Shown one piece after another: positions 1 to 64,000 of a stretch of DNA of 64,000 bases. This stretch comes from Mayamaea pseudoterrestris (Eukaryota), in assembly GCA_027923505.1 (NCBI GenBank), contig BROI01000002.1, positions 682,001 to 746,000 of the forward strand, written 5' to 3'. How positions within the stretch are numbered: the stretch's first letter is position 1; every line of letters starts with the position of its first letter. The translations under genes and the position numbers were made by a program. The notes beneath the pieces are model-generated. The model made no database searches. It was not told the origin of the DNA and was given only the letters and a program-made list of their open reading frames with translations.

Positions 1-50
1 CTTCTTGCTTTCTTTTCCGCCAGGGTGATACCAAATGCGATCTTGAAATC

Positions 51-66
51 TGACATCGTACCGGTT
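51..66 (+). promoter_or_regulatory. Recurrent promoter motif TGACATCGTACCGGTT upstream of the HCAR-like gene
   Basis: 15/16 match to the copies at 15335 and 20273; about 60 bp before the ATG. Confidence 0.55.
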
Positions 67-125
67 CTCAAGTTCGGTCCATCGGTTCCCGCAACTTTTT
101 TTCACCATGGTGCAAATTTGCGACA

Positions 126-1631
126 ATGCAAAGCACCAGATCGCTATTACATCTGCTTTTCCTTGCATTACTTATATCCTGTGATTGTTATGGTGTACTT
201 GGATTCATTGTTTGTTCAAAATGGCTGGAATTTGGCATCAAATCATTGAATAATCACCGTCTTGCAGCTTCCTTTCAACCACTGGAGTCATCCACCGACT
301 GGCCGCTAAAGTTTCCGGCCAAGGAGCATTGCTCCAAGTGCGGACTCTGCGAAACGAGCTTTATAAAACATGTAAAGGACGCTTGCGCGTTTCTCGAGCC
401 ATCGCCAGCAACGAGTGGCAGTCGAATGGATGAGCTGGAATTCCAAGTTCATGGACGAGGCCGAAAGCTAAATGACATGGTTTGGAAGGATAGTAAAGAT
501 GATAACAACAATCAGCTAGCTGAAGAGGCGAGGTTTGGTGTCATGCATGAACCCATGAAGCTCGCAAAAGGCCGAATCGAGGATGCGCAATGGACCGGGC
601 TAGTGACTGGTATTGCTCTCGCAATGCTTGAAGCCAATCAAGTCGATGCCGTCGTTTGCATTGCAGCGTCAGACTCTAACTGGAACGAACCCGAACCAAT
701 CATTGCCAAGACTAAAGAGGAAGTTCTCCGTGGGCGCGGTGTCAAGCCCGCACTGGCGCCGTCGTTGAAAGTATTGGACGAGGTGCAGGCTGATCCGACG
801 ATTCGTCGCTTGCTCTTTTGCGGCGTTGGCTGCGCGGTGCAAGCCTTTCGCGCCGTACAGCATCGCGTAAAATTGGATCAAGTCTATGTGCTTGGAACAA
901 ACTGCGCCGATAATAGTCCGACACCGGAAGCGGCGGATCGTTTTGTCAAGACGGCACTTGACATTGACCAAGGCGCACGCAAATACGAGTTTATGCAGGA
1001 CTTTCGCGTTCATGTCAAGACGGATAATACTTATCTTAAAAAGCCATATTTTTGCTTGCCAGGCACAGTGGCGGAAGCATCCATTGCCAAGTCTTGTCGA
1101 GCCTGCTTTGACTATACCAATGGGCTTGCCGACGTCGTGGTTGGCTACATGGGAGCGCCACTCGAAGCAGACCGGCGCATGGATCAGTCGCTGCAGACTC
1201 TAACAATTCGCAATGAGCGAGGCGCAACCATAGTGGAGACTGCCATTCAAGCAGGTTATGTAACAATAGACGGCTTGGCTATGGCAAGCGGATCGCACGA
1301 ATTATTGGCCATGGCGACAACGGAATCGGATGTCTTGGTGCAGGCCATGCTTGGCGGCAACGTTCCCGCATTTGGCATGCCACTTTGGCTTGGCGAGTTG
1401 CTTGCTTTAGTGGTGCAAAAGCTAGGTCCCAAGGGCGTCAGCTTTGCGCGATACAGCATTGATTATCATATACTGCGAAACTACTTGCATGTTGTCAACG
1501 AATGGGGCGAGGAACGTACTCGTCGGCTCATGCCCGACTTTAGCCGAGTCATTGTGGATCACTATATGGCCATGCCGAATCGGAAACTACAGAATTTGCG
1601 AAATCAAATTGTAAACAGAAAGATTATGTAA
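126..1631 (+). CDS. HCAR: 7-hydroxymethyl chlorophyll a reductase-like / F420-hydrogenase beta (FrhB) family Fe-S flavoprotein, plastid-targeted; probable in-frame intron 193..267
   Basis: Motifs PAKEHCSKCGLC, CAFL, AQWTGLV, GVKP, CGVGC, LGTNC, YEFMQD and CRACFDYTNGLAD..VGYMG match the HCAR/BciB family. Removing the 75-nt GT..AG segment gives a signal peptide followed by CYA|SFQP, an ASAF-like cleavage motif. Confidence 0.85.
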   Translation: MQSTRSLLHLLFLALLISCDCYGVLGFIVCSKWLEFGIKSLNNHRLAASFQPLESSTDWPLKFPAKEHCSKCGLCETSFIKHVKDACAFLEPSPATSGSRMDELEFQVHGRGRKLNDMVWKDSKDDNNNQLAEEARFGVMHEPMKLAKGRIEDAQWTGLVTGIALAMLEANQVDAVVCIAASDSNWNEPEPIIAKTKEEVLRGRGVKPALAPSLKVLDEVQADPTIRRLLFCGVGCAVQAFRAVQHRVKLDQVYVLGTNCADNSPTPEAADRFVKTALDIDQGARKYEFMQDFRVHVKTDNTYLKKPYFCLPGTVAEASIAKSCRACFDYTNGLADVVVGYMGAPLEADRRMDQSLQTLTIRNERGATIVETAIQAGYVTIDGLAMASGSHELLAMATTESDVLVQAMLGGNVPAFGMPLWLGELLALVVQKLGPKGVSFARYSIDYHILRNYLHVVNEWGEERTRRLMPDFSRVIVDHYMAMPNRKLQNLRNQIVNRKIM

Positions 1632-1664
1632 CTTAGCACAGACTACGGCACTTTACGTAATCGT

Positions 1665-3827
1665 TTAGTTAGCGGCCACCTCCAAGTTTTGGTACATGTT
1701 CGCTGCAGCGCGAATGGGTATTGTATGAAGCATCAAATCGTCACTATCTAGCCAGCCTGTTAATTCCAGGGCGCGATATACCTCTTGGAAGACGTCAACA
1801 GGCGTTGCTGCAAAGCGAGGCTGCGGAAAACCATGAAGCGACGCCAGGAGAACTAGAAACTTACCCGAGACGAAGCTCAACACTGATTTGATAAAATCGG
1901 TGTCCTTTCCCAGAATTGAAGTCCAATAGAAAAGAATATTCAATAAAACTTTCTTGACTCGATGCATTTGACCCACCGTCGCGTCAGTAAACGCACTTAG
2001 AAGCATCTCATCCTCAAGCTCTGCATCAATAGCCTCCTTCTTGACAATCGCCATGGAAATGTCGTCCAAACGGGATCGGATGTAGTCCGTCATTCTTTTT
2101 TGAAGCAGAGTGACAACAGGGGATTGCCCTGACGGCACAATTTTGCCGAGATGATTCCAAAAGACGGTAATAGATCGACATTGACGGTCCGAAAGTAGCT
2201 CGTAACCCGACTTGTCGAGTAGATCCGACAGCGTCGGCACCACAGCCTTTTCAATTATTCGGTCCACACCAGCAGCATCAATGACATCAGACTCCAAGGC
2301 TCCAAAAATGACAGCAAGCCATTTGCTTTCATTGTAGCCACCTGATTCGTTCCAAGGATCATTCAAGGCGCACAATTCTGCTTGAATGAGCGGAGTAATT
2401 AAATCAGCCAGACTAAGCGTCGCGTGACATTGCATGTATTCCTCCGGATATGCATTCTTCCATTCTCCAAACATATCGACGAGATTTTGCAAGCTCGTGA
2501 AATCTTCATCCAAGCTTGACAACGCCAATTCCAAAGCTTCCTGCAACGCTTTATGTCTTTCTCGCAGTGATTCCTTCTCATCATCCGTCAGAAACGCGTC
2601 CGTCTCATCACCAATAATCTCCACTCCCCGTTGATGCGCAATCAAGACTCGTCGCTTACGTCGCTGCTCACGCTGCATTGTATATAGCGACTGCACATCT
2701 CGCCCAAACTCATCCACCGTCACCGACGTCCATGGATAGTATACCACTGGATCTGGCTGTCTTCCAATGACTTTATCCAAATAACCATGATGAAACAGTA
2801 CCGCAATCATGTCATTCTCCCACTCGCAACGTCTTTCAATGCACGCCACTTGCGCATCCAACTCGTGCAGCGCCTGCTGAATGGGCTGCACCTGCAGCTG
2901 CAGCTGCCGCAAGCCTCCCACCCAGCTGGCAAAGCGCGCGCGCAGCTGCTGGTAGTACTCCACCGCTTGGCCCGACTGGTGCAAATCCACTTGCTGCGTT
3001 TGGTGAATGTTGCGCGCGTTTTGCAACTCCACCTGGCGATGTGTTTGCGCGCGCTGCAAATCGAATTGCTGCTGCGCGAGTTGATGAAGAGTCGCGTCCA
3101 CCTTTTCGCATAGTTGCTGGAGAATGACGGAATGATTGTTGTTGCTGACTGATGATGCTGTAGTAGTACTACTTGCTGCCATGAATGACGTTTTGCTGCT
3201 GGATGCTGGCACGATTCCAGCGCGCCGCGCAACTTGGTTCGCCCAGTCGTCGTCATCGTCATTCATTGGATTCAATGGCAGCGGCTCATTGGCATAGTCA
3301 CTACTACTCATGGCCATGGCAACGCTCATGTCCACTTCCTGCAACCGCGACTCGAGCAACATGGCGTCCTCGCCGTTCAAAACATTGTCGGTTGCTGAAG
3401 CTGATGCGTCCAATGGTACATAGTCGTCGTCGTCCATCAGAACGTCGTCCTTAACGCTGTCAACTGCCTGATCGGATGTAGTAGCCGCCGCCGCTGAGTA
3501 TGCCAATTGCTCCGCCTGCAGTTGCGAGAGCGCCGCCAAATCGTAGAGCGAGGCTTCCGTCGAATTGGCCGTATCTTCGATGTCGTCATCGTCGTCATTG
3601 CGAAACAAGTCGTTTTCACCACCGAATCCAACTGCCGAAGCAAGGCTGTTACTCTTCTTTTTAGTAGGTCTAACGATTGTGCGCTTCAATTTGTGAATTG
3701 ATTTGCCAGCAAAGGTAAGGCTCGGTTCATTATCTGGTGCAGCTTCTTCGTTATCATCGTCGTCAGGAGTCGTCAGACTCGTCCGCATGGCCGTCGTGGG
3801 AGGACGCTTCTTGGTCTTTCGAAACAT
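1665..3827 (-). CDS. GC-rich sequence DNA-binding factor-like (GCFC2/PAXBP1/NTR2-ILP1 family) spliceosome-associated protein
   Basis: 720-aa ORF with an acidic N-terminus, a coiled coil, VDEFGRD and F..WK..YPEEY......SL motifs typical of the GCFC domain. Confidence 0.7.
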   Translation of the reverse strand: MFRKTKKRPPTTAMRTSLTTPDDDDNEEAAPDNEPSLTFAGKSIHKLKRTIVRPTKKKSNSLASAVGFGGENDLFRNDDDDDIEDTANSTEASLYDLAALSQLQAEQLAYSAAAATTSDQAVDSVKDDVLMDDDDYVPLDASASATDNVLNGEDAMLLESRLQEVDMSVAMAMSSSDYANEPLPLNPMNDDDDDWANQVARRAGIVPASSSKTSFMAASSTTTASSVSNNNHSVILQQLCEKVDATLHQLAQQQFDLQRAQTHRQVELQNARNIHQTQQVDLHQSGQAVEYYQQLRARFASWVGGLRQLQLQVQPIQQALHELDAQVACIERRCEWENDMIAVLFHHGYLDKVIGRQPDPVVYYPWTSVTVDEFGRDVQSLYTMQREQRRKRRVLIAHQRGVEIIGDETDAFLTDDEKESLRERHKALQEALELALSSLDEDFTSLQNLVDMFGEWKNAYPEEYMQCHATLSLADLITPLIQAELCALNDPWNESGGYNESKWLAVIFGALESDVIDAAGVDRIIEKAVVPTLSDLLDKSGYELLSDRQCRSITVFWNHLGKIVPSGQSPVVTLLQKRMTDYIRSRLDDISMAIVKKEAIDAELEDEMLLSAFTDATVGQMHRVKKVLLNILFYWTSILGKDTDFIKSVLSFVSGKFLVLLASLHGFPQPRFAATPVDVFQEVYRALELTGWLDSDDLMLHTIPIRAAANMYQNLEVAAN

Positions 3828-4148
3828 GGTAGCTGCTAGTAGACTCTTCTACTTGATCGTCTTTTGCATTAATTGAAAGCTACTAGTCACGTTGTTTTGA
3901 CATCCTCCATTCGACTTCGATATCAACAAGCTTCGCATCTCGTTCCATGGCGCGGCTGGATGATCGGATGAACCGGTGCGACGTCTTATCGGCTGATGGA
4001 CAGACGCTCGTCGGTGGCGGCCCTTGATTTTTTCTCCCCGCATTGCAGATTGTTCTTTGAAAGCATTAAGCAACACTACGCTTCACTGCGCATCGCATAT
4101 ACCGTACACACAATTCACTCTCTCTCTATATCTATACAGATTCTCAGT

Positions 4149-4697
4149 ATGAGATCACTCACAGAGGACGAAACCAAGACACTCTTTCTCAAGCTCTCGG
4201 AATACATTGGCAAAAACATTGAGCGCCTCATCAACCGCACCGATGAGCGACACTACTTTCGCATCATGAAGGGCGATCGCGTCTACTATTTATCAGAGTC
4301 GCTCCTCAAGGCAGCCACGAGTGTGAGTCGCGACAATCTACTGCACGTTGGAACATGTTTCGGTAAATTCAGCAAGTCGGGCAAGTTTCGGTTGCATACC
4401 ACGGCGCTGGAGTACTTGGCGCAGTACTGCAAGTACAAGGTGTGGCTCAAGCCGTCGGCGGAAATGAGCTTTTTGTATGGTAATCACGTCACCAAGAGTG
4501 GATTGGCGCGCATGACGGAGGCAACGCCGCAGTATGCTGGATGCATTGTATTCAACATGGCGGATATTCCGCTGGGGTTTGGAGTGGCGGCGCAAAGTAC
4601 TGATCATTGTCAGCAGTTGGATCCGACTGGTAACGTGGTACTACATCAAGCTGATATTGGAGAGTACTTGCGTGGGCTGGAGGATGATATGTTTTGA
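4149..4697 (+). CDS. NIP7: 60S ribosome subunit biogenesis protein NIP7 (PUA domain)
   Basis: [54 protein letters not shown] and [10 protein letters not shown]. The start is placed at the ATG at 4149, not the longer ORF start. Confidence 0.95.
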
Positions 4698-5176
4698 GTA
4701 AATTAGAAACGCTCGAGGTTAATGGATGGGGCTGGACGCTGGACCACAACGATTGAGACGATACAGGGCTTGATCGCAGGCCACATTTCGCCGTTTTTAA
4801 ACAGCGATGACAAAAAGCATTGTTGCATACATTTATTCATACATCTTTTTGTGAATTGATGCGATTATTAATTGCTTGTAGACGCTTCGCAAAGTTCGTC
4901 GAATCTCCTGCACTCGTGTACCGAATTCATTTTCTGCTGGCGTAGCTTAAGCTGATTTCATTCGATCATGAGGATGTACAATGATAGTCAGTCTCTGGGT
5001 TACTCAAATTTTCCGCTGCGAGCTTAGGTATCCCCTTTGGTGAGACTGCTAGCTAACACAACCTTGACCCTATCAAAGGCGCACCGCATCCGTTTCCAAA
5101 TTCAAAGAACACGACGAGGCGCGCCAAGCCGTCACAACTTCATCATCATCTCGCATGTATATTGTTTTGCTGCATC

Positions 5177-6765
5177 ATGATGGATCCAAACCCAGAGACG
5201 CAGCAACTGCTATCTGCAGCAAATGGAGAATGTTTAGAGCCAAACGAGACCGAACTATTGGATGAAAAGATGACGGATGCATCGTCGCTCGACAATTCGC
5301 AGCAAGGAAAGACGACGGTCGCTCAAACCGTATTGAACCTCATGAAGACTTGCATGGGATCTGGTATGTATACAGATGAGTTAAGAACAGTGGAGTCAAT
5401 TTTATTGCTGTTGGTGTTTCTGATGAGATTTCCTTTATTCCCCATGTTTCTGCTTGCTCGTCGTCAGGCGTCTTGGCGCTCAGCTTTGCCTGTCAGCAAG
5501 GAGGTTCCTTGCTCTTTTGTTTCGGTCTTCCAGCCATTGCCCTGTGGAACGTTTACGCTGTCCATCGATTGGTCCTTTGCTTGAATCTCATTTCTGAAAA
5601 GAAGGCAGCTGATGATGGTTCAAACAGCAACGACAATGGCACGAATGAAGTGGAATCGCAGCAACAGCAGCAGCACGCACAAGCAGCATCTCGACTTCGA
5701 CGACCAACATCGAGCCCATCCTCCAAGCAGCTGACAGAAGCGTTCCTTTCACCATCGGATGAACAGCTACTTCCTTCTGCAGGAGTATCGACAATGGGAC
5801 GTGTCGCCTGGCATGCGTTTGGACCGGTCGGTTTGCAACTACTGGACGTTTCCATGCTCTTTCTGTTGGTTGGAATCATTGTTGCATACGTTGCCGGCAG
5901 TATTACATTCTTGGGCGATACTCCATTCACGACAAAGTCATCGCTACTTGATGGTATGATCTGCTCGTCAATCATGGCGCTCATTTCCTTGGTGCCGCAC
6001 GTTGGACATCTTTCCTGGGTTTCGGCTAGTGGCTTGCTAGTGTTGCTGGGCACCATGGGAGTCATTGCTGGCTACGGTTTCAAGGATTTGTCAACAGCCA
6101 GCAATACACTATCATTTACTACCATTCCGCTTCTACCAGTTTCAGTGACTGGAGTCAGTCACTTGTTTGGGATTGCCGTCTTTTCCTTTGGTGTTGCTCC
6201 TTTGACCTATACATTTCAGTCTTCCATGCAACACCCGGTGAAAATGGTCCCAGCCACTTGCGTTGCCCTTTCGTTAACGTCCATTTGCTATGTTTTGATT
6301 GGAGTTGGCATGCTTCTCTGCTATCCAAACTTGCAGGGCGACTTGCTGCACGAATTGCCATCGCACGGTTGGCTGCCAGTACTGACGCGACTGGCCATGG
6401 TGTGGGTCTGCATCATGACGGCTCCGCTACTCATCATTCCTTGCAGTGAATTGTTGGAAGGCAAGTGGCAAGTGCGCAAGTCAAATGTGGCAGCGCTGCG
6501 ATGCATCATTTGCTTGGCTGCTGTGTTTGTCGCCATTTGCATGCCAAGCTTTGTACAAGTGCTAGCGCTGGTTGGATGCGCCTGCGTCGGCTTGGTGGGC
6601 TTTTGCCTTCCGCCACTCTTTCACTTGCGTCTTTCCTCGGCACATCGCGAATATGTTTCACATCAAACAAGCACTTGGGTGCTGGATACCGTCATGCTCA
6701 CGTGGGGCGTGGGTGTCACTTTGCTGAGCACGTACTATACGTTCCAGCGGGTGCGGCACGAGTAG
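5177..6765 (+). CDS. Amino acid transporter, AAAP/Aa_trans family (SLC36/SLC38-like); intron 5364..5467
   Basis: The splice joins NLMKTCMGS|GVLALSFA, the family TM1 motif. About 11 hydrophobic segments follow, plus SMQHP and a C-terminal LPPLFHL. Confidence 0.85.
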
Positions 6766-7181
6766 ATGGATGTTTCCAACGATGGCTTTGTACGAATAGT
6801 GTACACTTTTTACATTCGATTACGATATTTAAATCGGTCATTCCTGCTGCGCAAAAAATTAAAAATAGCTGATTATTTGTGCTTTCTTTATCCGTCGGCA
6901 CAAAAAGTCAATATTAGTTGACAATGCTAGCTAGATGAGATGCGGTCAATCGCTGTCCTGGCCAAGGGGTTATATTATTGTCTCCCTTGCCTTGCGCTGT
7001 TTAAGGGCTCTCACCTACCGGTAGGTTCAAACTCATCTCACGCCTTCGTTAGCCTGAGTCGTGTTTCGCAGTTGCGGTCCGACACGCACCTCATCGTCGC
7101 TCGCCACAATGACGGTCCACCATAATCGTGCCGCTGTCCAAGACTTGACGCAGGTACTGTACAATACAATACAAGACGAGC

Positions 7182-9036
7182 ATGCCACCCCAAACAACAG
7201 GACCAAAGCCCCTTTCCATAGAACCTATCAGCAACAATAATGATGAATCATCCGATGAACCAACCTTTATCAACGCCTCGGCGGACCGCAGTTTACTCAC
7301 ACTCAAGCGGACGATGCTACTATCACCCGACTACTACGAGGATCCCGTCCGACGACGAGAATGGATGCGACCCTACTGGCTGGGATCTGGCTTATTCATG
7401 ATTTTGCTAGCCTTTTGGATTTTGGATTCGCTCAAGGATCCCATTTTTGGTCAATTGGTGGATGGCAAGCTTGAAATACATCAACCGCCGGCCAAGGTGT
7501 TTAGCGTATGTACGACACTGGCTATCGTATGTTTCTTGGAGTATATATCGAACGAGCGTCAAAAGCAGCAACGGCAGGAAAAGGAGCGATCCCATGAAGA
7601 CATTTTGAGCGGCGGAGGACAGTGGTCGACCATGACGTATGGGCGGTCCCAGCAATTTGCGACTGCCGAAGATACGGCTGTTTCTGGAAGTATTTTCATC
7701 TCTATTGGAGTTCCATATTGTATTGTTTTTGGAATTATGGCGTACTTGCTGCAATTTCATTCCACTGTGGTGTCATCGCTGTCATCCAAGCAGCAGCAAG
7801 CGGAGAATGCTGCCAATGCAAGCGGCACCAATGTCATGACTCACGAAACCTTGTGGCATGTCATTGGGTATATTTGGTATGCAGCTATTGAGTCGTTTGG
7901 AAGCATTGCCGTGGCAACCTTTTGGTCCTACGTGAACTCGACGCTGTCTCTAGAGGACGCAGAAAAGTACTATGGATCAATCATTGGAGTGGCTCAGCTT
8001 GGCGCAATCATTGGAAGCACGGTGCGTTGTCGACATTGTACGAGCAACGAGCAAAGCAAATTATGTCATAGTTTTCCACTCTCTCACTCTTCTTTGTCAC
8101 CCGCAGATGGTGACGACGCATGTTTGGACGCCCATCACGCTTGTCATATTGAGCTGCCTGGTCATTTTACTGCACATTATCGCCATGCGAATGTACTGTC
8201 ACCGATTCGCACCAACGACGCAGCACCACGAGGAGCCCACCTTTGCCGACACGGAGGAAGCAACCGTATGGTCTGGCGTCGCTCTTATTTTGAAGCACAA
8301 TTACGTGTTGCTCATCCTTGGTGTGTCGTGTCTGTACGAAGTGTCACTCACTTGCCTCAACTATCAAATGACTTTGCTTGGCTGGTCGCGTTTCGAAGAG
8401 ACGCCACATGAGGGCATGAGCTTTACGCAATTCATGGGACACTACGGACAACTTGTCAATTTGTTTAGTTTGGCGCTGTCATCGTTAATATTTCCAGCGC
8501 TCATTCGGCGGTTTGGGTTGAGGCAAACACTGCGTATCTTTCCATCTTTGTTACTGCTGGTCAACTTTATTGCCTTTGGAGCGATACCAGGGAACTTGGC
8601 GGTCTTGTTCTTGTCCATGTCGGTGCTAAAGGCCATGACATATAGCATTCACGATCCGTCCAAAGAGATACTGTACCTGCCAACGAGTAATGCCATCAAA
8701 TTTAAAAGCAAGTTTTGGATTGACGTCGTTGGTGCCCGCATTGCCAAGGCGTGTGGAAGCAGCATTAATCGGATCGCTGGTAGCGTTGATCGAAGCATTC
8801 GAATCGCCAGCTTTCCAAGCCTAGTGACGGCTATAGGGTTGCTTTATGTATGCTATCAAGTGGGAATTGAGTTTGATAGGCTCATTGCCAGCGAGTCAAT
8901 CGTTGGCGTCACAGGCTTCCATGCTACAAAGCGAGAGTATAATGTTGTCGACGAGGATGGAAATTTGGTCGACAACGAGGACGATGCTGATATCTTCGAG
9001 GATCCAGTGACTCCCGACGGCAGAGAAAGAATATAA
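7182..9036 (+). CDS. Nucleotide transporter-like protein (NTT/TLC ATP:ADP antiporter family); intron 8022..8106
   Basis: LDSLKDP, FWSYVN..AEKYY, and KAMTYSIHDPSKEILYLP..KFKSKFWIDVVGARIAKACGS are NTT/TLC signatures. A GT..CAG intron joins the two ORFs in frame (GST|MVT). Confidence 0.8.
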
Positions 9037-9168
9037 ATTTTAGAAAAGGGTCTCATTCTGCTAATGTACTTGTACTACGAGTCGAGCGCGTTTAATGATC
9101 ATGTATACTACTCATTTAGTTATTTGAGCCTGCTGCTTTCCCTTGATTCACAATATGCCTCCGCAAAT

Positions 9169-10257
9169 CTACACCGTGACACAGTTCGACGAATCACAAC
9201 AGTAACACGGCACAAACCCGCAGTCCATCGTAAAGTTCTTCATTGGGTTGTCACAGAATGGCCAGGTACCGTAGACACCGGTAAACTCGACATGTAGACT
9301 TTCGAGACTCGGACCACGCATCGTCTTGGGCAAACGACCGATGAATTCGTTATGCTGCAACTCCAACAAAGTCAACTTCTCGAGCGAACGAAAGACTTCG
9401 CCTTCGATTCTTCCTGTCAAGTGGTTGTCTCCAAGACGCAAGGCGGTAAGTCCTTCCAGCATCGCCAAGGTAGGCGGAACGGTTCCGGCAAGGTTGTTAT
9501 TGGAGAGATCCAGCTCTGTCACCAACTTGGAGCCAGCGTCATCAACGCCGCAAGTGACTCCCGTCCAGTCGCAGACGTGAAGCTGAGGATTCAGCCATTT
9601 TTGATAGTCTGACCACTCGTCTCCGTTCCAGGCGTAGTACAAGGAGACAAGGGCGAATCGTTCCAAAGAACCTTCAATCAAATTATCTGGGTCTTTGAAA
9701 AAGATCCAGGCTGCAGCGGAAACGAACGGATCATCTTCGTATTGCGACAGGGCGCGGAGCTCGGACGAATTCTTTGGCAAATGGATCTCCTTGGTGAGGA
9801 CATTGAGCGCGAGGGCCTTTTTCAGATGAGTGTATTCATCCATGGCCGACGCAAAGGCGACAGTTAACCCAGTTGGAGCCTCGGTTGGAGCCTGGGAATG
9901 CGCTAACATATTGGAGCTGTCACTGCCGCCACCCACCAGAAGAACAATGGCGACAGTCACACCAACCAAGAGGAGAATGACCGTGGCAACAACGCAAATG
10001 ACTTCCTTTCGCGAGACTGAACCCCATTTGCCAGTGGCTGCCAAGTCTTCAAACTCCTTCTTGATCGTCTCGTCAACCTCCTGTTCATCTGGGAGCTTGT
10101 CGTCTTCATGCTTGTCGCCTTCATCGAGTGAAACATCCTGCATGGTGTTGCGGCCACTGCTGGTGCGTGACGGAGACGGGATATTTTCAGTCGAGGCACT
10201 GTTTGTGACGGCAGCGCGGAATGGATTCTCAGGATCGTATGGGGTACTTGTCTTCAT
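9169..10257 (-). CDS. Single-pass type II membrane leucine-rich-repeat protein (plant-type LRR with N-cap)
   Basis: One TM (VICVVATVILLLVGVTVAIVLLV), a PTEAPT linker, an ERFALVSLYY..W..W..CDWTGVTC cap, LxLxNNNLxGTVP repeats and a Cys-rich C-terminal cap. Confidence 0.8.
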   Translation of the reverse strand: MKTSTPYDPENPFRAAVTNSASTENIPSPSRTSSGRNTMQDVSLDEGDKHEDDKLPDEQEVDETIKKEFEDLAATGKWGSVSRKEVICVVATVILLLVGVTVAIVLLVGGGSDSSNMLAHSQAPTEAPTGLTVAFASAMDEYTHLKKALALNVLTKEIHLPKNSSELRALSQYEDDPFVSAAAWIFFKDPDNLIEGSLERFALVSLYYAWNGDEWSDYQKWLNPQLHVCDWTGVTCGVDDAGSKLVTELDLSNNNLAGTVPPTLAMLEGLTALRLGDNHLTGRIEGEVFRSLEKLTLLELQHNEFIGRLPKTMRGPSLESLHVEFTGVYGTWPFCDNPMKNFTMDCGFVPCYCCDSSNCVTV

Positions 10258-11281
10258 CGTTTGTTGCAGAGTAAATGGAAGGGGGGGAGATTTGTAAGCA
10301 AGGACAATGGCGGCTGGAAGTGTTGTTCTCGCGGATGGCACAATCGGTTGATCGCCTTTTCGAATTTGTGAGACGATCGTGCATGCTTCTCGAATGGGAG
10401 AATCATCCGGCATGGAACCTGAAATGACCGTTCGGGAGAACATGAAGATGCTTCGTCATTCGCTTCTTCTCATCGACGCGCTGTCGGACTGGCACTCTTC
10501 GACTACTTCCACTTCGCGAGCCGCTCCCGTATCAATTGACTGTATACTAACTACTACTTGTCTACCAATACAATAGCTCAAATCATCAGCAACGAAACTA
10601 AGTCCCGGAAAATGGGAAAACTGTAGTGTCTCAGCTTTATAACTACTTTCATTGTTGCCTGAACAAAGATAACATTCAAGAATGCTGTGACTGTTCTTCA
10701 GGTGGCTTCACTATCCGTCTATGATTAACAGTAAATGGGATGATGCGTTTGAAGCCTACGTAGTGTAACAAGTGGGCTCGCTGCGCCGTTAGCAATGCGT
10801 CGATTGCTTGCGAAGCGAATCTCCGTAACCGGAAGGACATTCACTGTCAATTTCGCAATCCGGTTGGTCCTTGTCGCCCCACGACTCGCCTGTCTTGACA
10901 TTCTTGCGATTGGATGGCCCTTGTGACGCCGGCTTGGCAAGAGTACACAAAATACCAGTGTCAATCAGTTTGTTTCAACCTCGGAGTGATCAAGTGATAA
11001 GGGCAATATTCGTAACGCTTAACTTCATCCCTACGTAATCGTAATGTCAAAAAAACCTAAGCCCCTCGCATATGCCACATCAGCAGCACGATCGGAAAAT
11101 GACTACGCAGGATGGTCCACGAGCACCCGCGCCTCCATGGTGCGACGATTGAAGGAACGAGTACGACGAGGCTCATCATCATCGTCAAGCAGCGAATAAG
11201 AAACAGTGTGAGAGAGTCTAGTAGATAGAGAGTAGGAAGATAGCGAGAGACACTTGGCTGCCAGCAACCAACACACACAGT

Positions 11282-13324
11282 ATGAAATTCTTTGGAAACT
11301 CCTCCAGCAATAAGCGGTCCGAGGATGACACGGAGACGCAGACATCCGACCCCATGAACGATCGCTACGAGGAGCAAACGGGGCTCGATGAGGAAGCGCA
11401 GGAAGTCATGGCGGAGAATCTTGATTTGATGAAAGATATCGTCATGCGGATACGAGAAGACCCAGACTTTGCGAGCAGCATATATAGTGACTGTCCTCGA
11501 CTGCAACATTTACTAGACGATCGGCCTGACTTGCGGCCCGTCTTTGAAGACCCTTATTTAGTGCGAATTAACTTTGAACAAGTCTATCGAGCAGCTGGAG
11601 GCAAACTACCTGAAGATGAAGAAAAGGAAGACCGACTTGGCTGCTTAAAAAAGGCTCTCGCCAAGTTTGTCAACTCGCCCTTTTTCAAATTCCTTCGCTT
11701 CCTCCTGCTGATAAAAAAGATTTACAGCTGCGCCACTGGCAGCAGCATTAGCACCCTGCGCAACATGGTGACCCGATGTGGATGCGATCCAAACCTTTGC
11801 TGCGATCCAAACTCTCCGGACGCCAGTGACGCGGCAAATCACGTTGACGGCGGCGACCCGGACGACTACGTTGGCAACCCGGCCAACGCGGAGCTGCGGG
11901 CCAACTTGTATGCGGCAGCCGATCATATGGAGGATCCAGAAGTGGCCGAGCAAATGAATGACTTGCTCGACAACGACCCCGAGGGACTGCAGGAAGCGAT
12001 TGAAAATGATCCAGACTTGCGTGCCTTGCGCGACTCGAGCCCACTCTGCGCCGAGCTAATGAGTGACCCAGATACCATGCGAGTGCTTGTTGATCCTGAC
12101 AATCTCCGAGCCTTGGGTGACTGTCCCGATCTCATTGAGCAAGACTTTGCCGACCCAAACTGGACGCCACCGGATATTGAATCAGGTGATATGGATGCTG
12201 GTGGTGCTGCAAGTAATGTTGATCCAACGAGCCATGTTGCAGATAGTTCGACTGGTGGTGCGAGTCAAGTCGACGCGGGAGTCTCCTCTCCGGACGCGGC
12301 GGCATCGCCAGCAACGGCGGATGCAGGCGGTGCTAATGGTGCTCCTGCTGCACCCATTGACACTGATGGAGACGGCATTACGGACGACGTTGATGTTGAT
12401 GACGATAACGACGGCATACTAGACGATCAAGACGATGATGCAGACGGCGATGGTGTTCCGGATGAGGAAGAAGCTCCGCCCGAGTATGAGCTTGGAGACA
12501 AGGAAGACGGCGGAAACAACAACAACGGCGGCCCCAAAAAGGCTGGTGGAGGCAACAAGAGCAAGCAGCAACAGCAAGGTGGCGGTGGCGGCTTCATGTC
12601 ACAATTTACATCTGGTCTCACGGACATGATTGCGGGCGAAATCGTTGGAACGTCCTATAGCGACATTATGGGAGGTGGAGACGACTTTGGAGGTTTGGAT
12701 CAAGCGGCCGACCAAGCAGCTGATCAAGCCGCCGACAGTGCTGATCAAGCGAGCAGCGCGGCGGACAATATCAACTCGGCAGCCGCAGCGGCGAGCATGA
12801 TTCCCGACGACGAGCTCGCTCAGGTGAGTGACCAAATCGATACCGTTGGTGCTCAAATGGATCAGCTCGAGAGCGGCCTGGATCAGATGGAAGATGCCGT
12901 CGAGGATACAGATGGAGCCGACGCTGCGAATGGCAGTCAGCAGCCAACAACAACGACTGCAGACAACCGAGCAACAGGTGGGCAAATCGCCGGGGCGGTG
13001 GTGGAAGACGCCATTATCTTTGGTCCATGCTTCTTGCCAGGCGACAAGGACAAGAAGGAAGGCGAGCAGAACGAGGCCATCGCAAAATCAAAGTCCATTG
13101 AAGTTGAGCAAGAAGAAGGTGAGAAGGAAGTCGAGAAGAAGAGTCGCTTTGGTTTCATTGGCAACTTTGCCGGTGCCGTTGGAGGTGCCGCAAAGGAGAC
13201 TTTACTCGGCGCCGTATTGGGAAGCGAACTTGCCGAATGGGCCATCGAGAAGGAAGAAGAGAAGGATGCCGATAAGGAAGGAAAGGAAAAGGAAACCGAG
13301 AAGCAGAAGAGCAAGAAGAGATAG
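11282..13324 (+). CDS. Acidic protein with STI1-like DP-repeat regions and thrombospondin type-3-like Ca-binding repeats
   Basis: 680-aa ORF starting at an ATG, with DP-rich helical repeats and DTDGDGITDDVDVDDDNDGILDDQDDDADGDGVPDEEE. Confidence 0.7.
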   Translation: MKFFGNSSSNKRSEDDTETQTSDPMNDRYEEQTGLDEEAQEVMAENLDLMKDIVMRIREDPDFASSIYSDCPRLQHLLDDRPDLRPVFEDPYLVRINFEQVYRAAGGKLPEDEEKEDRLGCLKKALAKFVNSPFFKFLRFLLLIKKIYSCATGSSISTLRNMVTRCGCDPNLCCDPNSPDASDAANHVDGGDPDDYVGNPANAELRANLYAAADHMEDPEVAEQMNDLLDNDPEGLQEAIENDPDLRALRDSSPLCAELMSDPDTMRVLVDPDNLRALGDCPDLIEQDFADPNWTPPDIESGDMDAGGAASNVDPTSHVADSSTGGASQVDAGVSSPDAAASPATADAGGANGAPAAPIDTDGDGITDDVDVDDDNDGILDDQDDDADGDGVPDEEEAPPEYELGDKEDGGNNNNGGPKKAGGGNKSKQQQQGGGGGFMSQFTSGLTDMIAGEIVGTSYSDIMGGGDDFGGLDQAADQAADQAADSADQASSAADNINSAAAAASMIPDDELAQVSDQIDTVGAQMDQLESGLDQMEDAVEDTDGADAANGSQQPTTTTADNRATGGQIAGAVVEDAIIFGPCFLPGDKDKKEGEQNEAIAKSKSIEVEQEEGEKEVEKKSRFGFIGNFAGAVGGAAKETLLGAVLGSELAEWAIEKEEEKDADKEGKEKETEKQKSKKR

Positions 13325-13546
13325 CAGCTCTTCGCGTATGTCGCTATGCTCTTCAGCATTGTCAGCCAGCATTGGCTGCTTGTATCATAATACATTCGAG
13401 TATAAACTTAATAGCCCACCACACTTTCACAAAATTGTTTTTATTCTAGCCGTAGCTACTGATTGTTTGGCGTTGCAACAAATAGTGTGGTGTTACATTT
13501 TAACTATGTATTATGATGCTTGAACCTCGGATGCAGATACCAGGCA

Positions 13547-15100
13547 CTAACTATCGCTAGCAGCCGCTGACAGCTTCGACGGTACCGTGTACCTATCACC
13601 AAGAAGCATTGCAGTCTTCTGCGCTCCAAACTGCTTGACAAAACCAGAAAGCCAAGGCCTGACGCCATCATCCTTGCCATACGTTTGATGAGCCTTTTGA
13701 TTGTACACTAGCCGACTCCGTCGTTGATCATTTCGACCGCTATATCGCTCCCAGGAACCAATGTAGTGATTCACTCCGATAGGTTGCTTTTTAAACTCGG
13801 TGTATTCGAGCTCCTTGTTCTTTGGACAATACGCTTCGACTGGTCGATGGATGCTGTAGACAACATCTGGAAAGTACTCTTCCGGAATAGCTGCAACATC
13901 GACAATAACTTTAGGATTGCCATGGTAGCTCATGTTGTGAGGCAGTGCGTGATACCTCCACCGCAGCGTCTCAAACTCGGTCGCATTGAAGCCAGACGGC
14001 ACCATTTTCGTAATGCGCTCCGGTTTGCTTTCTACTGACCCAAAGAGCAGTCGCAGCATGGACATGCATGGGTAACTGACCTCGGCTGGAGTCTTGGCAA
14101 CAACTTGTTGTAGCAGGTGGAACATGGATCCAGGTTCCTCCAGAGACGGAATCTTCAAATAGTCGGGCTGCACTTCGCGCAGCAGCTTGCTGGCAATGAC
14201 ATACTCGTCCGTATCAATATGAATTACCCATGATGCGCCCAGTCGTCGATGCTCCTTCATGCACATGGCTAGAAAGACGCGCTGTCGATATCGGTGATTG
14301 GAAATCTCCAACAAGGCTGCCGCTGTCATTTCGTGCGTAAAGTCGCTCTGCTTTTGCAAGTACTCGGCTGGAGGGTAGCCGTTTTTTACAAATTCAGTCG
14401 GCATGTAATCTGGATCGTGCCATTCAATTATTTCCATGTCGGTATGCTTTCGCCAAAGGTCCAAGACTTCGGATGGACTCTCGGTACTGAGTGGATCAAT
14501 CGCAATAATCATTTTCCGTAACTTGAGAACAAAGTAGTGGTAGGCAATCCACTCGCTGAGAATTTCGTTATCATCCTTGATCAACATGCAGGCCGAAAAG
14601 GAGGAGTTTGACGAGAGCGACTCGGCCCGAGGTTTGATTTTGGGTGCATACTTGCGGTTGCGTAGCTTCTTGATATTCTTCCGCACCAGCGGCGTCTCCT
14701 GTCGTGACGTTCGCTCCACTGTCGTCGTTTGCGAAACAACGACTCGCGATTCGTGGCGCTCAAATCCAGCTAGATTCAAATCAGCTGCAACTTCGGCAAG
14801 CTTTATATCGTTGGCGGCAATAATCTCAAAGTGTCGACGGCGGCTTACTCCCTCCATTTCGGAGAGGCGAGATCGCCTCATGAAGAATACATTCGTCCAA
14901 ATAGACAATGAAGCAAGCAGCAGCATGAGAGCGAAGAGGTAGCCCATTTTGCAGCGGATTCGTTGCTGATCGCAGTGCACCTCGCTGCTTAGCGATCGCA
15001 TGAGACCTTGTCGCTTACTGTTGATTGTGGTTGCGGCTGCTGCTGCGGTGGAGTAACTCATCGTTGCGGGTGCGCCCGATGCATGATGTTGATCGCTCAT
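13547..15100 (-). CDS. Type II membrane glycosyltransferase, GT-A fold (GT92/Glyco_tranf_2_4-like)
   Basis: TM anchor, SACMLIKDDNEILSEWIAYH, WVIHIDTDEY (DxD), NPKVIVD, SIHRP and NHYIGSWE. The start is uncertain; the ORF is open to 15421, but that stretch looks like promoter. Confidence 0.75.
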   Translation of the reverse strand: MSDQHHASGAPATMSYSTAAAAATTINSKRQGLMRSLSSEVHCDQQRIRCKMGYLFALMLLLASLSIWTNVFFMRRSRLSEMEGVSRRRHFEIIAANDIKLAEVAADLNLAGFERHESRVVVSQTTTVERTSRQETPLVRKNIKKLRNRKYAPKIKPRAESLSSNSSFSACMLIKDDNEILSEWIAYHYFVLKLRKMIIAIDPLSTESPSEVLDLWRKHTDMEIIEWHDPDYMPTEFVKNGYPPAEYLQKQSDFTHEMTAAALLEISNHRYRQRVFLAMCMKEHRRLGASWVIHIDTDEYVIASKLLREVQPDYLKIPSLEEPGSMFHLLQQVVAKTPAEVSYPCMSMLRLLFGSVESKPERITKMVPSGFNATEFETLRWRYHALPHNMSYHGNPKVIVDVAAIPEEYFPDVVYSIHRPVEAYCPKNKELEYTEFKKQPIGVNHYIGSWERYSGRNDQRRSRLVYNQKAHQTYGKDDGVRPWLSGFVKQFGAQKTAMLLGDRYTVPSKLSAAASDS

Positions 15101-15334
15101 GCGATAATATATTACTGGGCGAGTAGATTGCAAATCAACTTTTTTAATTGAGTTGGGAGTACAAGGGAGCGTCTCCTCTTGGGACAATGCATCCACAAGC
15201 AACTTTCGAACTGACCAAAAATGTATTAGCGATGGCGATCGTTGTGAAAAAGGGTCACGCAACCTCCATGCGATCATGAAAAGACAAAATAAAAGTATCT
15301 TTGCGTACGCGTCCAACAGTTTCCTTCGTTTGAG

Positions 15335-15350
15335 AACCGGTACGACGTCA
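15335..15350 (-). promoter_or_regulatory. Recurrent promoter motif TGACGTCGTACCGGTT between the divergent GT92-like and AKR genes
   Basis: Identical 16-mer to 20273..20288. Confidence 0.55.
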
Positions 15351-15679
15351 TGGATCTTACGACGACGTGTGTGAGCGACCTCGACCATGGCAAAGAATTC
15401 AGGGATAGGAGAGGGTCTCATCCAGCATACAGCAGTAGAGGAAGCAGAACTGGCTGGCTGTGCCTATCAATAAATGATTGAGCAAAAATTGGCTGTGTTA
15501 CTTCTTTCTTGGCCTTGAAGATTCAAAGAAAATTCGTTCACAAAAGTGGCTGTCGTTGCGGTCGAATCCTTTGTCGTCTCTTGTTGTTCCTAAAAGTAAT
15601 TCTACCTACTATTGGTACGTGTCGTCGACTGATATACAACGTCGATAATAGTTGGCATTCAGGCAACTTCTTTATACTA

Positions 15680-16609
15680 ATGATAGCAGTCTCCAACGAC
15701 AACTTCACCCAGAGACCGGACGAGCTAATAGCTAATGAACGGATGTTTGTTTCGGACCGTCCCTACCTCATCTACGGCGCTTCTTCAAAAAATGAACGAA
15801 CTGCAGAGCTTGTCCACTTGGCGATCAAGTGTGGTTTTCGCTATATAGATACAGCTTGCTTTCCCAAAAAGTACAATGAACCAGGTGTTGGCGAGGGATG
15901 GATTGCTGCGGCGCGCAATTTGACCTTGACTCGATCCGAGCTGTTTCTCCAGAAAAAATTTACTTCGTCATGCTACCACGATCCCGACAATCGACCCTAT
16001 AGTGATTCTGGTTCATTGGCAGACAAGGTTAGGAAGTCATTAGAAGTCTCGTTGCGCAATCTCCAGACAGACTACGTTGATTCCCTGTTAATGCACGCAC
16101 CCGAGAAAACGTTGGAAGAGACCATGGTGGTATGGCGAACGATGGAAAGCCTTGTCGACGAAAACAAGGTCCGAAATATTGGTGTCAGCAACTTATATGA
16201 TGTCGAATTCTTCAAAGCCTTTTACGAAAAGGCACGCATCAAGCCATGGGCTGTCCAGAACCGCTTTTACGCTAAAACCAACTTTGATACTGATTTGCGC
16301 GCCTTTTTGAAGAGCGAGGACATAATATATCAGCCTTTTTGGATCTTGTCAGCCAATAAGGATGCTCTGACTACCGAAATAGCCGAGGTTATGGCCAATG
16401 CCAAAGGCCTTACACCACAAACGTTGATGTACGCCTGTCTCGTGCAGCTCGGCTACGCGACGCCACTCGATGGAACGACCAATCTCGAGCACATGCTGGA
16501 GGATGTAGCAGTCATGCAACGATTACAGAAAGGCGAACGGTTCTTTACCGAAGAAGAGATGCATGAATTTGCAAAACTATTGGGAATGCCCCATGTCGAG
16601 TCATTCTAG
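15680..16609 (+). CDS. Aldo/keto reductase family protein
   Basis: GFRYIDTA, YNE, LFLQKKF, SLRNLQTDYVDSLLMH, VRNIGVSN and VQNRF; the D/Y/K/H tetrad is present. The start is uncertain (15680 or 15743). Confidence 0.85.
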   Translation: MIAVSNDNFTQRPDELIANERMFVSDRPYLIYGASSKNERTAELVHLAIKCGFRYIDTACFPKKYNEPGVGEGWIAAARNLTLTRSELFLQKKFTSSCYHDPDNRPYSDSGSLADKVRKSLEVSLRNLQTDYVDSLLMHAPEKTLEETMVVWRTMESLVDENKVRNIGVSNLYDVEFFKAFYEKARIKPWAVQNRFYAKTNFDTDLRAFLKSEDIIYQPFWILSANKDALTTEIAEVMANAKGLTPQTLMYACLVQLGYATPLDGTTNLEHMLEDVAVMQRLQKGERFFTEEEMHEFAKLLGMPHVESF

Positions 16610-16765
16610 TTTAGCAAGTGAGTTAAACCACTTAACATAGTCGTAGATTGTATAAAGGTTAAATTTTTATACATGTCAAGCAGTGTGCTTGAGCTTTTAC
16701 AGGGCCGATCACAATGAATTAGCGATAGCGGATTGAGCAGTCTCTTACCACATTTTCCTCAACCG

Positions 16766-17614
16766 TTACGAATGCACGAGATCCCAAACGAGATCAATTG
16801 TCAAGAATAACGCAAAGAGGCCAACAATGGCGTAGATTGGAATTCGATTCAACACTCGGATACACCCTCCGCATTTCTTGACGAGCGTATCAATCATCAC
16901 CAACACGAGCAAGGATGCCAGCAGCGTGCCAATACATAATTGCACTGGATTGAATACATTGGCAATGATGAGACCAGAAAAGTACGACATTTCGTCAAGA
17001 GATCCGGCAATTGTCAATGTAATGATAGTCCAAGGTTGTACGGCACGTTCGTTGGAATGCAACGGGTCATCTGACGACTCGTCCGGTAGTAGCAAGGGCG
17101 TCGCTAGCTCGTTACTATTAGTTGCGACAAGAATCAGCATATCCGAAGAGTTAACAGTACCCACAATGTGGCTGAGAGTGTCTTCCGAGATTTGGGCGTC
17201 ATCTGGTCGATTTATTGGCGTAAACATATCTGAATCATGCTCCGAATCTGCATCCTCACTTGCAGCACCAGCCCTTCGAGCTGCCCTAACCTTGTAGTAG
17301 TAGTATCCAGCCAAGATCCAGCACACTACTGCTCCTGTCACTTTCGTAATTATTTCCGATGCTTCGTCGTCCTCATCATTCTTGCTCTTGCCACGCCTTG
17401 ACATTTCCGTTCGCAGCAAAACAGCCGCCAGACAAACGGCGACGCTAAGCGACAGCATGGTTACCACAAAGACTAAACCACGAACCAATGCAACGTGCGG
17501 ACTCGTCGCCTGCGCCACGAGAGGTACCAAGAAGGAGCATTCGTCCAGAGCCGTGACGAAAATGGTGAGGGTTGCCCCGGCGACGCCTGCCACGAAGGAA
17601 AGTCCTGCCGTCAT
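16766..17614 (-). CDS. Multi-pass membrane protein, CadD/LysE-superfamily-like putative divalent cation transporter
   Basis: Two 3-TM halves, each starting with a similar acidic motif (TALDECSFLVP and GSLDEMSYFSG), separated by an acidic loop. Confidence 0.5.
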   Translation of the reverse strand: MTAGLSFVAGVAGATLTIFVTALDECSFLVPLVAQATSPHVALVRGLVFVVTMLSLSVAVCLAAVLLRTEMSRRGKSKNDEDDEASEIITKVTGAVVCWILAGYYYYKVRAARRAGAASEDADSEHDSDMFTPINRPDDAQISEDTLSHIVGTVNSSDMLILVATNSNELATPLLLPDESSDDPLHSNERAVQPWTIITLTIAGSLDEMSYFSGLIIANVFNPVQLCIGTLLASLLVLVMIDTLVKKCGGCIRVLNRIPIYAIVGLFALFLTIDLVWDLVHS

Positions 17615-17902
17615 GAATGTTTTAGAACTGTTCTCGGGGTAAAAGTCAGAGGCAGACTCTCAGCATGCATTTAACAAAGCCGCAGGGTTTAAACGTTCAC
17701 GACCATGTCGAAATAATCGCCGATAGTGGTCGCGTTTCGCGGGGGGTCCGTTTCTTTTGCAGCCGGTCGCAGCGTTACTAAGCTTTTGGCGATTTCATAT
17801 ACGTAACCCGTGAAGACTTGCGAACAATTCCACTGTATATGCCAAAGCATATGCTTCTAATAGTCTATTATATAAGCGACAGGTTAATGCGAAAATCTTT
17901 CA

Positions 17903-20191
17903 CTAGGCGGCAGCCACTTCGGCGCCATCCACCACAAATAGCAATGCCGAGTCATTGACCACATCGCCAGCCTTGAAATATATTTGAGCGACAGTGCCAT
18001 CACAGGGAGCCACAATTGAATGCTCCATCTTCATGGCTTCCATGACCACGACGACTTGCCCTTGACAAACCTCATCGCCAACTGAGAATAGGACGCGACT
18101 AATCGTTCCCGGCATGGGAGACTTGACCGTGCCTTCGCCAATGGCTGCGACATGATCAAGCGCACCATGATCCATTGGATTCTTAATGTCCAAAGCAAAA
18201 ACGTATTCTTTCATATTCTGTGGCCACATGCGCACACGAACCACACCATCCTCTGTGCGTAATGCCGTCTCTAGTTGGATGCGTCGCGTATTGTTCACAA
18301 CAACCTCCATCTTGCCATCCAAGTCGAGGGATCCACAAACATAAATTGGCGTAGCTTCTCCCGCTACATACATCTCAAATGACCCGTCGCGGTTGCTGAC
18401 ACATTCAATCGAGCCTGCGCCATCGCCTTCCAGCGAAAGTGTGCGGCGAGCCCGACCCGATTCGCCTCCCATGCGCCATGAGCCGGACCGCGATGACCAA
18501 GGACCGACTGAATCAGAATCATCTACACCAACTCGCTGCTCGAGTAGCAGCATGGCAGCAAAGGCACCAATCGCTTGTGCCATGGTTCCAGGAACTTGGT
18601 CTTCGAACATTTTAACATCGTCGGCATAATCCTCCAAAAAGCCAGTATTTACCTGACCAGCTTTACCAAACGTTGGATGTTGCGCGCATTTGATAAGGAA
18701 ATCAATATTGGTAGGAACTCCGGCAATTTGGTAATTCTTTAACGCCATGACCAGCCTGTCTAGGGCTGCATGGCGTGTGGGGCCGTGCACTATGAGCTTG
18801 GAGATCATTGGGTCATAGTATACAGAAATGTCTTGTCCAGCTTGTAAACCCGTATCGACGCGAACGCCGTCGGAGCTGATACCCGTGTTGATCACAGCGG
18901 GAGGATTGTGTACCCAGACATTGCCAGTGGCAGGAAGAAATCCCCGCGCTGGATTCTCAGCGTAGATGCGAGCTTCAAAGGCATGCCCGGTTGCGCCAAT
19001 GTCGTCCTGATTTGTAATCGGCAGTGTTTGACCAGCTGCAATGCGGAGTTGCCATTCAACGAGATCAATCCCCGTAATCAGCTCTGTGATTGGATGCTCT
19101 ACTTGCAGACGCGTGTTCATTTCGCAGAAGTAAAATTTGTCTTCCTCCGTTGTATCTAACAAAAATTCGACAGTTCCAGCATTGACGTAGCCCACTGCTG
19201 ATGCCGCTCGCTTTCCCATTTCCCCAAGACGCCGCCTCAGCTCAGGGTCCAAGTCTGACGCTGGCGCTTCTTCAATAACCTTTTGGTGCCGGCGCTGTAG
19301 GCTGCAGTCACGTTCAAACAGATGAACAACATTGCCATGCGTGTCAGCAATCACTTGAACCTCAACATGCCGAGGACGCACCAAGTACTTTTCTAGCAAG
19401 ACCCGCGAATCACCAAACGAAGCTTGGCTCTCGCGCTGACAAGACTCCAGAGCAGCCTTGAATTCTCCTTCATTCCAAACCAGTCGCATTCCCTTGCCAC
19501 CTCCACCCATGACAGCCTTGATCAATAGTGGAAATCCAATCTCAACGGCCCGACCCAGCAAGTAGTCGGCATCCTGCGTGTCATCGCCATAGTAGCCAGG
19601 CGTCGTTGGTACACCAGCCGCTTCCATGATAGCCTTGGATTGGGACTTGCTGCCCATGGCATTGATTGCCGACGAGGGTGGACCGACGAATCGCATTCCA
19701 GCATCCGTGACGGCCTCACAAAAGCCTGCATTTTCCGACAAGAAACCGTAGCCCTGTGATTATGGATACAACAAAGCATTAGACCTGTCAGTATTAAGAA
19801 GATGTCAACCAACGAATCTTTCAATATAGGAACGTACTGGATGAATCGCAGCCGCTCCAGATTGACTGGCAATTTCCAAAACCTCGTTCTGCAGCAGATA
19901 CGACTCGCGCGGCGTCGGCCCAGATCCAATCAAGTATGCCTCATCAGCCATGCGAGCATGCAAAGCATTAGGTCCATCGGCAACCGAATAGATTGCAACA
20001 GTCGGAATTCCAAGTTTGCGACACGTTCGAAGCACTCGACAGGCAATTTCGCCGCGATTCGCCACGAGGACCTTTTGTAGAATGGGTTCGGAAATAGCGG
20101 CGCCAGCTGATAGGAGTCGTCGACGGCTGAGTGCATTGTTAAGCAGTAGAGACTGCTGCTGCTTCAAAGCTCGACTGAGTAGAGTCGCCAT
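17903..20191 (-). CDS. MCCC1: Methylcrotonoyl-CoA carboxylase subunit alpha, mitochondrial; intron 19754..19837
   Basis: Mitochondrial-type presequence, KVLVANRGEIACR, AIHP|GYGFLSEN restored by splicing, GGGGKGMR, ERDCSLQRRHQK, EMNTRLQVEHP and the biotinyl motif EAMKM. Confidence 0.9.
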
Positions 20192-20272
20192 GGTGTCAGG
20201 CTTGTTCGGAATCGAAAAGTGGCGACGAAAGAACAAGTGCCAAAAGACGATCGAGATTGTGTCATGCATGAA

Positions 20273-20288
20273 AACCGGTACGACGTCA
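20273..20288 (-). promoter_or_regulatory. Recurrent promoter motif TGACGTCGTACCGGTT upstream of MCCC1
   Basis: Identical 16-mer to 15335..15350; about 80 bp before the ATG. Confidence 0.55.
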
Positions 20289-20624
20289 AAAGGATCCAAA
20301 TTACCGCACGATCCATATAGAGCGGCTCTCCTCCTAATGCAAGCTGACTGCTAGAGTTCAAACATCATTTCAAGAAACAAAAGACAAGATGGAGGCTGAA
20401 CTGCAGAGCTTTCTTCGCCGTACGATAAATGCGGGAGGAACCGAGCTACACTGTTACTATTTACGATGTCTCAAAGACTCATCTACCGGTAGTATGCTAA
20501 AGTGAAGGCTCATTGACCTGATTGTCATTGTAATGGAGTATTTACTACTCGTTAAAGTGGACTTTAAGTGTACGACGGCATGCCTCTGCGCCATAGCATG
20601 TCGCCTGTCAAGCAATGCCACAAA

Positions 20625-20897
20625 TTATCCCTTCTTGGCACGGCCAGGCGTGATGACTTCCCAGAGCGAGACAATGCCAATGAGCATAATGATGCTTCCA
20701 AGCGGCTGCGAAGCAATTTCTGGAATGTTGGGATCAATGAACATCTTGCGGGCTGTTGAAACAGCCTTGTTGGATTGCGTCGGCGTCACCACTTGTGTCA
20801 TAGGGCGGCTCGTCTTCATGGGACGACCAACCGTAAAGGCCGACGCGCCGTTGAACAAGGCCACAGCGGCAATCAGGAAAGTAAAGAGCTTGTTCAT
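20625..20897 (-). CDS. Small plastid-targeted single-TM protein of unknown function (90-aa precursor)
   Basis: Signal peptide ending ASA|F, a basic Thr/Ser-rich transit peptide, then about 39 aa with one hydrophobic helix. Confidence 0.75.
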   Translation of the reverse strand: MNKLFTFLIAAVALFNGASAFTVGRPMKTSRPMTQVVTPTQSNKAVSTARKMFIDPNIPEIASQPLGSIIMLIGIVSLWEVITPGRAKKG

Positions 20898-21224
20898 GGT
20901 TCGCGACTAAGTCTTTGTAATGCTGGTCAACGCCAAGGCGATATGATATGAAACGGACTGCGCGCAATGCGAGGCGAGGTGTCATGAAAGATACGTCCTC
21001 AAAGTGGACAAACCCGGAAATAAATGTTCGGCGCGCCGGGCGAGCCGTTCACATTTTTCCTTGCGAATGATGATGTCGAAGATGTGAATCGCGCCACCCG
21101 AAAGTTCTGTTCCGTCGCGAAACTGAAGGCTTCTGCATCCACATTAGCGTTGACAACTTACTCGTTGCATTCGCCTGCTCTGCGTCAAGTAGACGAACGA
21201 TACAAGGAATTTCAAGTCAATAGC

Positions 21225-22765
21225 ATGAAGTCTTTGAAGGATAACGAAGGAGCTCCTGCGACGGCCATTTCTCCCAACACGGTCGCAGGCTTTGGAGATT
21301 CTCCCGAAGTCTTCCCTCTGCTTCCAAAGCAGATGCAATGGACGACACGGAAAGCATCAAGCAAGTCGATTCGGACCTCGAACCCAATTCGAGCCATTGT
21401 TGATCCTATTGTCAAATCGATTCGCTCGGGGGAGGAGCGAGGCGACGGCAAGAACCATATTTCACTTGCGGTACGCGAAAACGAAATGAACGTGCGTATA
21501 TTTCGAAGTGACACAAGTCTCTGACACGTCATTATAACTCTCTCCTCGTGTTACAGCTCGGAGACCCAACGGCTGCTGGGAATCTACCGCCATGTCCGGT
21601 TGCGATTGAGGCCGTCAATGCGGCTCTCCATTCACCGCTCCACGCGGCAGGCTACGTGAATGCTTGTGGACTACCAACCGCACGCGAGGCCATTGCCGCG
21701 TACCATTCAAGCAATCATCACATTGTACATGCGGATCAAGTCATTGTCGCTTGCGGATGCTCGGGAGCGCTGGAGCTTGCCTTGACGGCATTGCTCGACA
21801 CGGATAGCATTCTCCTCGTACCACAACCCGGCTTTCCGCTCTATCAGGTGATTGCCGAGTCGCATGGAGCAAAAAGTATTCACTATCGCCTCAAGGCGGA
21901 TTCAAGTTGGGAATGCGACTTGGAACATATGCAGGACCTTGTTGATGAGCATGGTTCCAGAATCAGTGGTGTTCTCGTCAACAACCCATCGAATCCGACT
22001 GGCTCAGTCTTTTCGCTGAAACATCTTCAAGATATTGTGACTTTTTGCCAAGAGAATCAGCTGCCAATCGTTGCGGATGAAGTATATGGAGACATTACAT
22101 TCGCTGGGCATGCATTTCATCCAATGGCCAATGTGGCTGCAGCCATGGGACGACACGTCCCTGTTATTACGGCGTCTGGCATTGGCAAGCAATTTTTGTT
22201 GCCTGGCTGGAGAGTCGGATGGATTGTTTTTCAGGATAAGTAAGTAAAACGCGATGTTGGCTGTCGAAACGCCTTTTTGAATGTATCTCACCAATATTTA
22301 CTCAGCATTTTTCACTCAATGCGTGACGTCGAAGATGGCGCAAAGCGCCTTGCACAAGTCGTTCTTGGAGCATCTCACTTGGCCCAGGTGGCAGTGCCGG
22401 CCTTGCTAGACCCATTCAATGACCGCTTACTGAGCTGGAAGACCGGCCTGCGTGGATTACTCGAGTCGCAGGCAAACTTTGTTTGCGCCAAACTTGGAAC
22501 GGTTCCGGGCCTTGAGGTGATCAATCCCGGCGGGGCCATGTATGCGCTGGTGCGAATGGACAGTAGTGTTTTTGATGAAACGATTCCTGATGATATTGCA
22601 TTTAGTCAGGCTCTCATGTTGGAGGAAAACGTGTTTGTTTTACCCGGCTCGTGCTTTGGAGTGGAAAATGTCTTTCGCATTGTATTTTGCGCCCCGATTG
22701 TCGTCTTGGACGAAGCCACTGAACGAATTCAAACATTTTGCCACCGCCATTCGTCGCTTGGATAA
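21225..22765 (+). CDS. TAT: Tyrosine/nicotianamine aminotransferase (class I PLP enzyme); introns 21471..21556 and 22240..22305
   Basis: NPIRAIVD, ISLA|LGDP, PGFPLY, NNPSNPTG, ADEVY and SGIGKQFLLPGWRVGW (PLP Lys). The splices restore the frame. Confidence 0.9.
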
Positions 22766-22823
22766 AAACAAGCATAGATATAGAGTATATTAAGATATAA
22801 AGATATAAACGACGAAGAGTAAT

Positions 22824-24545
22824 CTATAACGAAATTTTATCTCGTGCAACTTCTTTTGTTTCGAGCATGGAGCGTATTTGTCGATATGGATATAGAGAAC
22901 GATGACCATCAGACCAATCCACTGACAATGCATAGTTGCCCGTTGGCCTCATGTTCAGTGGCTTGATGGACTCGGGTATGGTGCTTGGGTTCAAAATTTG
23001 TCGCCCAGTCATTTCTTCAACACATGCAGCGCACCGACACCCTCTTCGAAGGGTGGCTGGTGTCATGGTCTCGTCATCGACAGTAAGCAGGTTGCCCTCC
23101 TTGTCAAAATCAACTGTTGGTCGTTGGCTGCCAGCAAATTTAACCTTGGCCACTTCACCTACAATGGCTTGCGCCAAATCCTTGTACACCTTCGCTTGTG
23201 AACTGTCAGGATATTCAAGAACGAATGGAACTCCATGATCTCCATTGTAAGCAATTTGATCCACCAGCGGTACAGCAAACGTATGTTCAATGCCATATTC
23301 TTTAGATAGGCGCTCGCTGTGACCAGCTCCAAAGATGCGAACCTGTTCACGTTCCCCATTTTTAACCGTTTCTTGTACGACGTCAACAAGCTCCTCCGAC
23401 AAGCGATCCACGGTCGAGCCGCCGTTGAGTTCAAGACCGTAAGTTTGCAGCTTGGCTGCCAGTGCCTGCTTCAGCTCGTCGCGATTCACTCTTGGCGCTG
23501 GACTCTCGTAGTATGCCATATTTTCCACAACGGCAACGGCAGGAACATTGACACTGTCAAACATTTCCACGCCGCGGACAACATCCACAAAGCTCAGCTC
23601 CTGCGGCGTCGTGACAATGACAGCGGCCGTAATGTTGAGTCGCTGCGTCAAGGTCAACTGAATGTCGCCCGTCCCCGGCGGCATGTCGAGAATCAAATAG
23701 TCGAGCGATCCCCAATTCGTCACGGCCAAAAACTGATCGAGCAGTTGCGTCACCATAGGGCCGCGCATGACGGCGGATCCTTCATTGACGTAGCCAAAGC
23801 TCATGAGTCGAACTCCATTGCGCTGGAGGGGAGCAATTTGCCGACCAACAAACCTGACAATGTCATCATCTGGCGTCACCATGGTTGGAAGCGACGGTCC
23901 ATAAACATCCGCATCCAATATTCCTACATTGGCTCCTAGCGCTTGCAGCGAAAAGGCCAAATTGACCGCCGTCGTGCTCTTTCCCACTCCGCCTTTGCAG
24001 GAAGAGACGGCAACAATGGCTCCAATCTGCGCCATGCCGGATGCTTCCGTCTGCTGAAAGCTTGCCTGCGCCGTCATGGTCACATTGGCAGTCTGGATCC
24101 ACTCTAGCGATTCCACGAGCCGCACGCAGTCGTCCTGAAACTGCTGCTTGACGGGACAGGCGGGCGTCGTTAGCTCCACGTTGAAGGAAACGGTGCGGTC
24201 CAATTCGTCGAGTTGAAGGTTTTGCACAAAACCTAGTGTGACAATGTCAGTTCCGAGATCAGGATCAATAATAGACTTTAGTTGCTGTAGTACTTGCCCT
24301 TGCCATTCTGAAGGTACTGGAGGTAGACTGTCGTTGTCATGAGAGGATGAGGATGAAGAAGCAAGTAGAGTTTGTGATGGGCGAATGTTGCAGCTATTGT
24401 CATCGATGGAAGAAGCAGATTGAAATGAATTTTGAAGGCGCAATTTGTAGACGAGCGGCCTCTGCAGTGTAAATGCTTGACTTGACGCAAAGCATGCCGC
24501 GGATACGAGCCAAGTGAGGCCGAGGCGCTGCGTCGAAATCCTCAT
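22824..24545 (-). CDS. HCF101: Plastid Fe-S cluster assembly factor HCF101 (DUF59 + Mrp/ApbC P-loop + DUF971)
   Basis: Bipartite presequence (SQA|F), IIDPDLGTDIV..LTTPACP, SSCKGGVGKST, DADVYGPS, DMPPGTGD, CRCAAC and GNYALSVDWSDGH. Confidence 0.93.
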   Translation of the reverse strand: MRISTQRLGLTWLVSAACFASSQAFTLQRPLVYKLRLQNSFQSASSIDDNSCNIRPSQTLLASSSSSSHDNDSLPPVPSEWQGQVLQQLKSIIDPDLGTDIVTLGFVQNLQLDELDRTVSFNVELTTPACPVKQQFQDDCVRLVESLEWIQTANVTMTAQASFQQTEASGMAQIGAIVAVSSCKGGVGKSTTAVNLAFSLQALGANVGILDADVYGPSLPTMVTPDDDIVRFVGRQIAPLQRNGVRLMSFGYVNEGSAVMRGPMVTQLLDQFLAVTNWGSLDYLILDMPPGTGDIQLTLTQRLNITAAVIVTTPQELSFVDVVRGVEMFDSVNVPAVAVVENMAYYESPAPRVNRDELKQALAAKLQTYGLELNGGSTVDRLSEELVDVVQETVKNGEREQVRIFGAGHSERLSKEYGIEHTFAVPLVDQIAYNGDHGVPFVLEYPDSSQAKVYKDLAQAIVGEVAKVKFAGSQRPTVDFDKEGNLLTVDDETMTPATLRRGCRCAACVEEMTGRQILNPSTIPESIKPLNMRPTGNYALSVDWSDGHRSLYPYRQIRSMLETKEVARDKISL

Positions 24546-24779
24546 GGTGCAGCTGCGCCAGTCGATTTTGTAAACCATCATTCGTTCGTTCGGCAGAGCA
24601 AGGAACCCGTAAAAACGTATCGCAGCGGTTTTAACGTGACAGCTGTCGCATCGACCACGGAAGTTGGCGAAGAAAACCATTTCCACAACTCACTCAGCAT
24701 CAACTTAAAGATTGACAGTCCAAGCAAGCTGACTCAAATAGATACGAGAAGGAGACGTTCACTCATGAATCAATAGGAG

Positions 24780-25934
24780 ATGAAAGTTTCAAGACGATTG
24801 ATGGTCGGCAGAGCGACCTTTCTTCTATGGAACGCATTCACATCACTGCTTCTCATTGCAATTTCGCCGCAACCCCATCGAGGTGCAGCAGATGCATTCG
24901 TTTCGCTGACTGCTGCGCCTTCTGTTCAGAAGCAGCTACGATATTCTTGTAAAAGACAGAGACATATAGACTTTGCATTGCTAGCCGCAAAGCTAACATC
25001 CGAGGAGGTGAAAGCAAGACTCGACGACTCCATTGCTCGACTGCGAGAAAAGGACAAGAAAACAAAGCTCACTGACCCAGATGAACTCAAGATTGTTTTT
25101 GAGGATGACCATTTAGTGGTCATTGACAAGCCGGTGGGAGTGCTATCGGTTCCTAGCGAGCCAGGTGTTCCGTCCTTAATCGAGTCTGTCTTTGCGCGTT
25201 ATCAAAAGCAACAAGCTGAATCACCAGCTACATGCAAAGCAAACATTACTCATTACGAACCCATCACCAAGATGCACCAAATGGTTGTCCATCGTCTTGG
25301 AATGGAAACATCTGGCTTGATAATATTCGCCAAATCCCTTGAAGCCGTCCGCAAATTAAACACACTCTTTCGCACCCGCAAAATCACGCGTCAATACGAG
25401 GCGCTCGTCTGCGGACACGTCACTTCGAAAACGCACGGACTCATCAACTTGCCACTGATGCGAGACTACGAGTACCCGCCGTACATGAGAATATCCACCG
25501 ATGAGCATCAGCGCCACTTGCTGGAGCTGAACGTTACCATGGTTGGTCGCAAGCTTCTCCGCGCACCCTTGTCGAGCCTGACGCACTTTCAAGTGCTGGG
25601 ACTTGAAAACTTTCGCAACAGCACCGACTTGCCCGTCACGCGGCTAACGCTGACAAGCATTTCCGGCCGGACGCATCAATTGAACGTTCACTGTGCGGCA
25701 TATGGACATGCCATTGTGCATGATTTAGTACATGGTTTCAAGGGTGAAGCAGCTCCGTATGGAGGATTGGCGTTTGAGGAAACGATCAGCAACGATCGAG
25801 CTTCTCTAGAGCTGCAGGAGCAGCTCTATGAAGCTACGCAGGGTGATCGAATGTGCATTCACTGCAAGCTTTTGCGGTTTAAACATCCGTGCACCAAGGA
25901 GACGATGGAGCTCACAAGTCCAGCTTCGTTTTAG
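24780..25934 (+). CDS. RluA-family pseudouridine synthase-like protein, probably plastid-targeted, with the catalytic Asp replaced
   Basis: IDKPVG..SVP, VHRLGMETSG (canonical HRLDxxTSG), SGRTHQLNVH and F.HP. The presequence contains ADA|F. Confidence 0.85.
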   Translation: MKVSRRLMVGRATFLLWNAFTSLLLIAISPQPHRGAADAFVSLTAAPSVQKQLRYSCKRQRHIDFALLAAKLTSEEVKARLDDSIARLREKDKKTKLTDPDELKIVFEDDHLVVIDKPVGVLSVPSEPGVPSLIESVFARYQKQQAESPATCKANITHYEPITKMHQMVVHRLGMETSGLIIFAKSLEAVRKLNTLFRTRKITRQYEALVCGHVTSKTHGLINLPLMRDYEYPPYMRISTDEHQRHLLELNVTMVGRKLLRAPLSSLTHFQVLGLENFRNSTDLPVTRLTLTSISGRTHQLNVHCAAYGHAIVHDLVHGFKGEAAPYGGLAFEETISNDRASLELQEQLYEATQGDRMCIHCKLLRFKHPCTKETMELTSPASF

Positions 25935-26427
25935 GTTGTTTAAATTTGCATATAACATAAGTTAAGTATTACATATTAGAGACACATGACTTACATTATA
26001 TGGTAGTACAAGTACACTTGAATTATCGTATACGACGGTCTAAGTGGCTGCAGCTTTTTCAAAGTGCTTCTCCTTCCATGTCGAGGCTGACGTGCAGTTC
26101 AACAATAAATACTTCTAAAATTTATACTCAATAGTAACATATAAAAAGGCCCGGTTATTATTTTAACGATTATGAGTATCACAAAGTATACATTTACAAG
26201 TACTGATCACAGGAGAGTGGTGAAAGCAACGACGACATTTGGAACGCTGGGTCCCAAAGCATAGTCTGCTTTCCACATTCTCTCGGGCTTGCGCAAGATT
26301 TTCTTTCGACAGATATGAAGCATGGACACTCAATGGTGAGTGATAATGCAAATAAACATGAATATTTTTGTGGTTGGTAGTGTAGCCTTGGCAAGTAGCG
26401 CGGCGCGGCGATGGCGAAAGCCATTAG

Positions 26428-27993
26428 TTAACAACGGTTCTCCATGACTTGGCAGGCAGCCGCCACCAAGAGAGGAAGGGATGGCCCATTTTCATGGTCT
26501 TCGTAATAGTGTTTTGAAGCTTCGTCCACAGATGGGGTCACCATGGCGCTCTCGTTATGCTGAAAGAGGGCACGGCGAGGAATGAGAAAGCTCGAAGGCT
26601 TGCCTTGAGGGGGCTCGGGCGACCCATTCAACTGGGGTGACACCCGACGCGGATCCTTGCTGCGCTCCAGAGTCGAGCGACTTAGACTGTCCGGAATAGG
26701 CCATAGCGAAGGCATGGGAGAGCTTAGATTAGCTTCGTCATTGTTGGCATGCGCCGGCGTTCCGTGCCATGGACGTCCTGGAGTGACGAGGGCCGAGCGG
26801 ACATCTTCCGCCGTAACAGACGGAGACAGGGTCGTCTTTTGCGGCGTCAAAAAGCCTGGAGTATGCTTGAAGCTCGTTTTTTGTTCCTCCGACTTTTCCT
26901 CCTTGGCAATCTCCATGCTAGTCTCGAGCAAGGTTGCCACCGACACACGAACAACCGTGCGAGTGCTCTTCTCCACCATGGCGGCCAAAAGCTTGGTATT
27001 GATCTCAATAGCCACTGACTTGAGGTCGTCTTTATCACTCTCCGTGGTAAGAAATGTACCTTCAATGACTCCTGGAACATCAATGGCAATCTCCGAAAAT
27101 CCAGCAGGCGTCTCGAGTGCAGCAATGACCTTCAATACAAGATTATATGATGCCTTGAACTGGTAGTCTCCCTCCTCGAGTTCCGATGGATCCTCCACTC
27201 GCTGTTTCTTGCTAGCAGGCATGCTGCTACTGTCGTTGGCCTCCGAAGGTCCCAAAACTTCAAAGCTTGTCACCGTGGAGGTGACAAGAATCTTCTTGGA
27301 AGCGTCCAAAAGACTTTGAATCACGAGTGCTTCCTGCGTCTGAAGCAAGTTTTTGATTTCCTCCTTGCTTGCTCCACTCTTGCGCAAGGCATTCTCCTTC
27401 TCCACAAGCACAAGCGAACATGCGCGGATCCAGCTATCAATGCGAAACTGTAGCGCCTTTTGGATCGTGAGGCGAACATTCAACGCCATTGCGTCCGCCG
27501 ACAGACGCAAGGCGTCAACATCCTTCACCTGCAAATTCCGCTCGAGCAAAGTCGCTGGACTAGGCTGCGTACCATTGTCGCTCACAATGCGATTGATCTT
27601 TGCTGGTTTCGAATGTGACGGCGCGGAACGTTCCAAGTGTTCGAGTGAAAGCGATGGACACGTGAATCGAAATGATCGAGTCCTATTCGCAATGGACGAC
27701 GGACGATGCTGCAATGACTCCTCGTCGGCAGACGACGCTTCGAACGAATGTTCACTCTCTGACGATGAGACTGGATCCATGTCTAGCTGCTCAAGACTAG
27801 AGGGTGAGGATGAAAGGAGGCTCATTAAGAGTTCGGCTTCCTGACGCGTGGTGCCGTCATCAGCAATGCCAGGCTCGGTATTAACGTTGCTTGAGCCCAA
27901 CGAATAGACAAAATCGACTAGCGCCATTTTCTCGGCAGATAGTACGTCCTCATAAGGAGCAGTAGTAGGTTCTAGACTCTCCATGATCTCCAT
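26428..27993 (-). CDS. Hypothetical Ser/Pro-rich protein
   Basis: 521-aa ATG-initiated ORF filling the gap between neighbours; no recognisable domain. Confidence 0.65.
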   Translation of the reverse strand: MEIMESLEPTTAPYEDVLSAEKMALVDFVYSLGSSNVNTEPGIADDGTTRQEAELLMSLLSSSPSSLEQLDMDPVSSSESEHSFEASSADEESLQHRPSSIANRTRSFRFTCPSLSLEHLERSAPSHSKPAKINRIVSDNGTQPSPATLLERNLQVKDVDALRLSADAMALNVRLTIQKALQFRIDSWIRACSLVLVEKENALRKSGASKEEIKNLLQTQEALVIQSLLDASKKILVTSTVTSFEVLGPSEANDSSSMPASKKQRVEDPSELEEGDYQFKASYNLVLKVIAALETPAGFSEIAIDVPGVIEGTFLTTESDKDDLKSVAIEINTKLLAAMVEKSTRTVVRVSVATLLETSMEIAKEEKSEEQKTSFKHTPGFLTPQKTTLSPSVTAEDVRSALVTPGRPWHGTPAHANNDEANLSSPMPSLWPIPDSLSRSTLERSKDPRRVSPQLNGSPEPPQGKPSSFLIPRRALFQHNESAMVTPSVDEASKHYYEDHENGPSLPLLVAAACQVMENRC

Positions 27994-28607
27994 GGTTCCG
28001 TATGTGGTCCTCGTCCGAAAGTCACCCTCTGCAGCATTGGAGCCGAGCGTTTCGCCGCGCGTTTTTGCAAGGCGCAGGAGGCTTCCTTTCGAGTCAGATT
28101 GGCTCCGTGTGTAGAGCCAGGTACTGACATCACGTGGGCTTATGAACTCGACGAAATTGGGGAGGTGCCGGCGTGCATGAAGAATAGTTACTTAAGCGCT
28201 GTGGGCGAAGTCTGCGTATCAATCGTCAAGTTGACTTTAAATGACGTGGCATTAGCCAATGAAATTGCTCTATTCAGCAAAGTACTTGCGGGACCACGGA
28301 TTCACCATGGTAATCAATGAAACGACGATCATCTATAACGAACCTATCTGCAGACGAATCTACTTTGACAATATAAATGTAATTACAAAATTTCCTGAGA
28401 TGTTACTCGTGTCCGTTCAGATCCGCAAGAGGTCGTGACGGCCATTGGTCCGGAACTGACGTAAACGAGCCAATGGATGGCTGTCAAACCCTCGCGCGGA
28501 ACGTTCGGTGAAATTCCATGCTCCCGTTTTGTGATCCTTGGCGTATGCTTCCTTTGATTTGTCGTCGGCATGGGGGTCGCTGGTTCGCCTATAGTGGCGG
28601 CAGTGAC

Positions 28608-29762
28608 ATGAGGAGGAGCCTTGGGCTAATGTTGGTTTGCGTCCATGCAGCTTGCGCATTGTCCGTGAGGTTTCACCGAGTATCACCCAGTCGGGCCTTG
28701 ATCCGCCATGGATCCAACTGGAGCAAAGTCATATCATCATTGCGATCCATCACTACTAGCGCCGATGAACAGGAGATTATTGACTGCAATGAATCGAATG
28801 ATTACACCCGCTTACCGCGAATCTACGTTGGATCGCCGGAAGCCAGTCGAGCATGCTCATTGCCGTGGGCCAAACAGGAGCAAACAGTAGCTCCTTTGTT
28901 GCCGCGTCTAAAGGAGCGATTGCAGATTCAATTGACTGCCGATCAATCGCACTACGTGAGCAATGTGCTTCGTCTCACCAAAAAGAAAAAGAGTAGCTCC
29001 AATGCATTGCTGCGAGTCTTTGATGGATTATCGGGTGAGTGGCTGGCCAGAGTGGTTGCACCGCAGATGGACGATTCGTCGGATCAGCAGCAGCAACGTC
29101 GTCGTCGGAGCGCCAATGCACCATTAATGGCAGAATGCTTGAAACTCTTGCGACCGCTGCCAATGGCATGCTCATCGCCGAGTCTTTGGCTCGCTCCGCC
29201 CAAGAAACGAGAGCGTGTACGATGGCTTATTGAAAAGGCGACGGAACTAAATGTACGGCAAGTCTTGTTTCTCGAATCAGATTACAGTGAAGCGGGAGCA
29301 TTCGATGTCGACAAGCTTGGAATATATGCAGTGGAAGCTGCGGAACAATGCGAACGATTGGATATCCCAGTCTTTATGATTGGTGGCAAAGATTCAACCA
29401 TGCGCCTTGATGATGCCATCCAACAATGGACCTCGAACTCGGAGCGTAATCAGTTGCAAACAAAAATGCTATTTTGCCGCGAGAGGGGTGAGCATGCGTT
29501 GCCAGTTCTTGATGTGCTGCGCCGATTAATGCAGTCATGTCAAGGCGTGGCAGATGAACCCCAAATTTCGTTTGTAGTGGGGCCGGAAGGCGGATGGAGT
29601 GGGCGGGAGCAAGCACTAATGGATGATCTTGCGAAGAAGCATCCGGATGACGCATTCATTGTTTCGCTTGGAGGAAATGTATTGCGAGCCGAGACGGCGG
29701 CGATGACTGCCATTGCTGCCTACACGCTCTTCACTGATGGCAGAGGTGCTAACAATGAATGA
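28608..29762 (+). CDS. rsmE: 16S rRNA (uracil1498-N3)-methyltransferase RsmE, organelle-targeted
   Basis: HYVSNVLR, RVFDG, LIEKATELNV, EAAEQCER, VGPEGGWS..E and SLGGNVLRAETA (SPOUT motifs), with a hydrophobic N-terminal presequence. Confidence 0.9.
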   Translation: MRRSLGLMLVCVHAACALSVRFHRVSPSRALIRHGSNWSKVISSLRSITTSADEQEIIDCNESNDYTRLPRIYVGSPEASRACSLPWAKQEQTVAPLLPRLKERLQIQLTADQSHYVSNVLRLTKKKKSSSNALLRVFDGLSGEWLARVVAPQMDDSSDQQQQRRRRSANAPLMAECLKLLRPLPMACSSPSLWLAPPKKRERVRWLIEKATELNVRQVLFLESDYSEAGAFDVDKLGIYAVEAAEQCERLDIPVFMIGGKDSTMRLDDAIQQWTSNSERNQLQTKMLFCRERGEHALPVLDVLRRLMQSCQGVADEPQISFVVGPEGGWSGREQALMDDLAKKHPDDAFIVSLGGNVLRAETAAMTAIAAYTLFTDGRGANNE

Positions 29763-29871
29763 TAGAATGCATTTTTTGATAGATGAATGGTTATATAGAC
29801 AATTGTCTTTATATGTATTGTATTCAATGGTGATATCCGTTTACCTCGCATCACATTGGCGATTTACCACT

Positions 29872-30693
29872 TCATGCAATTTTCACTTGAGCTACAAATG
29901 TTTGAGCTGCGCTTTCAACCGAGGAATCGTCGCTTTGCTGATCCGATGTACCATCGAGTGACGGAAGACTAATGCCGGTACTACAGCTATCCAATGACAT
30001 GGACCTGTCAATATTGTCAAGAGTTCCTCGGCCAGGAAAGTGACGAAAGAGTGAAAATGTTTTGGTCTTGCGTGCGACTGATTCATCATTGTTTGTCATG
30101 GCAAGCACCGACGTTGGGCTTGTCGATGAAAGACTTGGCAACCAGCTCTCATTACTAGAATGTCTTGTGAAGGGGCTAACGTCCACTTCCTCTTGCTCCG
30201 CGCCATTAAACGTAATGGTTTCCGTATCAACTTCGTCCAATGCCGAGACAACATACGCTGGGTATCGCGATTCTTGGCCTGCTTGTCGAATATCTTCCAA
30301 GATTTCAGCAATCTTCATCTGATGATTCATAAATTCGAGAAGCACATGGCATAGTCCAGTCGCAGAAAAGTGTCTTGACGCGACGGCGTATCTTTGATAT
30401 CGGCGAAACATTTCTGGATTATGGAGAATGACGTTGACCTTTCGCTCAAACATCAAGTCTTCGCGAACCTCCTTGACCACAAGCTCCTGAATGGTTGGCT
30501 GCTCGCGACCAAGAACGGACCAACGAGTACGAACCAAGCGACTCAAGGCAACACGAGGACCATTCGTTAAAGGTGGCTGTTGCGATGTCGAAATTTCGTC
30601 AGAGGTTGGACATGAAGTTGAGTCCCTGGTAGAGAATATGGGGAGCCTACTTGTTTCAATCTGTTGCATTGACTTTAGAAAGTTAACCGCCAT
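29872..30693 (-). CDS. Hypothetical protein
   Basis: ORF of about 270 aa from the ATG at 30693; no recognisable domain. Confidence 0.55.
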   Translation of the reverse strand: MAVNFLKSMQQIETSRLPIFSTRDSTSCPTSDEISTSQQPPLTNGPRVALSRLVRTRWSVLGREQPTIQELVVKEVREDLMFERKVNVILHNPEMFRRYQRYAVASRHFSATGLCHVLLEFMNHQMKIAEILEDIRQAGQESRYPAYVVSALDEVDTETITFNGAEQEEVDVSPFTRHSSNESWLPSLSSTSPTSVLAMTNNDESVARKTKTFSLFRHFPGRGTLDNIDRSMSLDSCSTGISLPSLDGTSDQQSDDSSVESAAQTFVAQVKIA

Positions 30694-31052
30694 GGTTGCT
30701 CTGCTATTTCTCTCGATTGATTGGTTTGGAATCAAGATTATTTGATCGCAAACAGGAGCGACAATCGTCAACAAGAATGACGGAACAACCCTGCCAACAA
30801 TTTTGTGAGAGGCTTTCGTCTCCTAAATCTACGCGACTCACCCGGCGCGCAAGTACACTTTCTTCGACAGTGCCACGACGCACGTGACGAAACAGTGAAG
30901 CGCATCCATCTCAAATCGACCATGGCGAAAAAATAGACAAAACGACGCCGCTCCTTCAACTTATCAAAGCACCACTTCGAAGACAATTTGTCAAACAGCA
31001 TTTCTATGGCAGGATCGACAATCTCTAATAATATCAGATTCTACGGTTTATC

Positions 31053-32114
31053 ATGAAGAATGAGGTCATTTTTCGATTATCCAAATTGTGCCTTCCGATG
31101 CTGCTCGTTGACGAAACGAGCATCAACTTTGATGGATTGACGCGATCCGACCTTCAGGTTGATACGATTCAGCGTCTCTGGGCTGGTATGGGCCATATAT
31201 ATCGAGTATCATACGGAGCTCATAGCTTTGTGATAAAACACATATGTCCACCACCCATCGACAAGCAAAGCTATGGTGATCGGCGCAAGGCTCTGAGTTA
31301 CGAAGTGGAAGCTGCTTTCTACAAGACTCTGGCACAACTACTGATTGATGAACATGATTTGGCGCTGCCAAGGCCGCTGCATGTGGAGCAGCACTTTGAT
31401 GCCAAACTTGGACGACAAGAAATTATCATTTGCATGAGTTACGTCGACTCCTCGCGTGCACGACAAGGTAGCGAAAAGGATTACATTCGCGCCGTCTTGA
31501 CGTGGCTGGCAACCTTGCATGCGTCCCATTGGGGTGAGGAGTGTGTAGACGAGATTGTTGAGCAAGTCGGCCTACAAAAACAAGGGAGCTACTGGTACCT
31601 CGACACGCGACCAGATGAGCACGACAACATGCCCAGCAAGGGCTGGGAAGGACGCTTGAAGCGAGCAGCGCGCGCCATTGATAGTCGCTTGACACGTGAC
31701 GACATGCAATGTTTGATACATGGAGATGCCAAGGATGCCAATGTCATGATGACTGATTCGGGTAGCGTCGTCATGTGCGACTTTCAATACTTGGGCAAAG
31801 GACCACCGACCAAGGATCTTGCGTACTTCTTTTACACTGCAGTCGACGTGAAGAATGAAACGGAAACATTGCAATATTACCTCCACGAACTGTCCGGGAT
31901 GCTCCCGGCAGATGCAACTCCTCCAACGTTGGCACAAGTGCAAGAGTCCCTTGACCTAGCGTTTTGCGATTTTACTCGCTTCATGAGTGGATGGGGATAC
32001 TGGGGAGGCAACATGGAAAACAGGGTAAGAGCAGTTCTGGATCGCCTGGACAATGGAAAGGACTTGGGTTCGGAGGAAGCCTATGAGGCAGCCATGCACC
32101 GAGAGTTCGGGTAA
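31053..32114 (+). CDS. Ecdysteroid kinase-like / aminoglycoside phosphotransferase-fold kinase
   Basis: LWAGMG, SYEVEAAFY, LIHGDAKDAN (Brenner motif), CDFQYLGKG and DLAYF. Confidence 0.85.
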   Translation: MKNEVIFRLSKLCLPMLLVDETSINFDGLTRSDLQVDTIQRLWAGMGHIYRVSYGAHSFVIKHICPPPIDKQSYGDRRKALSYEVEAAFYKTLAQLLIDEHDLALPRPLHVEQHFDAKLGRQEIIICMSYVDSSRARQGSEKDYIRAVLTWLATLHASHWGEECVDEIVEQVGLQKQGSYWYLDTRPDEHDNMPSKGWEGRLKRAARAIDSRLTRDDMQCLIHGDAKDANVMMTDSGSVVMCDFQYLGKGPPTKDLAYFFYTAVDVKNETETLQYYLHELSGMLPADATPPTLAQVQESLDLAFCDFTRFMSGWGYWGGNMENRVRAVLDRLDNGKDLGSEEAYEAAMHREFG

Positions 32115-32237
32115 TCTTGTCCACGCCATGCATTAGATCATCTAAGCAACTTTCAATTTTTAGCTGAATTGCCACCAAGCGAAGGCCATATAGATGTACA
32201 AAGACGTTTAACTATGCATAAACTAGATAAAACGCTT

Positions 32238-33470
32238 TTACTGCCCATGGCAAACATTGTTCGTCGTGGTGCACGTAATGCATGCTCCAGCCGACAAGGG
32301 CTGCACTTGCACAGTCACGTGAAGTATTTTGTGCCTTCGACATACATTGTTAATGTGTTGCAGTGCCTTGGCGCAATCGTCGTCTACTGCCGACGCGTGA
32401 ACACTCATGCTAGTCACGCCATCGGAAATGCACCAGATATGCAAGTCATGGACATCCGTCACCGATTCTAGCGCCGACAGCTCGTCGTAAATCTGCTTCC
32501 ACGACAGTCGCGGCGGAACTGCTTCCAGCAAAACACTAATGCTGGATCGAAAGACTCCAATCGTCGAGTAAAAGACGAGGAGGCAAAAGCATAGAGTAAT
32601 GATTGGATCCACAATGACCCACGTGGGGCGGAACCAAATAACGACACCGGCCAGCAGTACAGCCACTGACTGGGCCAAATCACCCAACACGTGCAAATAC
32701 GCAGCATGCAGATTCACGTTGCGCTGTTGCTCGGCATGCTTGTGCTCGGGTAAGACTTCATCCTGATGCTCAATGACGGTCGGAATGAAAAGCTTGTCAT
32801 TCTCCGTCGAACAATGGCAGTTGTGGCTGTGATCGTGCTCATGACTGGCATGATGGTGTGAAGACGCCGACGAAATCTGAGCATGGTAATCATCATGTCC
32901 ATGGCTGTGACTATGATCGTGACCTCCACCTCCAGGTAGATGAACGTGATGCTCTCCCAAAACGTACGCCAAGACAATGTTGACAAAGACTCCAATCGCC
33001 GCAATCTGACTCATTAACTTGCCGTTCACTTGATACAAGTCTCTTATTTCGTCATCATCATCGTTTGACACTGCAATCACATAGAGTCGCCGCATCGCTT
33101 CCGACGCCAAGCCAACGCACACCAAAACGAGCGACACCATGGAGAAGAGCGCCGCCAGCGACTCGGTGCGCTGCAAGCCATACGTATGATTCGACGTGGA
33201 CGGAAGGCTGGCCAAGTAATTGGCCGCCAGCGCCACGGCAAAGGATGCCAAGTCCGACAGCAAGTGCGCCGCATCTGATAGTACGGCCAGCGAGCCACTC
33301 AGAAAGCCTCCAAGTGTTTCAACAATGAGGAAAATGGAGCAAAGGATAATGGCGCATTTCAGGCGCTGGAGAACTTGCTTACGCTCATCTGTCTCTTCGT
33401 CGCGATCGGCTTCCTGCCAGCGATGATCCTTGGCGTCGGGGATGCTGCTGATGCTACTGTAGGATGTCAT
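32238..33470 (-). CDS. Cation diffusion facilitator (ZnT/MTP-like) zinc transporter with a His-rich loop
   Basis: SLAVLSDAAHLLSD, TYGLQRTE, HDHSHSHGH loop, NLHAAYLHVLGD, DPIIT and VHDLHIW. Confidence 0.92.
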   Translation of the reverse strand: MTSYSSISSIPDAKDHRWQEADRDEETDERKQVLQRLKCAIILCSIFLIVETLGGFLSGSLAVLSDAAHLLSDLASFAVALAANYLASLPSTSNHTYGLQRTESLAALFSMVSLVLVCVGLASEAMRRLYVIAVSNDDDDEIRDLYQVNGKLMSQIAAIGVFVNIVLAYVLGEHHVHLPGGGGHDHSHSHGHDDYHAQISSASSHHHASHEHDHSHNCHCSTENDKLFIPTVIEHQDEVLPEHKHAEQQRNVNLHAAYLHVLGDLAQSVAVLLAGVVIWFRPTWVIVDPIITLCFCLLVFYSTIGVFRSSISVLLEAVPPRLSWKQIYDELSALESVTDVHDLHIWCISDGVTSMSVHASAVDDDCAKALQHINNVCRRHKILHVTVQVQPLSAGACITCTTTNNVCHGQ

Positions 33471-33864
33471 GGTGATATGGTGATGGGTGAAAGACGCACG
33501 GTTCGCTGTTCGCTGCAGCACCAACGTATTGTACGCGGAAAATGTGGCGTTGGAACCACTCCTTTCTTCTATTCCCAATGATCTTCTAGCACGTTCATCG
33601 GATGGCTGAGAGCGTTGGCTATAATATTATGAGGCTCTTCCAATGCATGTAGCAGATGGATCAAAAGGCTCATTGTCGATAATCGAACGCGCCTCACACT
33701 TGCCGAACCGGCTAATCGGAACTTTATGGCGTCACTGATGCAACTTGGCGATGCAGCTGTTTTGCGAGTTGACATGATGACATGATCGATCGCGTTGCTT
33801 GTTATCGCTATCCAAATCTATCATATGCTCTATGGGTAGTCGGTAGATCTGATTTACGTTTCTC

Positions 33865-33925
33865 GGTCCACAGTCCACGGCCACGGCCATGGTCCACGAT
33901 CCACGCTTCACGGTTCACGTTCCAT
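33865..33925. repeat. Degenerate tandem 6-7-bp repeat (about 9 copies of GGTCCAC-like units) in a divergent promoter
   Basis: The sequence reads ggtccac agtccac ggccac ggccat ggtccac gatccac gcttcac ggttcac gttccat. Confidence 0.7.
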
Positions 33926-33968
33926 AATGCATGGCGCATGGCTCATACTGTAGACGAAAATATCATCA

Positions 33969-35080
33969 ATGGTGGAGATTAAAGAAATTAAGCCAGCTGC
34001 CAAGCCTTCTCTTGGCAACGACGATAACTACTATGAGGCTCTTGATGAGTCTGATTTACATCCGCCGTTGTCAGTTGCGGACGCTGTCGTTCATCTCGAC
34101 TGGCGCCTTGATCCGGCAGTTAGCCACAGCGACTGGACGATTCACATTTTCACTAAAAAGATTCTGGCGCAACGACAGTTACTGTTTACCATGTTCATCG
34201 GAGCTTGCTGACCGTCGGGCCCCGCAAGAGTAGCTATTTTGAGCGAGCTTGTCGTTCCAATTCGGACTTTCGTGAGTCCTTGACGCAGACGAGCCACATT
34301 GAGCTGGACAAACTTGCTGCAGATGCTTTTCAAACTTTTCTTGATTTTGTTTATCAAGATAACTCCATGAAGAAAGTTGTGCTGGACACTGATACCGCTA
34401 CGGCTCTACATTATCTTGGCATATATCTGGATGTTTGCGCACTCCGCTGGGAGGCAATGCAATTTATCAAGAGCGATCTCTGTATATCAAACTGCAGCAC
34501 ATACTACAAACACGCAAGTCACTTGCAGAACAAAAAGGTACTTGGTGTCTTGGTAAATCTCTGCACCGAGGATTTTTTGAAAATTTACATCGACAAGGAT
34601 GCCATTGTCCTACTAGCGGATGCCCGCTTTTGGATCCACGTACTGAAAAAGTACACTGTCAACTACACAGCAAGCCTTCACGCTAGCTCTTTGGTTAGCC
34701 GAGTTTGTCAGTCTATTAAACTGGATTTGCCAACATTTCTTGAAATTACGGATCAAGCTTACCTACCACGCATCTGCCAGGTGGCATGTGTGAACTTACT
34801 CAGCGTCGAGGTAGGTTTACGCAACTTTGACGAAACACTAGAACTTTCCAGCCTTCAGGAGCGATGCATTACGTCATTATCAAACACTTGCCAGGATGTG
34901 CGCAAGGACGAAAAGACGATGGAGTTGTTGCAAAAGCAGGGATCAAAATTCCTCTCCACGCTTTATGTGGAATCGCTGCGCGTGCAAGCAGAACAAGTGT
35001 CTCAACTGAAAGGAAGTATTGAAAGATCAAAATGCCACTTGCAAATCTTGCGGCAAGTCACGCGGATCAACTCCAGCTGA
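33969..35080 (+). pseudogene. BTB/POZ-domain protein split by a -1 frameshift near the A-run at 34155..34159 (pseudogene, sequencing error or recoding)
   Basis: The first frame gives LDWRLDPAVSHSDWTIHI. A second frame opens after the TAA at 34154 and gives VYHVHRSLLTVGPRKSSYF..FRES..FQTFLDFVY, a contiguous BTB pattern. No intron is evident between them. Confidence 0.7.
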
Positions 35081-35335
35081 TCGTGACGGCTCTGCAAACT
35101 CAACACACTCACATACTAGGTTAGCGCTACAAGAACTGGATCAATGCACGATTAATCTTTGGTGGATATTGTTGATCTTGTATCTGGCTCTTGTTGTTGC
35201 TCCTGGGATTTTACTTTGACAGCCAAGATCTTGTGGTGCGGAGTGCGGAATACACACAACCAACGACATTCATCAGCACGGCATTCAAATAAATATTATT
35301 ATAAATAATGCATATTATCACTGTCAAAAACGTGT

Positions 35336-36352
35336 TTACAAGCTTTTGGCATAGGCATCGAAACGAGTGAGCATGTCGTCCAATAAGGACGAAAAGTGGG
35401 TAAAGAAATGATCTCCACCCTCGTAGACCTTGAGCTCGGACTTTTCATTTTTACATATTCCAAGCCAAACATTCTCCGAGTCGCGGTAGTCTTCGCTGCC
35501 ATTCATGAATAGCAGCGGAAACTCAATCTTTGGAATGTGATCGGCTGGAGCGACCGCCTTGAGGCAGTCAACTTGCGCAATGGCTTGATCGAAAAACATG
35601 CCCGATCCCACACACGTTTCAATCAGCTTGTAGTCCGCCTTGGAACTTTTGACTTGCTTGGCCATTAAGGAAAGCAGCGTTGCGTTGCTGCAGCGACGAC
35701 CGAGAAAGGCCAGCATTACTAGGCCGCCTCGCGCCTTGAGACTTGCCCCAGGTCCAACATTTTGGCCAGCATCCATTAGAATGGCGCCATCAAAGTAATC
35801 TTGATGCTTGTCAATCAAGTAGAATCCTACGTAGGCTCCAAGAGACCCTCCGACGTAGATAACCTTCTTCTTGAAATCCTTGGTAATGTTGCAGCTCGTC
35901 AGCACAGACACGAGCGTTTCGGAGCACGAGTCCAGTGTGAGCGGAGTATCTACTAATGATCCATGGCCCGGCAAGTCCAACAAGATTGAACCATGATTGT
36001 AACGCTTCTGCAGCTCCTCGGCGTGACCACGAAACATGGCGCGGCTGCCAGATCCCCCGTGCACAAAGACAAAGATCGTGTCGGACGACCCATTTAAAAC
36101 GTCATACGTCTTGGTAAAGTCTAGCGAAGACTTGCTTTTGAAACAAAACTCGCAGAATTGCTTCATGGTCGCCGTCTCAATCGTGTCTCCGCCAACGTAG
36201 AGGGGATGCTTGGCGTAGCAGCTGGAGCAAAGGCGGTGACTGCAATCGTCGGCCTGACAGACACGGTCGTTGGCGTTCCAAAAGCTCCACAACTTGCGGC
36301 CCAGCGCAGCATTGCAGTCGTTGCAGGCGGAATTGGTAGTTGCTGTTGACAT
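35336..36352 (-). CDS. Alpha/beta hydrolase with an N-terminal FYVE-like Cys-rich zinc finger
   Basis: CNDC..C....C....CSSC..CEFC, then VHGG, DLPGHG, GGSLG (nucleophile), GSED and GGDHF. Confidence 0.85.
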   Translation of the reverse strand: MSTATTNSACNDCNAALGRKLWSFWNANDRVCQADDCSHRLCSSCYAKHPLYVGGDTIETATMKQFCEFCFKSKSSLDFTKTYDVLNGSSDTIFVFVHGGSGSRAMFRGHAEELQKRYNHGSILLDLPGHGSLVDTPLTLDSCSETLVSVLTSCNITKDFKKKVIYVGGSLGAYVGFYLIDKHQDYFDGAILMDAGQNVGPGASLKARGGLVMLAFLGRRCSNATLLSLMAKQVKSSKADYKLIETCVGSGMFFDQAIAQVDCLKAVAPADHIPKIEFPLLFMNGSEDYRDSENVWLGICKNEKSELKVYEGGDHFFTHFSSLLDDMLTRFDAYAKSL

Positions 36353-36493
36353 TGCTTCAGTGCTTTGCCGCTAGCGGTTCATGTTGTAATGATGACGATG
36401 GACGACAAAGATCCAGCGGCGTGGGTCTGTTAATGTGCGTTGATCGCATTCGCGCATCTGGCAAGCGACCCGGCGTGTGAGTCGTGCAAAGAA

Positions 36494-36507
36494 GACGTCA
36501 TACCGGT
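36494..36507 (+). promoter_or_regulatory. Recurrent promoter motif variant GACGTCATACCGGT between the divergent hydrolase and ATP-grasp genes
   Basis: 13/14 match to the core motif. Confidence 0.5.
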
Positions 36508-37049
36508 ACTGTAAATGGACTGAAACAGCTGCCCTTGGGGTTCCGAACACATGGATTGGGCGTCACCAACGAATCTTTCGCGAGAACGAATCTGCAGTTC
36601 CACGACTGCGGTTGATCGGGCTCGACCCGAGTGACAACCGTTGCTCTCATCGCACAACAAACAAGCCGTCGTAACCATGCTGCCCAATTTGTTCAAGAAT
36701 CGATCCGCATTGACGGACGATGATCAAGAAAGAGGCATTGTCATCAAGGCGTTGCCCGTCTCGGAGTTGCAAGCGTCTCAAAGCAATGCAACATTGGCGG
36801 ATGAAATCTCGGTTCTCAGCGACGATATTGCTCCATGTTTTCAGGTTCACGTGTGGGACAAACGATCGGGATACTCTGACTATATCAAAAAGGGATTGCG
36901 CGAGCTGAAACGAGACACTAGCAATGTCATAATGCGTCATAATGCTGTTTGAAAGTCCATCGTCAAGCAACCCCGACAGCGCATTTTACAACAGTCAAGT
37001 CTTCAAGTTTCACCTTTCACCGTTGGCACCAACGAATCCAGCCGTGACA

Positions 37050-38072
37050 ATGAGCGCCAAGTCCATGCTTGGCCCCTGTCGTTACAGTTTGTTCAATGGC
37101 ACATCTTTTCCCACTTACAATCGCTATGGCGAGCCTCCGTTGCGTTTGCTTGAGCATTGGGAACGAACCATTCCAAACTTTCAGCGTCCCCAATTCGTGA
37201 GCGAGATTGGCGATGCACAAGTGTACGCGTATCTGCCATGCGAAAGCATTAAACACCACGTCAACAATGCGCATGTGCACTATCACTTGGCCGGAAAGGA
37301 TGCGATTCACCTCATGTGTAAGTCCTCTAGGACGACTGCTCTCCTTCCAAGTACCAAATGGCAGCGCCCATGTGTTGCCAAGACGACGCACTCCATGGCA
37401 AGCAAGGGAATATTTGTTATTCGCGACGATGAGGATGAAGCTGCTTTTGAAGAATACATTGAAGCGAGTGGCAAGCCGAACTTTGTTGTCACGGAGTATG
37501 TTGATATCGAACGGAACGTTGCTTGTCATTTCTACCTAAGTCCAGCGGGCGAAGTGGTTTGGTTTGGGTCGAACGAGAATCGGCGGGACGAAAAGGGTGA
37601 ATGGAGCTTGGACTCATACTTAGTCCTGGAGGACCAAGAATATCTGAAAGAACTTCAGCTGCCGTTCGTGAAGGATGTTGCCGAGTACTGCCATTCACTC
37701 GGATTCTTTGGGTTTTGCGGTGTCGACGTCTTGTTTGACAAGGAAGGCAACGGCTTTCTTGTGGACGTTAATCCTCGAGTCACTGGTTCCTGTCCGTCAT
37801 TGATGGTGTCGCAGCTCTTTCAAGACAAGTATGGATTTGCATGTGGACTTTTTCGTCGGAGCGGCGACATTTGCTTTTATGGGTCGGAGGAACAACTATT
37901 TGATCAAGTGGAAGCCTTCAATCTAGGAAATGATGGCTCTTGTACTGTTGTCATCTTCTCCATTTGTCCAGTGGATGATGGTTTGACCAAGATAAACATT
38001 GGAGTCTATAGTAATTCGATTGATGATTGCAAGGCAGTCATCAATAGCTTTGCACAGCCAAAGTCGGAGTAG
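37050..38072 (+). CDS. ATP-grasp domain protein
   Basis: VAKTTHSMASKGIFVI, VVTEYV, GFCGVDVL and VDVNPRVTGS are ATP-grasp motifs. Confidence 0.8.
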   Translation: MSAKSMLGPCRYSLFNGTSFPTYNRYGEPPLRLLEHWERTIPNFQRPQFVSEIGDAQVYAYLPCESIKHHVNNAHVHYHLAGKDAIHLMCKSSRTTALLPSTKWQRPCVAKTTHSMASKGIFVIRDDEDEAAFEEYIEASGKPNFVVTEYVDIERNVACHFYLSPAGEVVWFGSNENRRDEKGEWSLDSYLVLEDQEYLKELQLPFVKDVAEYCHSLGFFGFCGVDVLFDKEGNGFLVDVNPRVTGSCPSLMVSQLFQDKYGFACGLFRRSGDICFYGSEEQLFDQVEAFNLGNDGSCTVVIFSICPVDDGLTKINIGVYSNSIDDCKAVINSFAQPKSE

Positions 38073-38100
38073 ATGCCTCTTGTTCAAGTATTTATATATA

Positions 38101-39549
38101 TTATATGATGTAAAAGTGAATACATAGAAACAGTTGCGGACCCATTCGCTTGGAGCGTAAAACTTTAAAAGGAAGCTTTTTCGTCGTCAAAGTCGCATAA
38201 AGTTCCTCTGTCCGAAACATTACGGGAAGCCTCATCCCGCAGACGCACGGCGCCAATGTTCGCCCCAACTTTTCCAAAACATCTTCAAATGACCATGGGC
38301 CCATTTGAAGAAGATAGCCTTCCCGCTTGTAGTTGTGGCCGCCCCAGGGTGGGTCGATAACGACAACGGCGTTCGACGGCAAGTTGACAATTTCTTCCAT
38401 GGCATCCACATTGCGGACTTCGACACTTTTGTCTACTCCGTGCTTGAGCATGTTTGTTCGGCAGAGCCCTGCACGATGCGCATCAATTTCAATCGCAATC
38501 ACCTTGGCAAAGGCCTTGGCTAAGCCAATAGTGATTCCGCCGACGGATGCGGTCAAGTCCACAGCGACCGTATCCATCGCATCAGAACCAAGCGCCAGTC
38601 GACATTGACTCGCCAGAATGTTGGCCATGGCAGTAGACCATCGTGCGGATGCTACGGAAAAGAGTCCCGTTTCGTCAACGTCCATACGACCGACTCGTGG
38701 TTTCGTCGACTGCAAGTAGACCTCATGTCGATCGTCCGATGTAACTTTTACATGTTGAAAGCCTTCTGGAAACTTTTCAATGAGCTGCATCAAGTCGCGA
38801 CCACCTAAAAGGTTTCTCAAGCTAGGTTCTCGGTGCAGCAGGAGCGACATGGAGACTTGTGTGGCTCCGTCCTTGTCGACAGCCTCTTGGAGTTTGCAGG
38901 CAATTTGTTCATAATCACTGTCAGACACAGTGTCATTGCATGCAAGCAGTATTTTTCCATCATCATTAAAGAATACCCAACCATCCAGCAAGCTCTTGAA
39001 AGCGGGCAGTGCCATCTCTTCCCACTCCAAACTCCCAATTGCTTTCACCTCTACGTAGCTCGAGTAGGTCCGTCGATAAAACCCGATTGCTCGCAGATAA
39101 AGATGCATTGGAATCATGCATTGTTTCAACAGCCATTCACAAGTCACAGTCAACGTGTCACCTGGTCGCTGTCGGCGTGCAAGCAAGGCGTTTCGTTTCT
39201 GCAAAGCGTACACCACTTTTGCCTTGACATTGTCTTGGCGCTTGATTCTGCGTGCGTCATTCGCAATCGTCTCATTCAGTAAGTCTGCATCAACCCAATC
39301 ATTTTTCAATAGTTTGACGTAGTGAGCCGATGTTGACCGATCCACTTGAAATACGCTTGCATGTCTTTCAAAGAACTTTAACAGTTGCTTGGAGCCGACC
39401 GTTTGTTGGAGAAGCGAGTCGATCAGTTTTGGTCGCTCAACGTAATGTTCCTTTATCAAAGTTGTCAAGCTGGCACCACCATCCCGGGCGATTTCAGTGC
39501 CGAGAATCACAAGAAGCTTTGTATCAGGATCCTGAGCTGCGTTGCTCAT
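38101..39549 (-). CDS. RNA cap guanine-N2 methyltransferase (TGS1-like) with an N-terminal extension
   Basis: LFSV, VDLTASVGG, IAIEID, DAM and DPPWGG motifs lie in the C-terminal ~200 aa. Confidence 0.8.
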   Translation of the reverse strand: MSNAAQDPDTKLLVILGTEIARDGGASLTTLIKEHYVERPKLIDSLLQQTVGSKQLLKFFERHASVFQVDRSTSAHYVKLLKNDWVDADLLNETIANDARRIKRQDNVKAKVVYALQKRNALLARRQRPGDTLTVTCEWLLKQCMIPMHLYLRAIGFYRRTYSSYVEVKAIGSLEWEEMALPAFKSLLDGWVFFNDDGKILLACNDTVSDSDYEQIACKLQEAVDKDGATQVSMSLLLHREPSLRNLLGGRDLMQLIEKFPEGFQHVKVTSDDRHEVYLQSTKPRVGRMDVDETGLFSVASARWSTAMANILASQCRLALGSDAMDTVAVDLTASVGGITIGLAKAFAKVIAIEIDAHRAGLCRTNMLKHGVDKSVEVRNVDAMEEIVNLPSNAVVVIDPPWGGHNYKREGYLLQMGPWSFEDVLEKLGRTLAPCVCGMRLPVMFRTEELYATLTTKKLPFKVLRSKRMGPQLFLCIHFYII

Positions 39550-39957
39550 GACAAGCTATCAAGAAGCTGCTTAACATACACCATTTTTCACGCTCGTGGA
39601 TGTCGCTCATTGAACAGCAATGTCGTACCGCTAGCGGAAAGGTTTTATTGACTTATTTCACTGGTTTAGCATGAGTCATTGGTTGACTTTCGAGCCCTTA
39701 CAAAAATATCAAGACTGTTTTGAGATAAGCCCATTGCAGTTGCCCAGTGAGGCCTAATCTGACTCATCTACGTGTTTCCACTTGCGTTGTCACTTTTCTA
39801 TGTACCAGTTATGTGCCCGCCGACAGCCAACCACGTCTTCACTTTCGTTTTCTCTTTTCCTTTCCTCACAAACTCTAAAAACACGACCACGAACAAGTTG
39901 CACAGGCAGGCTCAAGTTGCCCAAAAGTCCTCATACAGTAACGTTCTCCAATCAGCC

Positions 39958-40605
39958 ATGTCGCTCTCTGACTTCTTACTGAGTCTCCATCTGACAGGTA
40001 ATGTTATTATTGTCAGAGACGACGCCGCTCGTCCAGCCAAAGTGGTTTCACGGCCTGTACGACCGCGCGTGCGCTCGTCAAGCAGCGTCCGCTCTGTCCG
40101 GCGATTGAGGAGTTCTACTAATTCGATTAATCGAGCATGCCGCTGGAACGAGAGCACAGCAGTTTTGCATGAGCCAAGATTGCAGCGTCTGCCTCGACGC
40201 AGTTCCATGTCCGACTTTGACTCGCAGCAACATCACAATTGCCGTCCCACGTATCAAAGACAAGTTTCCATGAATGATCTTTTTGTCAACGCGAGGGAGC
40301 CTCAGAGAATCCAGTCCCCTGCAAAGACTTTGCGGTGCACTTTAGCAAGTGACGGAGATTTGACCATCATGCCAACATTGCCAACGTGCTCGGTCGTACC
40401 GTCGCCTGATGTTCCTGAGGATTCGTGGAGCCTCGTCCCAATCCGCGATGTATCTTATGACGATGAGGACTTTTACCTTTACGGAGCAAACGTCGATTCA
40501 CCAACGAAAAGCATCGCAACGAGCGCCAAGTATGCCATGCCATCGCTCGTCAGTCTCAACTTTGACGGCTCCCTCGGTCATTCGAGACGACTTACCGCTG
40601 TATAA
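39958..40605 (+). CDS. Hypothetical low-complexity Arg/Ser-rich protein
   Basis: ATG at 39958; IVRDDA, CRW and LPRR short motifs of the kind seen in disordered diatom proteins. Confidence 0.5.
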   Translation: MSLSDFLLSLHLTGNVIIVRDDAARPAKVVSRPVRPRVRSSSSVRSVRRLRSSTNSINRACRWNESTAVLHEPRLQRLPRRSSMSDFDSQQHHNCRPTYQRQVSMNDLFVNAREPQRIQSPAKTLRCTLASDGDLTIMPTLPTCSVVPSPDVPEDSWSLVPIRDVSYDDEDFYLYGANVDSPTKSIATSAKYAMPSLVSLNFDGSLGHSRRLTAV

Positions 40606-40838
40606 ATGTAAATAACAAACAATTTTGATTAACCTTCAGTAGCTGCTACGTATGCCGCATCATAAAGGTCTGAATTGGCCACGCCTGCTTGCTCTAGAAT
40701 GGTGAAAGTGGATGCGATATATGAATCACGGCCATAGCTATCCGACTATTTGACGCAGCCGCAAATTTGCAAACCAGATTTTTTTGGTCACAACAAATGA
40801 GCTTTATAAGTTATTTAATCTTCGTGTATCTTTACAAC

Positions 40839-42365
40839 TTAGCTAGTCACCACCAGAGAGTTACCATTGCCTACCGACAGGCCAGGATCAGCTTGGTATG
40901 GCAATACACAATTGTCCAATGTTTGATTGCCTAGCTGCATAATGTCTTCCCCCTTCAGCCATCGCTCAAGCCCACGGTTGAAAAACATGAGCTCGCGTAG
41001 CAGATCCGACGACGAACGCCGCATGGCGACAATGGCCGAGCGTGCGCTCGACACCAGCGCCAAGTCTTGAAAGAATCCCATGCCAGCGTACGGCCCATGT
41101 TCTTGCAACCGACTGGGGCTTGCTTCGTCATGCTGCGCAAACAGTATGCTGTGGTTGCGTTGCTCGAGCCATTTCGTCAAACTTGCAACGGTGCATGGCC
41201 GGTCGCTCATGATTCGCACCTGCACGGGCAGCGCTGCATCTCCGTCAGTACGCTGCTCCATGATTTTGGTTAAACACTTGATTTCACGACTAATGTCACA
41301 ACCATCGAGCCCTTGGAAGCGATGTCGACTATGCAAACCAACAGTGTAGTATTGCTGGTTCACTTGCTCCAGCAATGGCGGTACAAACCGTGTCGCCGCC
41401 CTTGTGAATTGAAAAATATACTTGTGTAGCATACCATACATGAAATCTGGACCAAGCGAATACAAGTCGCGGACTCGTTGTCGCGCCCAGTCACTCTTGA
41501 GTTGCGTCTCCTGCACCAGCCTGTCTCCAAGCTGCACCATCTTCATGTAGCAAAATGGGAAAATGACCAGCGGTTGCGGATACTTTGATACTAAATCAAC
41601 ACCATACAAGTCTTGGTAGTTGTCTGGAAGCGGAAAGCGCGGACTATCGCGACGAAAGCCCATCATGGTGGCGTGGAACGGAACCATGTAGGCTTCGGAA
41701 ACCGTGGTTTGATGGTTGTCATTGGATGACGTTGTTGCACTTTCAAACAAGTGGCTCCAATCGTCATACATTGGCATCCATGGCGCTTTGGTTAATATTT
41801 GGTCGCATTCACATTGCTCATTCGACAATTTGCAAAAGGCCTTGGTATAGTAGTCCAATCCATACTGCAAACACATTTCCTTGGTAAAGTACTTGTACAG
41901 AACGGTGCGATTGGTGAGTATGGACCAAAGGACGCCGTTGAAGAATCGATGCGCATTGTTGCCGCCCGACAGTGGACAAAGGTGAAAGGCAATGGCGTAC
42001 TTGCGTCGCTCCGGATGAGGATCATTTTGGAGCGCTTGCACGGAATGTTGCTGCATGTATTCGTGCATGACTTTGATTGGAAGTGGCAGTGGATTGTTGT
42101 AGACGGCAGATGCATTGAGCGGATAGTTGAATGGTTCATGTGACGGAGTATAATTGCTGCATACATTGGACGTCTCTGATAAAGATGGTGTTGCTAATGG
42201 AGGTGCCCTTGCGTTTGCATTCGACTGCTGCTGCGAAGTTTTCAAGCTTCGTCGCAGCCTTTCGCTTGATGTCAGCATCCAAACGACCGACAGGAATGGC
42301 AGTATTGACAGCACTATTTTCGTCTTTGCTGACGAGATCTTTTGCGTCTTTTTTGTAATCTGCAT
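40839..42365 (-). CDS. Type II membrane fucosyltransferase-like protein (GT-B; GT23/GT37-like)
   Basis: N-terminal TM, GN...RF......ILTNR, VGLHSRH, IMSD, FQDLALVS and RSSS motifs. Confidence 0.65.
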   Translation of the reverse strand: MQITKKTQKISSAKTKIVLSILPFLSVVWMLTSSERLRRSLKTSQQQSNANARAPPLATPSLSETSNVCSNYTPSHEPFNYPLNASAVYNNPLPLPIKVMHEYMQQHSVQALQNDPHPERRKYAIAFHLCPLSGGNNAHRFFNGVLWSILTNRTVLYKYFTKEMCLQYGLDYYTKAFCKLSNEQCECDQILTKAPWMPMYDDWSHLFESATTSSNDNHQTTVSEAYMVPFHATMMGFRRDSPRFPLPDNYQDLYGVDLVSKYPQPLVIFPFCYMKMVQLGDRLVQETQLKSDWARQRVRDLYSLGPDFMYGMLHKYIFQFTRAATRFVPPLLEQVNQQYYTVGLHSRHRFQGLDGCDISREIKCLTKIMEQRTDGDAALPVQVRIMSDRPCTVASLTKWLEQRNHSILFAQHDEASPSRLQEHGPYAGMGFFQDLALVSSARSAIVAMRRSSSDLLRELMFFNRGLERWLKGEDIMQLGNQTLDNCVLPYQADPGLSVGNGNSLVVTS

Positions 42366-42469
42366 GGTCAAGCAGTCAATGGTGATCAATGTTACTACAG
42401 CTGGGTAGTGCAACGGCCAAGTAGAGGTCCATGGTCAAGGATTTGCAACGACTTTTTGGCGACACCGAA

Positions 42470-42509
42470 TGACGTCACTAAGTTCCTCCGTCACTACCGG
42501 TACGACTCA
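42470..42509. promoter_or_regulatory. TGACGTCA palindrome plus motif variant ACCGGTACGACTCA between the divergent fucosyltransferase-like and S6K genes
   Basis: CRE-like palindrome at 42470..42477, and a one-base-deletion variant of the motif at 42496..42509. Confidence 0.45.
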
Positions 42510-42769
42510 TTCGTTCCGTCAACGCATGCCATTGACCAACGAACCGACTGGCCATTCATCAAGCTGTCGAAACTGGTCCTTGAGTTGAGCGATGAAAGGA
42601 TCCAAGAGTCGAGTATTTCGGGGCTTGAGCATTGGGTAGTTTCGCGCTTTAACTTATAGATTGCAAAGCATATACTTGTCAGATGCTGCTCCGTCGCCGT
42701 CGCAGAATTTCACCAAGCTAACAGCAAACACATAGAGAGCAATCTCCCTTATTTGCTTAACGTCTCATC

Positions 42770-45193
42770 ATGTCGTGTTTGGATGCTTGCGATCAGTTTG
42801 ACGATGACGGTCCGTTTGCTGCGGCAAGCGGTCCTGTGGAGGGCGACGTTGTCGACGAATTCCATACCGCGCAAGTCATGCTGGACGAGGATACGAACGA
42901 CAATGAAACGACAATTAATGCAAACAGTCTTAATGAGTTAAACATTGCTACTGGAGAAAATGATTGCTCGCCGCAAGAGGCGAGAGATGGCAGCGTAGAT
43001 GTAGATAAAAATCTTCTTCATCCGGGCAATGCTTGCCGGAATGAGTCCATTCCAGTTGGTAGCAAGCGCTTCGTTCAGCCCAATGACTTTCAACTGTTAA
43101 AGGTCATTGGCATGGGAGCTTTTGGAAAGGTCCTTCAAGTCCGAAACAAGCACAATCAGCAAGTCTTGGCCATGAAGGTTATTTCCAAGCGCTTATTGAA
43201 TCGCAAGGAAGGCTACGTGGAAAACGTGCGCGCCGAGCGTGACATTTTGACGCGGGTCAAGCATCCTTTTGTCGTTCAAATGCATTGCAGCTTTCAAACC
43301 AAGGATAAATTGTTCATCATTATGGATTATCTTGCCGGTGGCGAGTTGTTTCTGCGACTGGGTCGGGAAGGAATTTTTCTGGAAAAGACGGCGGCCTTTT
43401 ACCTGGCGGAAATTATACTAGCGCTTGATCACTTGCATTGCCGAAACATTTTACATCGTGACTTGGTACGTTGCCGTAAAACATCCATGATGCTGTTCAC
43501 TGTGGTACAGTTTCTCACCCAAACTGCACCTGGCCCCACTTATTAGAAACCAGAGAATATATTGCTCGGAAGCGATGGACACTTGGTGCTCACTGACTTT
43601 GGATTGGCAAAGCAGTTTGAAATAACAGGATTTCACCAAGATGATGAAAGGGCTCTAACCGTCTGCGGCACTCAGGTATGCTTTCGTTGGGCGATTGAGT
43701 GTGTAACAATATGTCCTTGATCTGACCATCCCATTTCGAATGCAGGAGTACATGGCTCCAGAAATGGTCGCTCGGCAGGGGTACGGACGAGCCGCCGACT
43801 ACTGGTCGCTCGGTAAGTTAAATACGCGGCAGCGCCTGTTCTTGTATTGCTGCTTCTTAGGGACATTGCTTTTCATTATGTTTCTTCAGGATGCATTGCT
43901 TACGAAATGCTAGAGGGCGATCCTCCGTTTCGAAGCAAACTTGGAGCAAAGGATCTGTTTCGAAAGATCATGACTGAAAAGGTAAAAATGCCTGTAGGTT
44001 CATCGTCCGCAGCGCATAAGCTGCTTAAAGGCCTCTTACACCGCAATCCGCAACAACGATGGGGAGTAACTAAAAGCACTACATTTGAAGTCGGTGGAGT
44101 GTCGGCAATACAGCAGGCTGCCTTTTTTCAAGGTTTGGATTGGGATAAGTTGGAACATAAAGAGGTCGATCCCCCGGACACATTCGAAATCGCAAAAGAC
44201 GATGACACTCGCCATTTTCATGACGAGTTTACAGGCATGACTCTCCCTCGCTCCGTCATTATCATGACACGCGACGAGTACAAGCCGAAGCATGTCAAAT
44301 CTGATTGCTTTCGTGGATTCTCCTTCGTCCAAGATGACTTTCATCTGCCAGAGCGTGACGAAGAAGAGGTCAAACAGTATTGGAATTCGGAGGAAGGCGA
44401 TTGCGAGTCTGTTTCAGAGTGCGCGTCGAGCAAATGCGACAATGACCAAGTTCCGCTCGAACTTGTATCGCCCGACAAGAAGAAACGACCTCCTCGCAAG
44501 AAAAAGAAGAAAATGAATATCGCGGAAACTGCAGAACAGCCGCTTGTTAATCCTATATCTCAGACGGTACCTGCTGATTCTCTGGATATGCCACCTTCTT
44601 CCGTCGTTATTTCTACATCGACGCTTGAAACTGCAACGAGCATTACTGCCTTGGACACTGTATTTGAAGCGGGACCCGCGGCTCCATTCACCGATGACGC
44701 ATCTACTTCTATTAAGCCGCACAATCCACCGCAATCTGCGGCAGTTATGCCATCTCTGTTCAAACAAATGGCTGCAACGACCATTGATTCTGTCCAGCAA
44801 CACAGCAAACCTCAGCCTGTTGGCCAAAATAACATGACATCCGCCAAGACAATCTTGTCGGCTAGCGCACCAACGTGGGTCACAAGAATGTCGCAGCCGC
44901 GGCAGACTGCACTTGTAACACAACATGGCTGGCGACAAACTGCAGCCGTTCCGACACCTCCTCCGCCGCCCGCCGCATCACCAGCCTCGTCGGATTGGAC
45001 GCAGCATCGCATGAGTCCGCGTAAGAGCCCACATTTGTCAACTACGATTCGCCAAGTTTCCTCCATGGCGTCGGCTCCAGTTTGGCCAACACTTGCGGTG
45101 AAAGACCCTCCTTTACCAAGTCAAACGATCAAGCCGCTGTTGAATCCGGTCGGTCCGGTGACAAAACTACAGGGCGCTTGGGCGAAACGATGA
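42770..45193 (+). CDS. S6K: Ribosomal protein S6 kinase-like AGC kinase; introns 43466..43546, 43676..43745 and 43813..43889
   Basis: GMGAFGKV, HRDL|KPEN, TDFGLAK, TVCGTQ|EYMAPE, DYWSL|GC and hydrophobic motif FRGFSF. All splices are GT-AG and in frame. Confidence 0.9.
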
Positions 45194-45547
45194 GTTCTGC
45201 ACTGGTGGAAGGCCTTTATCGGTTGCTCATTGCTAACGAAAGTTATTCACGAGGTCGATAGGTGCTTCACCTGTTTAGCAGTATTTGTTTACGTGTTGTA
45301 TATGCATTACTCAATATTTTTTTAGGCGCTTATTCAACTGCGGTATGACTGACAGTGAGCGCAAGGACAATTCATTCTTGTCGTACCGGCTCTCGAAGCG
45401 ACACGATCGCATTGGCGGTTTCACGTTTGACTATGGCCACAACTTTCGCTCGTCGTCAATCCCATGCTGGGCCAACTGCTCACATAAATTTGTGAAGCCT
45501 GAAAACGATAGTTGCATTGATATTTCCATCTATTTCTATCACTTTGG

Positions 45548-47644
45548 ATGTCAGCAAAAAGTTCTTTCAAGCTAACGGAGAAGGCACTTGAGAGTCTCCT
45601 CCGCGGAGACGCCATGACGAATGTTCCCATGCTTTTGCAGGTTCATTTCATCAGCGATTATGATGGTTACATGGCAGTTGATGGGTCAAACAAGGCTTCG
45701 AAAGTCCGCATACTTGATCGGAGTCTACGCAATGACTTGTTTCATATTATTTTCGTTCGCGGCGCCGTCGCTTCGAGTGTCAACGCTGGTTTATCGGAAC
45801 CCCTTCTCTACATTACAACCTTTGACATTTTCAAGGAACTCACTCATCCATTGGTGAAGCCTCCTGACACTGTTTTGAAACTACCAAGTGGCAAGACGAC
45901 GGGCGGCAAAGCATATGACTTTTTCTCGCGAACGACGCATTTCTTATCCAATGCCGACTTGTCGGGTTGTTCTGTCAACGCAACAAATGATATTGGACTG
46001 CCGAACGACTGGTCGGAGAAGGAAACAGCCGTGAGTCAATTTCTGGAGCACGACAAGGCCATGCATACCATTTCCAAGTCATCCGCAGCGACGACGAGTT
46101 CGGCCTTTGATGCGCAATCAGACTGCTACCTTGCGGCGCAATCGGAATTTATTGCGTCGCAGCTGGATCGTCAAAAGGTCAGTCTTACCTCCAATACAGG
46201 TCGACAGGATGCGGCCACCTCTGTCAAAATTGCGGAGCAGCATGCGCTTTGCTTAAATACGGCGTTAGAACAAGATTTGCACTTGGATCTGACGCCAGAG
46301 CTTTTGTGTAAATGGCATGGCATTCTCTGCGGCAATGGCATTCACAAGCACGCTGGCGTATTGCGACCTAAAGGAGTCAATGTTCGTGTCGGTCAAAGGT
46401 CCTTTCGGGCGTCGGAACATATCCCAGGTGACATAGAGACGGCTTGTCGCGCCTTAATGAGCTTGGAGGCGCGGTTGCTGCGGAACGGAAATGTTTCGTC
46501 GCCACGCGACAGCCGCAGCAATCAGGTATCGTTGAGCGTTGCAGCTGTCACGTTTGCGGCTGCCATCTTTTTCGCTATCGTTGATACCCATGCGTTTGCT
46601 GACGGAAATGGCCGGTTATCGAGAATTGCGGCAAACTGGGCGCTTCGTCGAGCAGGAATTCCGTTTTGCGTGCACTTTTTCGCGACGCCCGCGCAGCGCA
46701 AGGAGTATTTGGACGCCCTCATTCAGTCGCGGCGAAATATATTTCTTGCGGCAATTGGAAATGTTGAGCAAGAGATGCTGCTGGATGTTTTTCGGGATGC
46801 CAAATGTTTGCAGCCTTTAGTCGTACTGTTCATGGATCGCATATCCCGATCCGTGACGGAGTTCAATAAACTGGTCAAGGAAAAATCAACACTGCTTACA
46901 GATCAGGCGGAAGCAAAGGCGGCTCGCACGTTTCGGGAGCGAGCTGCTGCAGGTAATTGCTTAATGTAAGTGCAATGACTGACATTTGTCGAGATGGTGG
47001 ACGGACTATCTTGGTCTTGTGGTTGTACTGACTCTTTTTGCGTATTACTGTTCTCTCATTGTAGCTGCTTCGACGAGAACCCAAATATTGCCACGCTATG
47101 TTGTGGAAAGGCTGTTCATTTGAATTGCATGGCCGAGTGGCTGAGTTCTAAGAACTCGTTTCCTCAATGCCGTGGCGATCTTCCCTTGCTGCCTCCGCGT
47201 TTGCGGGCACCCGATTCAAACGAGGAAGGGGAAGGGGAGCATACGACAAACGAATCTGACGATTCGGGCGGCACCACCTCATCTTCGATTGAAGCGGATG
47301 ACACGTCCATGGAGGATACAATGAGTATGACATCAGTGTTCGAACATATACTTGCTGCGCCCGCACCTACAATGAACGCTGACACGTCCGAGACGACTGT
47401 GGAAGAGGAGGATGAAACGACGGCGACTGTGGATGCACCCAATGCGGAAACGGAAGATACAACAATGTCAACGACGGACGAAACAACAGAAATTGTGGCG
47501 CCGCCGCCAAATCCGAACTTGCCAGATTATTGCGCCTACGGAAATTGTCACAATCGAGGCGCTCGTGACTGCACCAATGCTAGCTGCGGCCGCTGCTGCC
47601 TCATGCATGGTCGCTTTTCCTGCAACCGGCATAACGCTATGTAA
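45548..47644 (+). CDS. Fic-domain protein fused to a RING finger and a C-terminal SHI/SRS-like zinc finger; intron 46966..47064
   Basis: Fic motif HAFADGNGRLSR at 46589..46624. The splice gives CLI|CFDENPNIATLCCGKAVHLNC..W..FPQCR. The C-terminus is CAYGNCHNRGARDCTNASCGRCCLMHGRFSCNRH. Confidence 0.8.
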
Positions 47645-47785
47645 AAATGCTTCGGTGCATGGTTGCGATGGCTCTCTGGCAGATTTATCCACTCCATTCG
47701 ATTTTCAAACAGTATATCATCGTAATATATTCTATATAGAAACCTAGTAGGACTGTCATGTTAGGAATATACCGGTGCAAAAAAA

Positions 47786-49276
47786 GCGACCTTTCGCGCG
47801 CAGCGCGACCTTTCGGGCGAAAGGTCACGCGGCGCGTCGCGCCGAAACCTCGACCTTTCGGGCGTCTCCGCATGTCTTCCCGCGGGCTCCGAATGATTGG
47901 CACTATACTCAACATGGCTACTTTTAGTATAGCAGCAATAAATATGAGTGAAAAAATATAGTTCGGCCATTTTAAATCAAGAATTTTGGCGATTCTGCTT
48001 TTGGTGCAAGGACAAAGTGGCTCAGTGTTTCGCATGCTGACACTGGCTTTGAACTAGCAATGTCCTTGAGTGTTGTTATATTTGTGTGGCTCTGCAGTTT
48101 CTGGATCTTTGTGCCCACTCCAATGTAAGCAGCAGAGGCTAGCTTGTACTGTTTCTTTCTTGGTGCAGTCTCGGCTCCACTTGCAACACAATTCTCACGG
48201 TTGGTTCATGCAGCTGCGCTCCACTTGTACAGTTATTTCAGCCACAGCTTGCGCATCAAGTCCTTCCTGCAATAACCTCTGCCATTGTGTATCTGGCCTT
48301 TCAAGGACAACAAGTTTGAGAGGTGCTCGCAGTCGGCTTGTTTCACGCCAATCTGAGAATGAAACTGTTGTGCTCATTTCCTTTTAACCTCGTTGGTGCT
48401 GATCAAAATACAGTCTATCAAGGACTGTAGATAGTTGATGCCTGCTCCTTTGGATTCACTGGCCCCATTCAAAGACTTCTCACTGCCTCTGCTGTGCGCT
48501 TGCGCTCATCATTGGTACTGCTTGGCAACTTCGCAGTACTGGTTGATGCAGTAGCTGAATCCAACAAGCCACAAGGAGACTTTGATGGTGAATGCCCCTG
48601 TTTTGTACCGCGTATTGCACTGAGCACATTAGCCATGTCATATTATACACTCACAAGCCGTGCTCCAGGGTTGTGTCCGTCAATGGTTGTGTCCATGCTC
48701 TTTGCCGTGTAAGCCATGCTCTGCTATCTGCACAATAGCTTGCCCTGATTGTAAAACAGTTTGCTTGGTGATGCGTTTGATGGATCCTTTATATCTGGAT
48801 TACGCTGATGGAAATTGTTGTAGATTGACTCTGCCCACTGTGCTAGAGTGATACTCCATTCCCCCTCCCCAAAATGATCCTTGACAACACCAATTAAGTG
48901 CTTAGCAACAGGATGTCTGACACCAAAGTCAGCCATTAGCCGCAAATGATACATGATCAGCACTGCAGTACATGCGTACAGAAAGGGTCAAAGCTATTCT
49001 CCTGGGCCAAACTCTGGGAGTGAGTTCATGTTCAGCTTTTCAACCAACTTTAGCAGGTTCCAGTCACCTCAAGCTGTGCAGCAAACTTAGGTGACTGCGC
49101 GTCAATCCAGAGATTTAAAGCTGCATCCCCCAGCCTTGCCTTGTGAAAGCAGGTTTAATGGCTTGATAGGATTTGGAGTTTGTGGCATCCTTCCAGCCAC
49201 TGAGGACATTGAGCTGCATCGCTGACATCCATTTTGTACTAACTTGGACAAATAGGCATTGGATTGAACGCTAGCC

Positions 49277-49311
<35 letters not shown>

Positions 49312-49876
49312 AGCAGACAACTCTAATATCATCATGCTAATAGGCATTAAGACTATTTCAAGCTCCCTCAGTTGCTGCTAGCTAGTGGGCCAGAGAGACG
49401 GCATCTCCCTCAAAAGGCTCAACCTTAGGATTTGATGGGAGAAGCTTAAATTGGCCCAAGATTGGGATTGTCAGTTATGTTTGATAACCAAGAGGATACT
49501 ATGAATAGCTGGAGCAGAGCTTGGCATAGCAGTGGCTGGCAAGCTGGGTAAACTACTGGGTTGGCTGCTGGGATGACTGGAAGGACAGCCTAAAAAGCAA
49601 CCTGAAAAGGGACTGGATGAGTTGCCATTTGATGGAGGCAAACTGGGACCACCTGTAGAAGAACCTGAGCCAAGGGAATGGACCAGATCCAAATGATGCG
49701 GGAGGACCACGAGGATTATAGGCACAGGTAGCCACATGTGTCAGAGCATAACAGTTGCCGCTAGCGCCATTGAGCGAAATTATTTGTCGCACTGAAAACC
49801 ATTAAGACAAAGAAGTACTTAAGGTTAGGGGTACTGACATTTCGCACCTTTCAGACCGGCACTCACGAAAGGTCGC
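47786..49876 (-). mobile_element. Decayed transposable element, probably tyrosine-recombinase (Crypton-like); boundaries approximate
   Basis: No long ORF and visibly CpG-poor relative to the flanks. Minus-strand fragments SGWKDATNSKSY and LYACTAVLIMYH..HPV resemble the Crypton region after the recombinase domain. GCGACCTTTCG (47786) and its reverse complement CGAAAGGTCGC (49866) flank the region. Confidence 0.5.
49278..49307. repeat. (CAG)10 microsatellite
   Basis: Read directly from the sequence. Confidence 0.95.
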
Positions 49877-49996
49877 CGTCCTTGTCCAAAAAGTGGCAAG
49901 GGATGAGCAACATAGCATTGGAGTCGCATCGGTAATCCTCGCATCAAGCGTCGCAAAAGTTGCAAAAGTCAAAATGGCGGTGAACAACCGACGCAG

Positions 49997-51562
49997 ATGA
50001 CGCTTATAATGAGTCCGGCGCCAGTTTCTACGTCAATCATCATTTGCACATGGTCCCTGGTAGCGTTAGTAAGAGTATTGATTGCATTTCAGCCTCATTC
50101 AGGTCAAGACAACCATCATGGTTTGCATGCCGCGTACGGCGGCGATTTTGAGGTTCAGCGACATTGGATGGAGCTCACGTTTCATCTTCCGATCGGAGAA
50201 TGGTACTACGATGACCCAACCTACTTTGGTCTCGACTATCCTCCGTTGACTGCTTACGTTTCGTATGTTTGCGGTTACTTTTCAGACAAGCTTGTTGGAT
50301 CTTACTCGGTGGCATGGATGGAATCACGAGGATTGGAAGATCCAAGGCACAAGGCTCTCATGCGTGCGACTGTGTTGCTGTTGGATCTACTCGTTTTTGG
50401 CAGCGCCGTTTGGTGCATGACAAGGCCGCAAGAATCGTTACGGCGCGACTATGATTCGCTAGCTACCTTTGTCCTTGTCATGATACAGCCAGCGATTCTA
50501 CTGATTGATCACGGCCACTTTCAATACAATACCTTTGCATTAGGACTTTGTCTATGGGCATTTCATTTCATGAGCAAGCCTGGTCATTGTAATTGCCTCA
50601 TTGGGAGCATATTTTACTGCTTGGCCTTGTCGTTCAAACAAATGACGCTGTACTTTGCTCCAGCAGTCTTCTTTTACTTACTTGGACGATGCTGCGCCGA
50701 GAAGGGTCGATACTTTACACTGCGATTTGTTTCCTTGGGTATCACGGTAGTCGCTACAATCTCCGTCATGTTTTTGCCAGTCGTCTTGAACGGCCCAGAT
50801 GAAACGACCTATTTGGAACGCTTGACTCAAGTTATGCGACGCATCTTTCCATTGCATCGAGGATTGTTTGAGTCCAAGGTCTCCAACACTTGGTGCGTTC
50901 TTTCACTCAAGCCCTTTCGAATACGACAGCAAATACCAGAGCATTTGCAACCAATGGCGGCACTGTTCGTGACAATACTGCTCACCATGCCATGCAGCGT
51001 ATCCATGTTTCGATTAGGAAGCCGCGGATGCATGGCTGGCAACCAAGAACGACAGCGTACAATCTTCTCGTGGGGAATGACGAGCAGTGCACTGGCATTT
51101 TTCCTCGCGAGCTTTCAGGTTCACGAAAAGAGCATTCTTCTCGCGCTTGCCCCTGCCTGCTTGCTCGCGGCGCAGGATTATAAGTTTGTAGAATGGTTTT
51201 CGATTGTTGCAACGTGGTCTCTGTGGCCTCTACTTCAAATTGATCGGTTGCAAACGGCGTATTTTTGCACGATGGTCATATACCTTGCACTTTTGCATTT
51301 ACGGAAAGCGTCGCTTGAGTTACCACAAAGAGACGAAGGCAGCTTGTTTAGTCACAAAGTACTCTTTTCATGGCTATCAAATGCATCATACGCAGTCATG
51401 ATCACTCTTCACCTGCTCGAAGCAACGATTACCGTTCCCAGCAATCTGCCCGATCTCTTTTCCGTGCTTTGGAGTTTGGTGGGATGCGGATGCTTTGGCG
51501 TGGCTTGGTTGTACACATGTTGGCGCCTCGCTCATGGCGAAAGGAAGGAAAAGTTAAATTGA
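49997..51562 (+). CDS. ALG6: Dolichyl pyrophosphate Man9GlcNAc2 alpha-1,3-glucosyltransferase
   Basis: GDFEVQRHWME, GLDYPPLTAY, IDHGHFQYN, FKQMTLY, RIFPLHRGLFESKVSN and FQVHEKSILL. Confidence 0.93.
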   Translation: MTLIMSPAPVSTSIIICTWSLVALVRVLIAFQPHSGQDNHHGLHAAYGGDFEVQRHWMELTFHLPIGEWYYDDPTYFGLDYPPLTAYVSYVCGYFSDKLVGSYSVAWMESRGLEDPRHKALMRATVLLLDLLVFGSAVWCMTRPQESLRRDYDSLATFVLVMIQPAILLIDHGHFQYNTFALGLCLWAFHFMSKPGHCNCLIGSIFYCLALSFKQMTLYFAPAVFFYLLGRCCAEKGRYFTLRFVSLGITVVATISVMFLPVVLNGPDETTYLERLTQVMRRIFPLHRGLFESKVSNTWCVLSLKPFRIRQQIPEHLQPMAALFVTILLTMPCSVSMFRLGSRGCMAGNQERQRTIFSWGMTSSALAFFLASFQVHEKSILLALAPACLLAAQDYKFVEWFSIVATWSLWPLLQIDRLQTAYFCTMVIYLALLHLRKASLELPQRDEGSLFSHKVLFSWLSNASYAVMITLHLLEATITVPSNLPDLFSVLWSLVGCGCFGVAWLYTCWRLAHGERKEKLN

Positions 51563-51776
51563 TAGAGCGTAGTAGATAGATTATCGTTGAAGATACAACC
51601 GACTTGAGATCAGTTGATGCGTAATACACTGTTACTAGCCGAATAGCTGATTTTCGGTCGTGCTACGACACGAACTCCAACGTGATCGACAAATTCCGTC
51701 GAAACGATGAGTGTCCGTCACATGTCATCTCATATCTCATCAACAAAGCCTCTGTACTCCAGCAATGCAAAACACT

Positions 51777-52781
51777 ATGAAGTTACTTACTTGTGTATTG
51801 GCTCTTCTTCTCAATCTGTGTCCCTTGGTAAGCGCTTGGCAGGCAGAATGGAAACGACTCGATCCTCCACAACGAATCAGTCCACGACGATCGGGCCACG
51901 CTGCGTTTGGAACACTTGACAAGCATTACATCTTTGGCGGATACGTGGAGGATGATAGTATGAAGCGAAATGTGGTGAAGGATTTGTGGAAGTGGAAAGG
52001 TGACTCATGGCAGTCTGTCGAGCAATCTGGTGATATTCCTGGAGCGCGTCTGGTATCAGCAGCCGCTGCAGTCAACGACAAGGCCTTTTTGTTTGGCGGA
52101 TGGGATCCTCAGACAGAAGGGACTGGAGGCGTCATTTTGAGTGATGTTTACCAGCTGGACCTCAAGTCGCATTCCTGGACGAAAATTGGCGACTTTCCGG
52201 ATGGACCAACGAGCCGACACGTTGCCGTCGCTTTTGGCGAGAAGGTCATGATCCACAATCACCGTTGTGTCGACTTTGTATACATTTTTGATCCTATCTC
52301 TCAGTCTATTCGGAAACAACCTACGACGGGGCCATGTCCTGGTTCGCGCGGGCTCCATGCCGCTGCGACTGTCAATGATTCCACCGTTGTCGTCTACGGA
52401 GGAGCCGCCAAGGACGGCGTCATGTCGAAGGAAGTATTCGCACTGGATACGAATACATGGAAATGGAAACTAATGGCTGAGTTTCCAGATACGGCAAGAG
52501 CAGGGTCGTGCCTTTGCCGATTAAGCGATAGTTGTTCACTTCTCTATGGCGGTGCAGAGAGCAGCGAATTTGGTCTGAAAGCTCGCGGAGATGTTTGGAT
52601 CTTTGATTTAGACTTGAACAAATGGGAGCTGGTTGTCGCTGAAGACATAAATGGAGTCCCTCCACCGAGAAACGCAGCGTCCTTGGTAAAGATTGCAGAA
52701 AATGAATTTCTGCTGACTGGTGGATGGTCGCCGTTCAAGAAAACTTGGGACGATTGCTTCGTCTTGCATGTAAAACCGTAG
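51777..52781 (+). CDS. Kelch-repeat beta-propeller protein with a signal peptide
   Basis: Hydrophobic N-terminus ending VSA|W, and repeated FGG/YGG..W Kelch units with RSGH and RGLH. Confidence 0.85.
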   Translation: MKLLTCVLALLLNLCPLVSAWQAEWKRLDPPQRISPRRSGHAAFGTLDKHYIFGGYVEDDSMKRNVVKDLWKWKGDSWQSVEQSGDIPGARLVSAAAAVNDKAFLFGGWDPQTEGTGGVILSDVYQLDLKSHSWTKIGDFPDGPTSRHVAVAFGEKVMIHNHRCVDFVYIFDPISQSIRKQPTTGPCPGSRGLHAAATVNDSTVVVYGGAAKDGVMSKEVFALDTNTWKWKLMAEFPDTARAGSCLCRLSDSCSLLYGGAESSEFGLKARGDVWIFDLDLNKWELVVAEDINGVPPPRNAASLVKIAENEFLLTGGWSPFKKTWDDCFVLHVKP

Positions 52782-53164
52782 TTATAGCTACTTTAATCAT
52801 ATGTTATGCGAACACTCAATAAACAGTCAACAGAAGTTTAGAACGGAGGACGAAAGTCGCCAAAAATGAGCTAACTTTCTCGCAGTCAATAACGATACGA
52901 CGCGTGACAATCATGGCATTTGCACGATTCAACGCAAACCGAGACTTTCAAATTTTCGTCCACTCACATTTTTGGGTGCACATGTTAAAGACTACAAGAT
53001 TGCTCGTAAGTGGCACCAAAGGTGGTCAGACAAAGCAAATAGATAGCACTGCTGCACTCCAGCCACCATCATATTTCTTTCGTGCCTCTTGCTTTTAGGA
53101 TATCAAGAATTTAGATTTCTGATAAGCTCGGCCACGGCAAGAACGATAGCATCAGCATCTAGCG

Positions 53165-55447
53165 ATGCCCCACAAGACTATCAAGATGGCAACAGTTGAC
53201 GCTAAGCAGAATGATGCTTCTTCGAAAGAAAACAAGCCATCGTCTAGCCCATCAAAATCGCCCCAATCGTCAGCAAAGCTTGGCAAGCCTCCAATAAACT
53301 CGCGGAATTCCAGGTCGTTCAAAATGCCTTTTGTTAAGAACAGAAGTAAGACTGTCGTAACAGAGTCGGAAGAGAATGATGAAGACGACCCAGTGATGGC
53401 CTTGTTTGCAGCGCGTAACAAGCAAAGAGTACGATTCAGTCTAGAGGACAGTCCCCAAGTGACGCTGCAGGCGAAATCGGAGAAGCAAGAGCTGCAAGCT
53501 GAGCGAACCGCGATTGAGGCTCAGCTTACACCAGAAAAGAACGAGACCACATCCCTCAGTATCAAAAGCTTTATGAAGGGTGCTATATTCGGAAAGTCGA
53601 ACTCGTCGAGTGAACAAATCGATGAGTTTGACCGTCACATGGCAAGTGAAATTGAGGCAGTGGGACTGTCGCCGCAGACGAGGCAACAGAAAGGCGACGC
53701 TCATGTCTTGACAACAGGTATCTACTTACCGTTATCAGATGAGAATATTAGTTGCAATCATGCTTTTACGGAAGACAAAGATGTTCGTGCGCAAGCTACA
53801 AAGCTACTAAACAAGGCGTCACGAGCTCGCCATGTCTACTTTCGCTACGAATACGCCGTCAAGGTTTGCGTCAGAGCGCTCGACCTAGTAACGCAAGCAG
53901 ACTATCCAGATGATCACCCCACTGTCATTAAGATACTCCAATCTTTAAACACTGCTCACCATGCGCTTAGCAGTTATCGAAACTCGGCGAATATTGTCAG
54001 AATGGGAAACCGTTACGAAGTTGCAGGAGAGCTTGTCCGTGCGCTAAAGATGTACAGCATTGCTTACCGTATTCGGCGGGATAACCTGAGCGCCGACCAC
54101 CCTAGTCTTATTGTTCTCTTGAACATGCTCGGGAGTGTCCAAGTGAAGCGCGAAGAACTGGAAGAAGCCATGGAGATATTCGAGATTGCTGTGAAAGAGG
54201 ATAATGAGAATGACGCAACTCAAGTGAAGTCAAACGATAATTTACTGGCAAAAAGTGTCGCCTATCGTGAGATGGGATCTATCTATGAGAGGTGGCAAGA
54301 GTTAGAGGATGCTTTGGCTATGTACAACAAGAGCCTCGCATGCCTCGCTAAGTATAAGGGCATTGCAGTTGCCCGAGTACTCAAGACCAAGCACAGCTTT
54401 CCACAACCGCATGAAGAGTCTGATCTTGAAGTTCCATCGCATCATGCCATTCTCCGTGACTTGGAAAGTACACAGCGATCCCGCTCATACACCAGACAGA
54501 CAAGCATCGTCAAAGCTAACAAGCACGAAGATGACGAGAATGAGTCGGGTGGCATGGAACTTCTTATGGGTTCGCAAGAGAAAGGCTGGTCGATGAAAAG
54601 AAATAACCTCGCAACTTTCTTTTGCACAAGCGGTTACGACGCTTTCTTTCCTCAATCGCTTGAGTCAACAAGGAACAAGAAAAAGACAAGCACCGCTCGT
54701 GACAACAGCGCTGCCGACATCGATATCGCGCTGACTCTGCATCAGATTGGGCAACTGCATCGATCAAATGGCGATTTTAACCTTGCAATTGAGGCATACT
54801 CTGTGGCTTTACGCGGGATGAAGCATGTTTTGGGGAAGAGTCATCCAAACTGTGCTTCGATTCTAGGCAACATTGGCAACTTGCAGAAAGAAATGGGGGA
54901 CATGAATGCTGCTTTCGAAACTTACCAAAAGGTGCTTGCAATAGAATCAGCTCGGTTGGGGTTGAGCCATCCAGATGTGATCATTACGCTTCACAATATA
55001 GCCACAATTGATGCGGCTAGGGGAAATCACCGTCAAGCGCTGGAGCTTTACAATCAGGTTATCGAATTGCAAAAGAAATTGTTTGGATGTGACCATATTA
55101 CCCTGGCGGTGACTACAGCTTGTAAAGGTGACGTGTATGAGCGCGTTGGACAGGTCGACAAAGCCATCGCATGCTTTGATGAAGTGCTACGCATTAAGAC
55201 GGCGGCTCTAGGGCGCCATTCATTCGAAGTTGCTCGTATTCTGCACAAACTGGGCAAGTTAAATGCCCAGAACGCCGATTTTCCTGTCGCGGAGTCGTTC
55301 ATATCCAGAGCAGTGTTGGTTTATAGGCTGAACAAATTACCGGATGACGATGAATGGCTAATCGACGCTGCTAGGGATGCTGCAGACATTGATGCGGCCA
55401 TATCAATGGGGAAAACGGGTGTTGTCGATAATGTATTTGAGTTCTAA
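53165..55447 (+). CDS. TPR-repeat protein (kinesin light chain / nephrocystin-3-like 42-aa repeats)
   Basis: Repeats of LG..HP.....L.NIG / A...Y..AL. Confidence 0.85.
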   Translation: MPHKTIKMATVDAKQNDASSKENKPSSSPSKSPQSSAKLGKPPINSRNSRSFKMPFVKNRSKTVVTESEENDEDDPVMALFAARNKQRVRFSLEDSPQVTLQAKSEKQELQAERTAIEAQLTPEKNETTSLSIKSFMKGAIFGKSNSSSEQIDEFDRHMASEIEAVGLSPQTRQQKGDAHVLTTGIYLPLSDENISCNHAFTEDKDVRAQATKLLNKASRARHVYFRYEYAVKVCVRALDLVTQADYPDDHPTVIKILQSLNTAHHALSSYRNSANIVRMGNRYEVAGELVRALKMYSIAYRIRRDNLSADHPSLIVLLNMLGSVQVKREELEEAMEIFEIAVKEDNENDATQVKSNDNLLAKSVAYREMGSIYERWQELEDALAMYNKSLACLAKYKGIAVARVLKTKHSFPQPHEESDLEVPSHHAILRDLESTQRSRSYTRQTSIVKANKHEDDENESGGMELLMGSQEKGWSMKRNNLATFFCTSGYDAFFPQSLESTRNKKKTSTARDNSAADIDIALTLHQIGQLHRSNGDFNLAIEAYSVALRGMKHVLGKSHPNCASILGNIGNLQKEMGDMNAAFETYQKVLAIESARLGLSHPDVIITLHNIATIDAARGNHRQALELYNQVIELQKKLFGCDHITLAVTTACKGDVYERVGQVDKAIACFDEVLRIKTAALGRHSFEVARILHKLGKLNAQNADFPVAESFISRAVLVYRLNKLPDDDEWLIDAARDAADIDAAISMGKTGVVDNVFEF

Positions 55448-55472
55448 AAAACTAAAGTGTGTATTTGTACTT

Positions 55473-64000: not shown

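Follow-up and report, generated by a model that had tools for sequence, protein, structure and literature searches.

The window, by which we mean the whole 64-kb stretch of diatom DNA analysed here, hosts roughly 45 ORF-defined genes, and in about eight of its intergenic regions the same short word recurs. The family consists of seven composite and three core-only members. A search of the window recovered all six copies of the original prediction where it had placed them, and added a seventh. The copy at 51..71 (plus strand, TGACATCGTACCGGTTCTCAA) has its ACCGGT 66 nt upstream of the ORF ATG at 126, which begins a gene with a FrhB/HCAR-like Pfam assignment. The copy at 15330..15350 (minus strand, TGACGTCGTACCGGTTCTCAA) precedes a GT2/GT92-like gene, 241 nt ahead of its annotated ATG at 15100, and that at 20269..20288 (minus strand, TGACGTCGTACCGGTTTTCA) lies upstream of a biotin-carboxylase gene (Pfam) with in-frame ATGs at 20269 and then 20191. 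A 590-bp divergent intergenic region contains a hybrid copy (36493..36511, plus strand, AGACGTCATACCGGTACTG) that includes the full palindrome TACCGGTA; this palindrome is also complete in a TRE-like variant (42495..42509, minus strand, TGAGTCGTACCGGTA), 136 nt upstream of the annotated ATG at 42365. The partial copy at 45379..45395 (plus strand, TGTCGTACCGGCTCTCG) is found about 160 nt upstream of the ORF ATG at 45548 of a Fic-domain gene. The seventh copy is degenerate (3968..3986, minus strand, AGACGTCGCACCGGTTCAT) and is located in a 321-bp divergent intergenic region, between a 720-aa gene (ATG 3827, minus strand) and NIP7 (ATG 4149, plus strand). A related word, GTCGTACCGCTAGCGG (39622..39637, plus strand), also occupies a divergent intergenic region; it carries GTCGTACCG as the family does and ends in a different palindrome.

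The sequence relationships proposed for these copies hold up well. The identical 16-mer TGACGTCGTACCGGTT is present at 15335-15350 and 20273-20288, on the minus strand in both cases, with GGATC 1 and 3 nt further along the plus strand. Positions 51-66, which start TGACATCG, are indeed a 15/16 copy and 36494-36507 a 13/14 copy, the one-deletion variant at 42496-42509 reads TGAGTCGTACCGGT on the minus strand and is shorter by one base, and the partial copy reads TGTCGTACCGG at 45379-45389. Across three copies 19-21 nt are nearly invariant, and the three best copies have the 3′ extension TT(C/T)TCA in common. The family as a whole is heterogeneous, with the distal TGAC missing in some copies and GTC in others, which we count against the reading preferred below. 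The first half is TGACGTC in two composite copies, AGACGTC in two, TGACATC in one and TGAGTC in one, and is lacking from the copy at 45379. The TGACATC belongs to copy 51, one of the three best, where it breaks the ACGT core; this too counts against our reading. The GGATC word lies upstream of the three best copies at a variable spacing of 2-8 nt, and does not accompany the other four composite copies.

Both parts of the element can also be found on their own. The 12-bp palindrome CCTACCGGTAGG (7014..7025) lies between two plus-strand genes, 165 nt before the ATG at 7182. The palindrome CTACCGGTAG (20483..20492) is located 48 nt before the ATG at 20533, and occupies the same divergent intergenic region as the copy at 20269-20288. 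A plus-strand TACCGGT (47770..47776) is found in a 2.3-kb gene-poor gap, where it adjoins GC-rich CGACCTTTCG repeats. These three core-only sites (7016-7023, 20484-20491 and 47770-47776) are additions to the original list. The palindrome TGACGTCA stands alone at 42470..42477, 18 nt from the core at 42495 and on its other side. In ORF-free DNA, then, each half has two stand-alone sites, at 7016 and 20484 for TACCGGTA and at 42470 and 56751 for TGACGTCA. The exact TACCGGTA sites of the window are those at 7016, 20484, 36501 and 42495, and TACCGGT is present on one strand at five more.

The excess of these words over chance is large, as counted in a single 64-kb window with about a dozen sites and with shuffles as the control. 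Allowing up to two mismatches, the 15-mer TGACRTCRTACCGGT has five matches against a shuffle mean of 0.34. The 18-mer, with up to three mismatches, also has five (0.02 in shuffles), GACGTC-NN-ACCGGT (GACGTCNNACCGGT) has four (0.00), the palindrome TACCGGTA has four exact sites (0.14) and GTCGTACCG has six (0.29), five of which are outside coding sequence. For none of these five words did any of 100 shuffles reach the observed count. When all words in the ORF-free DNA (14.5 kb, 22.7% of the window) were counted without bias, ACCGGT, ACCGGTA and TACCGGTA ranked top among 2034, 6147 and 10787 words for k = 6, 7 and 8, respectively. The same ORF-free DNA holds 12 of the 32 TGACGT sites. GACGTC alone is not enriched in the window (15 sites against 15.75 in shuffles), a result that we count against our preferred reading.

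The sites are concentrated in 5′ and intergenic DNA. Of the 13 strand occurrences of TACCGGT, 10 fall in the 22.7% of the window that is ORF-free, and 9 of the 12 ACCGGT sites are 5′ or intergenic when 15336 is counted as upstream of its annotated ATG and 47771 as non-coding, its 117-aa ORF being unsupported. None of these nine lies between a convergent gene pair. The predicted start-codon distance of 60-250 bp holds approximately: ACCGGT is about 48-241 nt from the closest ATG on its strand, either annotated or of an ORF, with the exception of 20274, which is 10 nt from the first in-frame ATG and 88 nt from the next. The tandem copies at 51 and 45379, the only cases informative on orientation, both point to the downstream gene. 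Among the copies in divergent regions (n = 5), that at 36493 points away from the nearer ATG and that at 3972 sits near the middle.

The copy at 15336 is upstream of ATG 15100 of a catalogued protein and within a long ORF. In other haplotypes the stretch of long ORF around this site carries frame-breaking indels. The block 15259-15402 is kept in other haplotypes or strains with one mismatch and one gap, the indels there start 12 nt upstream of this motif, and 15403-15680 has diverged by more than 5%. The sequencing runs used were of two kinds: X1 and X2 are DNA of diverged haplotypes or strains, and the contigs of X3 and X4 are RNA-like, with GT..AG introns left out. The ends of the X3 and X4 contigs (15211 and 20173) are graph breaks, not transcript ends, and do not map transcription starts.

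The spacing between the two halves, which had been proposed to be fixed, is so in the window: GACGTC-NN-ACCGGT is exact in four copies, GACATC-GT-ACCGGT adds one, and the shorter TGAGTC variant retains the proximal register GTC-GT-ACCGGT. The suggested two-factor composite fits as well, because each half also stands alone in ORF-free DNA (TACCGGTA and TGACGTCA). The view of TGACGT as a bZIP or aureochrome core agrees with the ‘aureo box’ of aureochromes in the available text of the published work (PMC4937327). The putative link of the element to aureochromes or other bZIP factors is a resemblance of this half, and nothing beyond.

We propose, with a probability of about 0.6, that a transcription factor binds the element as a promoter-proximal site in a diatom of the raphid-pennate type, and that this site is composite in a subset of promoters. 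Since GACGTC alone is unenriched, the autonomous unit would be the palindromic core TACCGGT(A/T), and the CRE-like half a rigidly spaced add-on. In the promoter subset the core is lengthened on one side to GTCGTACCGGT, and then to TGACGTCGTACCGGTT(C/T)TCA, an extension that leaves exactly 2 bp between ACCGGT and a bZIP site resembling the CRE/aureo box. Protein binding and a two-factor model are what we infer from this arrangement; either a bZIP and a core-binding factor would sit side by side, or one factor would read the longer site.

Some features of the family would also suit a core-promoter element that determines where transcription starts, namely at a set distance downstream. The oriented 20-mer ends in TTCTCA, with an initiator-like TCA, and TT(C/T)TCA is present in the three best copies; both tandem copies (51 and 45379) face the downstream gene; and the core at 20485 is followed, 23 nt downstream, by GCTCATTG, a word similar to the INR form TCATT of oomycetes. 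Moreover, the available text of one study proposes an initiator-like word, TCAH+1W, for P. tricornutum (PMC4686930), although TCAHW is matched by only one of the three best copies. A core-promoter role fits poorly with a palindromic core that is found without oriented flanks and with ATG distances that range from 48 to 241 nt. In addition, the oomycete motif discussed below is, in the available texts, an upstream inverted repeat that lies outside the three core elements INR, FPR and DPEP near mapped starts, and we consider such a role unlikely here. Similarly unlikely, in our opinion, is one long site for a single multi-module protein, which would act as a general regulatory or boundary factor and hold short divergent promoters open. 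The 19-21 nearly invariant nucleotides, the recurrence of GTCGTACCG without the distal TGAC half and the location of five of the seven composite copies in short divergent intergenic regions would be expected of such a site, but the halves are found separately as perfect palindromes, typical of separate dimeric factors. The length change at 42495-42509 is of the CRE-to-TRE type, a classic variation of bZIP sites, and also argues against a single protein.

We give very little credence to a role as RNA, in which the motif would be transcribed and act in the 5′ UTR on translation or stability. The end of the copy at 20269-20288 is indeed separated by 5 nt from the first in-frame ATG of a long ORF, and all composite copies except 36493 share strand sense with a gene start less than 250 nt away. 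However, this long ORF has a second in-frame ATG, in a CACC context, 78 nt beyond the first, the core palindromes function in either orientation, and neither a structure nor an Rfam family turned up for the motif. Chance, a composition artefact or the relic of a dispersed repeat is highly improbable too, and the data from the window already refute it for the most part. Other parts of the window do contain single 19-20 nt pairs at 95%, and metagenomes hold chance matches to the 20-mer in coding DNA of bacteria, phages and diatoms; against this stand the 100 shuffles that never match the observed counts, the top rank of the core in ORF-free DNA, the unrelated flanks and the ten members of the family. 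Beyond about -12 to +14, identity among the copies compared is 0.06-0.34, versus 0.41-0.74 in the core, and a repeat search of the window returned only the 20-21 nt units. The flanks are unrelated, therefore a dispersed repeat or MITE relic is highly improbable.

The metagenome scan with the 20-mer gave 13 loci, three of which (L001, L003 and L008) are one sequence. Their GC content and an ORF overlay give most of them the appearance of coding DNA from bacteria or phages. Two loci, L005 and L007, were examined in full, and L005 is a diatom gene whose closest named relative is in Thalassiosira oceanica; here, the 20-mer codes for LLDIVPVLK within a conserved protein. On these grounds all of the metagenome matches were counted as chance. 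There was no independent 20-mer copy in non-coding diatom DNA among the 13 loci, which we list against our reading; the scan is uninformative on diatom intergenic DNA.

The core of our proposed binding site is a word that has already been predicted in oomycetes, a precedent that the original prediction did not draw on. As given in the available text of the studies, M94 is a predicted oomycete promoter motif identical to TACCGGTA (Roy et al. 2013, PMC3597505), motif-9, which precedes 1,284 genes, has the form of an inverted repeat (Seidl et al. 2012, PMC3520976), and streme-5 (ATACCGGTAT) of Plasmopara halstedii is upstream of 206 genes and was equated with motif-9, GTACCGGTA (PMC10031896). To the extent covered by these texts, the oomycete motif and the diatom core share an identical 8-bp palindrome, an over-representation upstream of genes (here window-wide only) and many functionally unrelated downstream genes. 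The oomycete motifs come from genome-wide analyses and have been linked with RXLR effector genes and with expression in infection or in germinated cysts, whereas the diatom core is from one 64-kb window; and the diatom composite has a fixed TGACGTC partner, whereas the same texts report none for the oomycete motifs. Nor do the available parts of the three studies name a binding factor. Text searches of diatom, Phaeodactylum and Nannochloropsis papers, excluding diatom supplementary tables, found no diatom description of the motif words.

Because three oomycete studies predicted the same word as an abundant promoter motif, the core is probably read by a dimeric factor common to stramenopiles. 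We infer homology with the oomycete motif from the identity of the cores, which could also be convergence on an 8-bp palindrome. A more ambitious version, which we offer tentatively and regard as rather unlikely, is that TACCGGTA may be an ancient stramenopile cis-element with one factor in oomycetes and diatoms, welded in diatoms at a rigid spacing of 2 bp to an aureo-box/CRE. Through such a 20-bp module, a bZIP responsive to light or cAMP would act at a sizeable share of promoters, but never without the general factor.

To our knowledge, few diatom cis-elements are known, and diatom promoter engineering mostly uses whole upstream regions. Synthetic diatom promoters may be assembled with the word as a compact module, and its composite form makes it possible to test whether bZIP or aureochrome factors cooperate at fixed spacing. 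As the core is common to oomycetes, it is also a concrete probe for a stramenopile-wide transcription factor, e.g. by DNA-affinity capture or DAP-seq.

Several other known systems bear comparison with the element. As in the CRE/aureo box (available text of PMC4937327), TGACGTC or GACGTC with an ACGT core is found in four composite copies. The one-base-shorter TGAGTC variant parallels CRE versus TRE sites. However, the CRE-like half here always abuts TACCGGT at 2 bp, which is not known to belong to any described bZIP site. The oomycete INR and FPR and the diatom initiator TCAH+1W are, in the available texts (PMC3599244, PMC4686930), likewise lineage-specific promoter words near start codons, and the 3′ TCA of the 20-mer resembles the INR and TCAH+1W initiator words. 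By the same texts those words are AT-rich, have an orientation and go with mapped transcription starts, whereas the core of our element is palindromic and GC-rich and its distance to the ATG varies. Readings of the core as an HSF, Myb, SBP or ETS-type site were rejected, as the consensus sequences of these do not match it. Two 8-bp palindromes of like form belong to other lineages and factor families, namely the Drosophila DRE (TATCGATA), a promoter-proximal housekeeping element recognised by DREF, and the Grainyhead site AACCGGTT, which TACCGGTT matches at seven of eight positions.

All six copies of the composite element listed in the original prediction were found at their places: TGACATCGTACCGGT at 51-65 (plus strand), TGACGTCGTACCGGT at both 15336-15350 and 20274-20288 (minus strand), AGACGTCATACCGGT at 36493-36507 (plus strand), TGAGTCGTACCGGTA at 42495-42509 (minus strand) and the partial copy TGTCGTACCGG at 45379-45389 (plus strand). 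An additional copy that had been missed, AGACGTCGCACCGGT, lies at 3972-3986 on the minus strand. In an oriented alignment the three best copies (those at 51, 15336 and 20274) agree over 20-21 nt, TGAC(G/A)TCGTACCGGTT(C/T)TCA. The chance control consisted of 100 shuffles per pattern, and all motif counts are for this one 64-kb window. The 15-mer with at most two mismatches occurs 5 times (shuffle mean 0.34), the 18-mer with at most three mismatches also 5 times (0.02) and GACGTCNNACCGGT 4 times (0.00); for none of these was the observed count reached in any shuffle. The observation is real, and both stronger and broader than first described.

The ACCGGT core also stands by itself. The window holds 12 ACCGGT sites, 9 of which read TACCGGT on one strand (a T before or an A after), and the full palindrome TACCGGTA is found at 7016, 20484, 36501 and 42495, compared with 0.14 occurrences in shuffles. 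The palindromes at 7016 (CCTACCGGTAGG) and 20484 (CTACCGGTAG) lack a TGACGTC partner. When all words in the 14.5 kb outside long ORFs were counted against a second-order background from that same DNA, ACCGGT, ACCGGTA and TACCGGTA ranked top at k = 6, 7 and 8, respectively. The printed P values of this count are too small, because palindromes are counted on both strands; the 4 sites of TACCGGTA in ORF-free DNA, against about 0.075 expected, are still extreme despite this. Of the 13 strand occurrences of TACCGGT, 10 fall within the 22.7% of the window that is ORF-free. Nine ACCGGT sites are in 5' or intergenic DNA (60, 3972, 7017, 15336, 20274, 20485, 36502, 42496 and 47771) and three are coding (5823, 9277 and 63472). 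Site 15336 is counted as non-coding since ATG 15100 is the start codon of the catalogued protein and other haplotypes carry frame-breaking indels (15139, 15286, 15362, 15365 and 15381), and site 47771 because its enclosing 117-aa ORF is unsupported, within a 2.3-kb gap. This stretch without a convincing gene (47644-49997) also contains GC-rich repeats of CGACCTTTCG, both inverted and direct, at 47780-47870 and 49866, adjoining a TACCGGT.

The CRE-like half behaves differently. The word GACGTC is found 15 times in the window, against 15.75 expected. Six of these sites are ORF-free (five by the ORF mask, plus 15344, which is upstream of an annotated ATG), and four of the six are composite copies. 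TGACGT has 12 of its 32 sites in ORF-free DNA, a weak excess. The bZIP-type half is therefore no general feature of these intergenic regions, and is distinctive only by its fixed 2-bp distance to ACCGGT. GTCGTACCG occurs 6 times (0.29 expected), five times in 5' or intergenic DNA and once in coding sequence (40393); as it stands without a distal TGAC at 45380 and 39622, an extended core may include the proximal GTC. In the copy at 42495-42509 TGAGTC replaces TGACGTC, while the GTC-GT-ACCGGT register is kept. TRE and CRE sites differ in length by this one base. A perfect TGACGTCA lies 18 nt from this core, on its other side, and a second stands alone at 56751. The interpretation in the original prediction is thus partly right: its fixed-spacing composite holds, with the involvement of a bZIP factor suggested by resemblance only.

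Distances were taken from ACCGGT to the closest start codon on the same strand. For the composite copies these are 66 nt for copy 60 (ORF ATG 126), 150 nt for copy 3972 (annotated ATG 3827), 241 nt for copy 15336 (annotated ATG 15100), 10 or 88 nt for copy 20274 (ORF ATGs 20269 or 20191), 136 nt for copy 42496 (annotated ATG 42365) and about 163 nt for copy 45385 (ORF ATG 45548). The cores at 20485 and 7017 are 48 and 165 nt from the ORF ATGs at 20533 and 7182. About 177 nt separate copy 3972 from a second start, that of NIP7 at 4149, and copy 36502 is 155 nt from an annotated opposite-strand gene start (36352) and 440 nt from a same-strand ORF. Five of the seven composite copies are in divergent intergenic regions and so give no verdict on orientation; both copies in tandem arrangements are oriented towards the downstream gene. 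None of the 9 non-coding ACCGGT sites lies between convergent genes, although the share of such DNA is too small for significance. The neighbours have no common function, and include an FrhB/HCAR-like enzyme, a glycosyltransferase, a biotin carboxylase, NIP7, an ATP-grasp enzyme, a kinase, a Fic protein and unknowns.

The window itself is gene-dense, with a G+C content of about 49% and ORFs of at least 100 aa covering 77%. Several of its ORFs match catalogued proteins of a 2.78-Mb contig exactly, and the named relatives of its GT2-like protein are in raphid pennate diatoms (Amphora coffeaeformis, 59%; Epithemia, 53%; Bacillariaceae sp., Seminavis and Nitzschia). Environmental contigs of up to 41 kb carry relatives with protein identities of at least 90%. 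Short GT..AG introns are skipped by RNA-like contigs from two public runs, which support introns at 5363-5466, 8021-8105, 15614-15711, 19753-19836 (minus strand), 21470-21555 and 22234-22305; the aldo-keto-reductase gene consequently has an exon upstream of 15613. TTCACCATGG provides a strong Kozak-like ATG upstream of a long ORF at 101-110 and 28301-28310. At the first site its frame differs from that of ATG 126. The word could mark an upstream ORF or a start that was set wrongly.

Several other words recur. GCTCATTG has 11 occurrences where shuffles give 4.06 (1211, 3284, 8880, 20508, 20678, 28855, 33668, 37048, 38778, 39605 and 45225), and it is similar to TCATT, a form of the oomycete initiator. 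The one at 20508 follows a TACCGGTA by 23 nt and precedes ATG 20533 by 25 nt. As 7 of the 11 are inside ORFs, the word is no more than a putative initiator. A second palindrome, CCGCTAGCGG, is confined to ORF-free DNA (36368-36377, 39628-39637 and, with one mismatch, 49758-49767). GTCCTTGA is found seven times in ORF-free DNA (34276, 42576, 43713 and 48062 on the plus strand; 48301, 48418 and 59470 on the minus strand) and never in ORFs, and may be another cis-element. The 8-mer CGCTAGCG is among the top words of ORF-free DNA, and CAG/CTG triplet runs (49273-49308 and elsewhere) are among its commonest.

What, then, is the element? Identity between copies is 0.41-0.74 in the core and 0.06-0.34 in the flanks, becoming random beyond about -12 to +14, a repeat search of the window returned only 20-21 nt units for these copies, and Rfam has no match anywhere in the window. 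The element is therefore a short motif and neither a dispersed repeat nor a known RNA gene. With the shuffle counts as they are, chance or a repeat relic is a very improbable source of the copies; an RNA element in the 5' UTR is just as hard to credit. Region 15259-15402, which bears the motif, is retained with one mismatch and one gap in contigs that stem from the DNA of other haplotypes or strains, and the adjoining 278 nt upstream (15403-15680) have diverged beyond the 95% threshold, with indels starting 12 nt from the motif; this footprint is weak, since conservation extends beyond the motif itself. The intergenic 15403-15680 is replaced, in one other haplotype or strain, by a same-length sequence more than 5% diverged, between flanks about 99% identical. 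The 20-mer of the best copies matched 13 metagenome loci, and in the sole diatom locus it is within a conserved protein-coding region. The matches look like chance in coding DNA, so the scan neither supports nor weakens the motif.

The most economical account, to which we give a probability of roughly 60% on the sequence evidence, is a predicted promoter-proximal transcription-factor site. TACCGGT(A/T) would be its autonomous unit, which in a subset of promoters would be coupled to a CRE-like site at rigid spacing. With the core-only palindromes alongside, we think a single long site read by one multi-module factor unlikely. We are equally doubtful of a core element that positions the start of transcription, given a location near start codons at offsets as unequal as 48 and 241 nt.

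Full-text literature on diatoms, Phaeodactylum and Nannochloropsis, supplements of diatom papers aside, returned nothing relevant on these words, and neither the core in a diatom nor its fusion to a CRE-like site seems to have been described. Diatom aureochromes 1a and 1c recognise the 'aureo box' TGACGT (PMC4937327). In the available parts of three oomycete papers the core is familiar. TACCGGTA is M94 among the high-confidence palindromic motifs of Phytophthora infestans (Roy et al. 2013, PMC3597505), where Table S1 gives P = 0.00012 for germinated-cyst promoters and marks two of the three columns on conservation 'yes'; 1,284 genes of Phytophthora are preceded by motif-9, an inverted repeat (Seidl et al. 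2012, PMC3520976); and in Plasmopara halstedii ATACCGGTAT, upstream of 206 genes, is equated with motif-9 GTACCGGTA (PMC10031896). These parts name neither a binding factor nor a TGACGTC partner. Oomycetes are stramenopiles, as diatoms are, and the core is already a known predicted motif there; it is not new to the stramenopiles.
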